The notes under the pieces: generated by a model
The model's input: only the letters and a program-made list of their open reading frames with translations
What the model was told of the DNA's origin: nothing
Database searches by the model: none
IMG/VR virus record: IMGVR_UViG_3300047160_006886
Span: 1 to 64,000 of that record
Strand: one strand, 5' to 3'
From: a virus
DNA: 64,000 nt
Program-made: the position numbers and the translations under genes
Part shown: one piece after another, positions 1 to 64,000 of the stretch
How positions within the stretch are numbered: position 1 is the first letter of the stretch
Layout of the letters: every line of letters starts with the position of its first letter

Positions 1-507
1 GCCGCCGTAGCCAATGTTGGGAAAGATCGTGGTCGGCGAGCCGTTCACGTTCTTGATGACCACCCACCGCATGGTGCTGCCCGGAGCCGCATGGGAAAAG
101 CCGGTGTAATCGAGCCAGGTTGTATTGGCCGGAGCCTGGACCGGGTTGAAGGGACCGTTCGCAGCGATGGGCGAGCCGGGCACGCCGAGCGTCGAAGAAG
201 CCCCGGCGTCGTAGAGGGTTGCCTGCACGTCGCTGGCCCCGACCGCCCCGGTTATCAGCTTGCAGTAAATGCGGAAGGAGTTGATGGTCTTGCCGCCCGG
301 AGGGATGCGGACCGAAAAGGCGATCCAGGTCGCTGCCGCGTTGAGGGTCTGGGCTTGCGGTGCCCAGGTCGAACCGGCTACTGACTGCGACTGCCAGCCA
401 ATCATGATGGGGTAGAGAGATTGATTGGGGGCGGCCAGGGACAGGGAGAACGCCCCGGCCAGGAGGATCGCCAGCACCGAGAGGAGAAGCCACCGATAGA
501 GTCTCAT
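1..507 (-). CDS. Signal-peptide-bearing beta-rich protein, 3' end outside window
   Basis: Manually translated from ATG at 507 (MRLYRWLLLSVLAILLAGAFSLSLAAPN...). The frame stays open to position 1. Not in the ORF track because it has no stop inside the window. Confidence 0.75.
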   Translation of the reverse strand, partial: MRLYRWLLLSVLAILLAGAFSLSLAAPNQSLYPIMIGWQSQSVAGSTWAPQAQTLNAAATWIAFSVRIPPGGKTINSFRIYCKLITGAVGASDVQATLYDAGASSTLGVPGSPIAANGPFNPVQAPANTTWLDYTGFSHAAPGSTMRWVVIKNVNGSPTTIFPNIGYGG

Positions 508-509
508 CG

Positions 510-1199
510 TTACACCACCTGCTGCGAGAGGATCGCCGAGACCGAGGCCGCACACTTCTGATCGCCCTGGTACTGACCGATCAGCGAGTGAGCACCCCGA
601 CCCAGAGTCGAGATCGCAAAGGTTGCCACACCGTTGACGACCGGTGAGTTGCCCAGTAGGACCGCCCCGTCGAAGAAGTAGCAGAGACCGCCGGGGACGA
701 TGGTCGGCGAGCTGGCCGGAGGAGCGACGGTCGCGGTCAGAGTCAGAATCGTGCCGAAGGCGACCGGACTGCCGGAAGTCGTCAGTACCGTCGTCGTTGC
801 CACCGGCACTACCGTTGGCAACTTGTTGCGGTACTTCATCAGGCCCAGAGTTCGCCGGACATCCCGGCCGCGGAGGTCGTAGGTCTTGTTAAACGCCTTG
901 ACCTCGTAGAGATCCGGCGGCGAAGAAGCGACCGGCGGCGGACCTGTACCGACGAGGTTCAAGTCATCGAGACAGCCAGCCCACATGATCGAGCCGACCC
1001 GGATGTCCAGATCGACCACCGCCGTAGCATCAACGGCGATGGTGTTGTTCTGCGGATCGAGCATCTCGGTTTGCTTCCAGACCCAGCGGACCAGAAGCGG
1101 TACCGGCGTCGAGACGGTGAACTGACCGTACCTGTCAGCCCCGGCGAACGGCCAGAGTACTGCGTCCTGATAGAGGTCAGAAGTTTCCAGCGGCGGCAT
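510..1199 (-). CDS. Head-closure (head-tail adaptor)-like protein with C-terminal Ig-like (Big_3-like) domain
   Basis: N-terminal AVLW...DRYG...VRW pattern is typical of phage head-closure proteins. C-terminal TTTVLT...LTATV...FFDG...LG...GAHSLIGQYQGD is Big_3-like. Lies among neck genes. Confidence 0.65.
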   Translation of the reverse strand: MPPLETSDLYQDAVLWPFAGADRYGQFTVSTPVPLLVRWVWKQTEMLDPQNNTIAVDATAVVDLDIRVGSIMWAGCLDDLNLVGTGPPPVASSPPDLYEVKAFNKTYDLRGRDVRRTLGLMKYRNKLPTVVPVATTTVLTTSGSPVAFGTILTLTATVAPPASSPTIVPGGLCYFFDGAVLLGNSPVVNGVATFAISTLGRGAHSLIGQYQGDQKCAASVSAILSQQVV

Positions 1200-1470
1200 A
1201 ATCGTGATATCCTTCGATCCGTCTTTGGCAATGAGCCAGCCCTTCAATGTTCAGCTGCCTCTCCTGTCTCAGCACCTTGAGATCATTCTCGGCGACCTGG
1301 ATCAGCCAGTCGAGCTTCTTGATGTTCTCTTCGAGGATGGCGGCTCTCTCCCCGGCTTGTTGCTTCCAGAGCTGCCGGGCTCTTCCACCGGTGACCCCTC
1401 GCGTGGGCGGTGGTCTGATCTTTTTCTTACGTCTGCATTCCTTCTTCTTGGCGATAACGGAGGCACGCAC
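1177..1470 (-). CDS. Small basic coiled-coil hypothetical protein
   Basis: Fills the gap between neck genes, with GGAGG upstream of the GTG start. Confidence 0.45.
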   Translation of the reverse strand: MRASVIAKKKECRRKKKIRPPPTRGVTGGRARQLWKQQAGERAAILEENIKKLDWLIQVAENDLKVLRQERQLNIEGLAHCQRRIEGYHDYAAAGNF

Positions 1471-1498
1471 ATCCCTGTCCTCCTCTTCTTTTTCTTGG

Positions 1499-1942
1499 TC
1501 ATGGCGGCGTGTTCTGAACCACCTCCGCCGTATTACCCACTTCCAGGGAGGTGAAGGCCGAGTTCTTGAGTGCCCCGGTGTCGATGGGCACGACCTTCAT
1601 GCTCTCCCGCTGAACCCGCAGACCGGCCAGGAGCATCGCCTGAGCGACCGTCTTACCAGCTTCCCAGGCGGCCGCGATGATCCCAGCCAGAGTGCCCTCG
1701 CTGGCCAGCCGCCGAAACGGCTCTTCCAGGTACTTCGCCTGCTTGCCCTCCTTGTGCTGGGCCTGGAGATTCTCGTGCACGTAGATAGCGTAGGACTGGG
1801 TATAGCCGACTGCGACCGACACTCGCTTCTCCTTCGACGCCTTCACCGCCAGTCCTTGCAGCTTGGCGATGAGCTTGTTCATCTCGACGATGGCGGCGAT
1901 GCCTTCCTTGTGGTCCGACGGCAGTCCGGGATAGGCCGGCAT
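1499..1942 (-). CDS. HK97 gp10-like neck/tail-completion protein
   Basis: VGY..SYAIYVHE...KYLE and PIDTGALKNS motifs; GGGAG RBS. Confidence 0.7.
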   Translation of the reverse strand: MPAYPGLPSDHKEGIAAIVEMNKLIAKLQGLAVKASKEKRVSVAVGYTQSYAIYVHENLQAQHKEGKQAKYLEEPFRRLASEGTLAGIIAAAWEAGKTVAQAMLLAGLRVQRESMKVVPIDTGALKNSAFTSLEVGNTAEVVQNTPP

Positions 1943-1954
1943 AGATCTTCTCCC

Positions 1955-2161
1955 TCACCACCTAACAATGGGGTGCCCGGCCAGAGCCAGGAGCACCGCG
2001 ATGCAGACGAAGACCGCACCGACAACCAGGATGATCTCGGCGACCTTCTTGAACGGCTCCGGCGGGTTGATCCTGCCGAGAGCCCAGTAGAGCAGCCAGA
2101 AGATTATGCCGCCGACAATCAGGTACAAAAGAGCCATTACGATAGTCTCAATCGAGATCAC
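1955..2161 (-). CDS. Small two-TM membrane protein (holin-like candidate)
   Basis: Two hydrophobic helices separated by INPPEPFKK. Confidence 0.6.
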   Translation of the reverse strand: MISIETIVMALLYLIVGGIIFWLLYWALGRINPPEPFKKVAEIILVVGAVFVCIAVLLALAGHPIVRW

Positions 2162-2208
2162 GATGCCACCATCCTTTCTTTCCCTTGCCCTTTCTCATAG
2201 TTCGTCGA

Positions 2209-3540
2209 TCAATAACCGCCTCCATCGAGGCCAGAGTTGGTGTCCGAGGTCCGCGTCGAAGTGCCGGCCACGATCCACGGTGAGCCGATGGTCGCTCCGC
2301 TAGTGACGTTCTCGAATCGGCAGCTTTTGCTGCCGATGGCCGGGTTGACCCAGACGCCGGCAACCGTGAAGCCGCCGGCAATGGATGACGAGCGGCAGTG
2401 GAGTGCTCCGCCCTTCTGCACCTTGAGGCCATAGTTGGTGGCCGTACCGCCGCCAGGATCGACCGGCGTGCTGCGATTATGGCCGTTGATGTTCATGGCG
2501 TCGATGGTCAACAGGTCGGGACTCTGACAGTCGACCGCAGTCAGGTCCGCTTCCGATGAGAGATAGCCGATCCGTCCGTAGAACTTGCCGCTGGTCCCGT
2601 CCGGCTTGATGCCGATCTGGAGGCCGGTGTCGTTGGTCTGGAACTGGATCGAGGCGATGTCCCACTGGTTCGAGAGCCGCACGGCGAAATGCCACTGAGT
2701 CGCATTCCAGGGGATCGAGAGCCGGCCTTGCCCGTTGGCGGCGATGCCGACCGAGTTGGGCCAGGTCGTCAAGTTGCCGGTCAGCAGGACATTGTCGAAG
2801 AGGACGCCGAGGTTGGTCGGCATCAGCTTGCCGACCACGTAGGGATTCTGACCCTGCCCGCCGCAGTCGCGGATGGTCAACCCCTGCATCTGCTCGCACT
2901 GGAGACCGCAGGCGAGAGCGTTGGTCGAAGTGTTCTTGACCGTGCAGCCCTGGAGGAATCCTCCCCGCGTGATGTTCGCCCCGCTGGCATTGCAACCTAG
3001 GAGCGGTCCGCCGTCGTTCTGACCGGAGATGGTGGTGTTCGAGAAGCTGACGATTGAGAACTTCGACCCGCTCCACATCGAGGTCAAGTCGACGAGGCCG
3101 GTCGCCGAGTTGCCAGTGCCGAGGTAGACGTTCCCCGGCGGCAGAACGATAGTCACTCCGGGGCTGACGGTGTTGACCAGCGTCTGAAAGGCGACGTGGA
3201 CGTCGGTGCCCCCGCCGGTCACTCCGTTGGCACTGGCATCGACGAGACCCGGCGGCAGAGCACCGGCACCGGGAGGTCCCTGCGGACCGACGGGACCGGG
3301 AGGGCCGGGCTGACCGAGTCCCGCTGGCAGGTCGGAGGCGACCAGCTTGACGAACCGCGGCGGCTGGACGATGAGACCATTATTGACGACCAGCTGATCG
3401 CAGAACTGCCGCTGAGCCGCCGCTTGAGTAGCCGTGGCAGCAACTGTGGCAGTGGAGTTCGTCGGTCGCGAGAAGGCGACCCCGAAGAGTCCCGCCAGCA
3501 GGACTGGAGTCAGCCAGAACAGTCTAAGCCACTGCCTCAT
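2209..3540 (-). CDS. Signal peptide + short collagen-like segment + right-handed beta-helix (pectate lyase/tailspike-like) protein
   Basis: Hydrophobic N-terminus, GQPGPPGPVGPQGPPG, then NGVTGGGTD...AFQ..VN...TIVLPPGNVY beta-helix cap followed by G/N/T-rich rungs. Confidence 0.65.
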   Translation of the reverse strand: MRQWLRLFWLTPVLLAGLFGVAFSRPTNSTATVAATATQAAAQRQFCDQLVVNNGLIVQPPRFVKLVASDLPAGLGQPGPPGPVGPQGPPGAGALPPGLVDASANGVTGGGTDVHVAFQTLVNTVSPGVTIVLPPGNVYLGTGNSATGLVDLTSMWSGSKFSIVSFSNTTISGQNDGGPLLGCNASGANITRGGFLQGCTVKNTSTNALACGLQCEQMQGLTIRDCGGQGQNPYVVGKLMPTNLGVLFDNVLLTGNLTTWPNSVGIAANGQGRLSIPWNATQWHFAVRLSNQWDIASIQFQTNDTGLQIGIKPDGTSGKFYGRIGYLSSEADLTAVDCQSPDLLTIDAMNINGHNRSTPVDPGGGTATNYGLKVQKGGALHCRSSSIAGGFTVAGVWVNPAIGSKSCRFENVTSGATIGSPWIVAGTSTRTSDTNSGLDGGGY

Positions 3541-3995
3541 GGATTGTCTCCGAAGACGCCGGTCACACCCTGGCCGGTCGAGAAGCCGTTCGAGGGGCAG
3601 GGATGAGGAGTGCCACCCCAGAATCCCCTTGCCACCTTACGCTTGTCGATGGCCTCCAGGCAGCCGGAGTAATCGAGCCGCAAGGCATCCTGGCCGTACC
3701 AAGAACCCTCGAAGCCCTTGCCGGTCTGACCGAGAAAGGACCCTGAAGCGTTGTCGGTCGACTTCTGCTGGAAGCCCCGGTCCATCGTCTGGTAGAAGTG
3801 ACAGGCCAACAGCGTCTCGATGTCAGTCAGCTCGTCGTCGGTCATGACGACCGGCGGCACCCTGGAAGCAGCACAGGTAACAACCCGGTCAACAACCAGG
3901 GATGCCCGCTTGATGTATGGAATCAAGTTCGGTTTCCGCTTAGTATCGTAATCCCGCTGCAGAGTCGCCTGCACCTGTCCGGCGGTGGTTCGCAT
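3537..3995 (-). CDS. Head-tail connector protein (gp6/DUF4054-like)
   Basis: IE.LLACHF...G.G..GSWYGQ.A..LD pattern; located downstream of the MCP. Confidence 0.7.
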   Translation of the reverse strand: MRTTAGQVQATLQRDYDTKRKPNLIPYIKRASLVVDRVVTCAASRVPPVVMTDDELTDIETLLACHFYQTMDRGFQQKSTDNASGSFLGQTGKGFEGSWYGQDALRLDYSGCLEAIDKRKVARGFWGGTPHPCPSNGFSTGQGVTGVFGDNP

Positions 3996-4103
3996 AGCTC
4001 AACCTCGCTTTCCGTCCGCTACTTATGATGGGGCCGGCGGAGTGCCCAGTCCCCGACCGGCCCCTGACGCGAGAGACCCCTCTACTCACGTCGTTGCCCT
4101 CTC

Positions 4104-4766
4104 TCAGCCGGCCGGCACGTGCTGTCGGAGGATGGCGATGATGTCCTTCTTCGACTTGGCCGAGCCGAGCGGGATCTCCTCCGAAGCCGCGTGAGCCTTC
4201 AGCTCATCAACGGTCATTTCATCGTAAGTGTCTTCGTAGTCGACCGGCTTGGGATACCGCCCAACATCAGTCTTGTGAGTGTCGAAGCCCTCCTTCGCCG
4301 CTTCCGCCGCCGGCGACAACCGCCTAGCCTCCTCCTGAACCCGCTTCAGGAAGTCATCAAGGCTCTCGCCGGGCAGCTGGTAGAGCTGACCCGGAGGAAC
4401 GACTGCCGAGCCGGCTCCATCGCCGAGTACCCGCTCGAACTTCGGCAAGGCGTTCGTATCACGGGAGTTGAAGAGCAGGCACAGATCATGTTCACTCTCG
4501 ATGATGTCAGTTGCCTCGCGGAGGGCCGTCTCCAGTTGGGGATTGTCATCACCGCGATGGACGGCAGCCGCATGCATGCCACGAGCTGCATAGAGCCGGA
4601 TGGCCCGCCTGGCCCACTGCTCCGGGGTCTCCAGCTTCGTCTTCGGATCGCCTTTGTCGTCGAGGAACGGCTCATTGGTCTCCGGGTTGATGACCGGAAC
4701 CATCTTTCGCTCGACTCGCGGATCGGTCGCTACGTAGGTGCCGGTCAGTATTCGGAAAAGTGCCAC
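4104..4766 (-). CDS. Head-associated protein with C-terminal Rho-N/HeH-like helical domain
   Basis: YDEMTVDELKAHAASEEIPLGSAKSKKDIIAIL at the C-terminus; strong AAGGAG RBS. Confidence 0.65.
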   Translation of the reverse strand: MALFRILTGTYVATDPRVERKMVPVINPETNEPFLDDKGDPKTKLETPEQWARRAIRLYAARGMHAAAVHRGDDNPQLETALREATDIIESEHDLCLLFNSRDTNALPKFERVLGDGAGSAVVPPGQLYQLPGESLDDFLKRVQEEARRLSPAAEAAKEGFDTHKTDVGRYPKPVDYEDTYDEMTVDELKAHAASEEIPLGSAKSKKDIIAILRQHVPAG

Positions 4767-4914
4767 GTCAGTTCTCCTTCTTTCGTTCTGGGCCAGGGGG
4801 GATGGTAAAGTCTGAAATGGCGGCCCCGGCCCCCCTTGGCAAGTTGGAAGCAGGCCCCCTTTTTTCTCCTAAAGTGTTCCCGCTTCACAGGCCGAGACCG
4901 CCAGGTCGCCCTCA

Positions 4915-5076
4915 TCAGGCCGCTTTGGCCAGATGCTCTTTAGCGGCCTTGATCTCTGCCGGCGAAGATCCGCCTGTCACGGCGGTGATGATGGCTGCCA
5001 CGTCACGAGCGACGGCCAGCCAGTCCTTCGCTTCGGCGTCAGTGAAGAGTTTCAAGACGAGTTGCATCAGAGGCAT
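4915..5076 (-). CDS. 53-aa hypothetical protein
   Basis: Manually translated MPLMQLVLKLFTDAEAKDWLAVARDVAAIITAV...; AAGGGAG RBS; below the ORF-track size cutoff. Confidence 0.6.
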   Translation of the reverse strand: MPLMQLVLKLFTDAEAKDWLAVARDVAAIITAVTGGSSPAEIKAAKEHLAKAA

Positions 5077-5118
5077 GGTTTTTGTCTCCCTTTCAAGGGG
5101 TAAAGGTGATGATGGAAA

Positions 5119-5484
5119 TCAAGGGTTCGCTTCCTGGTACATCTGAGTTGTGTCGGCTTCGGTCAGAGTCGAGGTGACGCTGTCGAAGGCATCCTTCACC
5201 GGGATGACCAGAGCCGGTGAGTCAGCCAGGTTCTGCTCGATGACATCGTCTCTGATCCGCCGGTGTCGGCGGTTGGGGCTGGTGACGATCTGGTAGACTC
5301 TCGCCGCCGGGGGCTTGCAGAAGCCCAGCCCGCCGGAACCTAAGAGCTGGAGGATTATCGTGATGATCGTCTGCAGGATCGGCCCGCCGATGCCAGTAGC
5401 CTGCGGTCCGGTGCTGCCGCCTTCGCTGGCAACTACGTTGTCGACAATAGCCTGGGCTTTCTGCGTGATGACTGTCAATGCCAT
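5119..5484 (-). CDS. Hypothetical protein with central hydrophobic segment
   Basis: Start overlaps the S53 gene stop; ILQTIITIILQLLG hydrophobic stretch. Confidence 0.7.
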   Translation of the reverse strand: MALTVITQKAQAIVDNVVASEGGSTGPQATGIGGPILQTIITIILQLLGSGGLGFCKPPAARVYQIVTSPNRRHRRIRDDVIEQNLADSPALVIPVKDAFDSVTSTLTEADTTQMYQEANP

Positions 5485-6911
5485 TACGGGTGTCCTTGTA
5501 GTTGGAGAATACGGGTGTCAATGTAACGATTGAGCATGGCGTCCACCTTCTTCTGCCCGGAGTTGGTCTCTATCGCTTCCAGGCCGCGGAAGGCCTGATC
5601 GAACTGATCGGTCAGGCTCTGCTGCGTCGGTGGTGGAGGAGGAGGAGCGGTCCCGCCGCCGCAGACCGCCTGGCAGGCGGCGAGGGTCGCGTACTGACCG
5701 TTGGGATCGACCACGCAGATACCATTGACGCAGGAGTACTTGAGCGGTGGTGGTGGCTGGACCTGAGCACCGGAGAGCCGCTGGAAGGAGAGTGCTCCCC
5801 GCAAGGCACCGAGGCCAGAGGCCGGGTCCCAGCCCTGGGTGGCCGGGAAGTGCGGAGTGATCAGTCCACGTGCCAGGGTGTTGTTGCCGCTGGTGATGTC
5901 GAACCAGTCCTCCGGGTGCTGGTAGAGCAGCGGATTGACCAGACCTAGTCGGGGCAGCCCTACCGCCTCGCGAACGGCGTTGACGACGGCGAAGTAGGCG
6001 GCCATGAAGGGGGCGACAGCTGAAGTTCCACCGACGACTCCGAATGGAGTCTGCCATCCAGTAGCTGGATCGCCAGCAGCGCACACGTCAGGAACGCCAC
6101 GGCCGGTAGCAGCAGCAATGCCAGACTGATAAGAAGGAACAGGCTCAATGTCAGAGTAACCGCCACCAGTAGCTCCGCCGCTAGCATTCCAAGGACTCTC
6201 ATTGGAGATCGCTCCGTTGTTGACGACGATGGTGGTAGCTCCGCAGCCGACCACGTAGGGGGAGGAGGACGGGAAGTCGCAATTCTTGCCGGTGCCGCCG
6301 TCGGAATCGCCGGCATCTCCGGAGGCCACACACCACGTCAGGCCGGCTTGGTTTCCCGCTTGAAAGTTGCTATCCATCGTCTGGATGTAGGAAGAGCCGG
6401 AGGTCTGGTTCTCGTTCTGGCCCCACGAGATGCCGCAAGCGGAGGGTCGAGACGAATGCTGCGGAGCTTGCTGGATACCATGCTCGAAGCCGGTGTCCGA
6501 GTTCGGGCAGAAGACCATCAGGAACTTGGTCGGCGTGTTCGTGCAGTAGCTCCAGACCAGCCCACAGCAGATGTCGAGTTCGACCTCCACATCAGCCGAG
6601 TTGGGGTCACCCGTGTAGGAGTTCTTCGCTCCGTCAACGCCGAGGTCCGTGAAAGCTGGGTGAGGAATGCCGTACTGATCGCAGAAGGCGTTGATCTTCG
6701 CCGGGTCATAACCGCCTCCCAGCTCAATCAGAGCGATGGTCTGCGGAGAAAATTGGATGCCCTGTTCGTAGAGCTTCGGCAGTCCGTAAAGAGTGGCCAT
6801 CTCATAAGGCGAGAAGCCGCCGCTGGCATGCAGCGGAGCGTAGGCGTAGTTGTGGAATCTCGGCCGGCCGACCCTGCGTGCCCGATGCCTGGCTAAGCTG
6901 CTCGTCGTCAT
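5484..6911 (-). CDS. Sedolisin/kumamolisin-like serine protease (S53) with C-terminal Cys-rich repeat
   Basis: Catalytic motifs EVELD, SGDAG and GGTSAVAP; Ca-site DITSGNN and GWDPASGLG. Start chosen at ATG 6911 (AAGGGAG RBS). Confidence 0.9.
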   Translation of the reverse strand: MTTSSLARHRARRVGRPRFHNYAYAPLHASGGFSPYEMATLYGLPKLYEQGIQFSPQTIALIELGGGYDPAKINAFCDQYGIPHPAFTDLGVDGAKNSYTGDPNSADVEVELDICCGLVWSYCTNTPTKFLMVFCPNSDTGFEHGIQQAPQHSSRPSACGISWGQNENQTSGSSYIQTMDSNFQAGNQAGLTWCVASGDAGDSDGGTGKNCDFPSSSPYVVGCGATTIVVNNGAISNESPWNASGGATGGGYSDIEPVPSYQSGIAAATGRGVPDVCAAGDPATGWQTPFGVVGGTSAVAPFMAAYFAVVNAVREAVGLPRLGLVNPLLYQHPEDWFDITSGNNTLARGLITPHFPATQGWDPASGLGALRGALSFQRLSGAQVQPPPPLKYSCVNGICVVDPNGQYATLAACQAVCGGGTAPPPPPPTQQSLTDQFDQAFRGLEAIETNSGQKKVDAMLNRYIDTRILQLQGHP

Positions 6912-7029
6912 GATGTCTTTCGCTCCCTTAGAAAGAGGACTCCCCGCAGTCAAGCCGCAGTCAGCGGAAGAAAGGAACCAGCTGCGAGGAGCCCCTTCTC
7001 CGAGGCTACGAAGTCTTGCGTGTCTAGAA

Positions 7030-7052
7030 GGGCCGGGCAACGCACCCGGCCC
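7030..7052 (-). terminator. GC-rich hairpin, possible terminator or attenuator upstream of the S53 gene
   Basis: GGGCCGGG-TGCGTTG-CCCGGCCC followed by a short TTCT tail. Confidence 0.45.
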
Positions 7053-7113
7053 CCTGTTGCAGTGAACTAGCCCGAAGGCTGCACATCAGAATCTGCCAGA
7101 GAAGTCACTGCTC

Positions 7114-7422
7114 TCATCCCCTGATTCGAGTCCTGGTGACGGATCGCTCTCTCACCCTGGGTGCTCGCTGCCGGACGTTGACCCGCTCGCGAATGATGTT
7201 GTTGTTAATGACGAACGGAGTCGACTGGAAGCCGACGAAGGCCGGCAGGGTCGTGAAGCCCTGGTTGCAGCCGCAGCCGCTGTTGAAGCTGCTGGTGCTG
7301 AACTGGCTCTGGAAGGCGAACGAGAAAGCCTGTGGGCAGGCGTCAGCCCTATTCGCCGGCATCAGGCAGAGAAGCGAGAGGAGAACCAGGACTCCAACCA
7401 AGATGTTCTTTGCGTCCTTCAT
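7114..7422 (-). CDS. Small secreted protein
   Basis: Sec signal ending in ADA-C; AAGGAGG RBS; Arg-rich C-terminus. Confidence 0.7.
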   Translation of the reverse strand: MKDAKNILVGVLVLLSLLCLMPANRADACPQAFSFAFQSQFSTSSFNSGCGCNQGFTTLPAFVGFQSTPFVINNNIIRERVNVRQRAPRVRERSVTRTRIRG

Positions 7423-7461
7423 GAGTGAACCTCCTTTGAAAAGGTGTTGAGTTTCGATCTG

Positions 7462-8532
7462 TCATTGTCGTCTAGTATTCCCTTGCCCACCGCCGCCGTT
7501 CCAGGTCTTGAGGAAGCCGAAGAACTCGTTGACGGTCAGGGCTGGATGGTCCTTCGGCATCAACGGTGCGGAGGGGTCCTTGGTCAGGTACGGATTGTTC
7601 GGGAAGTTGAGATAGGGCACGACCTTGCTCATCCGGTCCTGATAGGACATCGCCGCATAGGCCGGCAAGTTGAACTTCTTCCAGCCGGCTCCCTGGGCAT
7701 TGGCATGACATTGAGCGCAGCGGGGCTGGAGGACCGTGGCGTTGAACCGCTCGAAGGAGCTGGTGTCGACGGCCTGAGCTGCCGGGATAGTCGTCGTGGT
7801 GGTCGAGGTGCCGACTCCCTGACCATCGGTCTGAGCGGTCGCCGTCGTGGTGGTGATCTGCTGTGAGGTCTCCAGCTGCTTCAGCAGGGCTGGCAGGACG
7901 GTCAAGGCGAAGTTGGCTTTGGTCTGCATCAGAGCCGCCTGGCTGTTGCCGTCGACGACTGTCTGGACGACCGAAGTGCCTCCCTCGATGGCCCGGTCCA
8001 ATACCGGCGGGATCAGACCGATGGCCGAGAAGAGGTCCTGGAGCGCCTGGTTGGCATTGATGCCGCCGTAGGGCGGCGTGTTCACCTGAATGACTTGATT
8101 GCCACCGGCGAACGACTGCGACTGATGAGAGTAGGCGTTGCTGGCGATGGAAGTTTGTGGTGGCGTCGGGAAGGATGCCTGGAGGGCCTGCGAGAAGAGG
8201 CGGTTGTCCTCGATCTGAGCCTTGAACTTGGCCAGGAGCGCCCACCGGTTGATCGCCGTCTTGGAGATCACCTTCGTATAGTTGTACTGACCGGCCGTCT
8301 TGAACCACTGCCACTTCCAGCCGCAGCAGGGCACCCACACCTGCTGCTGATACCACTGACCCTCGACCCACTCGCGGGAATACAGCTCGCCGGACTTGGT
8401 ATAGTAGTTGTCTTCAGCGAGGGTGAAGCCGTCTTCATTGACCGAGCCGATCTCGTCGTCGGCACGGAGGAGAGAAGAGACACTGAAGCCAAGGAGAAGG
8501 AAGGTCGTCGCCAAGAGAAACCGAAACTTCAT
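7462..8532 (-). CDS. Secreted protein with C-terminal planctomycete cytochrome c-like domain (CAQCH)
   Basis: Signal peptide MKFRFLLATTFLLLG...; VLQPRCAQCH...MPKDHPALT...FLKTW resembles PSCyt1-type mono-heme domains; AGGAGG RBS. Confidence 0.75.
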   Translation of the reverse strand: MKFRFLLATTFLLLGFSVSSLLRADDEIGSVNEDGFTLAEDNYYTKSGELYSREWVEGQWYQQQVWVPCCGWKWQWFKTAGQYNYTKVISKTAINRWALLAKFKAQIEDNRLFSQALQASFPTPPQTSIASNAYSHQSQSFAGGNQVIQVNTPPYGGINANQALQDLFSAIGLIPPVLDRAIEGGTSVVQTVVDGNSQAALMQTKANFALTVLPALLKQLETSQQITTTTATAQTDGQGVGTSTTTTTIPAAQAVDTSSFERFNATVLQPRCAQCHANAQGAGWKKFNLPAYAAMSYQDRMSKVVPYLNFPNNPYLTKDPSAPLMPKDHPALTVNEFFGFLKTWNGGGGQGNTRRQ

Positions 8533-8552
8533 CGTTCTGCCTCCTGTGTTTG

Positions 8553-10592
8553 TCAAGCCGCCTTCTTCTTGGCGTCAGGAGCATCACCCCTGACAGCCTT
8601 TTTCGAGGCGGGCACTAGATTCCAGCGAACGCTTGCCGCAACGAAAGAACGAACCAGTGCCCAGTCGGTCCACGGCTCTGACGAGCCGGTCGGCTGCTTC
8701 TGGTTCGGTCGAAAGCACTTGATGCGGGGATCTTCAGTGATGATGCCGGCCACCGAGGAGAGGATCGTCACCGGGATTAAGCGGTCGAACTCACGAGCTG
8801 CCCTCAGGGCACGCTGCTCGGAGGTCTCACCGTCGAGATCGGGCAGATCATAGCCGACATCGCGGAGAGCATCCTCGGCAGTGACCAGAGCATACATCCG
8901 GTGGTTGTACTCGTCGGCCAGGTACTGAGACGCCAGCCGGGCGACATGCTTCAGTCCCTGACCGGATATGTCCTCCCACACCGATCCCGGTGCCAGTTCG
9001 ACGCACTCGCGGACGGCGTCGGCATAGTCAAGCCGGGAGAGGTTGAGGTGCTTCTCGAAGTTCCGGGTCCACTGACCGATCAGTCGCAGGCGAGGATCAT
9101 CGGCTATCAGCGGCGGGAAGCGATTGAGGTCAAAGTCGTTGGCGTAGAGGTTGGCGACGTCGTTATGGATCGGCTGGTAGAAGTTCGTGTCGACGGTCTG
9201 GTCGCCGACTGACATCGTGTCGACGCCGTGACAGAATATGCAGCTGCCGATGGCGAAGAGGCGATGAGTCTGCGGGAAGGGCATCTTGTGATTGTCGACC
9301 ACCCCACCCTGACCGGAAGGGGCCTCGTCCTGCCGCTTCTTCTGGGCGTTGAACAGGCCGACGACGGGCAGCTTGTTGTTGCCCTTGGCGATGACCTCGT
9401 AAGCCTGGACCACCTCGAACGGACGCTGTATATTCGCCATGAAATTCTGGAAGAGGTCCACGTCCTTGTCCCTCACGTCGAGGGTGACGAAGACCTTGGA
9501 GTCAGCCTCGGCGGTCTGGGCGTTGGCCTGGAAGAAGGCTCGCTTCTTCCCGGAGACGTTGGACTTCTTCATCCCCGCCCACATATCGGAGCGGGTCCTG
9601 GCCAGGACCTGCTCGAAGGTCTCCCCCTTGCAGCCGACGCCAAGAGCGGCAAAGAAGCCGTCGAGATCGTCGCTAACTCCGCGGAAGCGGAAGTAGAGAC
9701 CGCTGAAGACCGCCTTGAAGAGCCCATCCTCCTCAATGGAGTTGAGCATGCGGACCTTGAGATAATCGTCCGAGACAATGGGAGCCAGCGACCCGGTCAT
9801 CTGCTGCATCTCGGTGAACTTGGCCTGGTCGAAGTCCAGGGCGTTGAGGCGGACCACGTCCACCTTGTCGGCGTCGAACTTGCGGCTGATCCAGTCGGCG
9901 TTGACCGAGGGAGCGGCTCCTCCGGCCCGGACTCGATGGTGAATGTTGACTTCCCACTCGCCGGCTTCCAGCTCCCTTTCTGAGATCTCACGGGAGGATG
10001 GGTTCGATGGATCTTCGAGGCCGAAGGTGCCTTCGGGCCACTTGTAGACCCCGCCCTTCCAGGTGATGTTCTTCTTCTCGACCCACTCGCGGTCCCGGAC
10101 TTCGGTTGACGTCAAGCCCATGCGGTTGATGAAGCCGGCGTTGAACTTGATGAAGTCGCGGGTGAAGAGGAGAGCGAAGTCGGGGCAGTAGGACAGCTCC
10201 TCCCAGACCTTCCGCCAGGTCTCGAACTTCGGATCGTAGGGAAGCAGGTTGACGCAGACCAGCCAGCCGTCGTTCAGGATGCGGGGCCGGTAGATGAAGT
10301 CACCCTGCGAATTGAAGTTCATGGTCAGGAATATCGTGCGCAGAGAGCGGAGATCGGGGATGCCATTGGGGAACTTCAGCGTCAGAGCCGGCACCTTCTT
10401 CCGCCAGACGTAGCGAGTGACCAGCCGTTCGGCCGGTGAGAGGGACTTCAGGTGTGAATGTGCCAGGTTCACAGCGAGGTTCCGGTCAGTTCTGACCTGG
10501 TTTCGTTCCCAGTTCTGGGCCATGATAGTGAGCGTCGTCAGCACAGAGAAAGATGCAGTGAACATTGCCAAGGGGTCCTTTCTTCTGCTCAT
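8553..10592 (-). CDS. Large exported CXXCH (c-type heme motif) protein
   Basis: N-terminal hydrophobic segment; SNVS..KR...EVIAKGNNKLP...RQDEAP...GSCIFCHG resembles a family I recall from planctomycetes. Confidence 0.7.
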   Translation of the reverse strand: MSRRKDPLAMFTASFSVLTTLTIMAQNWERNQVRTDRNLAVNLAHSHLKSLSPAERLVTRYVWRKKVPALTLKFPNGIPDLRSLRTIFLTMNFNSQGDFIYRPRILNDGWLVCVNLLPYDPKFETWRKVWEELSYCPDFALLFTRDFIKFNAGFINRMGLTSTEVRDREWVEKKNITWKGGVYKWPEGTFGLEDPSNPSSREISERELEAGEWEVNIHHRVRAGGAAPSVNADWISRKFDADKVDVVRLNALDFDQAKFTEMQQMTGSLAPIVSDDYLKVRMLNSIEEDGLFKAVFSGLYFRFRGVSDDLDGFFAALGVGCKGETFEQVLARTRSDMWAGMKKSNVSGKKRAFFQANAQTAEADSKVFVTLDVRDKDVDLFQNFMANIQRPFEVVQAYEVIAKGNNKLPVVGLFNAQKKRQDEAPSGQGGVVDNHKMPFPQTHRLFAIGSCIFCHGVDTMSVGDQTVDTNFYQPIHNDVANLYANDFDLNRFPPLIADDPRLRLIGQWTRNFEKHLNLSRLDYADAVRECVELAPGSVWEDISGQGLKHVARLASQYLADEYNHRMYALVTAEDALRDVGYDLPDLDGETSEQRALRAAREFDRLIPVTILSSVAGIITEDPRIKCFRPNQKQPTGSSEPWTDWALVRSFVAASVRWNLVPASKKAVRGDAPDAKKKAA

Positions 10593-10626
10593 CCATGAAG
10601 GAAGGTTATTGTGAGACTTTCAGCGA

Positions 10627-11136
10627 TCAGATGTCGTCATTCTTCTTTTGTTGCTCCTCTGGTTTGAAGGCGTCTCGGCCAAGCCGGGGCATCTGGTCAG
10701 TGGGCTTGCCCATCGATGCCCAGATGATGTGCTGGCGATTGGCCAGCAGCTGCATACCGGTCTGCGTGGCGTGGATGGAGTTGTGAACGTAGCTGCGGTG
10801 CTCCTTGAGGGCGTTGAGCAAGTTCTCTTTCAACTCGCTGACGGAATGAACCGTCAGCTCCCTCAACTCGTCAGCTAGATGCTCGATCTCGCCCCGGGTC
10901 ATGAACTGCTCCAGACGGCTGTCACCGGCTGAGTCGATGTTGTGCTGCCGGCGATACCAGTTCCAGAGCAGTGACAGCTTCATGTCCATCTTGCTGAGCC
11001 GCATCAGCACCACGCCGGCACCGGAGAGGACAGACATGACTGTTACCACCAGGGTGACGATATCACCCAGACTGACTACCGGTTCCACCGCCCCCAGCAC
11101 CTTCTCCACCACCACCACCACTACCAGAGTCTCCAT
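10627..11136 (-). CDS. Membrane protein with coiled coil (lysis-module candidate)
   Basis: Hydrophobic N-terminal helices; lies directly after the MCP. Confidence 0.6.
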   Translation of the reverse strand: METLVVVVVVEKVLGAVEPVVSLGDIVTLVVTVMSVLSGAGVVLMRLSKMDMKLSLLWNWYRRQHNIDSAGDSRLEQFMTRGEIEHLADELRELTVHSVSELKENLLNALKEHRSYVHNSIHATQTGMQLLANRQHIIWASMGKPTDQMPRLGRDAFKPEEQQKKNDDI

Positions 11137-11287
11137 CCTTCATCTCCGCTAGCAGAGCATCTTGCTTGCCTTCGATCTTCTGCAGCCTGGCCAGGAAGAC
11201 CCTGGCCAGCCACAGAATCGTGATCACGAGTCCGATGAGATGCAGGGCGACTCCCAGAGAGACGTCATCGGTGAAGTGCACATGCAT
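11063..11287 (-). CDS. Small single-TM protein (holin-like candidate)
   Basis: SLGVALHLIGLVITILWLARVFL followed by a coiled coil; GGGAGG RBS. Confidence 0.6.
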   Translation of the reverse strand: MHVHFTDDVSLGVALHLIGLVITILWLARVFLARLQKIEGKQDALLAEMKDGDSGSGGGGGEGAGGGGTGSQSG

Positions 11288-11380
11288 GATGGTTGCCTCC
11301 CTCCGGCCTGAGTCGGTCTACCGGGGTGGCGATGCCCCAGCGAGAATCGGCACCTCTTTTGCCAATGCCGCTGAAACGAC

Positions 11381-12697
11381 CTACCTAGTAGCAATTGCAT
11401 CCAAAATTCCACAGTTTCCGTAGAAATCTGCTCTGAGCTGGGGAACTTGGATGCACATCACCTTGAAGTTGAGTCTCATTCCACCTATCGACTCCCACTG
11501 CACGGTGGTGATATCCATGCCATTGACCGCCCTCGCCACATCAGGTGTCATCTGCACCATGATGAGCCGGAACGGTGAGAGAGCGATGTCCACGTCGGTG
11601 CCGGGGCCGCGAGAGGCCGAGCCGGCACCAGTGGCCGGGATCGAACCAAACAAGAAGTCGAGACGCCGGACATCGGTGATGCCCTCGATGGACTTGAGAC
11701 GCTCCCGGAGGGTCTGGGTCGCCACGCCAGCTACGCCACCGATGCCGCCGACCACGATGTAGTCGGAGTCCATGTACTGGTCCCAATCATTGCTGTGGTA
11801 CAACATAAAGGGACCATAGAACTTATTGAGATAAAGCTGATCTCGCATGGCGAGAACATCTTTCAGCGTGTCGAGCGGCGTCCAGCCGGAGCCGGTTCGG
11901 CCGTTGCCGGTCGGCTTGTAGTTCGTGGTCAGAGCGATGCGGTTCGGGAAGTTGATGTACCCATAGACCGTGCTGTTGCGACCGTAGCCGCCGGCGTAGG
12001 TCGAGGCGCCGCCGTAGGTCACGCCAGTGCTGACACCGATGGTCGTCTTCTCTATTTTTTCCGCCACACGACGGCCGGCTGCTTCACCCATCGTCACGTC
12101 GAGCGGGGTGCCGGTGTTGCGGGAGATCGCCAGCTTGCGGGCCGAGAACCAGAAGTCGCTGTGCGTGATGGGGAGTGGCAAGCCCTGGAGCTGGAATAAT
12201 GGCTGGTCGGTGCGGCCTTCGGTCAGGGCGTCCATGTCGACGATGGCCTCGCCGGGATCGCTCATGGTCTCGTGCTCAAGGATCATCTTGGCCATGCCGT
12301 TGAAGCCGCCGAAGCTGTTACTGGCAGCCAGATCGGCCCAAGCCCGCAGACGAAAGCGAGCGGCACGGAGAACCACGGCGTCGAGCATGATCCACTCTTC
12401 CTTGCGAAGCGTTGCGGCATTGAAGACCGGATGGTCGATACCGTTGGCTCGGAGGTCCTGGATGCGGACGTTTTCATACTCGATCCGCCGCTCCATCTTG
12501 CCCGAGTCGCGGTTGCGGACCAGGCGTGGACCCTTGTTGACCATGCAGCAGGGACGACCCCGCTCATCCCGGAACGGCCGGAGCAAACCGGAATCCCAGA
12601 CGATCCCGTCATGTCCGGTCGCAGCGATCCCATCGCCGATGGGGCCGTAGCCACGTCCGTCGAGGAGGTAAGAAGCACTTGCGAACATCTTTACCAT
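11381..12697 (-). CDS. Major capsid protein (HK97 fold, linocin-M18/encapsulin-like phage clade)
   Basis: NAATLRKEEW..LD, LPLPITHSDF, YGYINFPNR, FYGPFMLY and TTVQWE...LNFKVM.IQVPQLRAD motifs; follows the protease/scaffold/decoration genes. Confidence 0.9.
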   Translation of the reverse strand: MVKMFASASYLLDGRGYGPIGDGIAATGHDGIVWDSGLLRPFRDERGRPCCMVNKGPRLVRNRDSGKMERRIEYENVRIQDLRANGIDHPVFNAATLRKEEWIMLDAVVLRAARFRLRAWADLAASNSFGGFNGMAKMILEHETMSDPGEAIVDMDALTEGRTDQPLFQLQGLPLPITHSDFWFSARKLAISRNTGTPLDVTMGEAAGRRVAEKIEKTTIGVSTGVTYGGASTYAGGYGRNSTVYGYINFPNRIALTTNYKPTGNGRTGSGWTPLDTLKDVLAMRDQLYLNKFYGPFMLYHSNDWDQYMDSDYIVVGGIGGVAGVATQTLRERLKSIEGITDVRRLDFLFGSIPATGAGSASRGPGTDVDIALSPFRLIMVQMTPDVARAVNGMDITTVQWESIGGMRLNFKVMCIQVPQLRADFYGNCGILDAIATR

Positions 12698-12763
12698 CTC
12701 CTTTTGTCTTAGTGTTTGGATGAAAGTCGTGAAGTAAGTGCCAAGCCAAGGGAGACAGAAAGA

Positions 12764-13246
12764 CTAGCCGATGTATCGGCACCAAGTCAGCTGAGCCACC
12801 GGCGGGTTCACGTCGGCGACGTTCTCCAAGGCGATCCAGGGCGTTTCTTCCGGTGAACCCGTCTCTGGAGTCAGCTTGCCCAGGGTGTCATTGATCAAGT
12901 AAGTCCCGAAGTGGACGCCACCGTGGGAACCGGTGCCGGTGCCGGGGACCTCGACGAAGACGTTGCACTCCTCGCCGGGGACGGGAGTATAAATCCTGCC
13001 GCGGGTGCCGGAAACGTAAGCGGTGCCGACCGGGAAGCCCTGGAGGGTGTCCTCCAGGAGCACCGCTTGCTGGCGCATCTTGCCGTTCGCACGGGAAGAT
13101 GCCTTCATCTGAAATCGACCGTTGAGCATTCCCACGCTCGGGTCGAGTTCCATGATCGTGCCAGGGAGACTGTTGTCACCCATGTTGCACTCGTCGAAGA
13201 CCCCCTTCGGAGGAGTGTTCAGGGGTCCGATGGTAGATCCATGCAT
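12764..13246 (-). CDS. Capsid decoration/cement-like protein
   Basis: 160-aa beta-rich protein between scaffold and MCP; PGTIME...LLED.LQG....AY..G.R pattern. Confidence 0.65.
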   Translation of the reverse strand: MHGSTIGPLNTPPKGVFDECNMGDNSLPGTIMELDPSVGMLNGRFQMKASSRANGKMRQQAVLLEDTLQGFPVGTAYVSGTRGRIYTPVPGEECNVFVEVPGTGTGSHGGVHFGTYLINDTLGKLTPETGSPEETPWIALENVADVNPPVAQLTWCRYIG

Positions 13247-13326
13247 TGTTCAGTTCTCCACTATGTTTAAGGTTTAAGAGTCTAATTTCGCCGATGCCAA
13301 GGGGAGAACTTTAATCTGCGGGGGAG

Positions 13327-14073
13327 CTAGTCACGCCGTTGCTGAGCGGCCGCCTTCTCGTGGACGTTGACGCCACCGAAGTCCCTGACCCAGTCAACCT
13401 CCTGCGGAGCCATCGACTGGTCCTTCCGCTCGTTCTCGGTCAGCCGCTGTCCGCCGCCGGAGTAGGAGAAGTTGGCAACGCCACCGCCGGCCGCACCGAG
13501 GTAGTTGGTGCCCATATACTTTGAGTACTCATCCTCTTCCTCATCGCCGCCGAGGCCGCTCCCTCGATTGACCAGCACCGGTCGCTGTACCAGCGATAGC
13601 ATCTCACGAAGTTCCTCACGGGACTTCTTCATGTACTTGTTGAAGAGGATCTTCTGCTGCTTGGGATCGGCGATATTTGAAACGATCTCCCGGACCATCG
13701 CAGCCCGCTCGTGTTTGTCGATAGCCATCGCATTGACGACTGCCGAGCGAACCTCTTCCGGAGCGTTCGTCTTCTGGAGCCAGTCAAGAGTGCGGCGGTT
13801 GCCGGAGAGTTCATACTCCTCCTTGACGCCCTTGCCGCCGGCCTGAGTCGGCCCGGAGTCGGCCCGCTGCTCACCCGGCTTCATGTCAAAGGAGTGGGTA
13901 GCTTCGCCCTTGTTCTTGCCGACGGTCCTGTCGCCCTCGTCGTTCTCGACATCGTCGTCATCGTCGTCGTCATCGTCATCGTCATCCTTGGCGTTGGCCA
14001 GGAGGGCTTGCCGGGTCCGCTCGCAGGAGCAGTTCTCGGCCAGCTCTCGAATTTGTCGCCGGGTCAATGGCAT
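13327..14073 (-). CDS. Nested in-frame scaffold protein (internal start)
   Basis: AAAGGAGA-ATCAGAC-ATG at 14073 (MPLTRRQIRELAEN...); analogous to lambda Nu3 nested in gene C. Confidence 0.6.
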   Translation of the reverse strand: MPLTRRQIRELAENCSCERTRQALLANAKDDDDDDDDDDDDVENDEGDRTVGKNKGEATHSFDMKPGEQRADSGPTQAGGKGVKEEYELSGNRRTLDWLQKTNAPEEVRSAVVNAMAIDKHERAAMVREIVSNIADPKQQKILFNKYMKKSREELREMLSLVQRPVLVNRGSGLGGDEEEDEYSKYMGTNYLGAAGGGVANFSYSGGGQRLTENERKDQSMAPQEVDWVRDFGGVNVHEKAAAQQRRD

Positions 14074-17000
14074 GTCTGATTCTCCTTTGCGAGAATGGGA
14101 CCCTGGTTTATAGGACATCTTCCACGCGGAAGGTCCAGTGAGTCGGAATTGTTGCTTATTGGTCTCGGCGTTGACGGTCACCTCGACCAGGTCTTCGCCA
14201 GTGATGTCCTTCGGCATCTCATCAAGGACGAGCTGTGCCGAGTTCATGGTCGCCTTGTGCATCGAGGCGGCCTTGCGATGGAGAGCGGCGGCATTATCGT
14301 GCTCGGTCGCTCCGTCGGCATTGCCGCTCTTCCGCTCCTTGGTCGCCGCCGTCTCGTGCATCGAAGCGGCCTTGAGATGAGCCGCGGCCGCCCCGGCACA
14401 GTCGTCAGCCGAAGAACACTCCAGAGCGTTCTTGGCATGGCCGAAGGCCCTGTTGTGTTCGGTGAGCAGCGAGGCACCGGCTGCCTGCTTGGTCGCTGCA
14501 TGTGCATCGTCTGGTCCGCCCATAGTACCTCCTGGAGCCATCTCGGCTAGTGTCTGATAGGTTGAATTACGACTTGGATTGAGAGTCGCTGAAGTTGAGT
14601 TCTTGGCATCGTCCTCTTCGTCTTCTTCCCAGTCCTTGTATTCAGGCAATGATCCCTTGTTGTCGAAGCCATGCTCCTTGACCCAATCGTGCCCGAACGC
14701 ATAATTGAGATACTTCCGCTGGGCCTCGGAGACTGCTGGGTTGATGACGAAGCCGGTCGAGCCATCAGCGTTGGTCACGGGCAGGAGTATCTGATCCTCG
14801 GGGACTCCCTTGGCAAGGGAAGCTGAGTTATGTGTCTCAGATTTAAGCCGAGCTGCTCCGGTATGTTGCCGTTGAGCATACCTATGATCTGCCTCAGCTG
14901 TCCTGTGTGCTTGACGAACTGCTTCACTGCTCGATTCCCTGCCAGCCTGTTCATGAGCAACCGCCGCTTGTCCGTGTGCTTCTGCCACGTCTTTGTGTCC
15001 TTTTGTGGTAAGGTCACTGCCGGCACGAGCATGACTTGCAGCCACGTTGGAAAACTCTTTGCCTTTTCCTCCCGCGTAAGTGGATGATTTGTGGGCTTTT
15101 GCTGAAGCTGCTCTAGCTTCCTTTGCCGCTTCTCTTGCCTCTTCGGACCAAGCATTCTCAGTCAGTTCGTTGTGCACCAATGCACGGTGAGCCATCGCCG
15201 CGCCCGAATGGGCGGCAGCTGCCTCCTGGTGGGCCTTCATCCCCTCGCCGCCCCGCATGGCAGCTGAGTTGTGCATTCTCGCTGCGTTGTCGTGGGCCTC
15301 GGCCGCACCGGCGTGGTCGCCGCTCTCAGCCAGGGACATCGCCCGGCCGGAGTGGGGATTCTGACTGCCAGCCGCTCCGGTCGCAGCGTGAGCCTGTTTG
15401 GACTCTTCTGCGGCCTGACGGGCTTCCTCAGTCCACACGTTACTGATTCGCTCACTCCGCCCAAGGGGACCCCCACCAACCCCGCCATACTCTGCATCCA
15501 TAGCCCTCTTCTGGTTCGTCTGCACGGCAGCGACCGAGTAGCCCGTCTTGATCGAGGACTTGGTCTCCGGGATGGACTTGGTGCCGGAATAGGTACCGCG
15601 GAAATATTGTTCCGGAGCGTGGCTGTCCTCGTCGCCAGCTCCGGCCAGTCCCTCCTGACCAACTCTCTGCACGGTCTCGATGATGCGGCCGTCGGGGGTC
15701 ATCTGCCTGCCGACCAGCTCGGCTGCGGCGTCGTTCTCGTCCAGCTCCTCGGACGGGGGCTCGAAGGCGGGGTGAGGACCGGAGCCTCGCTCCTTGCCAG
15801 GCCAGAGACCCGGAGTGATCACATTGCTCGTTGGAGCCTTCAGTCCAGCGGCCCTCATGTGAGACTTGGCGGCATCCAAGTGAGCCGAAAAGGCGTCGCC
15901 ATGAGCACCGCGCACATAACTCTCCATTCTTGGATGTTGTCCAGCTTCCATGTGAGCATTAGCGGCGTCTAAGTGCGCGCCAGCAGCTTTCTTGTGATCC
16001 TCAGCGGATTCCGCGTTCCGGCTCAATCTCGCTGCGTCGTCAGAATGGTCCGTGAACGATCTCCCCGCCCTACTTCCCTTCACAGAATCCGTATGTCCCT
16101 TGGCCTTGACGCTGGCCGCTCTCGCCGCCTGTGCTGCTTGTCTCGCTTCATCGGTCCACACGTTCTCGGTAACGTTCACGTCAGCCACGTCTCTGCCGGG
16201 CCAGAGTCCGGCGGTGACCTTGTTGGCGGCGAGGGAGAGGAGGTCGACGGTCTTCTCAAAGAGACTGGTCTGCTGGTTGTGCGTTCCTCCACCACTCAAG
16301 AGATCATAATGAGCTGCGGCCATCGTCTTGGCTTCAGCCGGCGAGCGAGCCGTTCCCAGATGGTGCCAGAGACCACCTCCGACTTTGCTTTGTGTGTTGG
16401 CGAAATGGACCAAGTATCCCGCATGCCGGCCACTCGAAGTCGTGGTCGGTGAAACGTGATACTCGCCGTGCTCTGTCCTAGTTGTGTAACCATACTTGCC
16501 TTCAGCGGCTCCGGTTCCACCCGCATGAGTTGACCACTCAAGCTTGCTCTTACCAGTTCTAGCACTTTTACGTGCCTCGATGGCTGCTTGTCGAGCCTCT
16601 TCCGTCCAAGTGTTCCCCGTCAGCTGCTCTGCTCCCCTCAGATCCTTGACCGGAGCCGCCGGCGTCTTCCTCGGCACGTCGTAGGTGCCCGGATCGGTCT
16701 CGCTGCCCATGTTGGTGTCTCCTCCCTTCTCGTAAGGTTCTCGCTTGGTGCCACTCCACGACTTCCGCAGGATGTCGGCGGCAGCCCGCTCCCGCATCAT
16801 CGAGTTCTCATGGCTGCGGGCGATGTGCTCCTGGCCGACCTCATTGTAAGCCTTGGCGGCGTCTTCGTGCATCTTGGCAGCTCCGAGATGGGCCTTGATG
16901 GCGTCGCCGAAATCGCTCTTGCCCTTGGCGGTCTCGCTCTGCCGTCCTGCTGCTTCGTGCAGGTCGCGGGCCTTGGCTCGTACTCGCTGATCCTTGGTCG

Positions 17001-18765
17001 CGTAGGTCTCGGCGGGAGCGGGAGTCACGTTGGCAGTCAACTTCTTGTATCTCGTTCCTGGGAACGATCCTGAAGGCTCGCCTCCCGTCATCCCGTTCTC
17101 CCAGACAAGATGATGGTGCCCTCCGGGTTGTTCCGTCGCCATCACATCTTTGCCAGTAACGCTGTCGTGATGCGTCGGCTTGAAGTCCACCTCGGTCGTT
17201 TCGACATGTGGATCGGCGTGGGACGAGTCCCAATGCTGGTAGAACTCCTTGGCATCAATGCTCGGCTTCAGGCCACGTTCTTTGACGTACTGCCCATAAC
17301 CAGCCTGCCGATCTCGCGTGTAGCTCTTGACTCTTTGTACCAGCTCACGGTCTGACAGCTCATTCGACGGGATCGGTCTCTTCACCGTGACGGTTTTGCC
17401 GGCCCCGCCAGTAGAAGCGAAACGGCCTCGTTCATCTCGTTCCTGTTCGGCGTTCTTCGCATACGAATGCTTCTCGAAGTCCGTGTGGATCTCGCCATGA
17501 CCCCTGACCGCCGCGTTGTGGGGCTTGCCCTGCCAGGAGCCATCATGATGCCGGGGCTGAGGCGGAGCAGCGGTGAAGGGCCGGCCCGAGAAGAGGGTCG
17601 AAGGATGGTGCTCTTCCTCGTCATCAGGGTTGACCACCAGATCGGTGTCGCCGGGAGACGTGCCCGAGAGGATCGCCGAGTCGGCCTTGTGACCGGCTCC
17701 CTTCTTGACCTGGATGCGGAGGGATTGATCGTCATCGCCACTGCCTTCGTTCTTTGTCATCTTGCTCCCCTCCTTTGAATGCTCGGAATAAGCTCGATTT
17801 GCTAGATCAATGGCATCGCGGAGGTCACCACCAGCATGCTCTTCCATCGCGTTGAAGAGGAGGGCCTGATACCAGTCCTCATAGTCGTGAGCACTTAAGG
17901 CGTCGTCGAGCAGCTTGGCTCGGTCAATGGCGTTCGTGGCGAACCGAAAGCCAGTTGCCGACTCTCGCAGTTTGTGAAGACCCTCTTTAACTCCGGCGGC
18001 CGACGAGAGACCTTTGGCTGCTTCTTTCGACCGAGAGATGCTCTCCTTAATGGCGTCCTTGGCGGCTCGATAGGTCTTGATTGGATTACGGGCAGCGGAG
18101 TAGAGGATGTAGGATGATGAGGCGGCCGGAGCCAGGCTGGCCAGGGTGCCGGCCGGACCCGCTCCGTGGCCGGCGATGGCGACGGGCTTGGCCAGCATGG
18201 TATCCCAGGTCGCCAGCGTGTTCTTTAGAGCCTTCGCCTCCTCCGGAGTCCGACCGCGAGCGACGGCCACCTTCTCAGCCAGGTTCTGCCCTGCGTGATA
18301 GGTCGAGAAGAGAGTGTCTTTGACAACTCTGCCGGCGAAGAAGGAGGCACGAACCGGACCCTGCATCGGCTTGGGCAACTTCGAGACCGCGGCCTCCAGC
18401 TTATCCTTGACCCAGGTCGAGGCCGCGTGCTCCATCGCCTGAGCATACTCTCGCGGCTTGCCGCCGACCAGCTTCGCCGCAGCCAGGGCCGAGCCGACCG
18501 ATGACAGGGGAGAGCCGAACGCTTCCATCCCATGAGGCAGGGTGTGGAATCCTTCGAGATGTTCCAGGCCGTGACCGGCGATCTCGCCGACCGTCTCGAC
18601 CGAGTGACCGAGGTGTCCGACCTCCGCTCCGACCGGGTGAGAAGAGTGTTCAGCCCCATGACCAGCCGCGACGTGGACCGGACTTGCCCCACCTCCCCCT
18701 TCGGATGAGAACCGCCCTGCCTCATCTCGCGGATGGTCTTCTTCCTCCCACTCAGCATTGACCAC
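13327..18765 (-). CDS. Giant scaffold/cargo polyprotein (1812 aa), in frame with the upstream protease across one UGA
   Basis: The C-terminal ~250 aa are scaffold-like (acidic tract, helical). The rest contains repeated N-xWT(E/D)EARQAA, RDExGRF and His/Ala-rich helical modules. No SD upstream of GTG 18765. Confidence 0.8.
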   Translation of the reverse strand: MVNAEWEEEDHPRDEAGRFSSEGGGGASPVHVAAGHGAEHSSHPVGAEVGHLGHSVETVGEIAGHGLEHLEGFHTLPHGMEAFGSPLSSVGSALAAAKLVGGKPREYAQAMEHAASTWVKDKLEAAVSKLPKPMQGPVRASFFAGRVVKDTLFSTYHAGQNLAEKVAVARGRTPEEAKALKNTLATWDTMLAKPVAIAGHGAGPAGTLASLAPAASSSYILYSAARNPIKTYRAAKDAIKESISRSKEAAKGLSSAAGVKEGLHKLRESATGFRFATNAIDRAKLLDDALSAHDYEDWYQALLFNAMEEHAGGDLRDAIDLANRAYSEHSKEGSKMTKNEGSGDDDQSLRIQVKKGAGHKADSAILSGTSPGDTDLVVNPDDEEEHHPSTLFSGRPFTAAPPQPRHHDGSWQGKPHNAAVRGHGEIHTDFEKHSYAKNAEQERDERGRFASTGGAGKTVTVKRPIPSNELSDRELVQRVKSYTRDRQAGYGQYVKERGLKPSIDAKEFYQHWDSSHADPHVETTEVDFKPTHHDSVTGKDVMATEQPGGHHHLVWENGMTGGEPSGSFPGTRYKKLTANVTPAPAETYATKDQRVRAKARDLHEAAGRQSETAKGKSDFGDAIKAHLGAAKMHEDAAKAYNEVGQEHIARSHENSMMRERAAADILRKSWSGTKREPYEKGGDTNMGSETDPGTYDVPRKTPAAPVKDLRGAEQLTGNTWTEEARQAAIEARKSARTGKSKLEWSTHAGGTGAAEGKYGYTTRTEHGEYHVSPTTTSSGRHAGYLVHFANTQSKVGGGLWHHLGTARSPAEAKTMAAAHYDLLSGGGTHNQQTSLFEKTVDLLSLAANKVTAGLWPGRDVADVNVTENVWTDEARQAAQAARAASVKAKGHTDSVKGSRAGRSFTDHSDDAARLSRNAESAEDHKKAAGAHLDAANAHMEAGQHPRMESYVRGAHGDAFSAHLDAAKSHMRAAGLKAPTSNVITPGLWPGKERGSGPHPAFEPPSEELDENDAAAELVGRQMTPDGRIIETVQRVGQEGLAGAGDEDSHAPEQYFRGTYSGTKSIPETKSSIKTGYSVAAVQTNQKRAMDAEYGGVGGGPLGRSERISNVWTEEARQAAEESKQAHAATGAAGSQNPHSGRAMSLAESGDHAGAAEAHDNAARMHNSAAMRGGEGMKAHQEAAAAHSGAAMAHRALVHNELTENAWSEEAREAAKEARAASAKAHKSSTYAGGKGKEFSNVAASHARAGSDLTTKGHKDVAEAHGQAAVAHEQAGRESSSEAVRQAHRTAEADHRYAQRQHTGAARLKSETHNSASLAKGVPEDQILLPVTNADGSTGFVINPAVSEAQRKYLNYAFGHDWVKEHGFDNKGSLPEYKDWEEDEEDDAKNSTSATLNPSRNSTYQTLAEMAPGGTMGGPDDAHAATKQAAGASLLTEHNRAFGHAKNALECSSADDCAGAAAAHLKAASMHETAATKERKSGNADGATEHDNAAALHRKAASMHKATMNSAQLVLDEMPKDITGEDLVEVTVNAETNKQQFRLTGPSAWKMSYKPGSHSRKGESDMPLTRRQIRELAENCSCERTRQALLANAKDDDDDDDDDDDDVENDEGDRTVGKNKGEATHSFDMKPGEQRADSGPTQAGGKGVKEEYELSGNRRTLDWLQKTNAPEEVRSAVVNAMAIDKHERAAMVREIVSNIADPKQQKILFNKYMKKSREELREMLSLVQRPVLVNRGSGLGGDEEEDEYSKYMGTNYLGAAGGGVANFSYSGGGQRLTENERKDQSMAPQEVDWVRDFGGVNVHEKAAAQQRRD

Positions 18766-18801
18766 TGCAGCGGCAACTGCCGCCCGGCCGTCCTTCGGTC
18801 A
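18759..18801 (-). promoter_or_regulatory. In-frame UGA with SECIS-like recoding hairpin (candidate)
   Basis: UGA at 18799-18801, then GCGGCA-GU-UGCCGC with the apical GU 22-23 nt downstream; lower UGACC/GGUCA pairing; codon context C-P-T-UGA. Confidence 0.5.
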
Positions 18802-19491
18802 GGTCGGACACTTGGGCTTCTTGCCGTTGCAAGTACAACCATTACTCCCGACCTTTCGATTCGCTACGACGCCGATTCCACAACCATCATTCACCGAGCA
18901 GGCCCCGATCTGACCGATGAGGACAGCCAGATGGTCGGGTCGATAGTTGCGAGCGATGTAGTCGAACGCCTGCCCCTTGTAATTCGCTCCCGGCAGGGCT
19001 CGTTCGTTATCCGTGTAGAGGCCGGTTGACAGCTCGGTCGGGATGCCGTTGGTCAGGTTGTGGTAGATCTGCTCCCGCTCTTCTCGATAAGGACGGAGGG
19101 GGTCCCGGAGCAGGGCGAGGTCAAACCAGGCGTTCGCTCCGAGCTTGCCGTTCATCGAGGACTCGGCGATGAAGCCTAGACCTTGGTTATTCCAGACATT
19201 CGGATCGAGAGAACCGTCGGATTTGTGAGCCGAGACGTTGGAACCGTCGCCGGCGAGGGGGTGGAAGAGGACCAGGGGCATCCCGTTCCAGTCCGGAGTC
19301 GAGTTGCGACACTCTTCTGCCGGGTAGAACAGCTTGCCCTTGGAGCCTTCAAGGACTTGAGGGACGATGATGGTGGCGGGAGCAACCAGGTACTCACGGC
19401 CATTGCGGATGGCCCGGCGAGCCTTGGTGACTTTGACGCCGAAGTTCAGGACGAGGATCTGACGGCGGTCGAAGATCTCGGCAGCATCCAT
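18799..19491 (-). CDS. Prohead maturation protease, DUF2213-like
   Basis: EYLVAP..II..QVL...LFYP.EE...WNG.PLV..HP, ELSTG and PDHLAVL...GACS motifs; upstream of scaffold and MCP. Confidence 0.85.
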   Translation of the reverse strand: MDAAEIFDRRQILVLNFGVKVTKARRAIRNGREYLVAPATIIVPQVLEGSKGKLFYPAEECRNSTPDWNGMPLVLFHPLAGDGSNVSAHKSDGSLDPNVWNNQGLGFIAESSMNGKLGANAWFDLALLRDPLRPYREEREQIYHNLTNGIPTELSTGLYTDNERALPGANYKGQAFDYIARNYRPDHLAVLIGQIGACSVNDGCGIGVVANRKVGSNGCTCNGKKPKCPT

Positions 19492-19609
19492 GATGCCGAA
19501 ATTCTAAAGGAGTAGAAGAGAGTTGAAAACGTGAATCGAGGAAAGATTTCCTCGCTAAATAGTCCTAAAGACTAAATAGATTTAGTGACTAAAGAAGTGG
19601 CTAACTGAC
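19492..19609. promoter_or_regulatory. AT-rich head-operon control region with two palindromes and CTAAA repeats
   Basis: CGAGGAAA-GA-TTTCCTCG (19537-19554), ACTAAAT-AG-ATTTAGT (19571-19586) and five CTAAA copies; adjacent to a wHTH gene. Confidence 0.55.
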
Positions 19610-19870
19610 CTATTTGCGACCGTCGTAGGCAGAAGCGAGATGACGGACCATCCGATACCAGGAGTCGCCGTTGTTCCGGCAGCAGACGATATCGAAACCG
19701 TTCCGCTGGATGCGATCCCGGAGGTTGGATATGTGCATTTGGACGTTGTTGACCGGACCCTGATCGTCATAGAGACAGGAGTGCAGCTCCTGCTTCGTGT
19801 GCGGCAAGCCGTCGGAGAGGATCTTCAGCATCCGCTCCTGGGTCAAGGTGTAGAGTCGCCTCGTTGCCAT
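19610..19870 (-). CDS. Winged-helix DNA-binding protein (probable late regulator)
   Basis: TQERMLKILSDG.PHTKQEL...NVQMHISNLR..I......I......YR wHTH pattern. Confidence 0.75.
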   Translation of the reverse strand: MATRRLYTLTQERMLKILSDGLPHTKQELHSCLYDDQGPVNNVQMHISNLRDRIQRNGFDIVCCRNNGDSWYRMVRHLASAYDGRK

Positions 19871-19900
19871 TGAAGGTGGACTCCGTTCGCGAGATCCTAA

Positions 19901-20098
19901 TTATGGATTGTACTTCTCTCCGGTCGCGATGCCAAGGATCTCCTCACCTGGCAGCAGAGGTGGCCCGACGATAACACCGAAACAATCAGCGGCAGAGTCA
20001 CGACGCTTCTTCGCTTGCTCCTCGGTCAGACCTTCGGCGATCTCTGCTTCGCTCAACTCAAACTTGAATGGCTGATACGTCTTATCTTGGTTGTCCAT
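19901..20098 (-). CDS. Small acidic protein directly after the ART domain (candidate immunity/partner)
   Basis: ATG 1 nt after the toxin stop; 65 aa. Confidence 0.5.
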   Translation of the reverse strand: MDNQDKTYQPFKFELSEAEIAEGLTEEQAKKRRDSAADCFGVIVGPPLLPGEEILGIATGEKYNP

Positions 20099-20099
20099 C

Positions 20100-22307
20100 T
20101 CACGACTCCTCCAGATCCACAAAAAGCCGCACCTTCCCCTGATTGTGAATGTTGGCGTTCTTGTGAATACCTTTGACTATGTAAACCGTTCCGTGCCTAC
20201 CGATCAGCTCCTTCTCAGACTTGAACCCATCAGACGAAATGATGGGATGAACTCCCTTGGTCTTGATCCGTAGCAGTAGTTTACCATAAGAAAATCCATA
20301 GCTCGTCGACGGTGACAGACTCGTCCCATGTGGGGCAGTATCCACATATGTCCCGCCGACGCCCTGATCCTCAAGCTTCTTGATCAATTCGTCCGAGTAC
20401 GCTCCGTGGATGCCTCGATATACAGTTCCTGCATACGGAGGAGACTTATATACCGCACTAAGAAAGTTCTTCGTCGACTCGCTCTGCGTGCCCGTGGTGA
20501 CCTGATTTCGCATCGAACTCTGACTGCCGCCTTTCCAATGGGCAATGGCAGATCTTTCGGATGAACTGAGACTTGCTGCCCATTTCTCGTGCTGCTTCTC
20601 TTGTTCGGCCGTCATGCTCGACGATGTCAAATGGTGAGTTGCGCCGTCGGTAGTACCGGCGGCGATCTCTGCCTGTGTCATCGGTTTGACTGTCGCCGAT
20701 GGCTTACCGACCTCAACTCCAGCGGCACCGAAGTCCAGCTCCGATTCGTGATGGACCTTCGAGTACTTCGGAACTGAGATGCCCTTGGCGGCGAGCTTCC
20801 CAGGGGTGATCGAACTCTTCTTGATCACCGTTCCGGCCGGCAGAACCTTCCCGAGGTCCTCTATCTTCTTGGCATTGGCTCCCTTATCACCGGAGAACAT
20901 CGGCACCTTGATCACGCCGTTCTTGATCCCTTGTGGATTCAAAGCGCTAATCTTTGCCAGCTGCATGTGCGTGAATTGGACCGTTCCCTTGTTCTGAAAC
21001 AGATGCTTGACCAATCCGTTGGCAGAATGGAGTTGATGCTCTGTCGACGCCTGCGGATACGTCTGCGACTGTGTCGGAGTGTACGTCGGAGCCGGAGCCG
21101 GCTTGGGAATACCTGTTCCTTCTTTCTCCTTCAACCAGTTCTGCAAGCTATCAAACCGCTTGTCGACGATGGCACGCGTCTCCGGGTTCTTGATCGCTTT
21201 CAGCACGTCCATTTTCTTCGGCAGGATCTCCTTGATCTGTTCTTTGATCTCTTTATCCCCGATATGCCCGAACACACTCGCAGCACTCGGATTCAGACTC
21301 GAATTGCGAAGTGTACTTAGTTCGCCAACTTCAGACCCAAACTTGTGCCCCTTCGCCGCCCCTTGCGCCCTGTACAGCAACGCTCCTCCATTGTCGGCCC
21401 GCAAGGCAGTTCCGTCTTTGGTGATGAGAATGTTGTCCTTCGTCAGCCCTGCCACATCCCAATTAGCAAGTAGAGAATCAGCTACAAAGTGCTTGCCGAT
21501 CTGCTCATGCATCTTGGCAATGTCGGCGGGACTATGAGAGCTCTCGTATTCTGCGAGAGTTTGAACTCCCTCATGGTATTCGCTGACCTTGGCGATTCCC
21601 GTCGTTCCAGCAGCGGGAGCAATGCCGGACTTCGGGACTTTGACTCCAAGAGCGCGGTAAGCGTTGTCAGCATCCACCTCGTTGGCCAGTTGTAATTGCT
21701 TGGCTGGACTGCTCTTCACGACCCAGCGATTACCAGCCTCGTCTTCCATCAACTTCGGGCCAGTAGTTCCAGGCAGATCCTTGATGTATTTCATACCCTC
21801 CACTGGCGGCACATAGTCCGGTGGGAAATAAACAGGATGAGGCGTGCTCAGAGGAGCGACAGGCAGAGCGGGAGGAGCGACAGGCGTTGTCAATATCGTG
21901 CCTGGTTTCGATACTCCAAAGAATGCCCAGCCATTGACAGCGGTATCCGATCCCTTCACCGCCTTGGCTGCGGATGTCAGGCTGCCATATGTCTTATCAC
22001 CGATCTTGAAGCCACCGTGTACCACCTCTACCTTGAATGTCTGTCCTTTGTAGACCTTCTCGAACGATCCACCCACAGGAGGCAGAACCTGACCAGAAAC
22101 AGCTGCAGCACCGACGCCGCCAGGAGAGCAGCTTGGATCGACGCCCCCGCCGGGGCCGGTTGGACAGAACGCATTTATCACCGGGTCGTCCTGCTGATCC
22201 TCCCACTCCATCCAGAAGAGAGGATCGCTCTCATCAAGGTCAAACTCCTGCTCCGAGATGACTGGCCCGGATACGTGTCCGCGAAGAGCTGCTAATGTCT
22301 CACCCAC
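20100..22307 (-). CDS. Multidomain effector: tag + DUF2924 + HipA/PI3-4-kinase-like + ADP-ribosyltransferase
   Basis: NAFCPTGPGGGVDPSC tag; SLTSAAKAVKG...NGWAFFG; kinase VVK...NEV...NWD...DNIL...DNGG; ART YRG...GTS...EKE (R-S-E class). Confidence 0.8.
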   Translation of the reverse strand: MGETLAALRGHVSGPVISEQEFDLDESDPLFWMEWEDQQDDPVINAFCPTGPGGGVDPSCSPGGVGAAAVSGQVLPPVGGSFEKVYKGQTFKVEVVHGGFKIGDKTYGSLTSAAKAVKGSDTAVNGWAFFGVSKPGTILTTPVAPPALPVAPLSTPHPVYFPPDYVPPVEGMKYIKDLPGTTGPKLMEDEAGNRWVVKSSPAKQLQLANEVDADNAYRALGVKVPKSGIAPAAGTTGIAKVSEYHEGVQTLAEYESSHSPADIAKMHEQIGKHFVADSLLANWDVAGLTKDNILITKDGTALRADNGGALLYRAQGAAKGHKFGSEVGELSTLRNSSLNPSAASVFGHIGDKEIKEQIKEILPKKMDVLKAIKNPETRAIVDKRFDSLQNWLKEKEGTGIPKPAPAPTYTPTQSQTYPQASTEHQLHSANGLVKHLFQNKGTVQFTHMQLAKISALNPQGIKNGVIKVPMFSGDKGANAKKIEDLGKVLPAGTVIKKSSITPGKLAAKGISVPKYSKVHHESELDFGAAGVEVGKPSATVKPMTQAEIAAGTTDGATHHLTSSSMTAEQEKQHEKWAASLSSSERSAIAHWKGGSQSSMRNQVTTGTQSESTKNFLSAVYKSPPYAGTVYRGIHGAYSDELIKKLEDQGVGGTYVDTAPHGTSLSPSTSYGFSYGKLLLRIKTKGVHPIISSDGFKSEKELIGRHGTVYIVKGIHKNANIHNQGKVRLFVDLEES

Positions 22308-25300
22308 CGAGGTGCTCCTTCAGCAGTGCAGTCGTGTAATGAGCATCGAAGATCTTCGCCATCCCTGGATGTCGCTTGCGATAGCCCTCAAGGAACTTTC
22401 CGTCTCCACCCTCATACTTATCTCGGTATATCTCGCGGTGGTAGAGACGATAATGCTCAGCGAAATTCTCTTCCCAGTTGTCCAGACTACGACGACCGGC
22501 CACACCGTACTTTTCCTCGTACCATTCGTGAGGCATCTTAGTCTTGAGTCCGGCCGGGTCTGCTTTTACCCGGTCCATGACTTTCTTGTACTCATCGCTG
22601 ATGGCTTCGGTCATAGTGTTTTTGTTGCTGTAAGACGAACCACCCAGAGACCCCCGGAGGACATGCCCCAGCTCGTGCCTGTAGCTTCCTGGTCTGGTCG
22701 TCGAGCCAACCTCGATCTGACGTGATCCGAGATTGGCCAGGGCTTCACCGCCGAGAGCAGTCTTATGTACTGTGATCTTCGTCAGAGCGTCCAAGTCATA
22801 CTTCGGCGTATCACTGAACTCCTTCACTGGTCCGCCCGCAAGTCCACTCGTAATCTCCACAACTCGATTCGGATTTCCTCTGACGACCTGGGTCACGGCG
22901 TTCTCGACAGCACTACCAGACTTAAAGATAGAACCGGTCACCTTTGTTCGCATTTCCATATCCGATGACAGACCAGCCTTTAACTGCTCTTTCGAGTAGC
23001 CAGTATCTTTCGCTACTGACGACAGGACCGACCCCAAGCCATGTTCGGTAGTTGGCGACGGAGTGGTTACCGCAGGAGGAAGAGGGAGGAGAGACTGGGG
23101 AGCTGCTTTCGTCAGACCGAAGAACGCCCAGCCATTTATCGGCGTGTCAGTGCCCCGGACAGCCTTCGCCGCCGCAGTGAGACTCTTGTGAACTTTGTCT
23201 CCGATCTTATAGCCATCGTGCGTGACTTCAACTTTGATCTTCTGTCCTTTGTACGTTTTCTCAAACGTGCCTCCAACCGGAGGGTGGGGCTGACCCTTTC
23301 CGGGCGAACATGAGTTATCCTGACCTCCCCCAGGTCCGGTTGGACAAAAGGCATTATACGTTAGTGGTTCCTTACCTTTTGGATTGTAGACCTGTAATGC
23401 CCAGATGAATTTATGCCCGGCCTTTCTGAATTCGTTCACTCGATGGTGTCCGTCTTCAACTGACCATTTCGAGTGTTTACTCTCCTCCATCCCCTCCGGA
23501 ACGCCCTCGGTTATGACCGGCGGATGCAATCCAGATGGATTTTTCTTGATAATACTCGCTATGTCTTTTCTTGGTGGTGAGTCACCGATAGGATTCTCAG
23601 ACCCAGCTAGAGCACGAACAGGAACAGACACCAGTTTCCATTTCAGTTCTCTGATATTGCGAACATTACCTGCTTCAGCTTCCGAAACAGCATCTTCAAC
23701 CAGCTTCTTACTGGGGGGATCGTACTTTGGCTTCTCCGAATGAGAGCACGAAGGATCAACTCCTCCACCTTTTCCAGTTGGACAGAAAGCGTTCCACGTG
23801 TACCCCGGCCACGGGCACGCCGGCCACAACCGGGCTCCATCGGTGCCGAAGTGTCGGATGTTGAGGATCGACTTAGGCCGCGATGTCGAAAGTGGGGAAC
23901 CAGTGACCGCCCCGACCACCTTCAGTATCGTGCTGATGGCCGACTTCGACCGCTTCTGACCCTTGGTATCTTCGCCGACGTTGGCCGGAATCCAAGCGCA
24001 GCGACAATTCGGGTGCTGGGGCAACATGCCGCGAGCCTCGTCGGTCGTCAGGACCACCCCGTCGAGCTGTTCACAATCGGGACAGACGTCCTCATCGTCA
24101 GCAGTCGACCACTCGACGGCAGCGCCGACCTCTTCGATGCCCAGGGCGTCGAAGCCGTCGAGCTGCCCTTCGGCGTGGGCACGGATGATCTCGGTTCTGG
24201 CGATGGTCAGGGCCCTCTCGCGGCCGACGTCGACCGCCTTGGAGAGGTCACGGCCGATGTCTCTCGGAGACTGCCCCTGGACCAGCCCGTCGAGAAGGGT
24301 CCGAGACATCCTGATCGCCATCAGCTGGGTGACTCCATCCAGCTCGGTGAAAACCCTCCCGGCCAATTGCTTGACGCGGTCGATGGAGATTGGGTTGGCG
24401 AAGGCCGAGCGGAGGAACTGGGCCTTGGTTCCTTCGAAGAAGTCCATCGGTTCACCCATCGTCTGACCGAGGGCCTTCTCGGCGGCGGTGGCATCCTCGA
24501 ATGCCCTCCCCTGGCCCTTGGCGTACCCTTGCATGATGTACTGCTGCCAGAGCTGATCCATCGTCTGGCCGCGAATCTGCGACTGGACCTGCTGCTTGAG
24601 CCACGCCTTGAACGCCTCGACCTGTTCAGAGGTGGTGTGGAACTTCCAGCGAGTGTTGTCAATCAAAGCGTTGCGAGTCTGGGCTTTCACTCGAACCTCA
24701 GATCGTTCGGCATCTCTCGCTCTCTTTTCCATCTGATCTCGCGTCAGTTCATCTCTTTTATCGGTGATATCCCTAGCATGTTGCAGTTCGTGCCGCCAAG
24801 TCCGTCCTGCTTGATCCTTCAGTTCTGGATCAGTAAAAAGTATATGAGGAAGATTTACTCTAGCTCCACCTTTGCCATCTCCGAACGCTTGTGGCAATGC
24901 GTTCTTCAAGACATGAACAGTCACTCCGTGCATAGGAACGTGGGCTTCCCCTTCCAACCATTCTAGATACCTCTTCGCTCTAGCATTCCCAGCTCTCAGT
25001 TTGCCAGAACTCCTAACTTTTGGCGAACAGCTTGGATCAACTCCTCCGCCCTCGCCGGTGGGACAGAAGGCGTTGCGAGTGAGCGTATATTCCTTCATCG
25101 CAGGAAGATCTCTGACATCAACAGAGTATCCGTAGGACTTGCCAATCTCCTTGGAGATCCTGTCGTAGAACACCACTCGACTCGGCTCGCTCTTCGCGGC
25201 AGTGAACTCCATCGACCTCGGCTGCTTGTCCTTGATGAACTGACTCAAGGATGTCTGCACTCCTCGGAGCACCTTGATCGGAGACGTGTTCGGATCGTGA

Positions 25301-27534
25301 GTCATCAGAGACGTTCCTTCCGACGACCCTCGCTTGGACTCAAGTCCGAATCCTATGTCCCAGTGCCCTCCTCCTCCATGTTCTGCGTCGAAGAAGAACT
25401 GCCTATCTCCAACTTCAAACTTGGTGGAATATCGCAGACCATCATCCTTGACAATCTCGTGCCTCGAAGAGCAGCTGTTGTCTTCACCCCCACCTTCACC
25501 AGTTGCACAGAATGCATTGAGCACTCCATCCGCTCTCTTGCACTCCTCCCACGCCCTGGCGTACAGAGTCTTCGACCCCTCCTTTATCCGCCTGACCGCC
25601 TCAGCCTCGCCGGGGGTCATCTCCTCGCGCCCCTCATGCTCCATCGCCGCCTTGATAGCCCGGACCACGTCGTAGGCGTTGTGGTCTCGCTCCCGGGCAA
25701 TCCAGATCGGCTTGAGGCAGAAGATCACCTCGACGACGAAGCCGGAGGAGAGCCGGTAGTTAACCAGCAGGTCGCGGTAGCCGTTGGCCATCGGCTCCTT
25801 GAAGCGGTCCTTAGGTAGGCGAGCGAGAGAGCCGCCGGACTCCTCGACCCAAGAGAGGAGTTGATCGGCGGCGTCCCTCAGCTCCTGCATCGAGTCGGTC
25901 AGGACCGCCGCCCTGACGACATCGAGCAGCCGCGACCAGTCGCCGTCGTAGTCGCTCTTGACCTTCTCTTCGGCTCTCTCCTCCCCCTTCTGCGGGGCCA
26001 GGACGACGAGGCCGCCGGGCTTGTCCAGCTTAACCTCCAGGTCACCAAGTTCGAGATCCTGGTAGCGTACCATCGGATAACCCAGCTTAGCGAGCAGACC
26101 TTCCAGCTCATCCTGTCCTCCCTTGGCCATGTCTTTGAGGTCGTCGTAGTTGTCAGCATCGGAGATCGGCTGCTTCGGCTCGCCATAGACTTGCTCGACG
26201 ACCTCCGGCAGCAAGTCCTCCTCCCAGTCCTTGTCGCTCGTCGCATGGATCGACTTGTCATCAACATAGGCGACCGCCTCCATCTTCTTCTTGACCCCGT
26301 CATGGTCAATGCCCCACTCTTTGAGCTTCTTCCTGACTCCCGGCGGGTCGGGATTGGCGGTGAAGATGACAACCTTGAAGCCGGCTGCTCGCAGCTTCTT
26401 CAGTCCGTCCTTCGCTCCTTCCCTCAGAGTCATCCGATTGAAGTCGTGGACGCCGGGATCATTGGTGATGGTGCCGTCGAAGTCGATGCCAACCGTCCGC
26501 TGAGCATCAGGGACGGTGTTGAGAGCCGGCATCAGCGAGATGACGGTCTTCTCCCCGTCCGGGTCCGAGAAGACGAGGTCGGTCAGCGACATCTTCATCC
26601 TGGCCACGGAGTCGTCGCCTGTGTACTTCGGTCCCAGACCGGCCTTGACGTAGGCCAAGGTGACGTGCGGCGAGTATCCGGCGTGAGTCTCGACGTGGTC
26701 CAGGCTCGCCAAGAGGCGGTTCAGCCTCTCCAGCTCCGAGCTGACGACATCGATCTTCACCACGTCGGCACCGTCGCTGCTCTCGGTGGCCGGGAAGAAC
26801 GAAGTCTTGCCTAGCTCGATCTCGACGATGCCGAAGCCCGACACCAGCCGCCGGACCTCCTCCGGGTCCTTCGTGGTCAGGCCGTAGCGGACGGTCACGT
26901 GGATCTCATCCTCTTTGCCCTTCCCGGCCAAGTCGTCGTCGGCGATCCTGTCCTGCAGGGCGAGGATCTTCGGCAATGGATCGCCGGTCAGGTCGAACTG
27001 AGTTGAGGAATACCTGTGCTCACCTCCTTCACCAGTTGCACAAAAAGCATTATCCACGAACTCTGGTGACCAATCTTTGTAGGCAAACCCATCCACATCG
27101 ACGAAGCGACATGGCCCGCCCGGATAGTCCTGCTCGAAGCGGGAGCCGTCGGGGACGCCGTCGGGCAGGGGCATGAAGACGTTGACGGCGATGCGGAGGT
27201 TGCCGTTAGCTAGAGGGAGCGGCGGAGTCGCCATCCGCTGAGACCCGGCTTCCCTGCCGCTCCCCGACCCCGAGGTGAGGTTCGCTGTCGTTGTCTCCTT
27301 CAACCCCCTCAGACCAAAGGCGTCCTCGTCGACCACCAACTTGACGATCTGACCCTTGAGCCGGTCGAACTGCCGGCGGATCTTGGCGGCAAACTGGCGG
27401 CGGAGAGCCAGCGTCCGGGACGGGTCGATCCGGGACGGACTCTTCCGCCGCCTGGCATCCGTGCCGCCATGAGGAGACTTTCGGCGATTGATCGCTGCCC
27501 GCAGCTGGAACTTGCTCGGAGTGCGGATCTTCAT
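22300..27534 (-). CDS. MuF (SPP1 gp7-like) minor head polyprotein with multiple inserted effector domains
   Basis: MuF core IARTE...EWSTADD..VCPDC...PQHPNCRC; 2H HVT...HVT; HAD DFDGT; RelA/SpoT DVVR...GYRD; HELQH; DGHHR; DUF2924; HELGH...ENFAE. Confidence 0.9.
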   Translation of the reverse strand: MKIRTPSKFQLRAAINRRKSPHGGTDARRRKSPSRIDPSRTLALRRQFAAKIRRQFDRLKGQIVKLVVDEDAFGLRGLKETTTANLTSGSGSGREAGSQRMATPPLPLANGNLRIAVNVFMPLPDGVPDGSRFEQDYPGGPCRFVDVDGFAYKDWSPEFVDNAFCATGEGGEHRYSSTQFDLTGDPLPKILALQDRIADDDLAGKGKEDEIHVTVRYGLTTKDPEEVRRLVSGFGIVEIELGKTSFFPATESSDGADVVKIDVVSSELERLNRLLASLDHVETHAGYSPHVTLAYVKAGLGPKYTGDDSVARMKMSLTDLVFSDPDGEKTVISLMPALNTVPDAQRTVGIDFDGTITNDPGVHDFNRMTLREGAKDGLKKLRAAGFKVVIFTANPDPPGVRKKLKEWGIDHDGVKKKMEAVAYVDDKSIHATSDKDWEEDLLPEVVEQVYGEPKQPISDADNYDDLKDMAKGGQDELEGLLAKLGYPMVRYQDLELGDLEVKLDKPGGLVVLAPQKGEERAEEKVKSDYDGDWSRLLDVVRAAVLTDSMQELRDAADQLLSWVEESGGSLARLPKDRFKEPMANGYRDLLVNYRLSSGFVVEVIFCLKPIWIARERDHNAYDVVRAIKAAMEHEGREEMTPGEAEAVRRIKEGSKTLYARAWEECKRADGVLNAFCATGEGGGEDNSCSSRHEIVKDDGLRYSTKFEVGDRQFFFDAEHGGGGHWDIGFGLESKRGSSEGTSLMTHDPNTSPIKVLRGVQTSLSQFIKDKQPRSMEFTAAKSEPSRVVFYDRISKEIGKSYGYSVDVRDLPAMKEYTLTRNAFCPTGEGGGVDPSCSPKVRSSGKLRAGNARAKRYLEWLEGEAHVPMHGVTVHVLKNALPQAFGDGKGGARVNLPHILFTDPELKDQAGRTWRHELQHARDITDKRDELTRDQMEKRARDAERSEVRVKAQTRNALIDNTRWKFHTTSEQVEAFKAWLKQQVQSQIRGQTMDQLWQQYIMQGYAKGQGRAFEDATAAEKALGQTMGEPMDFFEGTKAQFLRSAFANPISIDRVKQLAGRVFTELDGVTQLMAIRMSRTLLDGLVQGQSPRDIGRDLSKAVDVGRERALTIARTEIIRAHAEGQLDGFDALGIEEVGAAVEWSTADDEDVCPDCEQLDGVVLTTDEARGMLPQHPNCRCAWIPANVGEDTKGQKRSKSAISTILKVVGAVTGSPLSTSRPKSILNIRHFGTDGARLWPACPWPGYTWNAFCPTGKGGGVDPSCSHSEKPKYDPPSKKLVEDAVSEAEAGNVRNIRELKWKLVSVPVRALAGSENPIGDSPPRKDIASIIKKNPSGLHPPVITEGVPEGMEESKHSKWSVEDGHHRVNEFRKAGHKFIWALQVYNPKGKEPLTYNAFCPTGPGGGQDNSCSPGKGQPHPPVGGTFEKTYKGQKIKVEVTHDGYKIGDKVHKSLTAAAKAVRGTDTPINGWAFFGLTKAAPQSLLPLPPAVTTPSPTTEHGLGSVLSSVAKDTGYSKEQLKAGLSSDMEMRTKVTGSIFKSGSAVENAVTQVVRGNPNRVVEITSGLAGGPVKEFSDTPKYDLDALTKITVHKTALGGEALANLGSRQIEVGSTTRPGSYRHELGHVLRGSLGGSSYSNKNTMTEAISDEYKKVMDRVKADPAGLKTKMPHEWYEEKYGVAGRRSLDNWEENFAEHYRLYHREIYRDKYEGGDGKFLEGYRKRHPGMAKIFDAHYTTALLKEHLGG

Positions 27535-27641
27535 GACGTCACTTGCTCCCGAAGTACCACATGGCGAAGATGAGGAGAGCCACCAGCCCCATCACACCGG
27601 TGATGAAGATGTCCCACGGGTCATGCTGTTGCGATGCTGGG

Positions 27642-28196
27642 CTACTCATCAGGAGTCTTCTTCTCTTCTGTCTTGACTTCAGCCTCAGTTCCCTTCGGTT
27701 CGCCGAGATCGAGATCATAGGCGTGCTTGCAGCGGTAATTCTTGGCTCCGCAGGTCGGGCAGTCGGGGAGGGGGTCCTCAACGCCGAGCACCTGGATTTC
27801 CTGCATGACGATGCTCTCCTGCCACAGGTGGCGGACCCGAGCCGCGATGATCTCACCGCTGAAGACGACGATGTCACCCTCCTTGACCGACTTGACCTCC
27901 GGGCCGATGGCGATGACCAGTGCCCTGGCCGTCGCCGGCCGGTCCTTCGAGCCTTCGGGCAGGACGATGCCCTGCTTCGTCCGCTTCTGCTCGAAGTAGT
28001 GGACAGCGATGAGGTCCTTGATGGGCGTGAAGGTCTTCTTTGGGATCGGCTTGTCGACCGCATCAACCAGCATCGAGTCGGGAGCCAGGACGGCCGCCCC
28101 ATCGGCCGCCAGCTGGTCGCCGCTGAGGGTCCGCATCGAGGGCACCATCGGTGGCTGTTGATCGTATCGCTTTCTCCCGCGGTTGTGTCTGCTCAT
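27642..28196 (-). CDS. groES: GroES/Cpn10-like co-chaperonin with C-terminal Cys motif
   Basis: FTPIKDLIAV...TKQGIVLP...VIAIGPEVKSVKEGDIVVF...IQVLGV, then CPTC...C.H. Confidence 0.8.
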   Translation of the reverse strand: MSRHNRGRKRYDQQPPMVPSMRTLSGDQLAADGAAVLAPDSMLVDAVDKPIPKKTFTPIKDLIAVHYFEQKRTKQGIVLPEGSKDRPATARALVIAIGPEVKSVKEGDIVVFSGEIIAARVRHLWQESIVMQEIQVLGVEDPLPDCPTCGAKNYRCKHAYDLDLGEPKGTEAEVKTEEKKTPDE

Positions 28197-28936
28197 CGCT
28201 TCTTTTCCTCCTTATTATTGCTGCTCTGCACTTCATCCATTGTCATCACGGGGTGGATCTCCCAGACGGTCACATTGCCGACGCCGCCGCCCCGGCGGTT
28301 GCTGAGGTTATGTCCCTTGTGCTCCCCATCCCAGAACGCCTTGCCGGTGATTCGGAGGATCGGCTTGCGGCTGAGATTGATCCAGTTGGTGTCCTTGCCG
28401 AGCGTGAACGGGAACTTCTGGTCGGGAGCGAACTCATTGAAGAACCGGGTGCGGATCTGGTCCCACGGCTCACCGAGCGGGATCTCGACGACGACCTCCG
28501 GCCCGGACCCGGAGACATCCTGCAACATCAAGTGGATGTCCCCGTCGGCCTCGGCCTTGGCGACGGTCAGCCGGCCGGTTAATTGATACCAGAGCTTCTC
28601 GCGACCGGAGCGGGGAGTCGCCTTGGTCACCCGGCCCTGGAGGTCCGGCCAGGAACCGACGACGATTGGCGTGACCTGGTTGGCTTCGAGGATGGCATCC
28701 GGCGGCACTTCGCCGTCGGTCTTCGCATCCCACCGCCAGACGCCGTGGTTGCCCTGGCAGGCAGTCGGTGAGAGGAAGATGACCTCCTGCTTCTGGAGGT
28801 TCCTCGGGTCGCCGTTGGTTAAGTCGATTTCGGTGGCCTTGCCATCGCAGCCGGAGAAGAGGATGAAGAAGCTCTCGACCACCAGGCAAACGATGCCGAA
28901 CGACGCCAGCATCACAGTTAATGCTTGTCTTTTCAT
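28193..28936 (-). CDS. Exported (lipoprotein-like) OB-fold protein
   Basis: Hydrophobic N-terminus ending in LFSGC; EADGDIHL...VVEIP...ITG.AFWD..H...WEIHPV motifs. Confidence 0.6.
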   Translation of the reverse strand: MKRQALTVMLASFGIVCLVVESFFILFSGCDGKATEIDLTNGDPRNLQKQEVIFLSPTACQGNHGVWRWDAKTDGEVPPDAILEANQVTPIVVGSWPDLQGRVTKATPRSGREKLWYQLTGRLTVAKAEADGDIHLMLQDVSGSGPEVVVEIPLGEPWDQIRTRFFNEFAPDQKFPFTLGKDTNWINLSRKPILRITGKAFWDGEHKGHNLSNRRGGGVGNVTVWEIHPVMTMDEVQSSNNKEEKKR

Positions 28937-28938
28937 AA

Positions 28939-29256
28939 TCAGGGTCTCTCGTGAATCTGATGCACTTTGCCCATATTGGCGAATGCGAACTTCTGCAATT
29001 CGGCCAGCCCCTCGACGGTGCCTCCGAACCGAATGTAGAGCTGCGAGTGATTGTACAGCTCCAAGTCATACGTCACCGCTTCGATGAACCAGTCGCCCCG
29101 ATCCGGCGGCGGGAGAACCAGAGAGTCCGGACTTCCCAGCATCCTCATGTCTGCCGCGGTCGCGGGGAGTATCTTGACCACCCCGCTGCCGATGGCTCCG
29201 ATGAGGCTCGACTTGGCGATCAGGCCCAAGAATCCGCGACGGTCCTGATTCATCAT
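28939..29256 (-). CDS. Twin-arginine (Tat) signal-bearing small protein
   Basis: MMNQDRRGFLG plus a hydrophobic h-region; ATGA overlap with the upstream gene. Confidence 0.65.
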   Translation of the reverse strand: MMNQDRRGFLGLIAKSSLIGAIGSGVVKILPATAADMRMLGSPDSLVLPPPDRGDWFIEAVTYDLELYNHSQLYIRFGGTVEGLAELQKFAFANMGKVHQIHERP

Positions 29257-30080
29257 GACAGAGTCTCCCTTTGCCGGAGAAGTTCTTCGTTGATGCGGTC
29301 GACCTCCTTCAAAAGCGGCGAGTCGTACTCGGCGATGAATGCTCTGATATCCTTGGGCAGGCAGCGGCCGCTGTAGCCGCGGTAGCCGTCCTTCATCACG
29401 GAGAGGTGGTGCATGCCGAACCAGGGTATCCTCGCCAGGGCGTACTCGATGCCGTCCCAGTCCGTGATGCCAACCTTCTGACAAGCGTCGTACATCTGGT
29501 TGCCGAAGATGGTCAGGGTGGCGAAGAGGCAGTTGACCGAGTACTTGACCATCTCCGCCGAGGCATTGTCAAAGAACATATGCTTCGCCGCCCAAGAGAA
29601 GAAGTTCGGATAGTCGTGGATAAACTTCCCTGCCAGTCGTCCGCCGACGACGACCATCCAGGGCCGCTTGGCGTCCTTCTCGGCAGTCCGCTCCGAGAGG
29701 AACTCCGGGAAGGAGACGATGTCAACTCCGTGCTGCTCAATCAGCCGCTTCGCCGTACCAGGGATGACGGTCGAGCGGATGACGAAGGGCATCTTCAACT
29801 GCTTGAAGTCGACGATGATCTGTTCGACGATGGAAGTGTCGCAGGACCCGATCCTCCGAGCGCTTGGATCGCCATCCGGGATGTCGTTGGGAATCTCGGC
29901 TGGTGGATTGAACTCCGGCGTTGGCACGCATATCCAGAGCCAGCCCTTACCGTCGGACTTCCGCGACATGTCCCGCAGGGCCTTGCTCACCTCACCCTGG
30001 TCGTAGCAGCTCTCCCGCGGGATCTTGAAGACCGCCGCGGTAGCCTTGCCGACCACTCCGTAACCGAACAATGCATCCAT
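29253..30080 (-). CDS. UDP-glucose/GDP-mannose 6-dehydrogenase family protein (lacks C-terminal UDP-binding domain)
   Basis: GYGVVG, CVPTP, RSTVIPGT, PEFLSE, AEMVKY..N and GYSGRCLPKD; only 275 aa. Confidence 0.85.
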   Translation of the reverse strand: MDALFGYGVVGKATAAVFKIPRESCYDQGEVSKALRDMSRKSDGKGWLWICVPTPEFNPPAEIPNDIPDGDPSARRIGSCDTSIVEQIIVDFKQLKMPFVIRSTVIPGTAKRLIEQHGVDIVSFPEFLSERTAEKDAKRPWMVVVGGRLAGKFIHDYPNFFSWAAKHMFFDNASAEMVKYSVNCLFATLTIFGNQMYDACQKVGITDWDGIEYALARIPWFGMHHLSVMKDGYRGYSGRCLPKDIRAFIAEYDSPLLKEVDRINEELLRQRETLS

Positions 30081-30083
30081 GAC

Positions 30084-30329
30084 TCAGGTCTCCTCCGTCA
30101 GAGGCTGATTGACAGCTGACATGTGATTGTACCGCTCCGAGATCAGCTCGTCGAGCTTCTGCCCCATCTCCCAGGTGACGACGTAGAGAACGATGCCGCC
30201 GCCGTAGTGGTCCGTCAACCGGATCTCCCGCTTACGAGCCCCGTCCTTCTCCATCACGTCAGCGATGAACTGGGGCAGGACCTCTCCCAACCGTTCGACG
30301 ATCTCCGGATAATACATCTTCTTGCTCAT
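30084..30329 (-). CDS. Hypothetical protein
   Basis: GAGGAGG RBS; ATGA coupling. Confidence 0.6.
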   Translation of the reverse strand: MSKKMYYPEIVERLGEVLPQFIADVMEKDGARKREIRLTDHYGGGIVLYVVTWEMGQKLDELISERYNHMSAVNQPLTEET

Positions 30330-31015
30330 GGTATCCTCCTCGATCTGACGCCCGACTGTCCATCGCCCCATATCTCCAGACCGAACCGCTTGATGACGTC
30401 GGGGTGCTTGCGGGTGCCTTCGTCATCGTGCCACCGCAGGAGCAGATCTCGCTCGAACAGCTCGCCCCAGGCCCCCGGCATGCTGGGGTCCATGAAGTAG
30501 AACCAGTTGCCCCGCCAGCCGACGGCGACCACGTCGTGACCGTTCTTGTTCTTGTCGTAGGTCGCCGGGTTGCCGTATGCCTGGATCGAACAGATGACGT
30601 TGTGGCCCTTGTCGATCATCAACCGCAAGTCAGCCGGGGCGATGTCGTCGTGGACCTCGACGTGGAGGCCGAGCGACTTGCAGTAGTGGACGATGTCCTC
30701 GTAGAGCGTGCCGTTCGCCTTGGTAGTCCGGACCTCGCGCTCGACCTCGGCGAAAGTCCGCTTGCCGACTCCCCAGCGTGAAGTCACCGAGAGGGTACAG
30801 GCCGCCCCGCAGCCGTCGCTGTCGAGCTGCTGGACCTGGGGAACCGGAGCCTTGATGTCCTTGGTCAGGACCGGATCGTTGGTCAGAGCGTCCAGCGGCG
30901 ACGAACCGATCCGGTCCTGCGACGGAGCCAGCAGGCAGAGATAGGCAAGCGGGATGCAGACCCACGGCACCCAGCTGCTCCAGAACAATCTCATGAATCG
31001 TCCGGATCGACTCAT
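30326..31015 (-). CDS. Exported C39-like (papain fold) cysteine peptidase
   Basis: Q.....CGAAC, GHDVVAVG and FMDP catalytic motifs; N-terminal hydrophobic segment. Confidence 0.8.
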   Translation of the reverse strand: MSRSGRFMRLFWSSWVPWVCIPLAYLCLLAPSQDRIGSSPLDALTNDPVLTKDIKAPVPQVQQLDSDGCGAACTLSVTSRWGVGKRTFAEVEREVRTTKANGTLYEDIVHYCKSLGLHVEVHDDIAPADLRLMIDKGHNVICSIQAYGNPATYDKNKNGHDVVAVGWRGNWFYFMDPSMPGAWGELFERDLLLRWHDDEGTRKHPDVIKRFGLEIWGDGQSGVRSRRIP

Positions 31016-31224
31016 GTCAATTTTCCAGACAAGAAGTCCTCAAAATCCTGCATCCCCTTTGGATCGATGCTCAGGCGATCCTCGTCGGTGAGATCTTCGA
31101 TCTTCTTGAAGCGGCCAACTGTGTTGGCCCGACTGATGAAGACGAACTTCTGCCCGCAGACGCACTGAGACAATCCCGGTCCAATGGTGCGGCAGTCACG
31201 ACTAATGTGCTTGCAATTGTTCAT
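31012..31224 (-). CDS. Small Cys-containing hypothetical protein
   Basis: CxH...CxC; translationally coupled to the next gene. Confidence 0.55.
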   Translation of the reverse strand: MNNCKHISRDCRTIGPGLSQCVCGQKFVFISRANTVGRFKKIEDLTDEDRLSIDPKGMQDFEDFLSGKLT

Positions 31225-31234
31225 TGATGACCCC

Positions 31235-32365
31235 CTACTGTACTGGAGTTTGGATGGTGTAGAGGTTGCCAGGATTGACCATCAGATTCTGCCAGACCGG
31301 CACGCCCGGCTGAGCGTTGCCCGCCTGAGTCTGCGTGAAGAACTGCTGGCCGGCGTTGGGCTGGAGTGAGATGGTCGCCGTGGTGAAGTTGCCGCCGACC
31401 GAGGCCGAGTTCCAGGTGCAGTTCTGGCCGTAGCTCATGATGCCGCAGGTCGCGAAGCCGGTCCCGCCGAAGCGGTCGCCGAGGACCGAGAACTGGTTGA
31501 AGATGCAGTTGGACGAGTTCTTGAGCACGCTCTGGTGCAGGCCATTCGCCTCGAAGGTACCGGCGTTCCAGACCCCGTTGCACGACGACAGGAGGCCGGT
31601 CTGCAGGCCGACATTGTTCTCCTCGAAGCGCTGGAGGTTGCCGACTACCGTGCCGGAGATGTCCTGGCCGACTCCGCAGCCGGTGTAGACGCAGTTGTCG
31701 AACTGCACCCGCATCCAGCCCTGCACGCCGGCGGTCTTGCAGTTGATGAAGCCGCAGTCGACGAAGTGGACCGAGGTATTAGGCAGCGGCGGGTTGCCGA
31801 CCCTCCCCGAGTACCAGCCCCGCCCCGCTCTCGTCGAGAAGAAGCAGCGGTCGATGGAGCCGAGGTAGATGCCGGTGATCGAGACCGCGTCAGCCGGAGC
31901 GGTGGCCGAGGAGGCGTTGTTCGAGTTGGTGATCTGCACGTCGCGGATCTCGACCGGCACGGTGCCGATTCCTCCGCTCGTGCCCCTCCGGACCGTGCCG
32001 ACTGGATCGGCCGAAGTCAAGACCGAGGCGGCCTGTCCCCCCAGCGATCCCGCTCCGACGATGCGGACCGCCGGCAATACATCCCATGAAGCTGAAGCGT
32101 TCGTGATGCCCGGAGCCAGCCGGATCTTCGCACCGGAGAAGCCGCCGCCCTTGACGCCGCCTGCCGAAGCAGCCATCTGAGCAATGAGGTTCTGCAGAGC
32201 CGTCGAGCAGTCCGGACCGGGAGCGACTCCGTAGTCCGGTCCCCAGATGCAGCCCTCGTGATCCCAGGCCAGCGGCGTCGGCGTCTGGTAGTACCTCGCC
32301 GATACGAAGGCCAGCGGGACGAAGCCGCAGAGGACAATCACTGCCATCGACAAGAGTCTCTTCAT
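31235..32365 (-). CDS. Signal peptide + right-handed beta-helix (pectate lyase/tailspike-like) protein
   Basis: DYGVAPG.DCSTALQ..I...GAKIRLAPG cap followed by N/G-rich rungs; AAGGAG RBS. Confidence 0.7.
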   Translation of the reverse strand: MKRLLSMAVIVLCGFVPLAFVSARYYQTPTPLAWDHEGCIWGPDYGVAPGPDCSTALQNLIAQMAASAGGVKGGGFSGAKIRLAPGITNASASWDVLPAVRIVGAGSLGGQAASVLTSADPVGTVRRGTSGGIGTVPVEIRDVQITNSNNASSATAPADAVSITGIYLGSIDRCFFSTRAGRGWYSGRVGNPPLPNTSVHFVDCGFINCKTAGVQGWMRVQFDNCVYTGCGVGQDISGTVVGNLQRFEENNVGLQTGLLSSCNGVWNAGTFEANGLHQSVLKNSSNCIFNQFSVLGDRFGGTGFATCGIMSYGQNCTWNSASVGGNFTTATISLQPNAGQQFFTQTQAGNAQPGVPVWQNLMVNPGNLYTIQTPVQ

Positions 32366-32401
32366 CGTGTCAACTCCTTGCTCGGGTTATAAGGTAAGCG
32401 T

Positions 32402-32578
32402 TCACTCCATCAAGTCTTGTTTCTCACCACACTTCGGGCAGGTCAAATAGCCCTGGATATCTATACCCTTATTGTCGCTAGTCACTGTGATGTCCTTCAC
32501 AGTCAGCGACCACTCATGATCGCACCACGGGCAATGAACCTCGAACGACATCTCGTTATCCCGCTCGGTCGTAGTCAT
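32402..32578 (-). CDS. 58-aa zinc-ribbon protein
   Basis: Manual translation gives CPWC...CPKC; ATGA overlap. Confidence 0.6.
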   Translation of the reverse strand: MTTTERDNEMSFEVHCPWCDHEWSLTVKDITVTSDNKGIDIQGYLTCPKCGEKQDLME

Positions 32579-34095
32579 GGCAGATCATCCTCCTCGGCCA
32601 GGATCGAACCCCACATCTCCAGTTCCTGCTTACGTCTTACCGCCGCAGCCTCTGCTTCATTGATAGTCTGCTGTCGTCGCCGACCTTCCTCGGTCAGTTC
32701 ATCCTTCCCACGCTTCCGTCTGGTCGCCAGGACCACCACCTGAAGGCCGGGTTGCTGGGGCGGTTGGGGCTGAGTCGCGACGACGGTCGCCACAGCACCG
32801 ATACCTCCGGAAGCCGAAGGCATGAGGTTCGATGGTACAGTCACAGTCGCTGCCGCTCCGGCGGATGCAGTGGAGTGTTCGAGCGAGGAAGCTATTTCCG
32901 TCGCCACCGCATGGACAGTCGCCGAAGCCGCCTTGATGGACGAAGCCACGACCGAAGCGGCGGCACCGATAGTCCCTTCCCCACTGGTCGAGAAGCCGGT
33001 GACAGTAGTCTCCATCAGCATATAGGAGCAGGTCATCCGGAGCTGCCCGGACGATGGAGCCGCAGTGCAGAGAACACCGACCTGAGCGCCATCAACCCCG
33101 CCCAGGGTCCACGCCGAGCCGGTGGCCGGGTCAGTCACGAAGAGTTTCTGGATGGTCTGAAAGGCCGGGTTCATACCCAGGGCAGTGGTCGTGTCGGAGT
33201 CAGTAGTCGAACTGCGGAGCCGGGATTTCACCGAGCCGGCGGAAGCGACTACAGAGTTCTCGCAAGCGATGAAGTTCTTGACGGCATTGACAGTACCGGA
33301 AGCGCCGATGGTCCCGGTCGATTGCATGGTGTAGGTCGCTGCATTATTAATAGTCGAATTAGTCACATAGGTCGAAGTGTCGAATGGTATCTCAGTCAGG
33401 TTGGTGTAGCTCCCAGACCAGGCAGTGTAGAAACCAGCCCCGGTCGGTACGGAGACCAGGGTGAACCCGGGGCCGGGGTAGGCCGCTGAGTCGATGTTGC
33501 AGTCATCGTAGTAGAAGTCAACCGTGTTCCCGTTCTTATTCACGTACTTCCCGAAGACCACGTCACCGACCGACTCAGTGGTGGTATCGGTGCCGCTGAT
33601 CTCGCTGACCCCGTTGATCTTGATCTCCCACGCGGTATTGAGCCCGGAGCCGAACTTGCACTCGATCCGGTACCAGGTCCCGGAAGAGAGCACAGTCGTC
33701 CCGGTCGCCATCAGCGTGTTGGCATGGTTGTAAGCCCGGAGGTGACCGTTGAGGTCGAGCCGTATCTGGAAGCCGGGCGGGAGACCCTTCAGAACAGTGA
33801 TAGTTGTGAAGATGATCTCGTCAACAGCTGCCGGCTTGGTCAAGTACTGGAAGTAGAAGCGGACCCAGTAGCCGACGTTGTTCAGCGACGGGGCCTGGAA
33901 CGCAGTCAGGACACCATTGTTGCCGATCAGCCCGAATGAGAAGTAGCCCGTGCCGGTCGTGGTCGGGTTGCAGCGGAAGGCATACTTCCCGGTATGGACG
34001 ACAGAGGTCTGGACAGAGAACGTCCCGGCACTAGTCGACAACTCGCTGGTGTCGCCAGTCTCAGCACCGGTGAAGTTCACAGTCGTCGCGGACAT
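32575..34095 (-). CDS. Virion structural protein, concanavalin/LamG-like beta-sandwich
   Basis: T/S/G-rich; GTWYRIE...EIKING...FYYDD pattern typical of fibre/capsid accessory proteins. Confidence 0.6.
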   Translation of the reverse strand: MSATTVNFTGAETGDTSELSTSAGTFSVQTSVVHTGKYAFRCNPTTTGTGYFSFGLIGNNGVLTAFQAPSLNNVGYWVRFYFQYLTKPAAVDEIIFTTITVLKGLPPGFQIRLDLNGHLRAYNHANTLMATGTTVLSSGTWYRIECKFGSGLNTAWEIKINGVSEISGTDTTTESVGDVVFGKYVNKNGNTVDFYYDDCNIDSAAYPGPGFTLVSVPTGAGFYTAWSGSYTNLTEIPFDTSTYVTNSTINNAATYTMQSTGTIGASGTVNAVKNFIACENSVVASAGSVKSRLRSSTTDSDTTTALGMNPAFQTIQKLFVTDPATGSAWTLGGVDGAQVGVLCTAAPSSGQLRMTCSYMLMETTVTGFSTSGEGTIGAAASVVASSIKAASATVHAVATEIASSLEHSTASAGAAATVTVPSNLMPSASGGIGAVATVVATQPQPPQQPGLQVVVLATRRKRGKDELTEEGRRRQQTINEAEAAAVRRKQELEMWGSILAEEDDLP

Positions 34096-34097
34096 CG

Positions 34098-34370
34098 TCA
34101 GACCCTTATCTCCAAGTGAGCGATCGAGAAGGTATCCCAGTCGATGTCGATGACCACCTGCCTATCATCGAGAGCCAGAGCCGAAGCGATGCGATGAATG
34201 AGCTGGCTTCGGGCCATCTCCTGCTGGAGGTCTTCGCCTCCCCCGATGGCCACAGTTTCCAGGGCCAGAAAGGTAGCCTGGACATCTGCAGTCGAGACGA
34301 CCACAATCCGCTCCCGGTCGCGGATATAGATGCCGCCGTTTTCGATCCGCTGCTCGACGATAGCCGGCAT
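34098..34370 (-). CDS. Hypothetical protein
   Basis: GGAG RBS; tight packing with neighbours. Confidence 0.6.
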   Translation of the reverse strand: MPAIVEQRIENGGIYIRDRERIVVVSTADVQATFLALETVAIGGGEDLQQEMARSQLIHRIASALALDDRQVVIDIDWDTFSIAHLEIRV

Positions 34371-34382
34371 TACACACTCTCC

Positions 34383-35009
34383 TCAGAACCTTCGCAAGTC
34401 CCTATCGATGAACTCAACCGCCTTGGTCTGGAATGGTCTTCCAGCGAAGGAAGCAATCTCCGCGACGGAGAGCGCTTTGTAGTCGATGACCTGGTCAAAG
34501 GGCACTTCCAGGACCCGGCTCGGCTTCGGCTGAGTGTTATCAATAATGTCTTCGATCATCATCAAGTGCCGGGATAACTGCTCCGCAGCTTCCCACCACG
34601 AAGTCCGGGTTCTCGCGGCCCAGCTCTTGACGCAGCGATGGAAGGGCCGGACCGGACGAATGATCTTCGTGTCCGGGAAGAGCTGCAGGAAGTTCGACCA
34701 GAGGAAGGGCAGGCGCCACTCATTGATCGCCCACGGCTCCTCCTTGGAGAGAAGGTGACTCCTCCACCGCTGCAGCTCCGGCCACGGTGTCCCTCTCTCC
34801 TCGACTAGATGAGTCGGGGCGAACGGCTTGCGGATGAACCCATCGTGCAGAGCGGCAAGTTGAGCGTCGACAAAGAACCCCTTGGGATTCCAGTCCTTAT
34901 CCGCAGGCCACAGCTCCCCCGAACCCAGGGAATAGCCAAGGTGGTGAAGGATACCAGCGATCAGGCTATTACCGCTTCTGGGCACTCCGAGCACTGCGAT
35001 CATCACCAT
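34383..35009 (-). CDS. Sulfotransferase family protein
   Basis: VLGVPRSGNS (5'-PSB loop), NPKGFF and R.....VKSW (3'-PB). Confidence 0.75.
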   Translation of the reverse strand: MVMIAVLGVPRSGNSLIAGILHHLGYSLGSGELWPADKDWNPKGFFVDAQLAALHDGFIRKPFAPTHLVEERGTPWPELQRWRSHLLSKEEPWAINEWRLPFLWSNFLQLFPDTKIIRPVRPFHRCVKSWAARTRTSWWEAAEQLSRHLMMIEDIIDNTQPKPSRVLEVPFDQVIDYKALSVAEIASFAGRPFQTKAVEFIDRDLRRF

Positions 35010-35031
35010 CGTGGCTCCAGTTCGGTTAGCT

Positions 35032-35241
35032 TCAAAATCTCTCTCCGTGACCACCGCCATTGAAGTGCTCGAATCTCTGGCAACAATCGAAACACACGTA
35101 CTTTCCGCAGCCCCCGCACCGGGCGCACAGGTCGCAGACAGATACTCCGCAGTGAACACATTCATGATTCAGCGCCATCCAGTTTGGCGTCTCATCGCCG
35201 CCATCGTTTCCGCAGGCCGGGCACGGTTCTACTGATGTCAT
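35032..35241 (-). CDS. Cys-rich zinc-finger protein
   Basis: Multiple CxxC pairs. Confidence 0.55.
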   Translation of the reverse strand: MTSVEPCPACGNDGGDETPNWMALNHECVHCGVSVCDLCARCGGCGKYVCFDCCQRFEHFNGGGHGERF

Positions 35242-35255
35242 GACGCTGTTCCAAT

Positions 35256-35600
35256 TCAACTGAGACTTAGGTGCCATCGACCGTGCGTCAAGTAACCATG
35301 CCAGTAATACGTTCCGTGCCCGGCGCCGATAGAGTCTCTTATCGTCAGCGTGCCGTCCGCCTCTTCCGTGAACGTGTGAGGCGGGCTTTGAACGTGATGC
35401 ATCGACCTCGCTTCTCCATGCACATCCGGGTCTCGGGCTATCGGTAACAAGAAGAATACACACGGGTTTCCGTTGCTCGCGCAATTGACCGGACCGCAGT
35501 AATCTCCGGCGTCCTTCAAGATCGAATAAGGGTCTTGACCTCCCACGATTGGCAAACGCCGACCCTGCATTTCCGTTGGCATGATTAGAACCCTTCCCAA
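35256..35600 (-). CDS. DUF6527-like hypothetical protein
   Basis: GTLTIRDSI.....WHGYLT.GRW C-terminal motif. Confidence 0.55.
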   Translation of the reverse strand: MGRVLIMPTEMQGRRLPIVGGQDPYSILKDAGDYCGPVNCASNGNPCVFFLLPIARDPDVHGEARSMHHVQSPPHTFTEEADGTLTIRDSIGAGHGTYYWHGYLTHGRWHLSLS

Positions 35601-35881
35601 TATCGCTTACGTGCCCGATAGAGCCGTGTGTCTCGCCGAACTTGAGCCGCCCAAAACCTCTTTCTTTTTGCCTGCATCTTGCGGCATGTCCTGCAAGTTA
35701 CTACCAGACTGCCTGGCGGTTTGTGTCGCGTGTTGACGGTCAACCGTGGCTCGATAGCGGGCTCGGCATACCGAAGGAACTCTGGATACTGCCGTCGCAT
35801 CTCTGCTAGCGGCACTTCTGCTCGAAGGTCGTGTTCGGTGCGTGTTTGATGTTGTACTGGTCGGATAAAGACATATCTCAC
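35585..35881 (-). CDS. Hypothetical basic protein
   Basis: Fills the gap; H...CxxC motif. Confidence 0.5.
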   Translation of the reverse strand: MRYVFIRPVQHQTRTEHDLRAEVPLAEMRRQYPEFLRYAEPAIEPRLTVNTRHKPPGSLVVTCRTCRKMQAKRKRFWAAQVRRDTRLYRARKRYWEGF

Positions 35882-35887
35882 TCGCTT

Positions 35888-36106
35888 TCATTCAAGGACC
35901 GGCAGCCCAGCCTTGCGCCGCTCGGCGTTCCATTCAAGCACATCGCGCTGAAGCGCCGCTACTAGGCCGAGCGCCTCCTCCATCGCCACGATCTTCTGGA
36001 CTACGCTGTGGGAATTGTTCGCGTTCATCAGGTTGACCAGTTGGTCGAGGAGGTCCTGGCCCCTGGCCTCGGCCATCTCGTCAGTGATCTTGAACTTCGC
36101 GATCAT
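35888..36106 (-). CDS. Hypothetical helical protein
   Basis: Tight packing; typical codon usage. Confidence 0.6.
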   Translation of the reverse strand: MIAKFKITDEMAEARGQDLLDQLVNLMNANNSHSVVQKIVAMEEALGLVAALQRDVLEWNAERRKAGLPVLE

Positions 36107-36108
36107 GA

Positions 36109-36747
36109 CTACGATCCCGTGATGGTGTAAGTGACGGCCAGCGTCCCGCCGCTGGACACGTTCAAGGTTGAGAAAGTGTCGTGGCAGAGCAGGAAGTTCT
36201 TGCCGCCGGCGGTGATCCGCAGGCCGACCTCCTGGTAAGCGCGGTTGGCCCCGGCGGTGACTGTCCCGGTGACGGTGAACGATCCCGACGAGCCAGAGCC
36301 GGAGTAGGCGTTGACGACTCCTGCGATGGTCTCGGTGGAGGTGCCCAGGGCGACGTCGAGGACGGTCGCGGCCGTGCCTGTAGTGCCCGCTTCGATGGTC
36401 ACCGCCGAAGTAGTCGTCGGCGTCGCTCCGCCTATCGAGGCGGTCGACGAATCCTCGGCGGTGATGGTCTCGGCGGTCACCAGAATGTTGGCCTGGATGA
36501 ACTGCATGAACTGCTTGGTCGCCAGGTCGCCCCTGATCTCCCGAGTCTCCCTGACCGGCATGCAGGTACAGGCCTTCCCAAGTGGGGCATGGATCGGGCA
36601 GGGATCACGAACCTCCAGCTTCAGGTCGATCCGGATGTGACCCCGCTGGACATCCGGGGCCGGAGCTGCTGCTGCTACAGGACCCGTCACCAAGGCCGGG
36701 GCTTCCTTCACTTCATCGTCGTCGTCGCTGCTACTGCTCATCATCAT
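36109..36747 (-). CDS. Putative virion structural protein
   Basis: T/A/G-rich; EVGL...LL.HDTF..LNV.SG.TL.VTYTI C-terminus is common in phage structural proteins. Confidence 0.6.
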   Translation of the reverse strand: MMMSSSSDDDDEVKEAPALVTGPVAAAAPAPDVQRGHIRIDLKLEVRDPCPIHAPLGKACTCMPVRETREIRGDLATKQFMQFIQANILVTAETITAEDSSTASIGGATPTTTSAVTIEAGTTGTAATVLDVALGTSTETIAGVVNAYSGSGSSGSFTVTGTVTAGANRAYQEVGLRITAGGKNFLLCHDTFSTLNVSSGGTLAVTYTITGS

Positions 36748-37579
36748 CGTTCGTCTCCGTAGTTATGGTCGCAGTGGACCGACTCCCGTCCGCATGGCGG
36801 AAGCTGATAGTCTTCTCCCTGGGTCGGACCAGAGTTGCCAGCTCCTCGGCGACATTGGCAATGGCCTCGATAGATGGCTGTAATTCACCGACGATGACTC
36901 CCGCCAGCTCCTCGACCGGCATATTCACTGTCACCGGCGACGACTGGCTATTGACGACCGGTGGTTGCTGGGGCCGAGCCAGGTTAGCGACGAGGGAAGT
37001 AAGCTGCGATAGCTGCTGGTCAAGACTCCGGACCAGACCACCCAGGGTCCCGGCCATCGCCGATAGGACTTCCGCCATCGCTGTCTGCGATTCCTTCAGA
37101 GCATTGGCGACCGGAGTCATATCGACGAGAACCTCCACCGGCACCTCACTCGCCATGATGGTCGGAGCGAACTTATTGGTGATAGGCGTGGGTTCGATGC
37201 GGTTCTCGATAGTCACTGGAGTCGGCTGGAGCGATGGCAGGTTCAACTGCGGCGAAAACTCATTCCGGATCGGTGTTGGCTCAATCCGGTTTTCGATGGT
37301 CACTGGGGTAGGCTGAACCTGCGGGGAAAAAGTCGGCGAGAACTCATTCCGGACTTCCGGACTTTGGAGCCGGTTCTCGATAGTGATGGGTGTCGGAGCT
37401 ACTTCGTTGATGACCGCCGGCGTCTCGACCGAATTGTGCACATGCACGTCCGGTGGCGTCGCAGCCGGAATTTCATTATGGACATAGGGCGGAAGCTGTC
37501 GCTGGGTGAGTCGCTTGTTCAGGACCCGGCCCATCGCCTTGATGGCGACTTGCATGTCATCGCTGAGGACACGACTCAT
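36731..37579 (-). CDS. Internally repetitive protein (PTPxTIENR / RNEFSP repeats), probably head-associated
   Basis: Three PTP(I/V)TIENR repeats and many V/I-x-N motifs; AAGGAGG RBS. Confidence 0.7.
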   Translation of the reverse strand: MSRVLSDDMQVAIKAMGRVLNKRLTQRQLPPYVHNEIPAATPPDVHVHNSVETPAVINEVAPTPITIENRLQSPEVRNEFSPTFSPQVQPTPVTIENRIEPTPIRNEFSPQLNLPSLQPTPVTIENRIEPTPITNKFAPTIMASEVPVEVLVDMTPVANALKESQTAMAEVLSAMAGTLGGLVRSLDQQLSQLTSLVANLARPQQPPVVNSQSSPVTVNMPVEELAGVIVGELQPSIEAIANVAEELATLVRPREKTISFRHADGSRSTATITTETNDDDEQ

Positions 37580-37865
37580 GATGAAGCCGACCTCCTTCCG
37601 CCACGATAGACTTTCTTCGGGTAGGTCAGAGAGGGAAAGTTGTTCTGCAGTCGCTTCGGCTTGGCGTGGCTCAACCGTTCGCCGCGGGGGCGCATCGAAC
37701 CGGGGATCACCTTGCTCCGTTGAATGTTCATCAGTCAGACCCTCTCAACATAGTTGATAAGAGACATCCAGGCGGCACGGTCAAAGTGGAGTCCCGACAG
37801 AATCATCCACCGCTCCACCTCTTTCAGCCAGGCATTGAAGAGCACGCACTTGGCGATGTCGGCCA

Positions 37866-38099
37866 TCAGAGCCGCTTCTCCACTTCTTGAAGAAACAAAA
37901 TCGCCCCACGGACCATCTTCCGCAAGTTGCTGATCTTGTCGCCGTTGGGGTCTTCGGGCAGTTCCAGGAATAGACCGGAGCGGCTGATGCCCTCGGCGGT
38001 CGCCCTGGACATCAGGAGGTGCAGAGCCGCCGATGACCCCTTTTCAGCCATCAGAGCACCCATCTGCCGGCCTAGTTCCTCCATGCTCTCCTCAGTCAC
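37866..38099 (-). CDS. Hypothetical protein
   Basis: GGAGG RBS; GTGA overlap. Confidence 0.55.
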   Translation of the reverse strand: MTEESMEELGRQMGALMAEKGSSAALHLLMSRATAEGISRSGLFLELPEDPNGDKISNLRKMVRGAILFLQEVEKRL

Positions 38100-38308
38100 G
38101 ATCGCGGATCTCCTCCGTGCTCCAACTCCTTGTCGACCTGCCACTCGCAGTTGGCCCACCTCGCTACGTTGGTCCTCTGCAACTCGAAGCAAGCGATACA
38201 CATCGGGGCCGGGTAGATCTCAAAGCCATTGCGGAAGATGGTCATGTCCGGGAAGGTCTCGGCCATCATGCCGCAGCGAAGGCAGGGTTCAGCAGGGCGG
38301 ATGGTCAC
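38096..38308 (-). CDS. Small zinc-finger protein
   Basis: CLRC...CIAC; coupled to the portal stop. Confidence 0.55.
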   Translation of the reverse strand: MTIRPAEPCLRCGMMAETFPDMTIFRNGFEIYPAPMCIACFELQRTNVARWANCEWQVDKELEHGGDPRS

Positions 38309-41300
38309 TGCATCTCCTCCTCCATCATATCGGCGACCTCGGCTATCCGGTCGTCGTCGTCGTCGTCGTTGCTCCTTCTGTTATCGACGCCTCGGTACCG
38401 ATTCTCTGTGTCCTCATCAGCCTCTTCATCCTCCTTTTGTTCCTTCGCCTCGCCCTCATCCTCATCACCCGACTCGGCTTTAGCTTCCTTCCTTGCCATT
38501 CCAGCTTCGGCGTCGGGAGACTGCTGCCCTCCATCCCCCCTGCCGCCTTGGCCATCACCGCCGCCCTCTCCTCCTTGCTGCTGTCCGTCGAGATTGGTGT
38601 CGCCGCCGAATCCATCACCGCCTCCTTTGGAAGGGTCCTTGTAACCTTCGGGAGCCTGCGGCACGTAGCCCTGCTCATCCGCCAGGTCTGCTCGCTCTTG
38701 CTCCTCCTCTTCCTGCCGCTTGGTGGCTTCATCAACGACCGCCTGCGACTCTTCCTCGGTCCAACCGAGGATCTTGGTGAAGAACGATTGCTCGCTCATG
38801 ATGTTCGACATCCCACCGGGACCGGCGTAGAGTTGCAGAGTCTGGGCGTTCTGAAATGCGATGCCGGCTTTGTCCTTCTTGCCCAGGGCGTCGACATCCG
38901 GCCACTCGATGCGGTAGCCGCCAGTGGCGACCTCGATCTGCTTGTCCTTGGTGCCCTTGGTCGCCTTGCCATTATCCTTTCCGTTCCCGTTCCCGCCGTT
39001 GCCGCTGTCATCATCGTCATCATCACCCTGATTTCCGACGAAGCGGTTCCTGGCGGCCTGCTTCTCGTAGACCATGTCGCGGATGGCTGCTGCCGTCGCG
39101 GTCTTCTTCTCACCGGATGGCGCGGTCAGTTCGTAGTGGGTGACCCACTTGCCCTCGTGCGGTATCGACTGTCCCATACCGAGCTTGTAGCCCATCTGCT
39201 TGAGTGCTGCCTGAACCTGCGGCAAGTTGGCCTTCCTCTTGTTCTTCGGCAGTTTAACTGAGTGAGTGCCCCCGCCATCGGCGAAGCGGCCGGCTTCATC
39301 TCGCGGCTGGTCCTCATCATAGTTGAAGGCGGGTACTGGCTGGCCAGGCTTGACCAGCAGGAAGTTCTTGACCAGCCGTCCGGTCGCCTGATCCCGACGG
39401 ATGACCTGTCGCTTGATCTTAAAGCCCTGCCGCAGGAGGTTCTGAACCTGCTCCTTCTGGCTCTCCTTAGGCTCGGGCAACACGCCGATCTGGATGAGCC
39501 GGTCGATGAGAGGGCAGATGATCTTCGGCGTGATGTAATTCTGCTGCCGCTCGGCCTTCCGCTTGTTCCAGGCTTCGTCGTCCTGGCTGCTGGCCAGTTC
39601 GCCTCGCTCCGAGCCCTTAAAGACACGAATCGGACAGCCAATCTTGATGCAGATCGCTTCGATGCAGGCATTTAAGTGCGGGGTCGGATCGACGACTGAT
39701 GGCGGCAGGGTCTTGGCCGACATGCCCATCAGCACGAGATATCGCTGGAGGCGGGCCTTGTAATCGACCATCATCTGGCGAATGCTCGGCTCGTCGATGA
39801 GCACATCGCCGCCCAGAGTTGGAGCGGTCTCCAGGCTGATAGACGGGAAGCAGCTTTGCCAGTAGCCCTCGGCGCCGGCACCGCGGACCTTCCTACGGTC
39901 AAGCACCTCAGGTAGGACCTGCTTCAATCGCGGGAAGCCGAAGATCTCCGAGTTGAGGAGGTTGTCGGCGATGTGGATGACCCTTGACCAATGCACGTAG
40001 ACAGTAGCCAGGGGTAGACCCACACCAGAATGAGGCTGGCGAGGATCATTAAGGGTAACCCGATACATAACAGGCAGACCGAATCGCGGGTTGCGGATGT
40101 TCCACTCATACCTCACCACCTGCACTAGGTCTTCTGAGAAACAGCGGAGGAAGACGAGTCGCCGCTTCTTCTTGGCCGGCTTGTCGGCGAAGCTCTCCGA
40201 GGGGCCGAACTGGACGCCGAAGTATTGCTGGTCAGTTCCACTGAGAGAAGGAGCAATTTCTCCGATAGGAGCCGGCATGCCGAGGCCGAATCCTTGACTG
40301 TACTGTCGGTCAGTTCCCTGGATGAACGGACCATCGCCCGGATATCCCGCACTCCGACCAAGATACGGGTCAATATCCGGCGTAGTTTTGTTTTCGACAC
40401 GCCCGCTGAGTGTTTCAGCCCCACCTCGATCAGAGCCAGCGACTCGTCGTCGGGCCTGAAGGGACTCGATGATCTTGACGTTGTTCTCATGGTTGGTAAC
40501 AAGTTGTCCTCCTCGCTTGTTGACGATGATGCGGCCGCGGTCGGTCAGGACGCAGGCTTGAGTCTGACGGTCCCACTTCCAGAGACCATCCCGCTTCAAG
40601 CTCTCCGCTTCCCGCTCCTCGACCCAGGGATCATAATTGAAAGTCGAGTCCTCGCGGTCGGTGACATCGAGCTGACCGATCTCTCTCGTCTCGCCGTTCT
40701 CCCACGTGGAGATCGGGATCACCTTTCTGTTATCGATGATGGCAATCTGCTCATTATCAGCCAGCTCCGCCGCCGACGGTGGATGATCGGGCAGGACCTC
40801 CTGGCAAGAGACCCACTCCAGCTGCCTCGTCTTGAGGTTGCGGACCTGGACGCGGGTATTGGCGATGACCTCAACACCATCGACCGGGTCCTGCAGATTC
40901 TTGCCATCGTCGAGACCGAGGAGGATGATGCCGAACTGGCCAATGCCTGAAGTGATATCCGCTCGAAGGATGTGCTCCCAGATCGGTGCACCCTGCTCTT
41001 CGGCATGCCACGAGCTGCCCGACATATTGACCTGATTAGCAGTGTCATCCCATGCCTCCTCAAACTCGGTCGCCTCGTCGGAATGCTCAGACTCGTAGAT
41101 GGTCGGAGCACCCTGGAAGCACTCCTTGGGCATCACCTCGACCACCCTGGCGGCGATGGCGTCCTGGTCGTAGAGGGAACGATAGAATTGCGGGGTCATC
41201 TCCTCCGGCGACGGCCAGCCGCACTCCTCGCGGATCATGTGACCCCGCTCGAAGAAGCGGTTGAAGAACTCGCTCCGGGAGGTGACGACCTGGTTGATGA

Positions 41301-41673
41301 CACCGTCCATGTTGGCGATGAACCGCTCCATGTCTTCGCGAGTCGGTGGCGTGCCCTGGAAGGTCCGCCGCAGATCACTCGGATCGAAGCCGTGAGCGTT
41401 GAAGGCAGGTCCGTTTTGACCATTGCCATTGCCGAATGGTGGAGGTGGGGGTGGGGGAGATGATCCGCCGAAGCCCCTCCACTCAGGAGGTGGAGATGCT
41501 CCGCCAGAGCCGGCTCCATCCGGCGGAGGAGAAGGTGGGGGTGAGCCGCCCCCGGTATTGCCAGTGGGGGGACTGCCTCCACCCGGAGTCTGTTCGTGCG
41601 TCTCTCCGGAAGAGTTGCCGACCGGCGGCTCTCCAGAATTGGTCGTCGGTGTTCTTCTTCGCTGCCTCGCCAT
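38305..41673 (-). CDS. Portal protein (DUF1073-like) with low-complexity termini and inserted modules
   Basis: LY.QDAIAARVVE..PKE, PRFGLPVMY, VHWSRVIH..D...FG.PRL and IGCPIRVFKGSERGELASSQD motifs; downstream of terL. Confidence 0.85.
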   Translation of the reverse strand: MARQRRRTPTTNSGEPPVGNSSGETHEQTPGGGSPPTGNTGGGSPPPSPPPDGAGSGGASPPPEWRGFGGSSPPPPPPPFGNGNGQNGPAFNAHGFDPSDLRRTFQGTPPTREDMERFIANMDGVINQVVTSRSEFFNRFFERGHMIREECGWPSPEEMTPQFYRSLYDQDAIAARVVEVMPKECFQGAPTIYESEHSDEATEFEEAWDDTANQVNMSGSSWHAEEQGAPIWEHILRADITSGIGQFGIILLGLDDGKNLQDPVDGVEVIANTRVQVRNLKTRQLEWVSCQEVLPDHPPSAAELADNEQIAIIDNRKVIPISTWENGETREIGQLDVTDREDSTFNYDPWVEEREAESLKRDGLWKWDRQTQACVLTDRGRIIVNKRGGQLVTNHENNVKIIESLQARRRVAGSDRGGAETLSGRVENKTTPDIDPYLGRSAGYPGDGPFIQGTDRQYSQGFGLGMPAPIGEIAPSLSGTDQQYFGVQFGPSESFADKPAKKKRRLVFLRCFSEDLVQVVRYEWNIRNPRFGLPVMYRVTLNDPRQPHSGVGLPLATVYVHWSRVIHIADNLLNSEIFGFPRLKQVLPEVLDRRKVRGAGAEGYWQSCFPSISLETAPTLGGDVLIDEPSIRQMMVDYKARLQRYLVLMGMSAKTLPPSVVDPTPHLNACIEAICIKIGCPIRVFKGSERGELASSQDDEAWNKRKAERQQNYITPKIICPLIDRLIQIGVLPEPKESQKEQVQNLLRQGFKIKRQVIRRDQATGRLVKNFLLVKPGQPVPAFNYDEDQPRDEAGRFADGGGTHSVKLPKNKRKANLPQVQAALKQMGYKLGMGQSIPHEGKWVTHYELTAPSGEKKTATAAAIRDMVYEKQAARNRFVGNQGDDDDDDSGNGGNGNGKDNGKATKGTKDKQIEVATGGYRIEWPDVDALGKKDKAGIAFQNAQTLQLYAGPGGMSNIMSEQSFFTKILGWTEEESQAVVDEATKRQEEEEQERADLADEQGYVPQAPEGYKDPSKGGGDGFGGDTNLDGQQQGGEGGGDGQGGRGDGGQQSPDAEAGMARKEAKAESGDEDEGEAKEQKEDEEADEDTENRYRGVDNRRSNDDDDDDRIAEVADMMEEEMQ

Positions 41674-41930
41674 CAGCGTCTTAAGCCCTTCCTTGCCAAG
41701 GGAGGTTTCTTCTTCTGCTTCGCCTCTCGCTCCTTCTCTGCGATCATATCCTGAACCTTCTCCCGCGGGTTGAACATGAGGATCGCCTGCGGCAGCAGGT
41801 TCGGATTGAACTTCGCCAAGTGGAACAAGTTCACCACCTCCAGCTCGGTCATGTAGAAGCCGTCGAGCAGCTTCTCGGCGACCGCCCGCTCCTTCTCCGT
41901 CAATGAGTCAAGGATCGATGGCTTCTTCAC
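41673..41930 (-). CDS. Hypothetical protein
   Basis: GTG start overlaps the upstream stop; its own stop overlaps the portal ATG. Confidence 0.55.
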   Translation of the reverse strand: MKKPSILDSLTEKERAVAEKLLDGFYMTELEVVNLFHLAKFNPNLLPQAILMFNPREKVQDMIAEKEREAKQKKKPPLARKGLRR

Positions 41931-42142
41931 TTCACCCGCTCTCCTCGCTCCAGGCCAGCTGCCCTTGCCGCCTGCCACCACTCCGGCCGCAGGTGCAGAC
42001 GGTTGGTCATCACTCTCCGGTCGAGCCACTCGTTGCAGTAGCCGCAGCACTGGCGATGGTCGCGGAGCCTCCGGATGTCATCATCGGTCTCGCTGCCGGG
42101 GGCCATCGCCAGGATGAAGTCGCGGAACTCGTCACAGCTCAC
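41927..42142 (-). CDS. zf-HC2 (ZAS anti-sigma-like) zinc-finger protein
   Basis: MSCDEFR...HRQCCGYC (C...HxxxCxxC); GGGAG RBS before GTG 42142. Confidence 0.6.
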   Translation of the reverse strand: MSCDEFRDFILAMAPGSETDDDIRRLRDHRQCCGYCNEWLDRRVMTNRLHLRPEWWQAARAAGLERGERVK

Positions 42143-42208
42143 CGTCGTCTCCCTCTGCTGCTGCTTGTGCCGGCCAGAGCCGGCTGGATTGTCGGCAATG
42201 GGGTCCAC

Positions 42209-42385
42209 TTACGACTGAGCACGCTTCACCTCCTCCTCGCGAACTATCCTAGTCCCCTCCGGCAGCACGCCTTCGGCCACCAGCCGGTCCAGGAACGGCT
42301 GCAGCACCTTCTCATCCCATATCCTCTGCCACTGCTGCCGACGCTCCTCATCAAGCTTGTGCATCAGAGTCGATAATAGCTCCAT
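42209..42385 (-). CDS. 58-aa hypothetical protein
   Basis: Manual translation MELLSTLMHKLDEERRQQWQRIWDEK... Confidence 0.45.
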   Translation of the reverse strand: MELLSTLMHKLDEERRQQWQRIWDEKVLQPFLDRLVAEGVLPEGTRIVREEEVKRAQS

Positions 42386-42441
42386 TTCTCACTTCTCTTT
42401 GTTCAGCGTCAATAAGTCTCTTTCGTTAGACATGCCAAGAC

Positions 42442-42657
42442 TCACCGGCCGAGCCGTCTCATCGCTTCGCGGAACGCCTGCTGGCCGGAGTAGTCGGCCC
42501 CGCCCTTTGACAGGAACTCAAACTCGGCCTGGGCACGCTCCTCCGGCGTCTGGTCCTTGCCGTAGGTGCCGACGATGATCTTCTTCCGCTCGGTCGAGAT
42601 GCCAAGCCGGTGCCGGAGGTCATCGAGCAGCTCATTGTCGCGTTGTGGTTCGTTCAT
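42442..42657 (-). CDS. Hypothetical protein
   Basis: ATGA coupling. Confidence 0.6.
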   Translation of the reverse strand: MNEPQRDNELLDDLRHRLGISTERKKIIVGTYGKDQTPEERAQAEFEFLSKGGADYSGQQAFREAMRRLGR

Positions 42658-43013
42658 AAAAACTCCCTGCCACGTCGAGGCGGTGATTGCTGTGGCTGGT
42701 TCATGGCGGAGCTACCCCTCTCGCCGCAAGCTATCACGCCGTCCTTGAAACGCTGGCACAGCGTGCCGCTGCTCGTCATGCCGACCTCGTAAGGCGGGTC
42801 CTTCGGCGCATCCAGCCGCTTCTCCTCTTCCTGCTTGCCCTCGAAGGTATCCTTCGGCACTCCCATCCGCTGCTGGATCTCGTAGAGAGTCAATCTTTCG
42901 ACCTCGCGAAGAGCCAACCTGATGACAGCTTCCGCATGGGTCGGCTTATCCTTCTGCAGAAGCTCCAGGGCGATATTCAGTTTGCCGATCAGATAGTCTT
43001 CCATCATCGTCAT
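42654..43013 (-). CDS. Hypothetical protein
   Basis: ATGA coupling; AAGGAGG RBS. Confidence 0.6.
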   Translation of the reverse strand: MTMMEDYLIGKLNIALELLQKDKPTHAEAVIRLALREVERLTLYEIQQRMGVPKDTFEGKQEEEKRLDAPKDPPYEVGMTSSGTLCQRFKDGVIACGERGSSAMNQPQQSPPRRGREFL

Positions 43014-43255
43014 CGCCCACCCCTCCTTTCACGCTCCTTGAGAGTCTCGACGATGTCGTCGGCCTCATCCCACGGTGCCTCGGCCACCGACACTTTGACC
43101 TCGGCCACCGACACTTTGAGCCGCTTACCGCTGGTCAGGGTAACGATGAAGTAATCCGGCTCGATCCGACCTATCCGCCGGATCGAGACGGTGCCGCCGT
43201 CCTTGTGGATCGAGGACAGCAGGAAGCCGGTCACGAACGGCACCATCGGGTCCAT
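43010..43255 (-). CDS. Hypothetical protein with tandem KVSVAE duplication
   Basis: GAGGTG RBS; short tandem DNA duplication near 43078-43119. Confidence 0.55.
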   Translation of the reverse strand: MDPMVPFVTGFLLSSIHKDGGTVSIRRIGRIEPDYFIVTLTSGKRLKVSVAEVKVSVAEAPWDEADDIVETLKERERRGGR

Positions 43256-43419
43256 CGCTCACCTCGCTTTCCGTTGTTGGTTGTGGAGGCCCCGGCCGGA
43301 ACACGGATGTTCCCGCAGAGGCCAAGGAAGGCCTCGGCCGGCGGAGACACGAGAGATCTCGGAACGCCCAGTTGAACCGAGACCGGATATTGAACCCGCC
43401 GACCGGAGGCCATGAGTCG

Positions 43420-43815
43420 TCACCTTATGATCACCTGGAACTGCTGGCCGCAGTGAGGACAAGTCACCATCAGGGGAGCCGCGGTCTCCAGGACCAATAC
43501 CTCCTCCGGCAGCACGAAGTCATCGCCTAGAACCACTCGCGGCGAGACGAAGCCGCGGAGCCAGACCCAGCCGTAGGAAGGATGCCAGTGCCAGCGGCCA
43601 CCGGCCCGCATCGGCGGCATCCGGGAGGAAGGCTCGCGGACGGAGTCCTTGAAACGGACCAAGTCCTTCGAGGACTTCGAGACGATGCGGCCGCTTCCCT
43701 CCCGTTGCTTCTCGACCGTCACCGACTTCATCTGCGACTGCGTTTGCACCCGTGGCTGCTGCAACTGCTGGGGCTGCTGGAAGAGGGCGACTGCCATCAT
43801 GACCGTGAACATCAT
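43420..43815 (-). CDS. Exported Gln-rich protein with C-terminal CPHC motif
   Basis: Short signal peptide; GGGAGG RBS. Confidence 0.6.
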   Translation of the reverse strand: MMFTVMMAVALFQQPQQLQQPRVQTQSQMKSVTVEKQREGSGRIVSKSSKDLVRFKDSVREPSSRMPPMRAGGRWHWHPSYGWVWLRGFVSPRVVLGDDFVLPEEVLVLETAAPLMVTCPHCGQQFQVIIR

Positions 43816-43849
43816 AACCTCCCTTGCCGGTTGTCAGGTTGGAAGATCG

Positions 43850-43911
43850 AAAAAAGGGAGCCAGGACCACTGGAACATCACCATGACGAGGGACAGACAG
43901 GTCCTGGCTCC
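43850..43911 (-). terminator. Rho-independent terminator closing a structured RNA region
   Basis: GGAGCCAGGACC/GGTCCTGGCTCC 12-bp stem followed by CTTTTTT. Confidence 0.65.
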
Positions 43912-44250
43912 TTGGTTTTCCAGATCCCGGCCCCACTCCTATTGCACGAAGAATGGGAACCGGAACCTGTCGGATAAAGCGGGGGCCGCACTTTCCAAAG
44001 CCTCCGCCGGAACGCAATAGCGACGAGCCATTGCATGCTTGAGATTTTTCGTCCCCGTTTCGTCCAACAGCGGCACGGGGAGGGCCGGTTCGCAAGATGG
44101 AAGAAGCCCTGAGCTTTCGCCCGAAGATGAAGAGACCATATTCCACCCGTTGGTCTCGAAAGGTGCCTGCTGCTGTTTCATCGGACCTGGAACTCGCACA
44201 AAGGGAAGTCCGTCCAGAGATCTCCTCTGGCACCATAACGCAGGCACGAG
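43850..44250 (-). ncRNA. Candidate ~400-nt highly structured non-coding RNA
   Basis: No convincing ORF. Consecutive stems GUGCCUGC/GCAGGCAC, CCAGAG/CUCUGG, CGGACUU/AGGUCCG, GGGC-GAAA-GCUC, UCCCCGU/ACGGGGA and a further long GC-rich stem; ends in a terminator. Confidence 0.5.
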
Positions 44251-44254
44251 TCAC

Positions 44255-44578
44255 TCATAAGCCGGCAAATTCTTGAACTGCCAACCCGACCGAGCCATGA
44301 GGTATTCTCACTTGTATCTTGGTTACTGTGCCTCTGTATTTGCGCATTCCCAAATAGGCGGCAAAGCCTGCCGTTTCGTGTTTAAGTCGTTCTTCAAGCA
44401 AGTCGTTCTTGTGCTCCACCCGGCGCAGTTCCGCTTCAAGCTCGCGAACGCGGGAGAGCAAGGCGCGGATATGGTAGGCGCAATCGACGGAGACAAGATC
44501 ATTATTATGGCGATCTTGGGCACCTTGGGCATCTGCGATCATGGCTGCTTCAAGTTGTTCGTCTGGCCAGATAGTCAT
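44255..44578 (-). CDS. Lower-GC hypothetical protein (moron)
   Basis: MTIWPDEQLE...IRALLSRVRELEAE; lies mostly between the 22-bp direct repeats. Confidence 0.55.
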   Translation of the reverse strand: MTIWPDEQLEAAMIADAQGAQDRHNNDLVSVDCAYHIRALLSRVRELEAELRRVEHKNDLLEERLKHETAGFAAYLGMRKYRGTVTKIQVRIPHGSVGLAVQEFAGL

Positions 44579-44719
44579 GTTTGCCTCTGAAAGAGATATT
44601 GCGGGTACAATTGCTCTACCAACAACTTCCATTCATCAGGATTCGGCATTGGCGTTACATTACTATTCCACGGCAGTTCATCGAACATGCTCTTATACCA
44701 TGAGGTATTCTCACTTGTA
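44295..44719. repeat. 22-bp perfect direct repeats flanking a lower-GC insert
   Basis: CCATGAGGTATTCTCACTTGTA at 44295-44316 and 44698-44719. Confidence 0.9.
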
Positions 44720-44920
44720 CTCGCCACACCAACCATCAGCCAGAGTGATCGGCCAGCCGCCAGCCGGCGGCGGGTAGCGACGACAAAGACCGCTTCCGGA
44801 AGGTGCTGCCGAGTGGAGGAAGTAGAAGAGGCAGTTGCCGCACTGCTGACCAGCTGGCGGCTTCTTCGGCTCACTCGTCCTCGGTGACGATGATGCTGTT
44901 GGTTTGCCATGACTATCCAT
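44711..44920 (-). CDS. Small 4-Cys protein with HiPIP-like Cys spacing
   Basis: CGNC.FY...GLCRRYPP...WP.T...WCGEY, a recurring small phage family. Confidence 0.7.
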   Translation of the reverse strand: MDSHGKPTASSSPRTSEPKKPPAGQQCGNCLFYFLHSAAPSGSGLCRRYPPPAGGWPITLADGWCGEYK

Positions 44921-44954
44921 ATCTTAACCCGCCTGCGGAAAAATCTCGAAGCAG

Positions 44955-45077
44955 AAAAAGGGGCCTCGTTTCCCAACACCGGCACGAGGCCATTAGAAGA
45001 GCCGGTCGTTTCCAGGAGAAAGAAGAGGGAACCCATTAACCCAAACGAACCCCTTCCATCTCGCTGCTGTTGGTCTC
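44955..45077 (-). ncRNA. Second copy of a pseudoknot-like RNA motif, ending in a terminator-like hairpin
   Basis: GAGACCAAC...CCGGC...GGCCUCGU-GCCGGUGUUGG-GAA-ACGAGGCC-CCUUUUU; homologous to 44052-44157. Confidence 0.45.
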
Positions 45078-45320
45078 TTAAATCACATCCCGATCCGCTT
45101 TTGCAAGCCGCAGCCGCCGCAGCCGCTCAAAGGTGGTGTCAACGTCCGGATGGCGTATCCTGAACACCAGCTCGTGACCCCGATCAACAAACTCGGCGAT
45201 GCCGGCATCCTCGGCGGCTCTGCGGCAGCCAACACAGGCGAGGGAGGAATAGGCTGTCAGCCACAGTCTAGTCTTTCGAACGTCCTGGCCGTCGCAACTG
45301 CGGCTCCTGACTTCGCACGA

Positions 45321-45740
45321 TCAATGTTGCGTTGGCGTGCCAGGAACGATGATCACTCCCGTCACCGGGCCGGCGACCACATCGACCGGCAGGGTGAAGG
45401 AGAACGGACCCTTCGAGCCGTCATTCCAGGTCGCTGTCACGGTGATGTTGACCGGAGACCCGGGTGTCGAGGTCGGACCGACCGCATGGATCTTGAAGGT
45501 CATGCCGCTAGGAGGATCGACCGCGACGACCGAAGGATCACTAGATGCCGGCGCCGGCGTCAAGGTCGCTACCGCCGAGATGTCCGCTCGATTGCCAGCT
45601 TGATCGACCCCATAGACGGTGCAGGTGTCATCACCATTGTCCTGGAGGATGAAGTCGACCACCGCCGCTCCCGCCGCCAATGGCTTCGGAGCCGCCGCCG
45701 ACCGCATCTTATCACGCCTCACGAGTTTCACGCCCATCAC
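45321..45740 (-). CDS. Ig-like (Big_2-like) small protein
   Basis: SSDPSVVAV...G..NITVTAT...VDVVAG; AAGGAG RBS. Confidence 0.65.
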   Translation of the reverse strand: MMGVKLVRRDKMRSAAAPKPLAAGAAVVDFILQDNGDDTCTVYGVDQAGNRADISAVATLTPAPASSDPSVVAVDPPSGMTFKIHAVGPTSTPGSPVNITVTATWNDGSKGPFSFTLPVDVVAGPVTGVIIVPGTPTQH

Positions 45741-45753
45741 GAAGACTCCTTTG

Positions 45754-46071
45754 CTATGGTTGGGTGGTGTTATTGGATCTCTCGACTCGCTGCAAAGCCT
45801 CCCGCAGGGAAGACTCGACTATCAGCCGCAGGTCGGACCAAGGAACGTTGCCTCGCTTGTTGCCGCGGACCCGGCTGTAGATCGCATCACCGTCCTTCCG
45901 CGACCGCTTCAACATCACTTCGGCCTGCTCCTTGGTGAGGCCGTCGAGAAGTTCTCCGTCCTCCTTCTCGATCAGCTCGCAGAGATGAGCCAGGATCACG
46001 ACGGTCGCGATGCACCTGTTGATCTCCCGACCGAACCGCCGGGTCACAAATTTGTCGGTTGCTTGGATCAT
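45754..46071 (-). CDS. Hypothetical protein
   Basis: ATGA coupling. Confidence 0.55.
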   Translation of the reverse strand: MIQATDKFVTRRFGREINRCIATVVILAHLCELIEKEDGELLDGLTKEQAEVMLKRSRKDGDAIYSRVRGNKRGNVPWSDLRLIVESSLREALQRVERSNNTTQP

Positions 46072-46346
46072 TGCAGTGGGGTCTTCTCTCCTTCCTTCTT
46101 CCCTTCCTCATGGGTCGTCGGCTTGCCGGGCACCACCTCGATACCGGTGACTCCCTTGCTCCGTTCCTTGAGCATGGCGTCAGCGATGAGGTAAGCAGTC
46201 TCAGCCGTCAATCGCGGAGAACCGCCTAACTGCTTCCTGCACACCTCACCCAATCCAGTCAGAGCCGCCGCAGCGAAGTAGTCGCGGAGGGTCAGGTCTC
46301 CGTTTGCCGTCACAAGACCACCGGATTCTCCCCTGTCATCAGGCAT
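46068..46346 (-). CDS. Conserved small phage protein (LRDYFAA...AY.IADAML family)
   Basis: Characteristic motif; GGAGGTG RBS. Confidence 0.75.
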   Translation of the reverse strand: MPDDRGESGGLVTANGDLTLRDYFAAAALTGLGEVCRKQLGGSPRLTAETAYLIADAMLKERSKGVTGIEVVPGKPTTHEEGKKEGEKTPLQ

Positions 46347-46348
46347 CG

Positions 46349-47260
46349 TCACTTCACCTCCACCACGGCGAGGTTGCCCAGGTAGTCGGTCCGGAACTGG
46401 GGCACCACGCAAGCTAGGATTCGCATGTTCTCCGGGCTCTCCTTCGTCGGCCAGTGGACGAGCACCGGGTCGAGACCGACGACGGCACGGATCACGTCGG
46501 GAGTCGTCTGGAGGACGAAGCATGATTCTGAGTGCAGGTTCGTGCTCTCCACCTCATCGGACTTCTCGAACTGCACCAAGGCCGCTTCAGGATCGGAATA
46601 AGGCTTGAATGGCTTGTGCTCGAACGTCCTCGCGACGCCGCGAACGATGATGTAAGGACCATAGTACTCCACGGCATACAATCGTTGTACTGCCTCTTCA
46701 ACCGAACGAGCCACCATCGGCTCGGGCCATCGCTTGCCGGAGGGAGCCAGTCCCGGCTTCGGCTTGTCGCTCATCATCTCCGTCAAGGCACCGATGAACG
46801 TCTTCTCGATCTCGATGCCGAGCTTGTCGGCGGCCACGGTCAGCGGCAGGAGGTCGGCGACGGACTTGATCACACAGTCTTGGAAAATGGTCGGCAACTG
46901 AAGTTGTGTCAAGAAGAATGTGGGTCCTCCGTCCGTGTCCTGCCGGGTCTCGGACTCCAGTTCGTGCTTCATCTCCATCCTCGGCAAGTCAGCTGCTCGG
47001 AACACCAGACCGAGACCGACCAGCTTCGAGGCCAGCGGAGCAGTCCTGCTCAGCTCAGCGTTCACCAGTCGGTCCATCGCCATCCAATCGTCCTTCGAGA
47101 AGCGGACGTCGAGAGAGCCAAAGTAAGGAACCGGAGAAGCCTTCGGCAAGAGCGACATGTGCCATCGCCTGCCGTCGGCCAACCAGGGACGCAGCAGCCG
47201 CCAGCCCTTCGGTCGTCTCATCAACGCTTGGAGTTCTTCGGGCTTGATCATCGCGCTCAC
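46349..47260 (-). CDS. Diverged, shortened paralog of the major capsid protein
   Basis: Colinear motif matches to the MCP: LLRPW/LLRPF, SKDDWMAMD/RKEEWIMLD, YYGPY/FYGPF, QTTPDVIRAVVG/QMTPDVARAVNG and VPQFRTDYLGN/VPQLRADFYGN. Confidence 0.8.
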   Translation of the reverse strand: MSAMIKPEELQALMRRPKGWRLLRPWLADGRRWHMSLLPKASPVPYFGSLDVRFSKDDWMAMDRLVNAELSRTAPLASKLVGLGLVFRAADLPRMEMKHELESETRQDTDGGPTFFLTQLQLPTIFQDCVIKSVADLLPLTVAADKLGIEIEKTFIGALTEMMSDKPKPGLAPSGKRWPEPMVARSVEEAVQRLYAVEYYGPYIIVRGVARTFEHKPFKPYSDPEAALVQFEKSDEVESTNLHSESCFVLQTTPDVIRAVVGLDPVLVHWPTKESPENMRILACVVPQFRTDYLGNLAVVEVK

Positions 47261-47261
47261 C

Positions 47262-48224
47262 TCACTTCGAAACGTTCGAAGTCTCTCCAGCGAACGCGGA
47301 CTTCAGCCCCGTGAACTTGTCCGTGCCTTGCACGTCGCCGAGGTTCTTGTCCTCAAGACCGAACCAGTGACCCTGGTAGCTCTCGACCGACACCGGAGTC
47401 GGCAGAGGCTTGCCAGTAATCTTGGCGAACTGCTCGGCACCGATCAGGTAGACTGCGAGAGCGGAGATGGGCTTGTCCTTCCAGACTTCGATCCCGTGTG
47501 GATCAGGATAGATCTTCTGATGGATCTTGCCGCCCTTGCCGACTCCCATCTCCTTGACGTCTTCGCGGTCGGCACTCAGACCATCGAAGTCGAGGACTGC
47601 TTCTCCTGGATCGCTCATCGGAGCATTGCAAATTGCCCGAGGCGTAGAGAAACCGAATCCCTTCATGAGGCCGGAAGTCTTGATAGCTCCGGTCTCCTCA
47701 TACCCCCACTTCTCCTGTGGCAGATGATGATGCTGCAAGCTCCTGACGTCCTTTGGCTCGAAGACGGCGATGCCGAGGGCACCGGTCTTCGACTCCTTGC
47801 CAATCAGCTGTTCGCCGACGGTCAGACCTTCTCCCTTCTTGTGCTCGGTCGCCACGAACTGGTAGACCGTGCCGTCCTTGTCCTTCCAGCCGTCGAGCCA
47901 GGGCTGAGGCGGAGTCACGAGGTAATTGTCCTTCTCCAGCACCGTGCCGAGCTTCTCGCCGGTCAAGGCGTTGACGCCTCCGGCTCCGATGAGGAGTGCG
48001 ACGGGGGTACTAGTGGCGAAGGACATCCACATCGCTTCCTTGTCGTGGAGTGCCAAGAAGATGCCATCGTCCTCCCAACCGGCGGGGCAGGTCTTCCGGT
48101 ACTCCTTCACGTGATGGATCTCCATCGTACCAAGGCTCGGCGGCAGGTTCGAGACCTTGTCAGCCGCCACTCGCACCGTGCGATGGAACTTGATCTTGAG
48201 AGAGCCGATCACCAAGTCGTTCAT
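47262..48224 (-). CDS. Conserved hypothetical protein (RT.R...LPP.LG...EAMW...QPWLDG...QFVA family)
   Basis: Motif set recalled from an uncharacterised bacterial/fungal family; AGGAG RBS before ATG 48224. Confidence 0.7.
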   Translation of the reverse strand: MNDLVIGSLKIKFHRTVRVAADKVSNLPPSLGTMEIHHVKEYRKTCPAGWEDDGIFLALHDKEAMWMSFATSTPVALLIGAGGVNALTGEKLGTVLEKDNYLVTPPQPWLDGWKDKDGTVYQFVATEHKKGEGLTVGEQLIGKESKTGALGIAVFEPKDVRSLQHHHLPQEKWGYEETGAIKTSGLMKGFGFSTPRAICNAPMSDPGEAVLDFDGLSADREDVKEMGVGKGGKIHQKIYPDPHGIEVWKDKPISALAVYLIGAEQFAKITGKPLPTPVSVESYQGHWFGLEDKNLGDVQGTDKFTGLKSAFAGETSNVSK

Positions 48225-48263
48225 GTTCGATGCTCCTGAGAAAATTGCCAAGGGTTCGCGCGA

Positions 48264-49910
48264 TCACCTCTGAATCGATCCTACCATATCGGAAGAAAAT
48301 CTCGGCTGAGCGTGGGGACCGGCGACCACCTTCCTCGGCTCGTGCAGCATGCCCCAACAAGCAAGGACGAAGGCGTCTGCCTCGTCAGGAGAGCAGCCGA
48401 GGATCTCGGTCAGCGTCTTCTCCCTGGAGTCGGGGTCCTTCTTGTTCTTGGCTGGCAGGTACAGCCTGCCTTCGCCGTCTCTCAACCTGGGAATGCCGGC
48501 GAGCTGACGACTCAGCTCCCAATACGGGTCTCCCCGCCGTCCTCGCGGCAGTCCGAATCCTCGCGGGTTGATGGAAGGGTCGAAGAGCATCGAGGCTTCC
48601 CCGTACATCTCTGCCCTGCGATTGACGTAGACGTAGCGATCCTCCCTCATCTCCAGGCGGGTGGCGAAGGGAACCTTGCTGGTGCCCCGCCTGATGTCAG
48701 CCAAGATACCCTCGCCGAAGGCCACCGTCCGCACCTCGTAGCCTTGAGCCCTGAGGCGATCCGCATGCTGCTTCCCTCCACCACCACGGTCTAAGAGCAC
48801 GTTCTGCCAGTCCTCTCGCTTCTGCGGACTCAACCACCGCTTGGCGAAGGCGATGATGTCGCCGGTCACCTCACTCGTGTCCGGAGTCTTGCGAGACTCG
48901 ACCTCGATCACGCCTAGCTCGTCCACCGCGACCATCGCAGTGTTTGCTGAGCCCTCGCCAGGGTCAACTCCAACTGCTCTAGCCTTTCGATGACTCCGCG
49001 AAGCATTCTGCGGAAGCTCCTCAGCTCTCGTGAGCCAATCTTGGGAGAAGAGCTTGTTCTCTGGGCCTTCGTAGAACTCTGCCTTGTGCGCGACCGAGAT
49101 CCACTCCGGGTCGTCGGCCCTGGTCTCTTGTTCTTCACGGTATCTGCTCCAGCTCTTGACTCCAGGCACCAGGATCTCGTCGGTCGGCTCGACGCCAGCA
49201 GCGATCTGAGATCGGGCGTACCTCACGTTCGGGGAGTCCTCGGCGGTCAGGCGGAGGACGTTCCTGAACAGCTTGCCGTCGACGATCCGGTTGCCCTCCT
49301 TGACGGCCCTCCGCCAGAAGTTGTCGCACGGCCAGGTGTTGCCGATGACCAGGATGCGGTCGGCCCACGGAGCGGCGGTGTCCATGTACTCGTCGTTGAC
49401 CGAACTCGCCTCGTCGACGATGAAGAGCGTCCTCGGGATGCCGTCCGAGCTGGCGATGTGGTGGCCTCCCATCGCGGCCATCGAGTCGGCCGAGGCGACC
49501 ATGCCCTTGCAGTAGCTCTTCGGACAGACGCCGTCGCGAGTCACCTTCCTCAGCTCCTGGTGGTTGATGATCAACGGCCCGCCCAGCTTGAAGTCCAACA
49601 CGAACTTGCACGTGCGGATGAAGTTGTTGATCTCCCCCCAGAGCACGCGGAGGTGGTCCTCCTTGGCCGAGGTGGTGATGATGCGGCAGGGATGCCTCGT
49701 CAGGAAGAAACAGAACGCCTCCCAGCCGGCCACGAAGTCCTTGCCCATCTGTTGGCTCGCCGGCACGAAGGTCTGACGGTTGTCGAGGACCGAGAACAGG
49801 ATGTCCTCCTCCTCGGGATAGAACCAGTAGGGAGAGCCGTCTGGCTGCCGGGAGAAGCCGTCCGGGAAGCACAGCTTGGCGAACTCGACTGGGTCGATCT
49901 GCTGGCTCAT
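48264..49910 (-). CDS. terL: Terminase large subunit
   Basis: Walker A ASQQMGKD, Walker B FIVDEAS, coupling motif IGNT, nuclease VGVDPG...SPDEADA. Confidence 0.9.
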   Translation of the reverse strand: MSQQIDPVEFAKLCFPDGFSRQPDGSPYWFYPEEEDILFSVLDNRQTFVPASQQMGKDFVAGWEAFCFFLTRHPCRIITTSAKEDHLRVLWGEINNFIRTCKFVLDFKLGGPLIINHQELRKVTRDGVCPKSYCKGMVASADSMAAMGGHHIASSDGIPRTLFIVDEASSVNDEYMDTAAPWADRILVIGNTWPCDNFWRRAVKEGNRIVDGKLFRNVLRLTAEDSPNVRYARSQIAAGVEPTDEILVPGVKSWSRYREEQETRADDPEWISVAHKAEFYEGPENKLFSQDWLTRAEELPQNASRSHRKARAVGVDPGEGSANTAMVAVDELGVIEVESRKTPDTSEVTGDIIAFAKRWLSPQKREDWQNVLLDRGGGGKQHADRLRAQGYEVRTVAFGEGILADIRRGTSKVPFATRLEMREDRYVYVNRRAEMYGEASMLFDPSINPRGFGLPRGRRGDPYWELSRQLAGIPRLRDGEGRLYLPAKNKKDPDSREKTLTEILGCSPDEADAFVLACWGMLHEPRKVVAGPHAQPRFSSDMVGSIQR

Positions 49911-50206
49911 TTGACCTCTCCGGTCACCATGTCGACGCCGCTCTCGATCTCCGGTACCAAGCCGACCTCGGGATCGACGAGAGAAGCGGCCTTGAGGCGG
50001 CGACGAGACTCCAAAGTCTTCTCCCGCTCCTCGGCCCTCTGCTCCGGCGTCGCCGCCTCGTGCATCGCCTTGAGCATCGGAATGAACTCGTTCTTGCACC
50101 GCTGGCAGCTCTGAGCGTGCCGGATCAAGGCTGCCAATTCAGACGGAGTCTCCAGAGGGGCATCGGCAGGACGGTTGATAAAAGCTCGCAGTTGATCGCA
50201 GGTCAT
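49907..50206 (-). CDS. zf-HC2 (ZAS anti-sigma-like) zinc-finger protein
   Basis: MTCDQLR...HAQSCQRC; GGAGG RBS; ATGA couplings. Confidence 0.65.
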   Translation of the reverse strand: MTCDQLRAFINRPADAPLETPSELAALIRHAQSCQRCKNEFIPMLKAMHEAATPEQRAEEREKTLESRRRLKAASLVDPEVGLVPEIESGVDMVTGEVK

Positions 50207-50445
50207 GCGACGCCTCCGTTCATCCTCTCCCAGCTCCGCCAACAGTCGGGGCAGAGCGTGCCGAGATCCCGAGGCTGGATCTGCGGACCATATCGCTCCC
50301 TCGCCTCCTTGATGGCCTCGGCCTCCGGCCGATCCGAGACGAAGACCCCGCGACAGATGATGCAACGGTATCTCATATAACCAAGGTTGCCTTGTGGCCT
50401 TCGCTTTCTCCGCTCCCGCTCATACCGCTCTTGCTGTTGTTCCAT
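50203..50445 (-). CDS. Small zinc-finger protein
   Basis: CIIC...CPDC. Confidence 0.6.
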   Translation of the reverse strand: MEQQQERYERERRKRRPQGNLGYMRYRCIICRGVFVSDRPEAEAIKEARERYGPQIQPRDLGTLCPDCWRSWERMNGGVA

Positions 50446-50455
50446 GTTATTCTCG

Positions 50456-50634
50456 CACATCGTAGGACTCCCCTGAATGAAAAGAGTGCCAAGGGAGGTG
50501 AGTCCTGCGACATCGTCGTCGGCGTTACTCATCTCTCCTAGGTAAGACCAATATCATCGCTAAACCTCCATATGCTGAACGCTCCTACGAGAGACCCCCC
50601 ACATCGGGGACTCCACCTGGACGAATGAAAAAGA
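50456..50634 (-). repeat. Imperfect duplicated intergenic motif
   Basis: TCTTTT(T)CATTC..AGG(T)GGAGTCC..CGATGTG at 50456-50485 and 50600-50634. Confidence 0.65.
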
Positions 50635-50639
50635 AGAAC

Positions 50640-50936
50640 TCAAGTCCGTCGCTGTCGCCCCTTCTCCAGCCGCCTCTGGTCGCGACCATCCAGAAGTTTG
50701 TTGTCGACCTCGCAGTCCTCGTGAACTGCTCCTCTATCCTCCTCTTTCTCGCTGAAGTGATCCGGCTTCCAGCTCTTCCAGCCATCGAGCATCGCTGACA
50801 TGTCCTTCCGGATCGAGGAAAGGGTCATGATGAACCAGACCAGGAACATGATCGTCAGGACCAGTGACACAAAGCCGATGATGGCCGCGAAGGCCACTGC
50901 GTCATCGGAACCGCTGCTTGCAATTATCAGAGCCAT
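50640..50936 (-). CDS. Single-TM membrane protein
   Basis: Long hydrophobic helix; GGAGG RBS. Confidence 0.65.
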   Translation of the reverse strand: MALIIASSGSDDAVAFAAIIGFVSLVLTIMFLVWFIMTLSSIRKDMSAMLDGWKSWKPDHFSEKEEDRGAVHEDCEVDNKLLDGRDQRRLEKGRQRRT

Positions 50937-51030
50937 GTCTTCCTCCGTTCCAATCTCTCTGTCGCGATCATCAGCAATGTCAGTGCGACGAGGCAGATGA
51001 TCGCAAATGCCGAGTCCGCTTTTGGTTCTC

Positions 51031-51294
51031 CTAAGACTCCTTGATGATGGTCGCCTTGAAGTTCGGGAAGAACCCATCGTGGTAAGGATGCAGGCAGGTC
51101 GTCAGCCCACCAACCGGCACCACCGCTCGACCGCCGCCCGGAGCGATGGTCCCGCTGTTAAACTCACCACCATCGGCGACCGCAGAACGGTTCTGGTGAG
51201 TCTGGTTGATGAAGGTCACGGTCGCCGAACCGGAGTTGAGCCGGAGCACCGAGAGTGAGAAGCCGTGGGCGGTGATGAAGACGTCGTAGTTCAT
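51031..51294 (-). CDS. Cupredoxin (plastocyanin)-like fold protein lacking Cu ligands
   Basis: V.I...GF....L....G.TVTF.N....SA.AD.G.FNSG.I.PG...YH...P..KATII pattern. Confidence 0.55.
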   Translation of the reverse strand: MNYDVFITAHGFSLSVLRLNSGSATVTFINQTHQNRSAVADGGEFNSGTIAPGGGRAVVPVGGLTTCLHPYHDGFFPNFKATIIKES

Positions 51295-51300
51295 TTTGGT

Positions 51301-51861
51301 CTACTCCTCTTGTGGGTTGGTGGCTCCCTGGCCGAGGGAGTCGTCCCCGAACTGTGGATGCTGTTGCCTCAGTCGTTCCACTTGAGCCCGGATGATGGAT
51401 CGCAACTGAGCCGCCTCGATCTCCTGCCGTTCTCTCTTCAGATCTTCCATGTGAGCGACCAGAGCACGGACCGCCTTGAGCACGACGATCTGAAGAGCGA
51501 AGAGGTCGATGGCGGATAGTGGAGCATCACTCCGGATGAGATCCTCTGCAGAGCTGATCGCCTCATCGAGCTGAGCTACCAGGGCCGGCTTCTCCAGCTC
51601 TTCGATGGCTTCCTTCTCGACCTTGTCGGTCATAGCACCCATCGCTTCCTGGTCCTCATAGAGCCGCTGCATCCGCTGCTGAATGGCCCTGTTCTGCTCC
51701 GGGGTCAGTTCTTGCTCCTTCTCCCGCTTCGAGGCGATCCACCTGGCACACTTAACGCAAGAGTGACCGTGGTTGATGATCGCGGCATACTCAGCGTTGG
51801 TGCCGGCTGACTTCGAGAGTCGCTCGGCCAGCTGACGGAACTCTTCGCAGGTAAGCATCAT
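51301..51861 (-). CDS. zf-HC2 (ZAS-like) N-terminal finger + coiled coil
   Basis: LTCEEFRQL...HGHSCVKC. Confidence 0.65.
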   Translation of the reverse strand: MMLTCEEFRQLAERLSKSAGTNAEYAAIINHGHSCVKCARWIASKREKEQELTPEQNRAIQQRMQRLYEDQEAMGAMTDKVEKEAIEELEKPALVAQLDEAISSAEDLIRSDAPLSAIDLFALQIVVLKAVRALVAHMEDLKRERQEIEAAQLRSIIRAQVERLRQQHPQFGDDSLGQGATNPQEE

Positions 51862-52631
51862 GGTTCTCCGTTGGGCTTGTTTTCACCATCAGCAGCCGGC
51901 GGTGGAATCGCCTTGACTTCTCTCGCCTCCCTTATCCTTCGCTCGACCGGATCTTCCTCTCCGCTCTTCCTGCCCCTGGCAGCCTGGTCGGCGTAGAGCT
52001 TGTCGAGATCCAGGGTCATGAGGTTGACGTCGTGCTGGTGCTTCTCGGTCAGCGAGTACTTGGCGGCCAGGCCGAGGGCAAAGGTCTTCGAGACGAACCG
52101 GACGCGAGCCCTGTCCTTCTCGACCCAATCTTCGACCTCCTCTTCATCTCCGGCGTCGTTCTTGACTTTCCTCTTGGTCAGCACCTCGACGTGCTCGATG
52201 TCGACGGCCTCGATCATCCGTTTGATGTGGATCGGCAGTTCCTTGTATGCCTCGATATCGATGACCCAGCCGCCCTGATCCGGCGTGAACCAATCCAAGA
52301 GCGAGACGTTGACGACCTCGGATATCCGCTGCCGGATGTCCTGTGCTTCGAGGACGGTCTGCTCTTCGATGATCTTGAGTAACCGATTGACCTCGATCAC
52401 CACGAGCGGATACAGCTCTGGATCGAGCCACTGGAATCCCTGAGACGTCGCCGACCGTTCACTGATCCCGGCCGCGAGGGCCGATGCCTTCACGTCCTTT
52501 GACTTGACGTACTCGTCGACGAAGATGCGTTGCTTGGCCGTCAATCGCTTCTTCCGAGAGTTGTACGCCGCCATCTGGGCCTTCTTGGCACGTCTGGAGT
52601 CGCTGTCGGAATTTGTTAGGAACTGCGTCAC
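51858..52631 (-). CDS. terS: Terminase small subunit
   Basis: LTAKQRIFVDEY.....ASALAAG.S..SA...G...L HTH typical of Terminase_2. Confidence 0.85.
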   Translation of the reverse strand: MTQFLTNSDSDSRRAKKAQMAAYNSRKKRLTAKQRIFVDEYVKSKDVKASALAAGISERSATSQGFQWLDPELYPLVVIEVNRLLKIIEEQTVLEAQDIRQRISEVVNVSLLDWFTPDQGGWVIDIEAYKELPIHIKRMIEAVDIEHVEVLTKRKVKNDAGDEEEVEDWVEKDRARVRFVSKTFALGLAAKYSLTEKHQHDVNLMTLDLDKLYADQAARGRKSGEEDPVERRIREAREVKAIPPPAADGENKPNGEP

Positions 52632-52649
52632 TTCGTCACTTCCTCGATC

Positions 52650-53093
52650 CTACAGTGCCACCCTCAGCGGTGTCATGTCCAGGTGCCTGCCTCCCTGCAT
52701 CGCATGATCCTGCTTCTCTCGCATCTCCTCTCGCAGCTCCCGTTCCATCGTTCGGACGGCCTTTGACACCCCTCCGTCGATGACCGTCTCTGGATCAAGT
52801 GGAGTAGCTATGCCCTTCCCTTTGCCGGTGCTGATCCTGTCTGTCGGCCTGTCCGTCCTGCCGAACACCCCTCGATGGTACAGCATCCTGACCACGTGGC
52901 GGAACAGACCCCAGAGCAGTGTGGGAGGCAGGGATGAAATGGCCTTCAGCAGATCCTCGAACTGAGCATCATCGCTTCCATCCGTCGGTTCCCTGCCCCG
53001 CATTCCCACACCCTGGGTGTGAGGGACCGACGAATGGACGACGGGAATGTGTTCGAATACTTGCTTCTCTCGGGCGTGTTCGAGGAACGCCAT
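52650..53093 (-). CDS. Hypothetical protein, first gene of the packaging operon
   Basis: CAGGAGA RBS before ATG 53093. Confidence 0.55.
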   Translation of the reverse strand: MAFLEHAREKQVFEHIPVVHSSVPHTQGVGMRGREPTDGSDDAQFEDLLKAISSLPPTLLWGLFRHVVRMLYHRGVFGRTDRPTDRISTGKGKGIATPLDPETVIDGGVSKAVRTMERELREEMREKQDHAMQGGRHLDMTPLRVAL

Positions 53094-53310
53094 GAAATTC
53101 TTCTCCTGATGTCTACCTCGAATTATACGGACCGGGAAAGGAAAGAACCAAAAGAAAAAATTCATCCCAACAAAAAACGAAAGAAACATTTTTCATTTTA
53201 CCTGTGATATAATCACAGTGGGAAAATCCTTTCTTTCTTTTTCTTTTCTTATCTTTTATTCTTAGCAAGGAGGTAGAAACAGATGCAAGGCGACGTTGTA
53301 GAAAAACAAT
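53094..53310. promoter_or_regulatory. AT-rich island upstream of the terS operon with divergent -10 boxes
   Basis: Minus-strand TATAAT at 53122-53127; plus-strand TGATATAAT near 53205-53213; long A and T tracts. Confidence 0.55.
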
Positions 53311-53319
53311 GTTCCCGAT

Positions 53320-53433
53320 GTCTGACCGAAGTGAGTATCCGGCTGAACCACAGAACGGCTCGATGATGGTGTCATGAATCGGAGGCGGATACTTCGGAGC
53401 CAGACGCCACTTGCCGCCAAGGTAGGTGAACAT
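53320..53433 (-). pseudogene. Truncated Dam-type DNA adenine methyltransferase (N-terminal fragment)
   Basis: MFTYLGGKWRLAPKYP....TIIEPFCGSAGYSL, then runs into AT-rich sequence with no DPPY. Confidence 0.75.
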
Positions 53434-53503
53434 CGGCTCCAGACCTAAATTCCTCCGCATCCTCATAGCAGAATAATTCCTCAAGAAATCTCCAGATCGA
53501 TGC

Positions 53504-53531
53504 TTGACTTCGCGTCTCCAGACGTTATACT
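53504..53531 (+). promoter_or_regulatory. sigma70-like promoter
   Basis: TTGACT-16 nt-TATACT upstream of the only plus-strand gene. Confidence 0.65.
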
Positions 53532-53617
53532 TGCAAGTAGATTCGAGTTGATGGTTTAGGGACGTATCCCTTGGCGGCTCGAATCAGGAAACACTCGCCC
53601 GACAGGAGATCAGTATC

Positions 53618-54217
53618 ATGGCAGCCATTACCCTCACCGGAACCCAGGTTCGCGTCCTCAAGGCACTGGCCAGTGTCAAGACCGCCGGCGGATCGCTCAC
53701 CCGCAAGCAGATCGCGGCCAAGGCGTTCAACGGCAACTCGGTCAACTTCGTCCCCATCCTGGACCCGCTCCTCAAGGCCAAGTACGTCAAGCAGATCGAG
53801 AGTGACGAGGGCGGTGCGGACGATGCGTCCCATACCAGCTTCGCCATCACCGCTCCCGGTCGTGCGGCAGCGAGCAAAGCCCCTGAGCATCCCGTCCGGG
53901 GCAACGGCTCCACCGAGCACAAGTCCCTGCCCAAGGTCGGCGAGAGCTTCACCAAAACGTACAACGGTAAGGATTACAAGGTCACTCGCACCGAGGCCGG
54001 GTTCCGTTATGCGGGTAAGGAATACGCATCCCTCACCGCGACCGCCAAGGCCGTTCGTGGTACCGATCAGGAGGTCAACGGCTGGCTGTTCTTCGGATTC
54101 GTGAAGCCCAAGGCGGGCGAGGCCAAGCCAGCCAAGACCACGACCGGCAAACCGAAGGCCAAGAAGGCGAAGGCGGCTCCGGCCGAGGCTCCGGTCCCGG
54201 CGACCACAGCCAGCTAA
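53618..54217 (+). CDS. wHTH + DUF2924 (RAMA-like) + Lys/Ala-rich tail DNA-binding protein
   Basis: N-terminal winged helix; PKVG..FTKTYNG..YKV.....F.Y.GKEYASLTATAKAVRG...NGWLFFG; own promoter, AGGAG RBS and terminator. Confidence 0.85.
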   Translation: MAAITLTGTQVRVLKALASVKTAGGSLTRKQIAAKAFNGNSVNFVPILDPLLKAKYVKQIESDEGGADDASHTSFAITAPGRAAASKAPEHPVRGNGSTEHKSLPKVGESFTKTYNGKDYKVTRTEAGFRYAGKEYASLTATAKAVRGTDQEVNGWLFFGFVKPKAGEAKPAKTTTGKPKAKKAKAAPAEAPVPATTAS

Positions 54218-54241
54218 GCCTAACCACAACCCAACGCTGCT

Positions 54242-54272
54242 ACCCCCAGGAAACCCCTGGGGGTTTTCTTTT
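54242..54272 (+). terminator. Rho-independent terminator
   Basis: ACCCCCAGG-AAACC-CCTGGGGGT followed by TTTCTTTT. Confidence 0.85.
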
Positions 54273-54335
54273 GCCCTTTGCTTCGATTCTTTGGCCCCGC
54301 CGTACGATCCGGGTGAACGCCCTTGGCTAATCTCC

Positions 54336-55790
54336 CTACCCACGCTTCCCGTCCCTGGTTGCACGCAATTTCGACCACTTCATTCCATCCCGTTCCCGCA
54401 CTGGGTCAATACCTGCATATGAAGAGAACCGATCCAGGCAGACATCCACGTATCTTGGCTCAATCTCCACGGCGTAACATACGCGAGCGGTCTGTTGGGC
54501 AGCGATGATCGTGGTTCCACTCCCAACGTAGATATCCGTCACCACGTCGCCAGGATCGGTGTGCCGCAGGATAGCGTTGACAGGTAACTCAACAGGCTTG
54601 GTAGTTGCGTGGTCCGGCGAACGTAATGGGTTATCTACTTCCCATATCGTTGTGCGGAACTCTCCCGCGTCCCTTTTCTTGTGTGTCCGTTTCCAAGTGA
54701 AGAGGATAGGTTCGTGCTGATAGTCGTAGTCAAGACGGTTCAGCGAGAACGTGGCTCGATTCTTCTTCCAGATAATGACGTGCTTGACGGGTAGTTTCGC
54801 GTCTTGCATAAGTAGCAGCATCGTTAAACCCAAGTCACCTCCCTGAGCCGAACAGACAAATACTGAGCAGTCATCAGCAAGGTGCGGATAACAGGCGTTA
54901 AATCCCTTCACTAACACTTCGCGCAGATCTTTCGGAGCAATAGAATCGTCTTTGATATCTACTAAACAGCGTCCAGCCTTCTGGACGCTGTTTAGCAGCC
55001 TATTCTTAGCTCCAATCGATACTCCATAAGGCGGATCAGTAAAAAGCAACGTCGCCAGCTTCCCGTTCATCACTTTCTTCAGACATCGAGGATCTGTGGA
55101 GTCACCGCACAGCAATCGATGTTCACCAAGAAACCAGAGGTCTCCGACTGATGACAATGGCTCTCGTGGTGGCTCGGGGACCTCATTCGGGTCTCCCTGT
55201 GCCTTTGGCTGCAGCATTAGTCGCAGACCAACAATCTCTTGCGGAGTCCATCCCGGCATGATCGACTGGCCGGCTGCACTGCACATCCGCTCGATCCGGC
55301 CGACGACCTCGAAGTCCCAGCGGGCGTGCTCGGCCGTGCGGTTGTCGGCCACCCCGTACCCGGCGGCGGCCACGTCGTCGAGGTCGGTCCAGATCACCCC
55401 GGCCTTGGTCCAGGACATCTGCTTCATCGCTTCGAGCGTGCCGTTGCCCTTGATCACGATCCGGCTCTTCCTCCTCACCACCAGCGGGGTCTGCTGACCG
55501 TAGATCGACAACGACAGCTTGATGCTGTCGATGTTCCGCTCGGGGTGGAGGCGGGCGTTCATCGGATCGGGCTTCAAGGTCTTGATGTCCACGATCTCGA
55601 CTTTGGACAACGACTTGGCGATGAAGTCCTTCCGCTCGGGGATGGCCGGAGCGGCGAGAGCCTCGTCGGCCTTGCCGTCCCCATCTGCTTGCTGAGGTTT
55701 GGACAGCATCCCGGCAGGACCACGGTTCGTCAACTTGCCACTGGACTTCGAGAGCAGTCCCGAGGGACCGCGATTGGTCAGACTTGGCAT
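54336..55790 (-). CDS. ParB-like N-terminal domain + N6/N4 DNA methyltransferase
   Basis: LKPDPMNARLH...GNGTLEA...ADNRTAE; HRLLCGDS, TDPPYG, HATTKPVEL and DIYVGSGTT. Confidence 0.9.
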   Translation of the reverse strand: MPSLTNRGPSGLLSKSSGKLTNRGPAGMLSKPQQADGDGKADEALAAPAIPERKDFIAKSLSKVEIVDIKTLKPDPMNARLHPERNIDSIKLSLSIYGQQTPLVVRRKSRIVIKGNGTLEAMKQMSWTKAGVIWTDLDDVAAAGYGVADNRTAEHARWDFEVVGRIERMCSAAGQSIMPGWTPQEIVGLRLMLQPKAQGDPNEVPEPPREPLSSVGDLWFLGEHRLLCGDSTDPRCLKKVMNGKLATLLFTDPPYGVSIGAKNRLLNSVQKAGRCLVDIKDDSIAPKDLREVLVKGFNACYPHLADDCSVFVCSAQGGDLGLTMLLLMQDAKLPVKHVIIWKKNRATFSLNRLDYDYQHEPILFTWKRTHKKRDAGEFRTTIWEVDNPLRSPDHATTKPVELPVNAILRHTDPGDVVTDIYVGSGTTIIAAQQTARVCYAVEIEPRYVDVCLDRFSSYAGIDPVRERDGMKWSKLRATRDGKRG

Positions 55791-55794
55791 GGGT

Positions 55795-56628
55795 TCAGTT
55801 CCTTGTAATAAGTGCCTCGTGTTTGTCTTTGTTCGCCGCCGTTCTGCTCGTTTGCTTGTGCCAATTCCACCCGTGACGGTACAGCGACCGGGCGAGTTCG
55901 CAGTCTCCTAGCCTCACGACGATCTGGGCGTGCTCGAACTCCGACAAGCATCTCGCCAGTCTTTCGTGATCAGTAAACGAGAGCGTGTGCAGATAAGAGT
56001 CTCCGTCTCCCGGCCACGGAGGATCGCAGTAAATGCCGTGTTCTTTCTTGTCCTGACATCTGCTCAGGAACTCGAAGGCGTCGAGGCAGACGAACGTGCA
56101 TCGAGACAGGATACGTCTCCACTCGCGGAGCGACATCACAGCATTGTGAAACCGTACGGCAGAGTCTCCTCCCCCAGCTTCCCATCTGACGGACAAACCA
56201 GCGTCAAATTCATCTTTCGTACCGGCCTTCCCGTTCCTCGACATCCATGCGGATGTAAAGTACTTCATCGCTGACACAACGTCCGGACAGTCCGGTCGAT
56301 TGTTTCGACACCAACTCTGCGACTCGACCAGCGTCGTCGGATGGAAAGGCAGCCTCCGCAACATCCTCCACATCTTCGGTCCGATGACCGGATCGGCAAC
56401 ACAAACCGCGAGGTTGATCACGTGACCGTGCAGATCGTTGACCACGACGGTGCGGGCGTTGATGTAAGTAATCTCGCACATTCCTCCCGCGAACGGAACG
56501 CCGACCCACGAGCGACGGCCGAGCAAATCTCCCACGTTCTTCGCCAAGATACGGTTGCTGCCGTACCAAGGCACCAACGCCTTGATCTTGGGCAACCTGG
56601 TCGTGGTCCGCTGATCAGCTCTTGGCAT
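55795..56628 (-). CDS. Dam-like (D12 class) DNA adenine methyltransferase
   Basis: PWYGSN, VPFAGG, VVNDL and YCDPPW (variant of DPPY). Confidence 0.85.
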   Translation of the reverse strand: MPRADQRTTTRLPKIKALVPWYGSNRILAKNVGDLLGRRSWVGVPFAGGMCEITYINARTVVVNDLHGHVINLAVCVADPVIGPKMWRMLRRLPFHPTTLVESQSWCRNNRPDCPDVVSAMKYFTSAWMSRNGKAGTKDEFDAGLSVRWEAGGGDSAVRFHNAVMSLREWRRILSRCTFVCLDAFEFLSRCQDKKEHGIYCDPPWPGDGDSYLHTLSFTDHERLARCLSEFEHAQIVVRLGDCELARSLYRHGWNWHKQTSRTAANKDKHEALITRN

Positions 56629-58936
56629 CGCGCATTACCCTCCCGAACAGTCCTCTCATACTTTCCGTCAGCCGCCACATTTCCTGCCCCTCGACCACCC
56701 CGGCCGTCCCTCCCTTGTGATAATACTCGGTCACGCCGATGGCCCGGAGGAACCGCAGCAGCTTCGTGGTGCGGTCGTGGGTCTGGTTGGTCACCGTGGC
56801 AATCCCCGAGCGGTGATTGCCCTGCGTGCCCTGCTTGAACAACCAACGGACCATGTCGAGCGTGGTCCCTCGGGCCGTGTCGAAGGCGATCTGTCGGACC
56901 TGGGCCATCACCGGCTCGTCCACGCTCTTCCTTTGATACACGCCGGCGAGGCAGATGGCCAGCTTGCCGATCTGGCCGACGAGGCGGGACGACAGCTCCC
57001 GCGATGAGTGCTCCTCCTGATGCCGCGACGGTCTGGCCCGCAAGCAACTCACAAACTTGCCGAGGTCATTGCAACGCTCGGCGATCTCCTCGTCGACCGC
57101 CACACCGTGCAGGATCTGCACGTCTTGCTCGCGGAGGAAGTTGACGTACCCGGCCGTCATCTGCATCGCCAAGACCATCTCCTTCGAGCGAGTCAAGGCG
57201 ATGGAGGACTCGTCGCCGTTCTCGGTGGCGTTGCGGACCACCCGCCAGAACGTCCTGAGACCGATGTTCCGCTCGGAGTCCTCGTCGATCTTCTCCATCA
57301 TCACCACGTCGAGGAAGCGCTCGCCCAGCTCCGAGGAGTCGATCTTCCGCAGCGAGTCCGTGCCGCAGATGATGATGCCGAGCTTGATGTTGTCGTACCG
57401 CCGCGAGATGCCGTGGAGGTAATGGACCCTGGCCGCCCCGTCGTACAGGTCTCGCAGCTCGCCGAAGACCTTCGACGGATCGGCCGAGGTCAAGAGCGTG
57501 TCGCCGTCCTTGATCACGAGCGTCTTGTTCTGAATCAGGGGCACCAGGCCGTGATCCTCCTCCCCCTTCTTGTCGGTCTTCCACCCCGAGTGCATGCCGG
57601 TCATCTTCGAGAGCGGGAACACCCAGTCGGTGGCCACGGCCAGGGCTTCGCACAAAGTGCTCTTGCCGGTCGAGGCGGGCGACATCACTTTGATCCAAAG
57701 GGGGTCATCGGACAACCGGGTCGAGAGCACGGTCGCGAGCATCGCCGCCAGAGCCTTCTCCAACCCCTCGGACCACTCCATCGCCTTCCGCCAACAGTTC
57801 TTCAGCTCGGCCCACGATTCGCACCGGAGAGGCTCGATCTGGACCGACCCCGGCCTCGACGCTGGCGACGACGACGTGGACAGCCATTCGGACGGGATGG
57901 GCTTGATCTTCGGCAGCAGCTCCTCGCCGAGCAGCTTGATCCGTTCTGGCAACGTCTCTCCTTGCGACAAGAGATCCCGCACGTCGAAGCCGGACTTCAG
58001 GCTTGGGTCATAGCCGAACACGCCCCACTCCAGCCACTCGACCCTCGACGGCTTCTTCTCGGCAGCAGACAAGATCCTGACCGCCCGCTTCGAGGCGTCG
58101 AACCCGGCTGGAGGCACGTCCTGACCGTTGTATTGCCTCGGATGGTCCGAATCGAAGCACAGGATCACCCGCTTGCCGGCGAACAGCGGAGCCCATTTTG
58201 CGAACGGCGTGCCGACCGATCCGCAGCCAGGGATTGCCAGCACGGCTGACCCGGCGAGCAACGAAGACGATTCCGACCCCGTCTCGGCCAAGCCGTCCTC
58301 CGTCTCCTTCGCGGACTTCAACACCTCCCACAAGGCCATCCCGTCCCAGGGACCTTCCGTCAAGTGAATGCTCGTCGCTTTCCGGTCCCACGTCATCGGA
58401 GCGAACAGGCCGTGGCCAAGACCGGACGTGGCGTGCAACTCCATCCTGCCTGACTTGCCCTTGACCAACTTGTAAAGTTGACAAAACTTGCCATTGACGT
58501 CGTAAGCAGGCAACAACCAATTGCCATTGATGATCGATCTCGCGACTCCCCACTGGGTCAGCGTGTCGGGCCAGAGCAGCTTCCTCTCCTCGGCCAGGGC
58601 CTTCGTGTGCCCGTTCGTGCGCTCATACGATCTCTGCCACAGGCACTTGAGGAACGACAGCACGTTGCCGCCGACCTTTGGACCCTCCTTCGTCTCGTGC
58701 TGACCCTCGGGACACACCCAGCACCGCCACTGGCCAGTCTCGATCTTGACGTTGAACTTCCCTTCGCGACCGCAGAAGGGACAATCGGAGATCGCTTCCC
58801 GACCGTTGACTCGGGGATCGAGTCCGTGGAACCGAAAAGGCTTGAGGAAGTCCTGTCCCTGCCCGTCACCTGGTGGAAGCGAAGTCTCTCGGACTTGACT
58901 TCCCGTTGCTGCTGACCTTTGCTCTGCCGTTGGCAT
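56615..58936 (-). CDS. Primase-helicase (Zn-binding + TOPRIM + AAA+/MCM-like helicase)
   Basis: CPFC...CWVC; LTEGPWDG and FDSD; Walker A SPASTGKS, VIKDGD and LGERFL. Confidence 0.85.
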   Translation of the reverse strand: MPTAEQRSAATGSQVRETSLPPGDGQGQDFLKPFRFHGLDPRVNGREAISDCPFCGREGKFNVKIETGQWRCWVCPEGQHETKEGPKVGGNVLSFLKCLWQRSYERTNGHTKALAEERKLLWPDTLTQWGVARSIINGNWLLPAYDVNGKFCQLYKLVKGKSGRMELHATSGLGHGLFAPMTWDRKATSIHLTEGPWDGMALWEVLKSAKETEDGLAETGSESSSLLAGSAVLAIPGCGSVGTPFAKWAPLFAGKRVILCFDSDHPRQYNGQDVPPAGFDASKRAVRILSAAEKKPSRVEWLEWGVFGYDPSLKSGFDVRDLLSQGETLPERIKLLGEELLPKIKPIPSEWLSTSSSPASRPGSVQIEPLRCESWAELKNCWRKAMEWSEGLEKALAAMLATVLSTRLSDDPLWIKVMSPASTGKSTLCEALAVATDWVFPLSKMTGMHSGWKTDKKGEEDHGLVPLIQNKTLVIKDGDTLLTSADPSKVFGELRDLYDGAARVHYLHGISRRYDNIKLGIIICGTDSLRKIDSSELGERFLDVVMMEKIDEDSERNIGLRTFWRVVRNATENGDESSIALTRSKEMVLAMQMTAGYVNFLREQDVQILHGVAVDEEIAERCNDLGKFVSCLRARPSRHQEEHSSRELSSRLVGQIGKLAICLAGVYQRKSVDEPVMAQVRQIAFDTARGTTLDMVRWLFKQGTQGNHRSGIATVTNQTHDRTTKLLRFLRAIGVTEYYHKGGTAGVVEGQEMWRLTESMRGLFGRVMRDAKS

Positions 58937-61061
58937 GTCCCTCTCCTGTCTTCTCCTTGATCTTGACACCTTCCGACCAATTGTCCGTGTGCCACTTCAT
59001 CGACACCGGCGTGACCACACCGATGTCGTCTCCGCCCTGTCGCATCAGCCGTCGCAGCTCGCTCGCGATCCCGAGGTTGCTCCTCTCCGGTTCCTTGATC
59101 GGGTCTCCTCGCTTCGGGAAGGCGAAGAGCAGTTCATCATGCACTTGAAGGATGATCTTGCCTCCCGACCGCCTCCCCCGCTCGGTCCGTGTCAGGAAAT
59201 CGTGGCAGCGGATCTGGGCCTTCAACATCCACCAGCAGGCCGAACCGGACGTGTGGTACGACATCGGCAGCGTGGGCTTGACATTGCCCCGCTCCGTGCG
59301 AAAGCAAAGGATCGGATACCCTCGTTCGGGATCGACGGTCCGGTCGGGGATCGTCTCGACGAACCCGTGCTCGTCGGCGAACCGGATCAGGCTCCTCGCC
59401 AAGGCGTCGATCTTCGGGAACCGGTCCGAGACGAGGTCGAATCCGCCGACGACTCCGAACGTGGCATCGACCTTCTTCCTTTGAGCTCCGTACTGCCTCG
59501 CGAAGTTGCCGCACTTGATCCGGTGATACTGATACGGGAACTCCTCTTTGAAGCCTGCTCCCCTCACGGCACTGCGGAACTCCTTCGGGAAGAGCAGCTC
59601 AGCGACCACCGAGTGATAGCTGCCGAAGTGAGGAGGATCGTCGGGATGCTCGAAGACCCAGATCAAGTCGTTCTCGCCGACCTCGTATGCGGGCACTCGC
59701 AGCTCCAAGTTCTCGCCGTCCATCGAGCACCATTCCCAGCCCGGTTCGGGACCGAACATCCAGCGGATGTTGTGCCCCTTGCGGTCGGCGTCGAGACCGT
59801 CGGCAGCTTCCTCGGCGATCCCTTGTTGCGAGATCTGTTGACCATTCGGGTGTTCCGATGCCATCCGCAAATGGGCCGTCGCCGTCGGGTTGAGGTTCGG
59901 GTGCAAGCGGAAGTGATCGGCGAGGTCGGCTCCGTCGTCGCCGGGGATCGGCAAGCCGTACTTCTCGTATGCCTTGACGAACGACAGGCCGGTCTGGCGG
60001 CGACGGTAAGCGAGCAAGTTGCTGATGAACGTGTGCGGCTTGCCCTTGGTCGAGAGCAGCCAGTCCTCCAGGACCTCCTTGTCCATCGACACGTTGCCCT
60101 TCTTCGTCCGCTTCGGATGAGACAACCCGAACTTGTCGAACACCACCGCGTTCAAGGCGTTCGAGCGGCCGTTCTTCGGCAACGCCTTGATCTCGCCATC
60201 GGCCGCATCGACGCACTTGCGGTGACACTCGGCGGCGGCTCGTTCGTATTGTCCTCCGAGCGTGCGGGCTCGGCTCTTGATGCCGGTCAGCCCGTTGCCC
60301 TCGATGCACACGACGACGGGATGGACTCGCATGGCCGTCTCGAAGATGGCCCACAACTTCCTCCGCCGGATCTCCCGCTCTTGATGTCGCCACAAGTGCC
60401 AGGTCGCGAACGAGTCGGCGTTGGCGTACTCGCTCGTCACGACCCAGAACCTGTGACCCATGCACCGGAAGCAGCCCCAGCCGACCCATTCGTGCCGGCA
60501 ATCCGGCTCGGGCCGAGGCCAGTCCTTCTCCAAAGCCAAGGCTCGCGGCAGCCAGTAATCGTATCGCCAGGTCTTCTCCTTCGCCGACGGCATCTCGGGC
60601 AGCTCATCGCTCGCGATCCGCCAGTCCGGGAAGTCGATCCGGGCCGCGTCCCTCGCCTCCTTCACCGCCTCTTCGAGCGTCTTCTCGAACGGGCCGATGT
60701 CGAGTCCCACGTCCCATGCCATCGATGTCAGATCGTGGGGTTGGTTCGTGGCGAGCAGATGCCCAGCCCGCAAGGTGCAGCGTGTCTTCTCCCACGGCCA
60801 CTCGTCGGCCTTGACACAGCCGGCCCGGTCGAGGACGCGGACATCAAACTTCGCATTTTGCAGACACAGCTCATCGGCGGAGAGGATCAGCTCGCGGATC
60901 TCGGCGAGATCGTCCTCGGGAATCTCCGGCCTGCGGGTGAAAGGATCGACCGGCCATTCCCAGAACCTTTGACTTTCGTCTCCGGTGCAGGTCGTGACCA
61001 GGAACGGCAGAGCACCATGAAACAGATCGACGCCCGTAACTTCTGTGTCAATCGACAGCAT
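58866..61061 (-). CDS. polA: Family A DNA polymerase with 3'-5' exonuclease
   Basis: Exo motifs DTE, NAKFD and YANAD; motif A DGENLELRV, motif B RIKCGNFARQYG, motif C QVHDE. Confidence 0.92.
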   Translation of the reverse strand: MLSIDTEVTGVDLFHGALPFLVTTCTGDESQRFWEWPVDPFTRRPEIPEDDLAEIRELILSADELCLQNAKFDVRVLDRAGCVKADEWPWEKTRCTLRAGHLLATNQPHDLTSMAWDVGLDIGPFEKTLEEAVKEARDAARIDFPDWRIASDELPEMPSAKEKTWRYDYWLPRALALEKDWPRPEPDCRHEWVGWGCFRCMGHRFWVVTSEYANADSFATWHLWRHQEREIRRRKLWAIFETAMRVHPVVVCIEGNGLTGIKSRARTLGGQYERAAAECHRKCVDAADGEIKALPKNGRSNALNAVVFDKFGLSHPKRTKKGNVSMDKEVLEDWLLSTKGKPHTFISNLLAYRRRQTGLSFVKAYEKYGLPIPGDDGADLADHFRLHPNLNPTATAHLRMASEHPNGQQISQQGIAEEAADGLDADRKGHNIRWMFGPEPGWEWCSMDGENLELRVPAYEVGENDLIWVFEHPDDPPHFGSYHSVVAELLFPKEFRSAVRGAGFKEEFPYQYHRIKCGNFARQYGAQRKKVDATFGVVGGFDLVSDRFPKIDALARSLIRFADEHGFVETIPDRTVDPERGYPILCFRTERGNVKPTLPMSYHTSGSACWWMLKAQIRCHDFLTRTERGRRSGGKIILQVHDELLFAFPKRGDPIKEPERSNLGIASELRRLMRQGGDDIGVVTPVSMKWHTDNWSEGVKIKEKTGEGHANGRAKVSSNGKSSPRDFASTR

Positions 61062-61105
61062 GATCCACACCGCACCATCGACATGCCAAGGGAGGGGAAG
61101 GCGAG

Positions 61106-61156
61106 GGAAAAGACCTGCGTGAGCGAGAGGAGAAGCGGCGCTCACTCACGCAGGCG
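61106..61156 (-). terminator. Terminator-like hairpin upstream of polA
   Basis: CCTGCGTGAGTGAG...CTCGCTCACGCAGG followed by TCTTTT. Confidence 0.55.
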
Positions 61157-61310
61157 TCAAGGGGGAACAGGATGAACCGGCGGGCCGGGAAGCCGGAGGA
61201 CTGCAACCTGCGTCATCCTCTCTCGGAGTCGCCATAAGACTCATGTCCGCTAGTCAAGACGTTAGGCCACGCAGCGTTCTGAGGTTTGACGGCTTCCTTC
61301 GGCCCTCAGA

Positions 61311-62447
61311 TCAATCGTGAATCAGGTCGGCCCACGGGATGGCTTGGGGCAGACCGCCGGAGACGATCATCTTCTTCGTGGTGTTGTTCTTGGCCGTGAC
61401 GGTTTCTTTCTTCTCGTTGACGGTGACCACTTCGATCTCGATGGCCTTGAGCGGCTTTTTCGTGGTCTTGTCTCGTAGTGGGTTGCCTTTGGCATCCGTC
61501 GGCTTCCACTTGACCACGGCACCCTTCTCGGGCTTCCACGCTTCCGGCTCGGAGGTTTCTTCCTGCTGCCCCTCTCCCTCGTCCCCGGCGGATTGAGCGG
61601 TCTTGATCGACGCGGCCACATCGTCCCAGCTCGGCATGTCGGCCGCTCCCTCAACCCCGCATTCGGCGGCCAACTCCAAGAGCCGTTCGCGATACGGCTT
61701 GGCTTGATCATCGTCCTCGCCGTTGGCAGCTTCGAGGAGCTGGTCCACGTCGAGGTCGGCGAGGGCGACTTGGCCCTCGTTGTCGGACGGCTCGTCGACG
61801 GCCGGAGCACGATCACTGCTCGCGTCGCCGGCCTCTCCGCTCGTCTCGTCCGAGGTCACGCCGGCTCCCGGGTCGACCTGGCCGTTGTACTCGCATTTGG
61901 CGAGCATGTTCGTGAACACGCCGCCCTCGATGGTCTTCTTCGGGTCTTTCGGGTCGGGTCGGTCCTTGGCTTTCGCCGTGGAGTAGTTGAAGTATGGCTT
62001 GTCCTTCTGCAGGTGCTCCAAGATGCCGTCCATCTGCTCGAACGATACGGCCTCCATGCTCTTGACGCCGAGGAGCCTGCCGACGTGATCGAGCATGAAA
62101 TTGTACCAGTTCTTGAGGCTGCCCGGGATCTTCTGCGGGCCGATGGTCCGCTTTGGCGTATCGCACATCGGGAACATGAACGGTCCGACGAGCTGCCCGG
62201 CCACTTGCACGCCGTCGTGCTCCTCGGGAGTCTTGGCCACGCCCATGAGCAGCACGTAAGGCTTGCCTTGATTGTCTCCCGAATCGTACTTGCCAACCCT
62301 CGCTTGCGTCAGCTGAGCGACGCCCCGGTTGATGCCGGCAGGCAGTCCTCCTCCCGACACCGGGTTCGACTTCGTCTCCTCATGCACCTGCTTGCCCCGT
62401 TGCCCGAGGGCTGCGGCAAGCGTCGTCTTCGCGGTCTGTCCTGGCAT
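61311..62447 (-). CDS. Probable single-stranded DNA-binding protein with acidic linker
   Basis: LPAG...AQL...GKPY OB-type start; acidic central region; located between the AAA recombinase and polA. Confidence 0.6.
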   Translation of the reverse strand: MPGQTAKTTLAAALGQRGKQVHEETKSNPVSGGGLPAGINRGVAQLTQARVGKYDSGDNQGKPYVLLMGVAKTPEEHDGVQVAGQLVGPFMFPMCDTPKRTIGPQKIPGSLKNWYNFMLDHVGRLLGVKSMEAVSFEQMDGILEHLQKDKPYFNYSTAKAKDRPDPKDPKKTIEGGVFTNMLAKCEYNGQVDPGAGVTSDETSGEAGDASSDRAPAVDEPSDNEGQVALADLDVDQLLEAANGEDDDQAKPYRERLLELAAECGVEGAADMPSWDDVAASIKTAQSAGDEGEGQQEETSEPEAWKPEKGAVVKWKPTDAKGNPLRDKTTKKPLKAIEIEVVTVNEKKETVTAKNNTTKKMIVSGGLPQAIPWADLIHD

Positions 62448-62540
62448 GATCTTTCGTCCTCACTTTCTGCTGATGAAAATGGGGAGCCGTACTGTGCTCC
62501 GTCGAGCGTTTCCGGACTCCCCGGCCACGTGGATTTCCCT

Positions 62541-63449
62541 TCATTTTACGACAGTTTTCGGCAAATTCTTGAGCGGCGAGACGGGATCGCCCCGGCTCAG
62601 CTTGTCGATGATCTCGAACGCCGAGACCGTCGGTCTTTGCCCGGTCCGGCCGAGCACGACGATCTCGGGCAGCAGGTCCGGCCTGGTCGTGCGGAACTTC
62701 GTGTAATACGTGTCGAGCTGATCGCAGCAACGCAGGCAATATTCGGTCCCGGCCCGCACCTTGCTCACGGCGTCTGTGCCTGGAATCTTCTGCTCGACGA
62801 ATCGAGGCCGGAGAAAAGTCTGGACAAAGAAATCGAACTCGCGGTTGAGGAACAGGCACACCGACGGTGTCGTGCCGGCGTTCACGACCGGGGCGATGAT
62901 GTCTGATGTCTTGTCCTCCTCCGTGCCGGAGAAGACCCGCTCGTGGGCGACCACGACCAGGTGACCGGGCAAGTTCAGGAGTGGGCGGAACATGTCCTTG
63001 ATGTCGATGGCGATCTGTCCCCATGTCCGCTTGTTGTCGCCGATGATGGGACGTTGCAACGGCACCTCCTCCAGGCCAAGGACTTCCTTCAGGTCGAGGT
63101 CTTGGAGTCCGCCGACGTGGTCCAGGACCACAGTAGCGAAGCTCGGAGCCTCCTCCTTGACGATCCGGCGGAACTGATCCGTGGACGAGATCACCGTCGC
63201 CTTGACCTTCTTCCGCATCTCGGGCGTGTTGATGCTCCGCAACTCGCCGGGCCTCAGACCGGACGAGCACACGAGGGCCAAGATCGGTCCCGGAAACGAT
63301 GACCAGAGCGTGGTCTTGCCGGTGCGGCTCTGCCCATACACCACGAGCCGGATCTGGTCGATGAAGTCCCAGGCCGACTGATCAACCGTCGATTTCTGAC
63401 TCAGGGACGGCCTGCTGTTGCTTGCGACTTGCTTCGTCACCGTCGGCAT
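62541..63449 (-). CDS. AAA_24/Sak4-like ATPase
   Basis: VVYGQSRTGKTT, TVVLD, WG and VVVAHE. Confidence 0.8.
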   Translation of the reverse strand: MPTVTKQVASNSRPSLSQKSTVDQSAWDFIDQIRLVVYGQSRTGKTTLWSSFPGPILALVCSSGLRPGELRSINTPEMRKKVKATVISSTDQFRRIVKEEAPSFATVVLDHVGGLQDLDLKEVLGLEEVPLQRPIIGDNKRTWGQIAIDIKDMFRPLLNLPGHLVVVAHERVFSGTEEDKTSDIIAPVVNAGTTPSVCLFLNREFDFFVQTFLRPRFVEQKIPGTDAVSKVRAGTEYCLRCCDQLDTYYTKFRTTRPDLLPEIVVLGRTGQRPTVSAFEIIDKLSRGDPVSPLKNLPKTVVK

Positions 63450-63609
63450 GTGGTTGTCCTTTCTCCAACAATTCCGACCTGAAGATGGGCACCTCTCGCG
63501 GTGCCTCGATCCCCAGCCGGACCTTGCCTCTGTCTATCTCCCTGACCGTGACGACCACGTCATCACCGATCACGATTGACTCTCCCAACTTCCTGACGAT
63601 TACAAGCAT
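63382..63609 (-). CDS. csrA: Carbon storage regulator CsrA
   Basis: MLVIVRKLGESIVIGDDVVVTV..I..GKVRLGIEAPREVPIFRSEL; AAGGAG RBS. Confidence 0.95.
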   Translation of the reverse strand: MLVIVRKLGESIVIGDDVVVTVREIDRGKVRLGIEAPREVPIFRSELLEKGQPHADGDEASRKQQQAVPESEIDG

Positions 63610-63634
63610 CAGAGACTCCTTTCCTCGTTCGGCG

Positions 63635-64000
63635 TCATTGTAACTCCGGAAAGAGATTCATGACCCTCTGCATTCCTACCATTGAACCGGTGGCAAGATG
63701 ATAGTCCATGTCGGAAGGACGCCCCTCCAGTAAAGGATTCCACACGCCGTATGGTAATCTAAAGTGCAGCGATTTCGCTCCTCCCCATACCTTGCAGTTG
63801 CCATCGTCGTTGACTACTTGCCACCAATCGCAGAGCTGCTCCAGGATCGGATCGAGGCACTGCCGCTTGAACTTGGCGATGTCCTCCTGACTGATCTCGA
63901 CCTTCCAGCGGTAGAACCAGCCGTCAGGAGCATCCGGGGTCGCCATCCATTCGCGGATCTTCTCCTGCAACCGCTCGCACAGGTGAGCGATGGACTCATC
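63635..64000 (-). CDS. C-terminal part of a probable PD-(D/E)XK/Cas4-like exonuclease (5' end outside window)
   Basis: Frame open to the window edge; WFYRW.V motif; sits next to the Sak4/SSB genes. Confidence 0.45.
   Translation of the reverse strand, partial: DESIAHLCERLQEKIREWMATPDAPDGWFYRWKVEISQEDIAKFKRQCLDPILEQLCDWWQVVNDDGNCKVWGGAKSLHFRLPYGVWNPLLEGRPSDMDYHLATGSMVGMQRVMNLFPELQ

Follow-up and report, generated by a model that had tools for sequence, protein, structure and literature searches.

To our knowledge, the cutting rule has been worked out for few prohead proteases, namely those of T4, phiKZ/SPN3US, HK97, and the herpesviruses. In T4, gp21 cuts [LI]-x-Glu sites in gp22, gp23, and gp24, and the internal proteins and Alt bear capsid-targeting leaders. 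Herpesvirus assemblin cuts Ala↓Ser, with Asn found only at P2 in some maturation sites (V-N-A↓S). DUF2213 is, as far as we know, a very widespread protease family whose cutting rule is essentially unstudied; the DUF2213 literature that we found only names the domain, and nothing useful was found on capsid processing in Pbunavirus or T1. A search of full-text literature found no description of a prohead protease cutting after Asn. [quoted passage not shown] Iyer, Burroughs, Anand, de Souza, and Aravind (2017) proposed that zincin peptidases process polyvalent proteins (PMC5512222).

We analyzed a window of 64,000 nucleotides (positions 1 to 64,000 of IMG/VR record IMGVR_UViG_3300047160_006886) from an uncultured 112-kb phage. 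In this phage and dozens of its relatives, a Thr/Val-x-Asn motif marks the MCP leader, the scaffold, the head protease, and the enzyme-carrying head proteins, and it is most likely the cleavage signal of the clade's own head-maturation protease. The head genes of the window are arranged in the order portal, MuF, ART, protease, scaffold, a 160-aa ORF, and MCP:

38305..41673, minus strand: portal, 1122 aa, with N- and C-terminal extensions; 15 [TV]xN against 5.0 expected
22300..27534, minus strand: MuF polyvalent protein, 1744 aa (2H, HAD, MuF core, DUF2924, and zincin-like modules), with five Cys-loop tags
20100..22307, minus strand: DUF2924 / kinase-like / ADP-ribosyltransferase cargo protein (ART), 735 aa
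18799..19491, minus strand: prohead protease, 230 aa, gp21/assemblin fold, DUF2213-related (homologues, alignment, AF2 model, structure matches)
13327..18765, minus strand: scaffold polyprotein, 1812 aa, in frame with the protease past one TGA; 21 [TV]xN against 6.9 expected
11381..12697, minus strand: MCP (DUF6260, HK97/encapsulin fold), with a 93-residue N-terminal leader; AF2 pLDDT 81.6

The protease has 104 homologues, many with PF09979, including more than 30 PF09979 carriers at 35–50% identity. Its AF2 model (pLDDT 87) has T4 gp21 as the best PDB match (5jbl; Foldseek E 4.5e-4, probability 1.0), and VIA-align superimposes 138 residues on 5jbl with a Z of 10.6 and an rmsd of 3.4 Å, the sole match with Z ≥ 8 among 48,161 chains; the VZV and HCMV proteases rank next (Z 6–7.5). 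An alignment of 40 protease sequences shows no variation at H77, S155 (in E-x-S-T-G), or D186-H187, and this His, Ser, His trio is the predicted catalytic set. The window protease scores 14 bits against PF09979 (DUF2213; E 0.05), and because this lies below the family cut-off of 22 bits, we term it DUF2213-related rather than a scored member. TLS gp33, the head maturation protease of that phage, is DUF2213 by Pfam (E 4e-23); hhalign pairs it weakly with the window protease (E 0.002, probability 14%), with the His, Ser, and His aligned. A sequence-only reading of the window had called this protein a DUF2213-like protease, and homology, alignment, and structure bear that out. At the Pfam level, the phage probably shares a protease family with TLS, the window protein being a divergent relative, and in both the MCP leader ends at an Asn-containing site, where TLS cuts and this phage is predicted to; TLS differs in that the cut falls after Asp, with Asn at P2. 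With herpesvirus assemblin, the phage enzyme shares a related fold, the His-Ser-His order, and a protease-scaffold fusion with a release site, in the phage a predicted one, at the junction, whereas the herpesvirus proteins have few sites each and the phage proteins dozens. The protease gene precedes the scaffold and MCP genes and forms one ORF with the scaffold in most of 80 related loci.

Sites of the motif are found at both ends of the protease fold and in the MCP leader (arrows mark the bond that follows Asn):

19444..19452, minus strand: VLN↓F, end of the disordered N-terminal protease leader (Asn16); pLDDT < 50 at residues 1–16
18859..18867, minus strand: VAN↓R, junction behind the protease fold (Asn211); disorder in the window protein sets in at residue 212
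12419..12427, minus strand: VFN↓A, predicted MCP maturation site (Asn93); invariant, in a low-confidence linker, at the start of the fold
12536..12544, minus strand: MVN↓K, within the MCP leader (Asn54); a conserved alignment column, TVN↓T in relatives

Asn16 is the sole consensus residue of the protease leader, present in most of 40 homologues, with T, V, L, I, or A at -2 as judged by eye. At the other end of the fold, all 67 related protease-scaffold ORFs have an Asn no more than five residues past a DGCG motif. The closest protease homologues terminate in C-P-T followed by a stop codon, an ending found in no protease of the viral loci retrieved. In the MCP, Asn93 is one of 17 invariant columns among 47 sequences; V, T, L, I, or M stands at -2, and Ala follows in most. 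Residues 90–94 have pLDDT < 50, and the HK97/encapsulin fold begins at residue 93/94, as encapsulin and HK97-fold chains align to residues 93/94–438 with Z of 23–25. Placing the proposed sites on the predicted structures thus puts MCP Asn93 at the start of the fold and protease Asn16 at the end of a disordered leader. When a cultured-phage collection was searched with the MCP, only Brevundimonas and Citrobacter phages were returned, at 26–29% identity, with no close cultured relative in that collection.

Many of the remaining sites stand ahead of portable tags, which are of three kinds: a two-cysteine loop (tag A), a QPRD..GRF box (tag B), and a W-T-E-E-A-R helix (tag C). The scaffold polyprotein carries the following:

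18757..18765, minus strand: VVN↓A, scaffold start, ahead of tag B
17452..17460, minus strand: AKN↓A, ahead of the second tag B (Asn438)
16612..16620, minus strand: TGN↓T, ahead of tag C (Asn718)
16162..16170, minus strand: TEN↓V, ahead of tag C (Asn868)
15439..15447, minus strand: ISN↓V, ahead of tag C (Asn1109)
15154..15162, minus strand: TEN↓A, ahead of tag C (Asn1204)
14740..14748, minus strand: VIN↓P, ahead of a small conserved module (Asn1342)

A Pfam search assigned no family, DUF3008 included, to the module behind VIN↓P. Scaffolds also have a conserved C-terminal site, with Asn in 33 sequences and Asp in 13; the window has Asp there.

The motif emerges from the relatives without being sought. 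In an unbiased scan of all residue pairs across 67 protease-scaffold ORFs, T/V at -2 of Asn was the top coupling (z about 26). The 67 scaffold tails contain 592 [TV]xN against 184 expected, i.e., a 3.2-fold excess covering 38% of Asn, and 63 of the 67 exceed expectation. Reducing the data to non-redundant Asn contexts leaves T/V at -2 in 241 of 705, compared with a background of 11.7% (2.9-fold, p 6e-55). With Asn as the third residue, the ratio for [TV]-x-residue reaches 3.21, whereas none of the other 19 residues exceeds 1.05 ([TV]xE being at 1.05). Pro or Leu often stands one residue ahead of the full motif ([T/V, less often L/I/A]-x-Asn), and the position after Asn is broadly distributed in scaffolds (A, Q, E, S, T, K, D, and others). 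The median spacing is 23 residues, giving dozens of copies per scaffold. The tail genes, downstream of the capsid gene, have no [TV]xN excess (ratio 0.98). A motif at the DNA level was also considered and is ruled out because the signal depends on the codon frame, being specific to the coding frame. As a positive control, [LI]xE in T4 is found 16 times in gp22 against 5.8 expected (2.8-fold) and seven times in gp21 against 2.6; the statistical signature of the Asn motif equals that of the proven gp22 motif. The scaffolds of two distant cultured DUF2213 phages, Brevundimonas MaInes and Salmonella KFS-SE2, have no motif enrichment, and the rule is therefore clade-specific.

Within the window, the sequence-only reading had proposed an Asn-specific processing code, [V/T/I/A]-x-N, across all head proteins. 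All 19 of the sites it listed were found in place, and the signal is stronger than could be seen from one stretch of DNA. Of the 227 Asn in the seven head proteins, 100 fall in [VTIA]xN where 57.5 would be expected (binomial p 7e-10); the 18 non-head proteins have 92 of 304 (84.4 expected), with one repeat protein supplying 15 of the 92. The difference between head and non-head proteins has a Fisher p of 0.0014, or 5.6e-5 once the repeat protein is set aside. For [TV]xN, the corresponding counts are 58 against 26.6 (p 7e-9) and 49 against 44.4. By protein, the excess extends from the scaffold and portal (21 against 6.9 and 15 against 5.0) to the MuF protein (11 against 5.8) and the protease (5 against 1.9), but was not found in the ART protein (2 against 3.1) or the 160-aa head ORF (0), so that "all head proteins" was too broad. 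The residue class at -2 also needs narrowing: mainly T and V hold up, followed by L and I, and Ala is weak. Neither the 160-aa ORF nor the repeat protein matched a Pfam family.

The remaining sites lie in the enzyme-carrying head proteins:

27049..27057, minus strand: VDN↓A, ahead of tag A copy 1, degenerate (MuF Asn162)
26518..26526, minus strand: ALN↓T, between the 2H and HAD modules (MuF Asn339)
25516..25524, minus strand: VLN↓A, ahead of tag A copy 2 (MuF Asn673)
25072..25080, minus strand: TRN↓A, ahead of tag A copy 3 (MuF Asn821)
24655..24663, minus strand: IDN↓T, upstream of the MuF core (MuF Asn960)
23791..23799, minus strand: TWN↓A, ahead of tag A copy 4 (MuF Asn1248)
23353..23361, minus strand: TYN↓A, ahead of tag A copy 5 (MuF Asn1394)
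22173..22181, minus strand: VIN↓A, ahead of tag A at the N-terminus of the ART protein (Asn45)
39322..39330, minus strand: AFN↓Y, ahead of tag B, directly past the portal core (portal Asn784)
41398..41406, minus strand: AFN↓A, end of the Gly/Pro-rich portal N-terminal region (portal Asn92), absent from the sequence-only reading

Across viral contigs, Asn precedes tag A in 122 of 122 unique copies, with T in 42, V in 38, L in 15, A in 10, I in 8, and S in 7 at the P3 position (T/V/L/I/A = 93%), and the residue that follows is Ala or Val. Similarly, [TVILA]xN stands ahead of tag B in 39 of 44 unique copies, and tag C has an Asn two residues ahead of its Trp in 24 of 27. Ten-odd stand-alone cargo ORFs carry leaders of 7–18 residues that end in [LIVT]xN ahead of tags A, B, or C, and none starts at the tag. 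No description of the Cys-loop tag was found in full-text literature. A tblastn search of cultured phages with the tag-plus-DUF2924 segment gave one weak, unrelated match, and a back-translated tag searched against bacterial genomes was complete in none of the matches listed (at least 120 stretches), which are chance matches of a degenerate pattern and not informative on prophage distribution.

The MuF-centred chain of 2H, HAD, ART, ParB-like, and zincin-like modules fits the definition of polyvalent proteins in PMC5512222: MuF, 2H, HAD, and DUF2924 occur in the 1744-aa protein, and DUF2924 and ART in the 735-aa protein, within the range of 2–15 unrelated domains. Processing by zincins is proposed in that text, whereas the joints in this phage match the inferred site of a prohead protease; we found no mention in its searchable text of the Asn motif or the Cys-loop tag.

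Taken together, these observations support the view that hydrophobic-x-Asn marks the classical substrates of a prohead protease, i.e., the MCP leader boundary, both protease ends, many sites in the scaffold, and the tags of the cargo carried by the MuF, ART, and portal proteins. Computation establishes the motif, its specificity for Asn, its placement and conservation, and the fold of the enzyme; from these we infer cutting itself, the bond cut, and passage of the released modules along with the DNA. The sequence-only reading, which had effectors freed by cleavage after Asn and injected, is thus supported in part. The best reading, to which we assign a probability of about 0.6, is a P3-x-P1 cleavage code with Asn at P1. 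Its steps can be rationalized as follows. (i) Recognition: the prohead serine protease would read [T/V, less often L/I/A]-x-Asn, with the aliphatic residue at P3 and Asn at P1, by analogy with T4 and phiKZ/SPN3US. (ii) Cleavage: the chain would be cut after Asn inside the assembled prohead. (iii) Release: the MCP would lose its 93-residue leader, the protease would be detached from both its leader and the scaffold, the latter being reduced to pieces of about 20–40 residues able to leave or stay, and the enzyme modules of the MuF, ART, and portal proteins would be separated, each released module starting with one of the three conserved tags. Counting against this reading, [VTIA]xN is so frequent in head proteins (100 copies) that those inside folded domains cannot all be cut.

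With T4, the proposed system shares the protease fold, the P3-x-P1 logic, a motif over-represented in the scaffold core protein, and short motif-ended N-terminal leaders on packaged enzymes, ADP-ribosyltransferase included. It differs in having Asn instead of Glu and Thr/Val instead of Leu/Ile at P3, in the fusion or in-frame arrangement of the protease with a giant scaffold polyprotein, and in cargo strung on MuF and portal proteins with conserved tags behind the site; the T4 rule is proven, whereas this one is read from sequence. With phiKZ gp175 and SPN3US gp245, it shares motif-directed processing of many head and ejection proteins and multiple motif copies in propeptides (PMC10052503), but these are jumbo phages with Glu at P1 and separate cargo genes in place of polyvalent chains, and their processing is proven by mass spectrometry, whereas ours is predicted. 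As the coupled residue is Asn, not Glu, the system works like those of T4 and phiKZ and lies outside their specificity class.

TLS raises a question of register. Its MCP is cut one residue past an Asn that the spacing to a conserved Trp allows to be matched with MCP Asn93. Asn could therefore occupy P2, and the same protease and motif would then direct cleavage one bond further, with T/V at P4, as in TLS K-N-D↓A and the herpesvirus sites. The mature TLS MCP begins A-S-D-M after K-N-D. Its Asn lies 8 residues from that Trp, as do those of the Brevundimonas and KFS-SE2 MCPs, and in this clade the distance is 9, similar enough that the MCP Asn may be the homologous residue; Ala after Asn93 in most MCPs and Ala/Val after the tag A Asn point the same way. 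We nevertheless consider this register unlikely. The residue after Asn is varied in scaffolds, and proteases of this fold would not ordinarily leave P1 unconstrained; the lack of constraint on that side fits Asn as the last residue recognized. Moreover, the characterized relatives (SPN3US, and T4 as the control) read P3 and P1, and the Asn/Asp interchange at the C-terminal scaffold site fits an Asn equivalent to the P1 Asp of TLS. An acid or amide at P1 has precedent in the family, given this interchange and the TLS cut after Asp.

The motif might instead be an uncut docking or capsid-targeting peptide through which the capsid interior, the portal, or the protease retains scaffold and cargo. 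The leaders of stand-alone cargo ORFs are also compatible with pure targeting, and the related C-terminal motif sits 3–15 residues from the scaffold end, the usual coat-binding region of scaffolds. This explanation has a small chance of being right: it does not readily account for scaffolds with dozens of copies, spaced 23 residues apart in the median, nor for copies at the MCP leader boundary and both ends of the protease fold, which are classical positions of cleavage sites.

It is very unlikely that the zincin-like metallopeptidase modules of the MuF polyvalent protein do the processing and the motif is their site, despite the proposal of MPTase-domain processing of polyvalent proteins (PMC5512222) and two putative HExxH modules in the MuF protein. 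The motif is richest in scaffold ORFs, and the MCP and protease, both of them prohead protease substrates, bear it too; its primed side is without constraint, though zincins usually read there.

Asparagine peptide lyases, the nodavirus coat protein among them, cut themselves at Asn by way of a succinimide, and Asn-Ala, in favor of such a mechanism, is the nodavirus scissile pair. Protease-free processing of this kind is nevertheless highly improbable here, given many sites per protein in disordered, low-confidence linkers, as opposed to one autocatalytic Asn in a fold that supplies the catalytic groups, a 0.5-fold depletion directly after the motif of Gly, the most succinimide-prone residue, and the adjacent gene for a dedicated protease, whose His, Ser, and His are invariant. 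Equally hard to credit is the absence of any code, the motif reflecting composition, repeat ancestry, or a structural habit (Asn capping a helix after a strand): helices do follow tag C and the MCP site, and the non-head proteins of the window, too, show a mild excess of V and I at -2 of Asn, yet tail genes are unenriched, the signal is specific to Asn and the coding frame and outlasts redundancy filtering, and the motif occurs in unrelated sequence contexts, the Gly-rich tag A included.

If the P3-x-P1 code with Asn at P1 is correct, an Asn-specific serine protease would be unusual biochemistry; the Asn-specific endopeptidases known to us, the legumains, are cysteine enzymes. The mature ends of the capsid protein, portal, scaffold, and packaged enzymes would become readable in hundreds of uncultured phages, and the code would explain how giant polyvalent MuF proteins yield separate anti-host enzymes and offer a natural template by which foreign proteins could be loaded into capsids. 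More tentatively, and at less than even odds, the clade as a whole may practice modular cargo loading that combines a DUF2213-type protease whose P1 has switched from Asp to Asn, a scaffold built as a polyprotein of small modules, and portable tags that serve as the new N-termini of released enzymes and as handles for capsid retention or tail passage. Under such a cleavage rule, the full set of mature proteins delivered with the phage genome would be legible from sequence alone.

Almost all genes of the window, whose parent virus record spans 111,990 bases, lie on the minus strand, and family searches identified a family A DNA polymerase, a primase-helicase, a methylase, and a large terminase. 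The seven head proteins are as follows.

38305-41673, minus strand: portal, 1122 aa (family search)
22300-27534, minus strand: MuF polyvalent protein, 1744 aa (family search)
20100-22307, minus strand: ADP-ribosyltransferase (ART) protein, 735 aa (family search)
18799-19491, minus strand: protease, 230 aa (homologues, fold)
13327-18765, minus strand: scaffold-like ORF, 1812 aa
Head module of the window: 160-aa ORF
11381-12697, minus strand: major capsid protein (MCP), a DUF6260 capsid protein (family search)

At both ends (38305-38700 and 41400-41673, minus strand) the portal is far larger than a portal core requires: its N-terminal region comprises ~90 residues rich in Gly and Pro, and ~340 residues that include acidic low-complexity runs extend its C-terminus. 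Just upstream of the MuF gene, long ORFs overlap on opposite strands (27539-28102/27543-28586); the minus-strand member has an extremely high Arg/Ser content and is possibly not a genuine gene.

The sequence-only reading had proposed an Asn-specific processing code across all head proteins, and each of the 19 sites it quoted was found in the window. Of the 227 Asn in the seven head proteins, 100 have V, T, I, or A at position -2 ([VTIA]xN), against 57.5 expected (p = 7e-10); the 18 other window proteins have 92 of 304 (84.4 expected), 15 of them in one repeat protein. Restricted to [TV]xN, the count is 58 versus 26.6 expected in head proteins and 49 versus 44.4 in non-head proteins. The code is narrower than claimed: the scaffold, portal, MuF protein, and protease are enriched, but the ART protein and the 160-aa ORF have no excess. 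The repeat protein (282 aa, 36731-37579, minus strand) is encoded between the portal and tail-fibre-like genes, has V/T/I/A two residues before 15 of its 17 Asn, contains repeats such as T-I-E-N and [VI]-R-N-E-F, and yielded no significant family in a Pfam search. Judged from its sequence, this protein may likewise be internal or ejected and a substrate of the same enzyme.

In relatives, the motif is far more frequent than chance would give. When all residue pairs at distances of 1–4 were scanned in 67 non-identical protease-scaffold ORFs from related viral loci, the two strongest couplings were V and T at position -2 of Asn (z about 26 and 25, respectively). The scaffold parts contain 592 [TV]xN versus 184 expected, i.e., 38% of all Asn, and 63 of the 67 exceed expectation. 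With similar contexts discarded, [TV] still precedes Asn in 241 of 705 cases, a 2.9-fold excess (p = 6e-55). The ratio for [TV] at -2 is 3.21 for Asn, and no other residue exceeds 1.05; the corresponding DNA pattern occurs 1342 times in the coding frame versus 269 and 130 in the other two. Sites are spaced by a median of 23 residues; in non-redundant contexts, Pro and Leu are favoured immediately before the T/V, and the position after Asn is unconstrained, with Gly depleted. ORFs upstream of the capsid gene, including polyvalent proteins and portals, have a ratio of 1.35, and those downstream show no [TV]xN excess (0.98). In T4, [LI]xE is the proven site of the prohead protease gp21. The same count for that motif gives 16 versus 5.8 expected in the scaffold core protein gp22 and 7 versus 2.6 in gp21, with ratios of 1.71 for head proteins overall and 1.24 for non-head proteins; because the signature is the same, the new motif is statistically like a known cleavage motif.

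The sites quoted in the window stand before three short repeated elements: tag A, a two-cysteine, glycine-rich loop (six copies); tag B, a QPRD..GRF-type box (three copies); and tag C, a W-[TS]-E-E-A-R helix start (four copies). A back-translated tag A pattern matched 54 viral stretches. A pattern that left the Asn position free yielded 122 unique copies, and every one of them has Asn at position -2 relative to Phe, with T (42), V (38), L (15), A (10), I (8), or S (7) at P3. Asn is likewise present in 24 of 27 tag C copies, and [TVILA]xN lies just upstream of tag B in 39 of 44. Separate ORFs opened by a tag never start at the tag itself; a leader of 7–18 residues ending in [LIVT]xN precedes it, comparable to the leaders of T4 internal proteins and Alt. 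Thirteen of 46 tag-bearing contigs are among the best 80 protease loci, and the protease is encoded in three of four further records searched, the remaining one being 16% complete. In relatives' scaffolds, further small modules (a G-G-P-G-S-G-P-H box, a P-S-W-V-x-D box, and a C-x-C box) each sit right behind [TV]xN, and one scaffold itself carries tag A. By their sequences, the scaffolds of this clade resemble polyproteins assembled from small modules.

Compared with the predicted structures, sites in the MCP and the protease lie at the edges of the fold. MCP Asn93 is among only 17 invariant columns in 47 aligned capsid proteins, with V, T, L, I, or M two residues earlier, and residues 90-94 are the sole mid-chain low-confidence stretch of the MCP model (pLDDT 81.6). 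Since the alignment of full encapsulin and HK97-fold chains covers residues 93/94-438 (Z 23-25), this site divides a 93-residue leader from the fold. By eye, two more Asn recur in the leader of the aligned MCPs, near residue 8 (Asp in the window) and at residue 54. In the protease, a conserved Asn closes the disordered N-terminal leader, and all 67 ORFs have an Asn no more than five residues past the fold. Relatives' scaffolds carry P-[TV]-[IM]-[N/D]-[WFY] at the C-terminus, with Asn in 33 ORFs and Asp in 13, the window having Asp. The longer conserved element, L-P-x-P-[TV]-[IM]-[N/D]-[WFY], lies 3–15 residues before the stop in most scaffolds and reads E-V-D-W in the window (13327-13420); it may be a coat-binding end or the last cleavage site.

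The enzyme is best described as DUF2213-related: many of its 104 homologues carry Pfam DUF2213, and the window protein itself scores 14 bits, below the cut-off of 22. H77, S155 (in E-x-S-T-G), and D186-H187 are invariant in 40 aligned sequences. The AlphaFold model (pLDDT 87, ordered residues 17 to 211) has T4 gp21 as its best structural match (Foldseek probability 1.0), and in an exhaustive comparison with 48,161 chains gp21 alone reached Z ≥ 8 (Z 10.6), with herpesvirus proteases ranking next. Most of the best 80 related viral loci encode the protease domain and a scaffold of 200–1000 residues in one ORF; in the window, a lone in-frame TGA separates them, which could reflect programmed readthrough or recoding, or a genuine split. 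The protease ORF ends C-P-T before this TGA, and the frame runs on for 11 codons to the scaffold start (18765-18801, minus strand). P-x-C-P-T and a stop also end at least 13 of the 40 aligned homologues, resembling the first half of tag A.

The register of the cut can be weighed against coliphage TLS, whose gp33 clearly belongs to DUF2213 (E = 4e-23). Edman sequencing of the mature TLS capsid protein gave A-S-D-M-G-I-W (PMC11447400), which directly follows K-N-D in the capsid gene; the DUF2213 protease therefore cuts there after Asp, with Asn at P2. The conserved Asn of this clade can accordingly be read as P2, with the cut one residue later, and the Asn-to-Trp spacing, 8 residues in TLS, Brevundimonas, and KFS-SE2 capsid proteins versus 9 here, permits this. 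However, the residue after Asn is unconstrained and characterised relatives recognise P3 and P1, and for these reasons sequence and analogy favour the motif Asn as P1. Asp and Asn can then be read as alternative P1 residues in different clades, supported by their interchange at the scaffold C-terminus. Distant cultured DUF2213 phages show no scaffold enrichment of the motif, and thus the rule is confined to the present clade.

The proposal that the enzyme cuts after Asn and frees the modules is partly supported. The data are best explained by a protease code that ends in Asn (probability about 0.6), while which bond is cut and what becomes of the modules after release are inferred rather than observed. 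No description of a prohead protease cutting after Asn was found in the literature searched, the coverage of which was incomplete. The cargo proteins fit the polyvalent proteins of Iyer et al. 2017 (PMC5512222). That paper proposes that zincin peptidases process them, and its searchable text has no mention of the Asn motif or of the Cys-loop tag (tag A). The mode of working resembles head maturation in T4 and phiKZ/SPN3US, but the key residue here is Asn, which therefore places the system outside the T4/phiKZ/SPN3US specificity class.

Follow-up and report, generated by a model that had tools for sequence, protein, structure and literature searches.

A conserved in-frame UGA between a prohead protease and scaffold-like modules in a soil phage, possibly a leaky stop signal

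Tailed phages set the ratios of their proteins by frameshifting, as in the tail chaperones and some capsid genes, and by nested starts, as in protease and scaffold genes. In lambda, Mu and P2, an internal start also yields the scaffold by itself, and the fusion to scaffold brings the protease into the procapsid. Programmed read-through of a stop codon is, to our knowledge, established in RNA phages only; in the RNA phage Qbeta, a leaky UGA is read by tRNA-Trp, and the A1 protein carries an extension of 196 aa of the same protein. Known read-through stimulators start about 8 nt past the stop codon.

We analyzed a 64,000-nt stretch of DNA (the window; positions 1 to 64,000 of IMG/VR record IMGVR_UViG_3300047160_006886) from an uncultivated soil phage of 112 kb. 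On the minus strand, a 230-aa ORF (18799..19491) has the tail ...KPKCPT-TGA and lies in frame with an 1812-aa ORF downstream; the initial annotation had described this open junction, and the sequence confirms it. The codons of the upstream ORF (19491..18802, minus strand) end ...GCTCNGKKPKCPT, TGA follows at 18801-18799, and the same frame then reads PKDGRAAVAAAVVNAEW... and is stop-free to 13327, giving 1823 open codons past the UGA and 2055 codons altogether. The spacer starts with CCG AAG GA, which encodes Pro-Lys and holds a weak Shine-Dalgarno-like AAGGA at 18795-18791 (minus strand), and the first start-type codon past the TGA is the GTG at 18765, 12 codons on. The features are as follows; the five cases are those known at the DNA level, namely the window and the loci L299/L103, L083, L020 and L322.

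18802..19491, minus strand: capsid-maturation (prohead) protease domain, 230 aa, DUF2213-like (phrog_760, E 3.6e-16; T4 gp21-like predicted fold)
18802..18819, minus strand: C-terminal tail motif K-P-K-C-P-T, an instance of the conserved ending [D/K]-P-x-C-P-T of upstream products
18799..18801, minus strand: in-frame UGA with C as the next base (UGA-C); TGA in 5/5 cases
18766..18798, minus strand: 11-codon in-frame spacer PKDGRAAVAAA; 5/5 cases open with [P/R]-K and have no in-frame stop
18769..18784, minus strand: hairpin GGCGGC-AGUU-GCCGCU, loop GU at +22/+23 past the UGA; GU-loop hairpin in 5/5 cases
18763..18765, minus strand: GTG, candidate re-initiation codon 3 nt past the hairpin, also the P3 Val of V-V-N
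18757..18765, minus strand: V-V-N, putative protease cleavage site (hydrophobic-x-Asn), just ahead of the start of the AEWEEEDHPRDEAGRF module
13327..18765, minus strand: scaffold- or cargo-like ORF, 1812 aa, with repeated NxW(T/S)(D/E)EAR, RDExGRF and His/Ala helical modules
13390..13413, minus strand: MAPQEVDW, C-terminal motif of the LPLPTINW type, a type that ends protease-containing family proteins

TGA is the chief ordinary stop of this phage, closing 26 of its 38 long minus-strand ORFs (TGA-C in 9), which bears out the initial annotation on this point. Global reassignment of TGA (codes 4 and 25, phage late-gene recoding) was rejected, as TGA ends most genes and occurs once in the 2055 codons. 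Frameshifting or hopping at ACC-UGA-CC was ruled out, the long ORF being in the zero frame, and so was a phage suppressor tRNA, since the 112-kb sequence lacks tRNA genes altogether. The initial annotation had also raised an assembly error at 18799. A single base change from GGA to TGA would suffice to produce such a stop, by error or as a recent nonsense mutation in a dying gene, and the record is a metagenome assembly. However, contigs from two soil-metagenome runs, one of which may be the source sample, have zero differences from the window, TGA included (X1 record 3: 18657-18922; X4 record 12: 18692-18842), the 1823 downstream codons are fully open, and four relatives and at least 17 protein clusters share the junction. 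We therefore give hardly any credence to an error or a recent mutation.

The upstream ORF is predicted to have the fold of the T4 gp21 and herpesvirus capsid proteases. In the AlphaFold model of the 230-aa protein (pLDDT 86.5), an ordered core spans approximately residues 20-210 and is followed by a disordered tail (211-230), the linker adjoining the UGA having a pLDDT below 50. Its top PDB match is the T4 gp21 protease 5jbl (prob 1.00, E 7e-4, TM 0.55, target-normalised), and herpesvirus proteases come next. H77, S155 and H187 are invariant among homologs, as are D186 and C198, and N211, directly past the protease core, is nearly so. The window protein has no match in Pfam at E<=0.01; PF09979 (DUF2213) is carried by homologs at 40-50% identity to it. 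The 1812-aa ORF matched no Pfam family above cut-off, and the literature on DUF2213 and on the CPTG motif yielded nothing useful.

The family comparison points to fusion as the norm. At E<=0.001 there are 6185 homologs; the best 150 of these are mostly 400-1700 aa long with the domain N-terminal, and nearly all consist of the protease domain fused to a long scaffold-like tail. Likewise, 220-1100 aa follow the GACSxxDGCG motif in nearly all of 160 viral and metagenome loci, and in most homologs the protease domain continues into a tail equivalent to the 1812-aa ORF. Judged from these sequences, the usual gene of the family is a single protease-scaffold fusion. The LPLPTINW-type motif closes family members whether they are short or long: of the 177 complete tails, 63 have the strict pattern within their final 40 aa, as compared with 18 of 456 control windows, and most of the remaining complete tails show variants of it by eye. 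The 230-aa product does not have this motif; the in-frame ORF ends with MAPQEVDW.

The stop within this gene recurs in relatives. At least 17 homolog protein clusters end in CPT, 13 of those in [D/K]P.CPT; CPT-stop ends 19 of 237 domain rows, and the exact end [D/K]-P-x-C-P-T-stop is found in about 8% of homolog clusters. At the DNA level, four distant relatives share the junction at 45-50% protein identity, and three of them (L083, L103/L299 and L322) were found blind to the sequence past the stop. The fourth base after TGA is C, C, A, C and C in the five cases, and the in-frame ORFs past the UGA are 1823, 957, 735, 716 and 803 codons long. The frame is kept in all three blind cases (chance 1/27, p about 0.04). 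The CPT codons differ synonymously among loci (TGT/TGC, CCG/CCC, ACC/ACT). Past the stop, all five have [P/R]-K, then a basic spacer, then hydrophobic-x-Asn (h-x-N), in sequences too short and divergent for a substitution test. All five spacers close with h-x-N 10-14 codons past the UGA; since this distance varies, indels have happened, and solely in multiples of three. At the h-x-N site, fused homologs carry ...VEN followed by AYNPNQPRDxxGQF and the like. In L299, the upstream product comprises the protease and about 280 aa of scaffold modules. Because the stop, the Cys-Pro-Thr tail and the hairpin described below recur in four distant relatives, we conclude that the junction is a selected feature. 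The initial annotation had left room for an isolated nonsense mutation, and its proposal of read-through, with the stop setting the ratio of free protease to fusion, stands to this extent: the junction is conserved, and is neither an error nor an isolated nonsense mutation.

A second class of homologs (8 protein clusters) has the end ...GCGDGG-stop, with linkers of 0-170 aa ahead of it. On the domain tree, which is star-like, 15 changes are required for the CPT-stop trait, and the starred branches force only 2, so the tree does not decide between single and multiple origins. None of the 57 relatives in a scan of species genomes was a CPT-stop case; integrated relatives lie mostly in Planctomycetota genomes. 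Single-protein scans of viral contigs, with this protein and likewise with P0067, gave no close relative. Among pattern scans, DGCG-gap-CPT-TGAC gave chance matches only, D-P-x-CPT-TGACC had L299 as its sole true case among 17 matches and the K-P-x version had L322 among 18. For the GCGDGG-stop class, none of the 13 matches to GCGDGG-TGAC was genuine, and a profile scan found no such locus.

Downstream of the stop, the GU-loop hairpin and a possible lower stem, in which UGACC (18801-18797) pairs with GGUCA (18763-18759), are present as first described. Each of the five cases has a G+C-rich hairpin of 5-8 bp with an N-G-U-N loop; it begins 14-18 nt past the UGA and places the GU about 22-27 nt past it, and the stem sequences differ. 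In that position, the control rate of a GU-loop hairpin is 5-11% per ORF. The folding energy of the window hairpin is unexceptional (z -1.2 to -1.3 against shuffles; 6th percentile among 45-nt windows of the same ORF), the minimum-energy fold of the 81-nt context does not contain it, and an Rfam search at E<=10 gave no relevant match. It is on the grounds of recurrence in relatives that the hairpin is judged to be beyond chance.

Such a hairpin recalls selenocysteine insertion, the other half of the initial proposal. Host SelB would bind the N-G-U-N hairpin and the UGA would be read as Sec, so that the full-length fusion would contain C-P-T-U, with a yield following selenium supply and the host Sec machinery. 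The constancy of UGA and of the GU loop, above the control rate and on unlike stems, would agree with this, as would a Cys 3 residues ahead of the UGA in 4/5 cases, and the junction hairpins would pass bacterial SECIS searches, whose structural criteria are loose. In the candidate host phylum (that of G003, Planctomycetota), SelB is above cut-off in 109 of 151 genomes, and Sec-type selD and fdhA genes are present. However, no relative has Cys or another sense codon at the UGA position across 1.18 million residues of family ORFs, and of the 14 residues that come after an internal CPT in related tags (other tag types, 246 proteins), 13 are Gly, one is Arg and none is Cys. Nor is the distance between Cys and UGA constant: L020 has C-UGA, and the GCGDGG-stop class differs again. 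The UGA site falls in the linker predicted to be disordered, not in a redox fold. The planctomycete fdhA SECIS has a GGUCU loop with GU at +20/+21, whereas the loops here are AGUU or CGUGN with GU at about +22 to +27, a 5-nt spread. In-frame starts beside the hairpins would be coincidental, an Rfam match is absent, the 112-kb phage has no tRNA gene and no selB, and SelB is lacking in 3 of 4 planctomycete genomes with related prophages. On this evidence, a selenocysteine at the junction seems very improbable. We know of no phage selenoprotein described so far; if this one were real, the protease-scaffold fusion would be the first encoded by a phage, and head assembly would be tied to the selenium status of the host.

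The same hairpin region bears on whether two genes, translationally coupled, meet at a plain UGA stop. In that case, [D/K]P.CPT would be the functional C-terminus of a free protease, and the scaffold ORF would be begun at the GUG or AUG by the hairpin, either independently or by terminating ribosomes. The hairpin, lying in the initiation region, would present or mask the start or shorten the distance from AAGG(A/G) to it, and the common frame would be a relic of gene fission through one GGA-to-TGA-type change. The initial annotation had dismissed independent initiation at GTG 18765, a dismissal that the relatives speak against: an in-frame GUG or AUG lies 22-37 nt (8-13 codons) past the UGA in 5/5 cases, within the hairpin or at most 3 nt past it, and inside the loop in L020 and L322. 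In L322, GGGAGGAAGG stands 5-9 nt ahead of the GUG and its strong pairing (-10.3 kcal/mol) beats all 30 internal start-type codons. Across four loci, the first 40 codons hold 4 candidates that combine a start and a Shine-Dalgarno sequence, where 1.3 would be expected; every hairpin has AAGG(G/A) ahead of it; and starts lacking a Shine-Dalgarno sequence occur in this phage, the protease gene included. The cassette was never found without a stop, the sense-codon version [DKEG]P.CP[TS].[PR]K being absent from 1.18 million residues of family ORFs, and the GCGDGG-stop class suggests that Cys-containing C-terminal tails are functional by themselves. On the other side, the frame is preserved in the blind cases despite changes in spacer length, and anti-SD pairing is at background in 4/5 cases, the window included (GTG 18765: -5.3 kcal/mol), where AAGGA sits 25 nt from the GTG and the first 200 codons of the downstream ORF lack any start preceded by a Shine-Dalgarno sequence. 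In L083 and L299, the GUG in the loop is out of frame. Two genes would also yield a free protease without the C-terminal motif usual on protease-bearing family proteins, and would leave the weak fourth base in 5/5 cases unexplained. We regard coupled genes as the chief rival account, though less likely than not.

The reading that we prefer, tentatively and at somewhat less than an even chance, is a programmed leaky UGA that would give mostly the short product and, in a minority, the full-length fusion. A "stop-in-linker" cassette would be set in a gene that usually encodes one undivided protease-scaffold polyprotein, and would run in the order [D/K]-P-x-C-P-T, UGA plus C or A, [P/R]-K and a short basic spacer, N-G-U-N hairpin, hydrophobic-x-Asn and next module. 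The UGA would halt most ribosomes and free a protease domain that ends in the Cys-Pro-Thr tail. In a minority of ribosomes, a near-cognate tRNA would read the weak UGA-C, as in Qbeta A1, and only the resulting full-length fusion would carry the LPLPTINW-type motif. The downstream part may also be made alone from the GUG or AUG adjoining the hairpin, in which case there would be three products, comparable to what nested starts achieve in lambda C/Nu3 or Mu I/Z. The analysis shows the junction anatomy, its conservation, the preserved frame and the protease fold; that read-through occurs, how frequent it is, which residue goes in and what the hairpin does are inferences.

Several observations argue for the leaky UGA. 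The stop is selected at one exact place in a family whose norm is fusion, and the short product lacks a C-terminal motif that the in-frame ORF would supply. The fourth base is C or A in 5/5 cases, as compared with 10 of 26 ordinary TGA stops of this phage; UGA-C is reportedly the weakest stop signal of E. coli (Poole, Brown and Tate, EMBO J 1995). The anti-SD pairing of GTG 18765 is no better than that of internal codons. Against a leaky UGA, the five cases may share ancestry and hence not be independent draws, and the evidence from frame comes down to three unbiased cases with p about 0.04. The [P/R]-K..G peptide could mirror a purine-rich AAGG RNA, the constant in-frame GUG or AUG could mean that the downstream ORF is a separate gene, and the hairpin lies farther from the stop than known read-through stimulators do. 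Making mostly free protease without a targeting motif also looks wasteful.

In either case, a portable and conserved cassette at a module boundary of head polyproteins would be either read-through put to a new use or a coupling device of an unusual kind, in a large group of phages, mostly from soil and sediment and probably infecting planctomycetes. It also matters for annotation: gene callers split these polyproteins at the UGA, and a "stand-alone" protease is reported.

Of the described systems, the Qbeta coat/A1 pair likewise has a weak UGA in a virion-assembly gene, with a minority in-frame extension and a set ratio of two products per mRNA. The present phage, in contrast, is a dsDNA tailed phage in which read-through would fuse the protease with a scaffold of 1812 aa, and here the stop comes after a conserved peptide tail and ahead of a conserved hairpin. 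Lambda C/Nu3, Mu I/Z and P2 gpO likewise have protease and scaffold in one frame, but no stop between the parts; with the intervening UGA, the fusion would be rare and the free protease common. Bacterial SECIS elements (E. coli fdhF; planctomycete fdhA and selD) also combine an in-frame UGA with a G+C-rich GU-loop hairpin within about 20 nt, whereas the junction here has no Cys homologs, NGUN instead of GGUC(U) and a disordered linker instead of an active site, and, relative to planctomycete fdhA, its GU is 2-6 nt farther from the UGA at a variable distance. Finally, MuLV gag-pol has a UAG between structural and protease modules and a downstream RNA structure, a pseudoknot, that sets the ratio; that system is eukaryotic, its pseudoknot lies 8 nt past the stop, and compared with this phage its protease and structural modules come in the reverse order.

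The virus record in IMG/VR comprises 111,990 bp at 60% G+C and is about 93% complete by estimate; the window is its first 64 kb, and the genes surrounding the protease-scaffold junction lie on the minus strand. The in-frame UGA that the initial annotation placed between a protease and a 1812-aa ORF is present:

19491..18802, minus strand: upstream ORF of 230 aa, C-terminal end ...GCTCNGKKPKCPT
18801-18799, minus strand: in-frame TGA ending the 230-aa ORF
18784-18769, minus strand: hairpin GGCGGC-AGUU-GCCGCU
18765, minus strand: GTG, the earliest start-type codon of the frame after the TGA

After the TGA, the same frame reads PKDGRAAVAAAVVNAEWEEEDHPRDEAGRF... and is open as far as 13327. An assembly error at the UGA had been considered; Logan contigs of two soil runs, each from a different study, span the site and agree with the window, with zero differences. 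Since the junction recurs in relatives, assembly error or gene decay is excluded. TGA serves as an ordinary stop in 26 of the 38 long minus-strand ORFs of this phage (followed by C in 9 of these), which bears out its reading as a normal stop elsewhere in the genome; the code is therefore not reassigned, and global recoding is excluded. A suppressor tRNA of the phage is likewise excluded, the 112 kb of the record containing neither tRNA nor tmRNA genes.

The 230-aa ORF is a putative capsid protease. Its match to phrog_760 has E 3.6e-16 and covers positions 8-200 of the 447 in the profile, and its homologs carry PF09979/DUF2213. The top PDB match of its AlphaFold model (26 homologs; pLDDT 86.5; disordered at residues 1-16 and 211-230) is the T4 capsid assembly protease gp21 (5jbl; prob 1.00, E 7e-4), with herpesvirus proteases next, and H77, S155, D186, H187 and C198 are invariant in the domain. 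Two viral contigs of relatives (L045:1167-4180 and L048:5932-8950) carry an intein-like insert of ~400 aa exactly within the invariant GAC|S motif (GAC-ILPGQ...LLVSN-CSINDGCG), a position that fits an essential site. Taken together, the homology, fold matches, invariant residues and intein site support the protease label.

In this family, the protease is as a rule fused to a scaffold-like tail. An exhaustive profile-free search gave 6185 homologs at E<=0.001, and the best 150 of these are mostly 400-1700 aa long with the domain N-terminal. At 160 loci from viruses and metagenomes, nearly all copies extend 220-1100 aa beyond the GACSxxDGCG motif; the tails are scaffold-like, with repeated NxWS(D/E)EAR, QPRDxxGRF and His/Ala helical modules, and end a few residues past a (D/E)(D/E)x(I/L)LPLPTINW-type motif. 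The strict LPLPTINW-type pattern occurs in 63 of 177 tails vs 18 of 456 control windows, with variants in most other tails, and the motif also terminates short family members (~30-110 aa beyond the core). It is absent from the 230-aa product; the 1812-aa ORF of the window has MAPQEVDW near its C-terminus, with 20 residues after it.

The C-terminal end of the 230-aa ORF is a recurrent one: ...[D/K]P.CPT forms the exact C-terminus in 14 of the first 104 homologs, and CPT stands at the C-terminus in 17 of 246 proteins. Four relatives, with ~45-50% identity in the protease domain, could be followed at the DNA level; L083, L103/L299 and L322 were retrieved blind to the sequence 3' of the stop.

Junctions at the DNA level, with codons in frame after the stop and hairpin loops (window loop, AGUU)
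L103 and L299 (same phage): ...DDPQCPT TGA PKGRPKGGRAPSMN...; 957 codons; loop CGUGC (L299)
L083: ...QQDCPT TGA RKRPKGTRGVLN / CGGEGG...; at least 735 codons; loop (C)GUG(G), its length counted with a shorter stem
L020: ...GDDKC TGA PKTKGVAVSN...; 716 codons; C-terminal ILPLPTINW; loop CGUGA
L322: ...SKPQCPT TGA PKGGRKATVSGIN / NSNPEG...; 803 codons; C-terminal LLEAPTINW; loop CGUGA

At every one of these loci, the stop is TGA and the frame is kept. The base following the TGA is C, A, C and C in the relatives and C in the window. The C-P-T codons vary synonymously between loci, which indicates conservation at the protein level. In L299 (position 2169; IMGVR_UViG_3300005764_000074), the cassette follows the protease core after 283 aa, amid scaffold modules; it is therefore portable and not bound to the protease/scaffold boundary. 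A second class of eight homologs (P0014, P0015, P0026, P0031, P0048, P0069, P0085 and P0157) has the C-terminus ...(K/E)(Q/K/E)GCGDGG after linkers of 0-170 aa and may represent a second in-frame stop cassette.

Internal CPT, which has Gly after it in 13 of 14 cases, belongs to either of two further tags, N-x-F-CPTG-x-GGG-x-D-x-x-C or KPGPCPTGG. Six copies of the former are present in two other head proteins of the window:

20100-22307, minus strand: 735-aa ORF, weak ADP-ribosyltransferase match (PF03496, E 2e-4) and DUF2924
22300-27534, minus strand: 1744-aa ORF with Mu-F head morphogenesis, 2H phosphoesterase/Acb1-like and HAD-like stretches

Judged by their sequences, these look like cargo-carrying minor head polyproteins of MuF type (1744 aa) and ART-like type (735 aa). 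The six copies, of the form N-A-F-C-(P/A)-T-G-x-G-G-G-x-D-x-x-C-S, lie at module boundaries (22125-25520, minus strand); the N-A-F-C-(P/A)-T-G tag is widespread in relatives, with eight copies in the relative L011.

The window hairpin and its UGACC/GGUCA lower stem are both present, and the outer pairing is possible as first described. By folding energy the hairpin does not stand out: z is -1.2 to -1.3, and among windows of the ORFs it ranks between the 6th and 48th percentile. In an explicit search, all five loci showed a G+C-rich stem of 5-8 bp, differing in sequence from locus to locus, with a 4-5-nt N-G-U-N loop beginning 20-24 nt past the UGA; in a pre-set search range, GU-loop hairpins turn up at 5-11% of in-frame control positions within these ORFs. 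The hairpin thus belongs to the cassette, even when common descent and the post hoc choice are allowed for.

Selenocysteine insertion would explain both the UGA and the hairpin, and these elements of the initial proposal stand; the lack of Cys homologs, the Cys-to-UGA spacing and the context speak against the rest, and we consider insertion very improbable. The pattern [DKEG]P.CP[TS]-X-[PR]K, whatever the sense residue at X, is absent from 1.18 million residues of family ORFs, and internal CPT is followed by Gly in all but one case; there is therefore no Cys homolog among these sequences. The spacing varies, L020 having C-UGA. selB is absent from the 112-kb phage record. In the phylum of G003 (a Gemmataceae bacterium), where most integrated relatives sit, 109 of the 151 genomes sampled (G003-G154) have SelB above its curated cut-off; it is missing in three of four genomes bearing related prophages. 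Genuine Sec genes of that phylum do have in-frame TGA: four of six selD matches (4 of 5 genomes) and two of fdhA. The planctomycete fdhA SECIS, CGUCGCC-GGUCU-GGCGAUG, shares the geometry of E. coli fdhF (GU at +20/+21), the selD elements being less clear, whereas the phage loops differ and have GU at +22, +26, +23, +22 and +25. By loop and GU position, the phage hairpin appears SECIS-like rather than SECIS-typical.

An in-frame GUG or AUG lies in or beside the hairpin at all five loci: L020 and L322 have it within the loop, L083 has it in the 3' arm, and in L299 and the window it follows the hairpin by 1-3 nt. AAGG(G/A) lies 5' of each hairpin. Anti-SD pairing is strong at L322 only (-10.3 kcal/mol); at the other four loci, it does not exceed that of internal start-type codons and is below most real starts of the window phage. 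Thus, the GTG at 18765 indeed has no SD above background, but the earlier dismissal of independent initiation does not hold, given the start codons at five of five loci and the strong SD in L322. Start-plus-SD candidates in the first 40 codons are mildly enriched (4 observed vs 1.3 expected). Each of the five spacers closes with an h-x-N motif, which also stands ahead of module starts throughout the polyproteins; since the window GUG also encodes the hydrophobic residue of this motif, its presence has a second explanation besides initiation. N211, directly behind the core of the protease, is nearly invariant. An Asn that has a hydrophobic residue at the second or third position before it (VAN, VVN) ends both the protease core (18859-18861, Asn211) and the post-UGA spacer (18757-18759); by analogy, these sites would fit a putative cleavage rule similar to the h-x-E type of T4, with Glu replaced by Asn.

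Two plain genes with translational coupling are quite possible: this arrangement would account for the stop being obligate, for the nearby start codons and for the SD of L322, but not for the frame kept at every locus despite indels, the fourth base that is always C or A, or the route to the procapsid of a protease without the family C-terminal motif. Other mechanisms, for example binding of the hairpin by a regulatory protein, seem unlikely. We tentatively favor a leaky UGA, with or without extra independent initiation of the downstream part, and it could well be correct, because it accounts for the obligate stop, starts, L322 SD, kept frame, fourth base and C-terminal motif together. To our knowledge, no phage selenoprotein has been established, nor has programmed read-through in any tailed dsDNA phage. 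A leaky UGA would follow the same logic as the fused relatives and lambda C/Nu3-type systems.

Follow-up and report, generated by a model that had tools for sequence, protein, structure and literature searches.

A conserved Cys/Gly junction tag in polyvalent phage head proteins, putatively processed by the prohead protease

Overall, after analyzing a 64,000-nucleotide stretch of viral DNA (positions 1 to 64,000 of IMG/VR virus record IMGVR_UViG_3300047160_006886; hereafter the window), we propose that two of its proteins, P0001 and P0002, are polyvalent head cargo that is cut by the phage's own prohead protease immediately before the core of a repeated Cys/Gly tag, and whose modules are later injected. 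On the strength of sequence comparison, we assign this reading a probability of roughly 0.6. Polyvalent proteins are regarded as the earliest weapons that a phage injects, and their packaging and separation have so far been guesswork. In the mechanism proposed here, each tag would act as a composite junction, in which the phage's own prohead protease recognizes the flank [TV]-x-N-A, and the core with its Gly/Ser linker begins the next module. The string would enter the procapsid through fusion to a head-assembly protein, which would be MuF in this phage and the portal or the protease elsewhere. At maturation, the protease cut would fall between flank position −2 and the core. The freed effector modules would then be injected later with the DNA, with the core at each new N-terminus.

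The 17-residue Cys/Gly tag consists of a genome-specific left flank, an invariant core and a Gly/Ser-rich linker, and the 14-residue core has the consensus F-C-[PA]-T-G-x-G-G-G-x-D-x-[ST]-C. A first-pass annotation of this DNA had listed six copies, and a regular-expression scan of the translated P0001 and P0002 recovered all of them, five complete and one truncated. The five complete copies are the sole matches of a degenerate DNA pattern of the core in the 64 kb; the pattern gave no chance match in 100 shuffles and no further match in the full 112-kb record. The tags, junctions, cargo genes and head genes whose coordinates are given below all lie on the minus strand of the window. Copy 1 (27001..27051) heads the 2H cassette and is decayed, in that its flank and the core's first half remain, whereas the sequence breaks off after G-E-G-G and the G-G-G-x-D-x-S-C part is gone. 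Copy 2 (25468..25518) has the flank V-L-N and the core variant E-D-N, copy 3 (25024..25074) has T-R-N and V-D-P, copy 4 (23743..23793) has the flank T-W-N, copy 5 (23305..23355) has T-Y-N and the core variant Q-D-N, and copy 6 (22125..22175), which is located within P0002, has the flank V-I-N. As had been noticed before, the domains behind the copies are unlike one another (2H/HAD; unassigned; HExxH and MuF; ParB-like; DUF2924 and HExxH; DUF2924 and ADP-ribosyltransferase). Two additional junctions are core-less. The first, T-R-N followed by A-L (24646..24681), separates the first HExxH cassette from the MuF core and is a candidate for either a flank-only cleavage site or a decayed tag; the second, A-L-N followed by T-V (26509..26529), lies between 2H and HAD. 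The homologous 2H cassette of at least 12 other polyvalent proteins stops a few residues before a complete tag. A weakly called stretch, A-V-N followed by V-F-x-P (27157..27192), is possibly a further decayed tag.

P0001 (22300..27534; 1744 aa) is a polyvalent head protein built from a split MuF domain and cassettes. It contains a 2H phosphoesterase, a HAD-like domain, a RelA/SpoT-like domain assigned by eye only, an unassigned domain, an HExxH domain, the MuF core, a ParB-like domain, and DUF2924 with the second of its two HExxH motifs. Pfam matched 2H, HAD (weakly), MuF and DUF2924, and no Pfam family matched the HExxH domains at E ≤ 1. Three inserted cassettes part the N-terminal helix of the MuF domain (27256..27447) from the MuF core (23794..24654; Pfam Phage_Mu_F, residues 1079-1181), which is presumed to be the carrier that takes the P0001 string into the procapsid; in relatives, a tag directly follows the N-terminal helix. 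The second cargo protein, P0002 (20100..22307; 735 aa), comprises a 44-aa leader, the tag, DUF2924, a kinase-like region without a Pfam match and an ADP-ribosyltransferase, and its Pfam matches are DUF2924 and ADPrib_exo_Tox. A kinase-ART cassette like that of P0002 is found C-terminally in polyvalent proteins of other phages, behind a tag. The C-termini of P0001 and P0002 carry no Asn flank. As is typical of polyvalent proteins, both unite at least two disparate activities in one polypeptide, judging by Pfam, and have head genes as same-strand neighbors, namely those for the portal, the prohead protease, a scaffold-like ORF and the capsid protein. The presence of the portal protein (38305..41673; 1122 aa) places the tags within a head-morphogenesis module. 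A search with the MuF core returned no relatives of the window close enough for mapping recombination junctions in the DNA (best identity 38%), and tblastn of P0001 against cultured phages gave only distant single-domain matches. A query with 23 aa of the tag did not return any tag-bearing cultured phage either, in a weak test that was run with the low-complexity filter on.

Across the genomes searched, the tag is a widespread, virus-restricted element, occurring in at least 119 IMG/VR stretches versus 4 MAG contigs among 185,579 cellular species genomes. A tag profile matched 1,496 protein clusters (E ≤ 1e-3), and a single protein can hold as many as 10 tags. Most core positions were fixed by the ascertainment pattern, which makes their invariance partly a matter of construction, and the profile was seeded from the set obtained in this way. 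In other genomes too, the tag is followed by variable domains, as the first-pass annotation had anticipated, with 42 Pfam families in 149 segments. The cargo includes ARTs, 2H/Acb1-like enzymes, sigma factors, topoisomerase IB, zeta toxins, pentapeptide proteins and nucleases. The tag proteins belong to the head module, with a portal, S78 protease or MuF domain upstream of 44 of 146 tags, and their sequences show a polarity, with the carrier upstream and the cargo downstream. Some N-terminal tags have a leader of no more than 3-8 residues ahead of position −2. We found no description of the tag in the papers searched, and the string FCPTG occurred only in two unrelated parechovirus papers. The rule that whatever follows a tag is cargo would provide a catalog of head cargo and early effectors in uncultured phages.

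The left flank provides the link to the protease. Residue −2 is uniform per contig in 52 of 56 multi-tag contigs, being Asn in the window lineage and Arg, Lys, Leu or Tyr/Phe in other phages, which are named here by this residue (N-type, R-type and so on). The flank [TV]-x-N pairs with a protease of the DUF2213/assemblin-fold family, in the window as well, and E-x-R pairs with Peptidase_S78. In a set of 32 long records, the DUF2213-family profile matched 15 of 17 N-type records versus 0 of 14 others, and Peptidase_S78 was found in 9/9 R-type records (E 1e-31 to 1e-39), 2/2 K-type records and no N-type record. The Fisher p values for this covariation (5e-7 and 1e-8) overstate independence, since only about five lineages are represented and shared ancestry could yield the same pattern. 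L-type and Y-type phages had neither the DUF2213 family nor S78, ClpP and S49 were absent from L-, Y- and K-type phages, and T4-type Peptidase_S77 gave no match, with control genomes equally silent.

In both the N-type and the R-type lineage, the tag flank repeats the invariant signature at the predicted maturation site of the capsid protein. In the major capsid protein of the window (ORF 11381-12697), this site is predicted at V-F-N-A-A (12413..12427), with the Asn at residue 93, and in phages with a DUF2213 protease, the Asn of V-x-N-A-T, a motif that borders the conserved core, is kept in 67/67 capsid homologues. The R-type capsid proteins keep [ED]-x-R-[AV] in 23/23, and the R-type tag form is E-x-R-[AG]. 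Therefore, the motif at the cargo junction is that of the capsid-protein site, as in the T4 CTS type, for both types of phage and with the maturation sites as predicted. The S78 protease of HK97 cleaves at K103/S104 (PMC10275583), which agrees with a basic P1 in the S78 (R-type) lineage. A scaffold-like ORF in the window (13327..18765; 1812 aa) is composed of repeated modules that start with x-N-[AVT]-W-[ST]-[DE]-E-A-R and thus have the Asn flank of the tags without the core. The ends of 11 R-type ORFs also respect the flank: six stop exactly at position −2 and three run one residue further, with a poorer fit in the remaining two. The helix that precedes the tag in R-type phages may resemble the targeting sequence of T4 IPIII. 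A protease domain can be fused straight to a tag, as seen for DUF2213 in P0020, L049 and L046 and for S78 in L016, L031, L079 and L099. The first-pass annotation had proposed that the tag becomes a new N-terminus after cleavage. The genome-specific residue −2, the covariation with the protease family, the match to the capsid site and the ORF ends at −2 argue for a cut upstream of the core, which would make the core the new N-terminus.

The enzyme predicted to act on the [TV]-x-N junctions of the window is a prohead protease tentatively placed in the DUF2213 family (18799..19491), and its gene lies 0.6 kb downstream of the cargo genes. Its structural model (pLDDT 87.6) best matched T4 gp21 (5jbl; Z 10.2, rmsd 3.3 Å over 139 residues, Foldseek probability 1.0), followed by the herpesvirus assemblins (Z 5.4-7.5), and His77, Ser155 and His187 are invariant. 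The modeled fold identifies the protein as a putative assemblin-fold prohead protease of the T4 gp21/herpesvirus type. The window protease itself has no Pfam match at 1e-3, PF09979 is present in many of its homologues, and both a single-sequence search for relatives and a PDB sequence search with it returned nothing. By sequence, hhalign did not connect the DUF2213 family to S78 (probability 1.3%), and a link between the two would be one of fold only. We predict that the window protease is Asn-specific; to our knowledge, Asn specificity has no precedent in reports on the assemblin fold. The reading frame of its gene reaches C-P-T and then TGA, and the frame runs on into the next ORF; some homologues also end in C-P-T.

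A processing role in polyvalent proteins has been proposed for zincins (Iyer et al. 2017; PMC5512222), and the zincin-like metallopeptidase cassettes might cut the tags, in cis or after injection. We consider this improbable. P0001 does contain two HExxH domains, and HExxH is enriched in multi-tag proteins (62/149 versus about 7 expected by chance). However, HExxH is missing from 82% of the tag ORFs in IMG/VR loci and from over half of the proteins with multiple tags, and stand-alone proteases are fused to tags. A zincin carried as cargo would also leave unexplained why the flank tracks the protease family and matches the capsid site. The prohead protease would then be the processing enzyme rather than a zincin, which makes the mechanism testable.

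It is also unlikely, in our view, that the tag stays uncleaved and serves as a structural hinge, or as a metal- or disulfide-binding knob that links or anchors cargo inside the capsid. Two Cys, an Asp and a Thr are invariant in the core, and the protease tails in the DUF2213 family are Cys-rich, as such a knob might lead one to expect. An AF2 model of a 30-aa tag peptide, of moderate confidence (pLDDT 76 overall and 85 for residues 11-20), is a loop without regular secondary structure. Additionally, the residues at positions 9 and 11 of N-type tags vary together (V/I with P, Q/E with N; p = 5e-10), which suggests a defined conformation. A hinge or knob, however, does not account for the genome-specific flank, the match to the capsid maturation site, the ORF ends at −2 or the leaders of 3-8 residues. 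The knob and cleavage ideas are compatible, since a core exposed at the new N-terminus might itself act as a knob.

Asn cyclisation is a cleavage route of nodavirus or reovirus coat proteins, and the junctions might cleave themselves in this way or by an N-to-S acyl shift at the F-C bond. In the window lineage, the capsid protein and the tags all have an invariant Asn with Ala behind it, and a Cys follows the Phe in every core. Nevertheless, other phages have this architecture with Arg, Lys, Leu or Tyr/Phe at −2, residues incapable of Asn-lyase action, the Asn form goes together with one particular protease family, and no folded domain surrounds the site. We therefore regard self-cleavage as very unlikely.

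Several cassettes had been reported to use more A/T-ending codons than the MuF core, and GC3 computed per cassette bears this out. GC3 is 0.82 in the MuF core and the N-terminal part, 0.39-0.42 in the first HExxH cassette, 0.32-0.42 in the ParB-like cassette and 0.55-0.69 in P0002, with 0.67-0.87 in phage core genes. Four of the five GC3 change points in P0001 fall within 1-12 codons of a tag or tag-less junction (P = 0.002 for random placement). A change point lies 6 codons from copy 2, 9 from copy 3, 1 from copy 4 and 7 from the core-less junction at 24646..24681. Related R-type phages differ by entire cassettes with tags at their borders, and identical cassettes were found in other proteins in a different order. 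Cassette borders thus lie at tags, to judge by both the GC3 change points and the whole-cassette indels, and the tag junctions reveal a mode of whole-effector-cassette exchange between phages of different GC content.

These observations would also suit a tag that is conserved mainly as DNA, as a VENN-like recombination site for cassette swapping with a functionless peptide. Such borders are expected anyway, because only in-frame, domain-respecting joins survive. The copies in the window share exact runs of only 5-14 nt at 65-78% identity, with diverged synonymous sites. In 232 within-genome tag pairs, the longest exact run averages 11 nt and reaches at least 20 nt in only 5.6%, and third-position identity at identical residues is 0.53. 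The short exact runs and the third-position divergence between copies point to conservation and selection at the level of the peptide, so that the earlier idea of tag DNA as a homologous crossover site was not borne out, and a DNA-only role seems highly improbable. We dismissed a C39-like cysteine peptidase (30326-31015; Peptidase_C39_2, E 1e-8) cutting after the G-G-G of the core in the style of double-glycine leaders as the least plausible processing enzyme, as its relatives occur in 4/119 of the tag loci listed, C39_2 is itself a cargo cassette in other phages, and no double-glycine leader helix pattern is present.

The invariant 14-residue core goes beyond what a simple cleavage-site model explains. 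The same core occurs with unrelated protease families and is absent from the capsid and scaffold sites; therefore, it is not the protease determinant. Our best guess is that the core is a candidate cargo-specific loading, retention or ejection peptide. More tentatively, we speculate that it is a lineage-independent address peptide, exposed by the maturation protease, which keeps the module in the capsid or guides it into the host by way of the portal and tail; we hold this to be possible, with the odds against it. If it were true, the core could be moved onto any protein for loading and injection, and injected effectors could be read from metagenomes as all that follows a tag. The tag might thus be a portable one for putting proteins into capsids.

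Several known systems share features with the tag system. The MuF polymorphic toxins (Jamet 2017) have an N-terminal MuF domain and a single C-terminal toxin and belong to temperate phages or prophages, and that paper makes no mention of linkers, cleavage or motifs. We rejected this identity for P0001, in which a split MuF occupies the middle and has cassettes on either side, in a free 112-kb virus record and with a tag that is almost absent from cellular genomes. Similar to the VENN/pre-toxin delimiters of CDI and polymorphic toxins (PMC3482391), the tag is a conserved peptide before variable, horizontally exchanged domains; VENN, however, occurs as one delimiter per toxin, at the tip, and its assumed DNA-level homology was not seen for the tags. 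By analogy, MARTX toxins also hold multiple effector domains in one polypeptide and release them by inter-domain proteolysis after delivery. In contrast to the tag system, they rely on a cysteine protease domain within the toxin and on Leu sites that are loosely defined, and they are secreted bacterial toxins rather than virion cargo. Encapsulin cargo-loading peptides resemble the tag as short conserved terminal peptides joined by a flexible linker to diverse enzymes inside an HK97-fold shell, but they sit at the C-terminus, are exposed without cleavage and bind to a known site on the shell.

The T4 CTS internal proteins with gp21, like the phiKZ and SPN3US ejection proteins, are similar in that cargo enters the prohead and a prohead protease trims it at a short motif; in these phages, the motif is also found in structural proteins, and the N-terminal propeptides are about 10 residues long (PMC9026906, PMC10052503). 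Unlike in the window, T4 has a separate gene for each cargo, and nothing conserved is left on the mature protein. Here, many cargos share one carrier, and each keeps a 14-residue core that is common to phages with different protease families. The polyvalent proteins (PMC5512222) likewise combine 2H, ART, ParB-like, zincin, RelA/SpoT-like and MuF domains in one head-module polypeptide predicted to be injected with the DNA, with the HExxH domains of P0001 as candidate zincins. That paper contains neither the word "cysteine" nor "linker", describes no inter-domain delimiter and assigns processing to the zincin domains. In the present reading, a conserved peptide is the delimiter, and the prohead protease takes the place of the zincins.

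The tag is a Cys/Gly junction peptide made up of a genome-specific left flank, the core F-C-[PA]-T-G-x-G-G-G-x-D-x-[ST]-C and a Gly/Ser linker. All six copies reported by the first-pass annotation were recovered exactly in place by a regex scan (N-x-F-C-x-T-G-x-G-G), at ~27020-27051, 25468-25518, 25024-25074, 23743-23793, 23305-23355 and 22125-22175; in the first copy, the register is lost after G-E-G-G. They lie in two polyvalent head proteins encoded by overlapping ORFs on the minus strand, P0001 (1744 aa, 22300-27534) and P0002 (735 aa, 20100-22307). A degenerate core DNA pattern matched the five full copies and no other site in the window (0 matches in 100 shuffles), and no further match occurred elsewhere in the 111,990-bp virus record (93% complete). 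P0001 and P0002 belong to a head module, all on the same strand, with the portal (38305-41673), a 230-aa protein (18799-19491), a scaffold-like ORF of 1812 aa and a 438-aa DUF6260-like capsid protein (11381-12697). Approximately 93 residues of the capsid protein precede an invariant Asn site and resemble a removable propeptide, present alongside the separate 1812-aa scaffold-like protein. Several small genes separate the portal from the polyvalent genes, among them a Peptidase_C39_2-like gene (30326-31015) and a truncated UDP-glucose dehydrogenase-like gene (29253-30080).

Beyond this virus, the core DNA pattern was present in at least 119 IMG/VR stretches, the densest of the matches listed having 7 copies within 8 kb. 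On the cellular side, 185,579 species genomes yielded four stretches only, all MAG contigs (L125-L128), which suggests that tag-using phages are rarely or never integrated prophages. A profile built from 150 tag windows retrieved 1,496 representative clusters at E<=1e-3, and a cutoff of 1e-10 still left 420; single proteins carried as many as 10 tags. Successive tags lie one domain or a few apart (median 262 aa, minimum 78 aa). Among 185 unique copies, the two flank residues just before the core were R or N at position -2 (86%) and A, G or V at position -1 (89%). Within and after the core, P or A occupied position 2 (92%), V or I position 9 (87%), N or P position 11 (95%) and G or S position 14 (90%), followed by a Gly/Ser-rich tail. 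Because these copies were collected with a search pattern that preset F, C, T, G, D and the second C, the invariance of these residues is partly by construction.

The same -2 residue was found in all copies of 52 of the 56 contigs with at least two tags, and the four mixed contigs combined K with R, or F with Y. We classed phages by this residue as N-type ([TV]-x-N-[AV], including the window phage), R-type (E-x-R-[AG]) and the rarer K, L and F/Y types. Among the 32 long records examined, 15 of the 17 N-type ones matched the profile built for the window protease family, versus 0 of 14 others. Peptidase_S78 matched all nine R-type records (E 1e-31 to 1e-39), gave a weak match in both K-type records and was absent from every N-type record. 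The association of flank class with protease family gave Fisher p values of 5e-7 and 1e-8, which overstate independence because about five lineages are represented.

We took the 230-aa protein to be the predicted prohead protease of the window phage. Pfam DUF2213 was found in many of its 104 homologues, and His77, Ser155 and His187 are invariant in the family. Its AF2 model (pLDDT 87.6) best matched the T4 prohead protease gp21 (Foldseek probability 1.0; VIA Z 10.2, rmsd 3.3 A over 139 residues), followed by ~28 herpesvirus assemblin entries (Z 5.4-7.5). One homologue (P0093) is located in the Pirellula staleyi DSM 6068 chromosome. The C-terminus reads [DP]-x-C-P-T then stop in 15 of the 104 homologues (P0006-P0070; window 18799-18813) and G-C-G-D-G-G then stop in 7. 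The residues C-P-T also make up the first half of the core (C-P-T-G), and stretch L140 continues in frame as P-C-P-T-G-G; the window protease ORF stops at a TGA, beyond which its frame continues into the scaffold ORF. Readthrough or the decay of a former tag could account for the C-P-T end, or it could be a product-like C-terminus.

The best reading of the sequence comparisons is that the prohead protease cuts between positions -2 and -1, as suggested by the covariation of flank and protease together with the capsid site, protease-tag fusions, ORF ends and the scaffold repeat. The capsid-site match, fusions and ORF ends do not rely on lineage counting. Capsid proteins of phages with DUF2213-type proteases carry an invariant Asn in V-x-N-A-T (67 of 67; residue 93 in the window) just before the conserved core, and those of R-type phages carry [ED]-x-R-[AV] (23 of 23) about ten residues before the N-arm Gly pair. 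In P0020, a protein found in our searches, the conserved end of the DUF2213 domain itself provides the -2 Asn of the tag; L049 and L046 contain similar fusions, and in L096 a scaffold-type repeat replaces the tag at the same place after the protease domain. In N-type loci, the same x-N precedes the scaffold repeat W-[ST]-D-E-A-R (8 of 8), a repeat not seen in R-type loci. The first tag of R-type phages lies at most ~35 residues after the S78 domain. Moreover, 6 of 11 R-type protease-cargo ORFs end exactly at -2 and 3 one residue later (2 fit less well), and a gene end coinciding with the junction in fused relatives is a classical mark of a cleavage site. These ends are preceded by a helix resembling the pre-tag helix (Q-E-F-I-A-E-R-R; L016, L031), which itself appears to resemble the capsid targeting sequence of T4 IPIII.

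Other processing agents were also considered. Zincin cassettes might process the proteins that carry them and are over-represented among the cargo (in 62 of 149 proteins), but most tag proteins lack a zincin. The C39-like peptidase encoded near the polyvalent genes is a weaker candidate, seldom occurring together with tags. Self-cleavage driven by the junction Asn is improbable, as it would not explain the R, K, L and Y flank classes.

The core is alike in phages with unrelated protease families and missing from the capsid and scaffold sites, which argues that the protease does not read it. In large proteins, too, the tag can stand close to the start, with leaders of as little as 3-8 residues before -2; therefore, exposing the core at a free N-terminus appears important. 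Positions 9 and 11 of N-type tags are tightly linked, V/I with P and Q/E with N (p = 5e-10), and the window genome has both sub-variants, [EQ]-D-N-S-C (tags 2 and 5) and V-D-P-S-C (tags 3, 4 and 6); R-type phages combine V/I with N. An AF2 peptide model gave a loop with moderate confidence. The core may serve as a signal for loading, retention or ejection, form a metal or disulfide knob, or act as an adaptor presenting the scissile bond.

In a Pfam run on the 330 residues upstream of tags, Phage_portal (16), Peptidase_S78 (16), MuF (8) and other portal families (4) made up 44 of 146 segments. Downstream, 42 families were found, chiefly effectors, in agreement with the earlier proposal that variable domains follow the tag; they include ART-PolyVal, exoenzyme ARTs, pentapeptide repeats, sigma-70, zeta toxin, topoisomerase IB, Ntox46, HNH, GGACT and 2H. 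The head-type exceptions were MuF (6 segments) and two portal families (one segment each). This split indicates that head-assembly proteins are N-terminal carriers and effectors C-terminal cargo. In P0001, MuF is itself split: ~880 residues, comprising three inserted cassettes, separate its N-terminal helix (residues 37-75; 27256-27447) from the MuF core, which picks up again near residue 955 (23794-24654). The tag directly follows the MuF helix in the relatives L037 and L086, and in the R-type stretches L068 and L060 cargo is joined through tags to the C-terminus of the portal itself, which would fix the cargo at 12 copies per virion until cleavage. R-type protease ORFs (L009, L016, L031, L079, L099) show the order conserved unassigned N-terminal domain (beginning P-E-K-Y-S-H), S78, tag, cassette, tag and conserved W-S-K-G-D domain. 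The cassette after the S78 tag gave a weak YMGG-like Gly-zipper match (Pfam, 2 segments, E 5.5e-4), and L050 and L099 carry an additional P-loop-like insert.

The cassettes move as units. Codon usage had appeared to differ between cassettes, and GC3 segmentation of P0001 bore this out: of the change points at codons 667, 830, 962, 1249 and 1336, four lie within 12 codons of a tag (673, 821 or 1248) or of the tag-less Asn junction at 955; random placement equals the fit in 0.2% of trials. At least 12 other polyvalent proteins contain the 2H cassette at widely differing positions, and in all of them a tag follows its end after only a few residues; the P0001 copy ends in A-L-N then T-V, without the core. 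The kinase-ART part of P0002 is the final polyvalent-protein cassette in five other clusters, and R-type relatives with 63-82% identical protease domains differ by whole tag-plus-cassette units. The first-pass annotation had also suggested that the tags could be crossover points at the DNA level. Cassette borders do fall at tags, but the similarity of tag DNA is low (65-78% identity and shared runs of 5-14 nt among window copies), and only 5.6% of 232 within-genome tag pairs reach 20 nt. Thus, it is the peptide that is maintained, and exchange at tags requires no more than microhomology.

In the literature searched, of incomplete coverage, we found no description of the tag delimiter, the flank/protease relationship or an Asn-specific assemblin-fold protease. 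Polyvalent proteins and their effector repertoire are already known (PMC5512222), as are the targeting and trimming of cargo by prohead proteases in T4 and giant phages (PMC9026906). In HK97, the S78 prototype, the capsid protein is cut at K103/S104 (PMC10275583), and the [ED]-x-R-[AV] motif of R-type capsid proteins lies at the same place.
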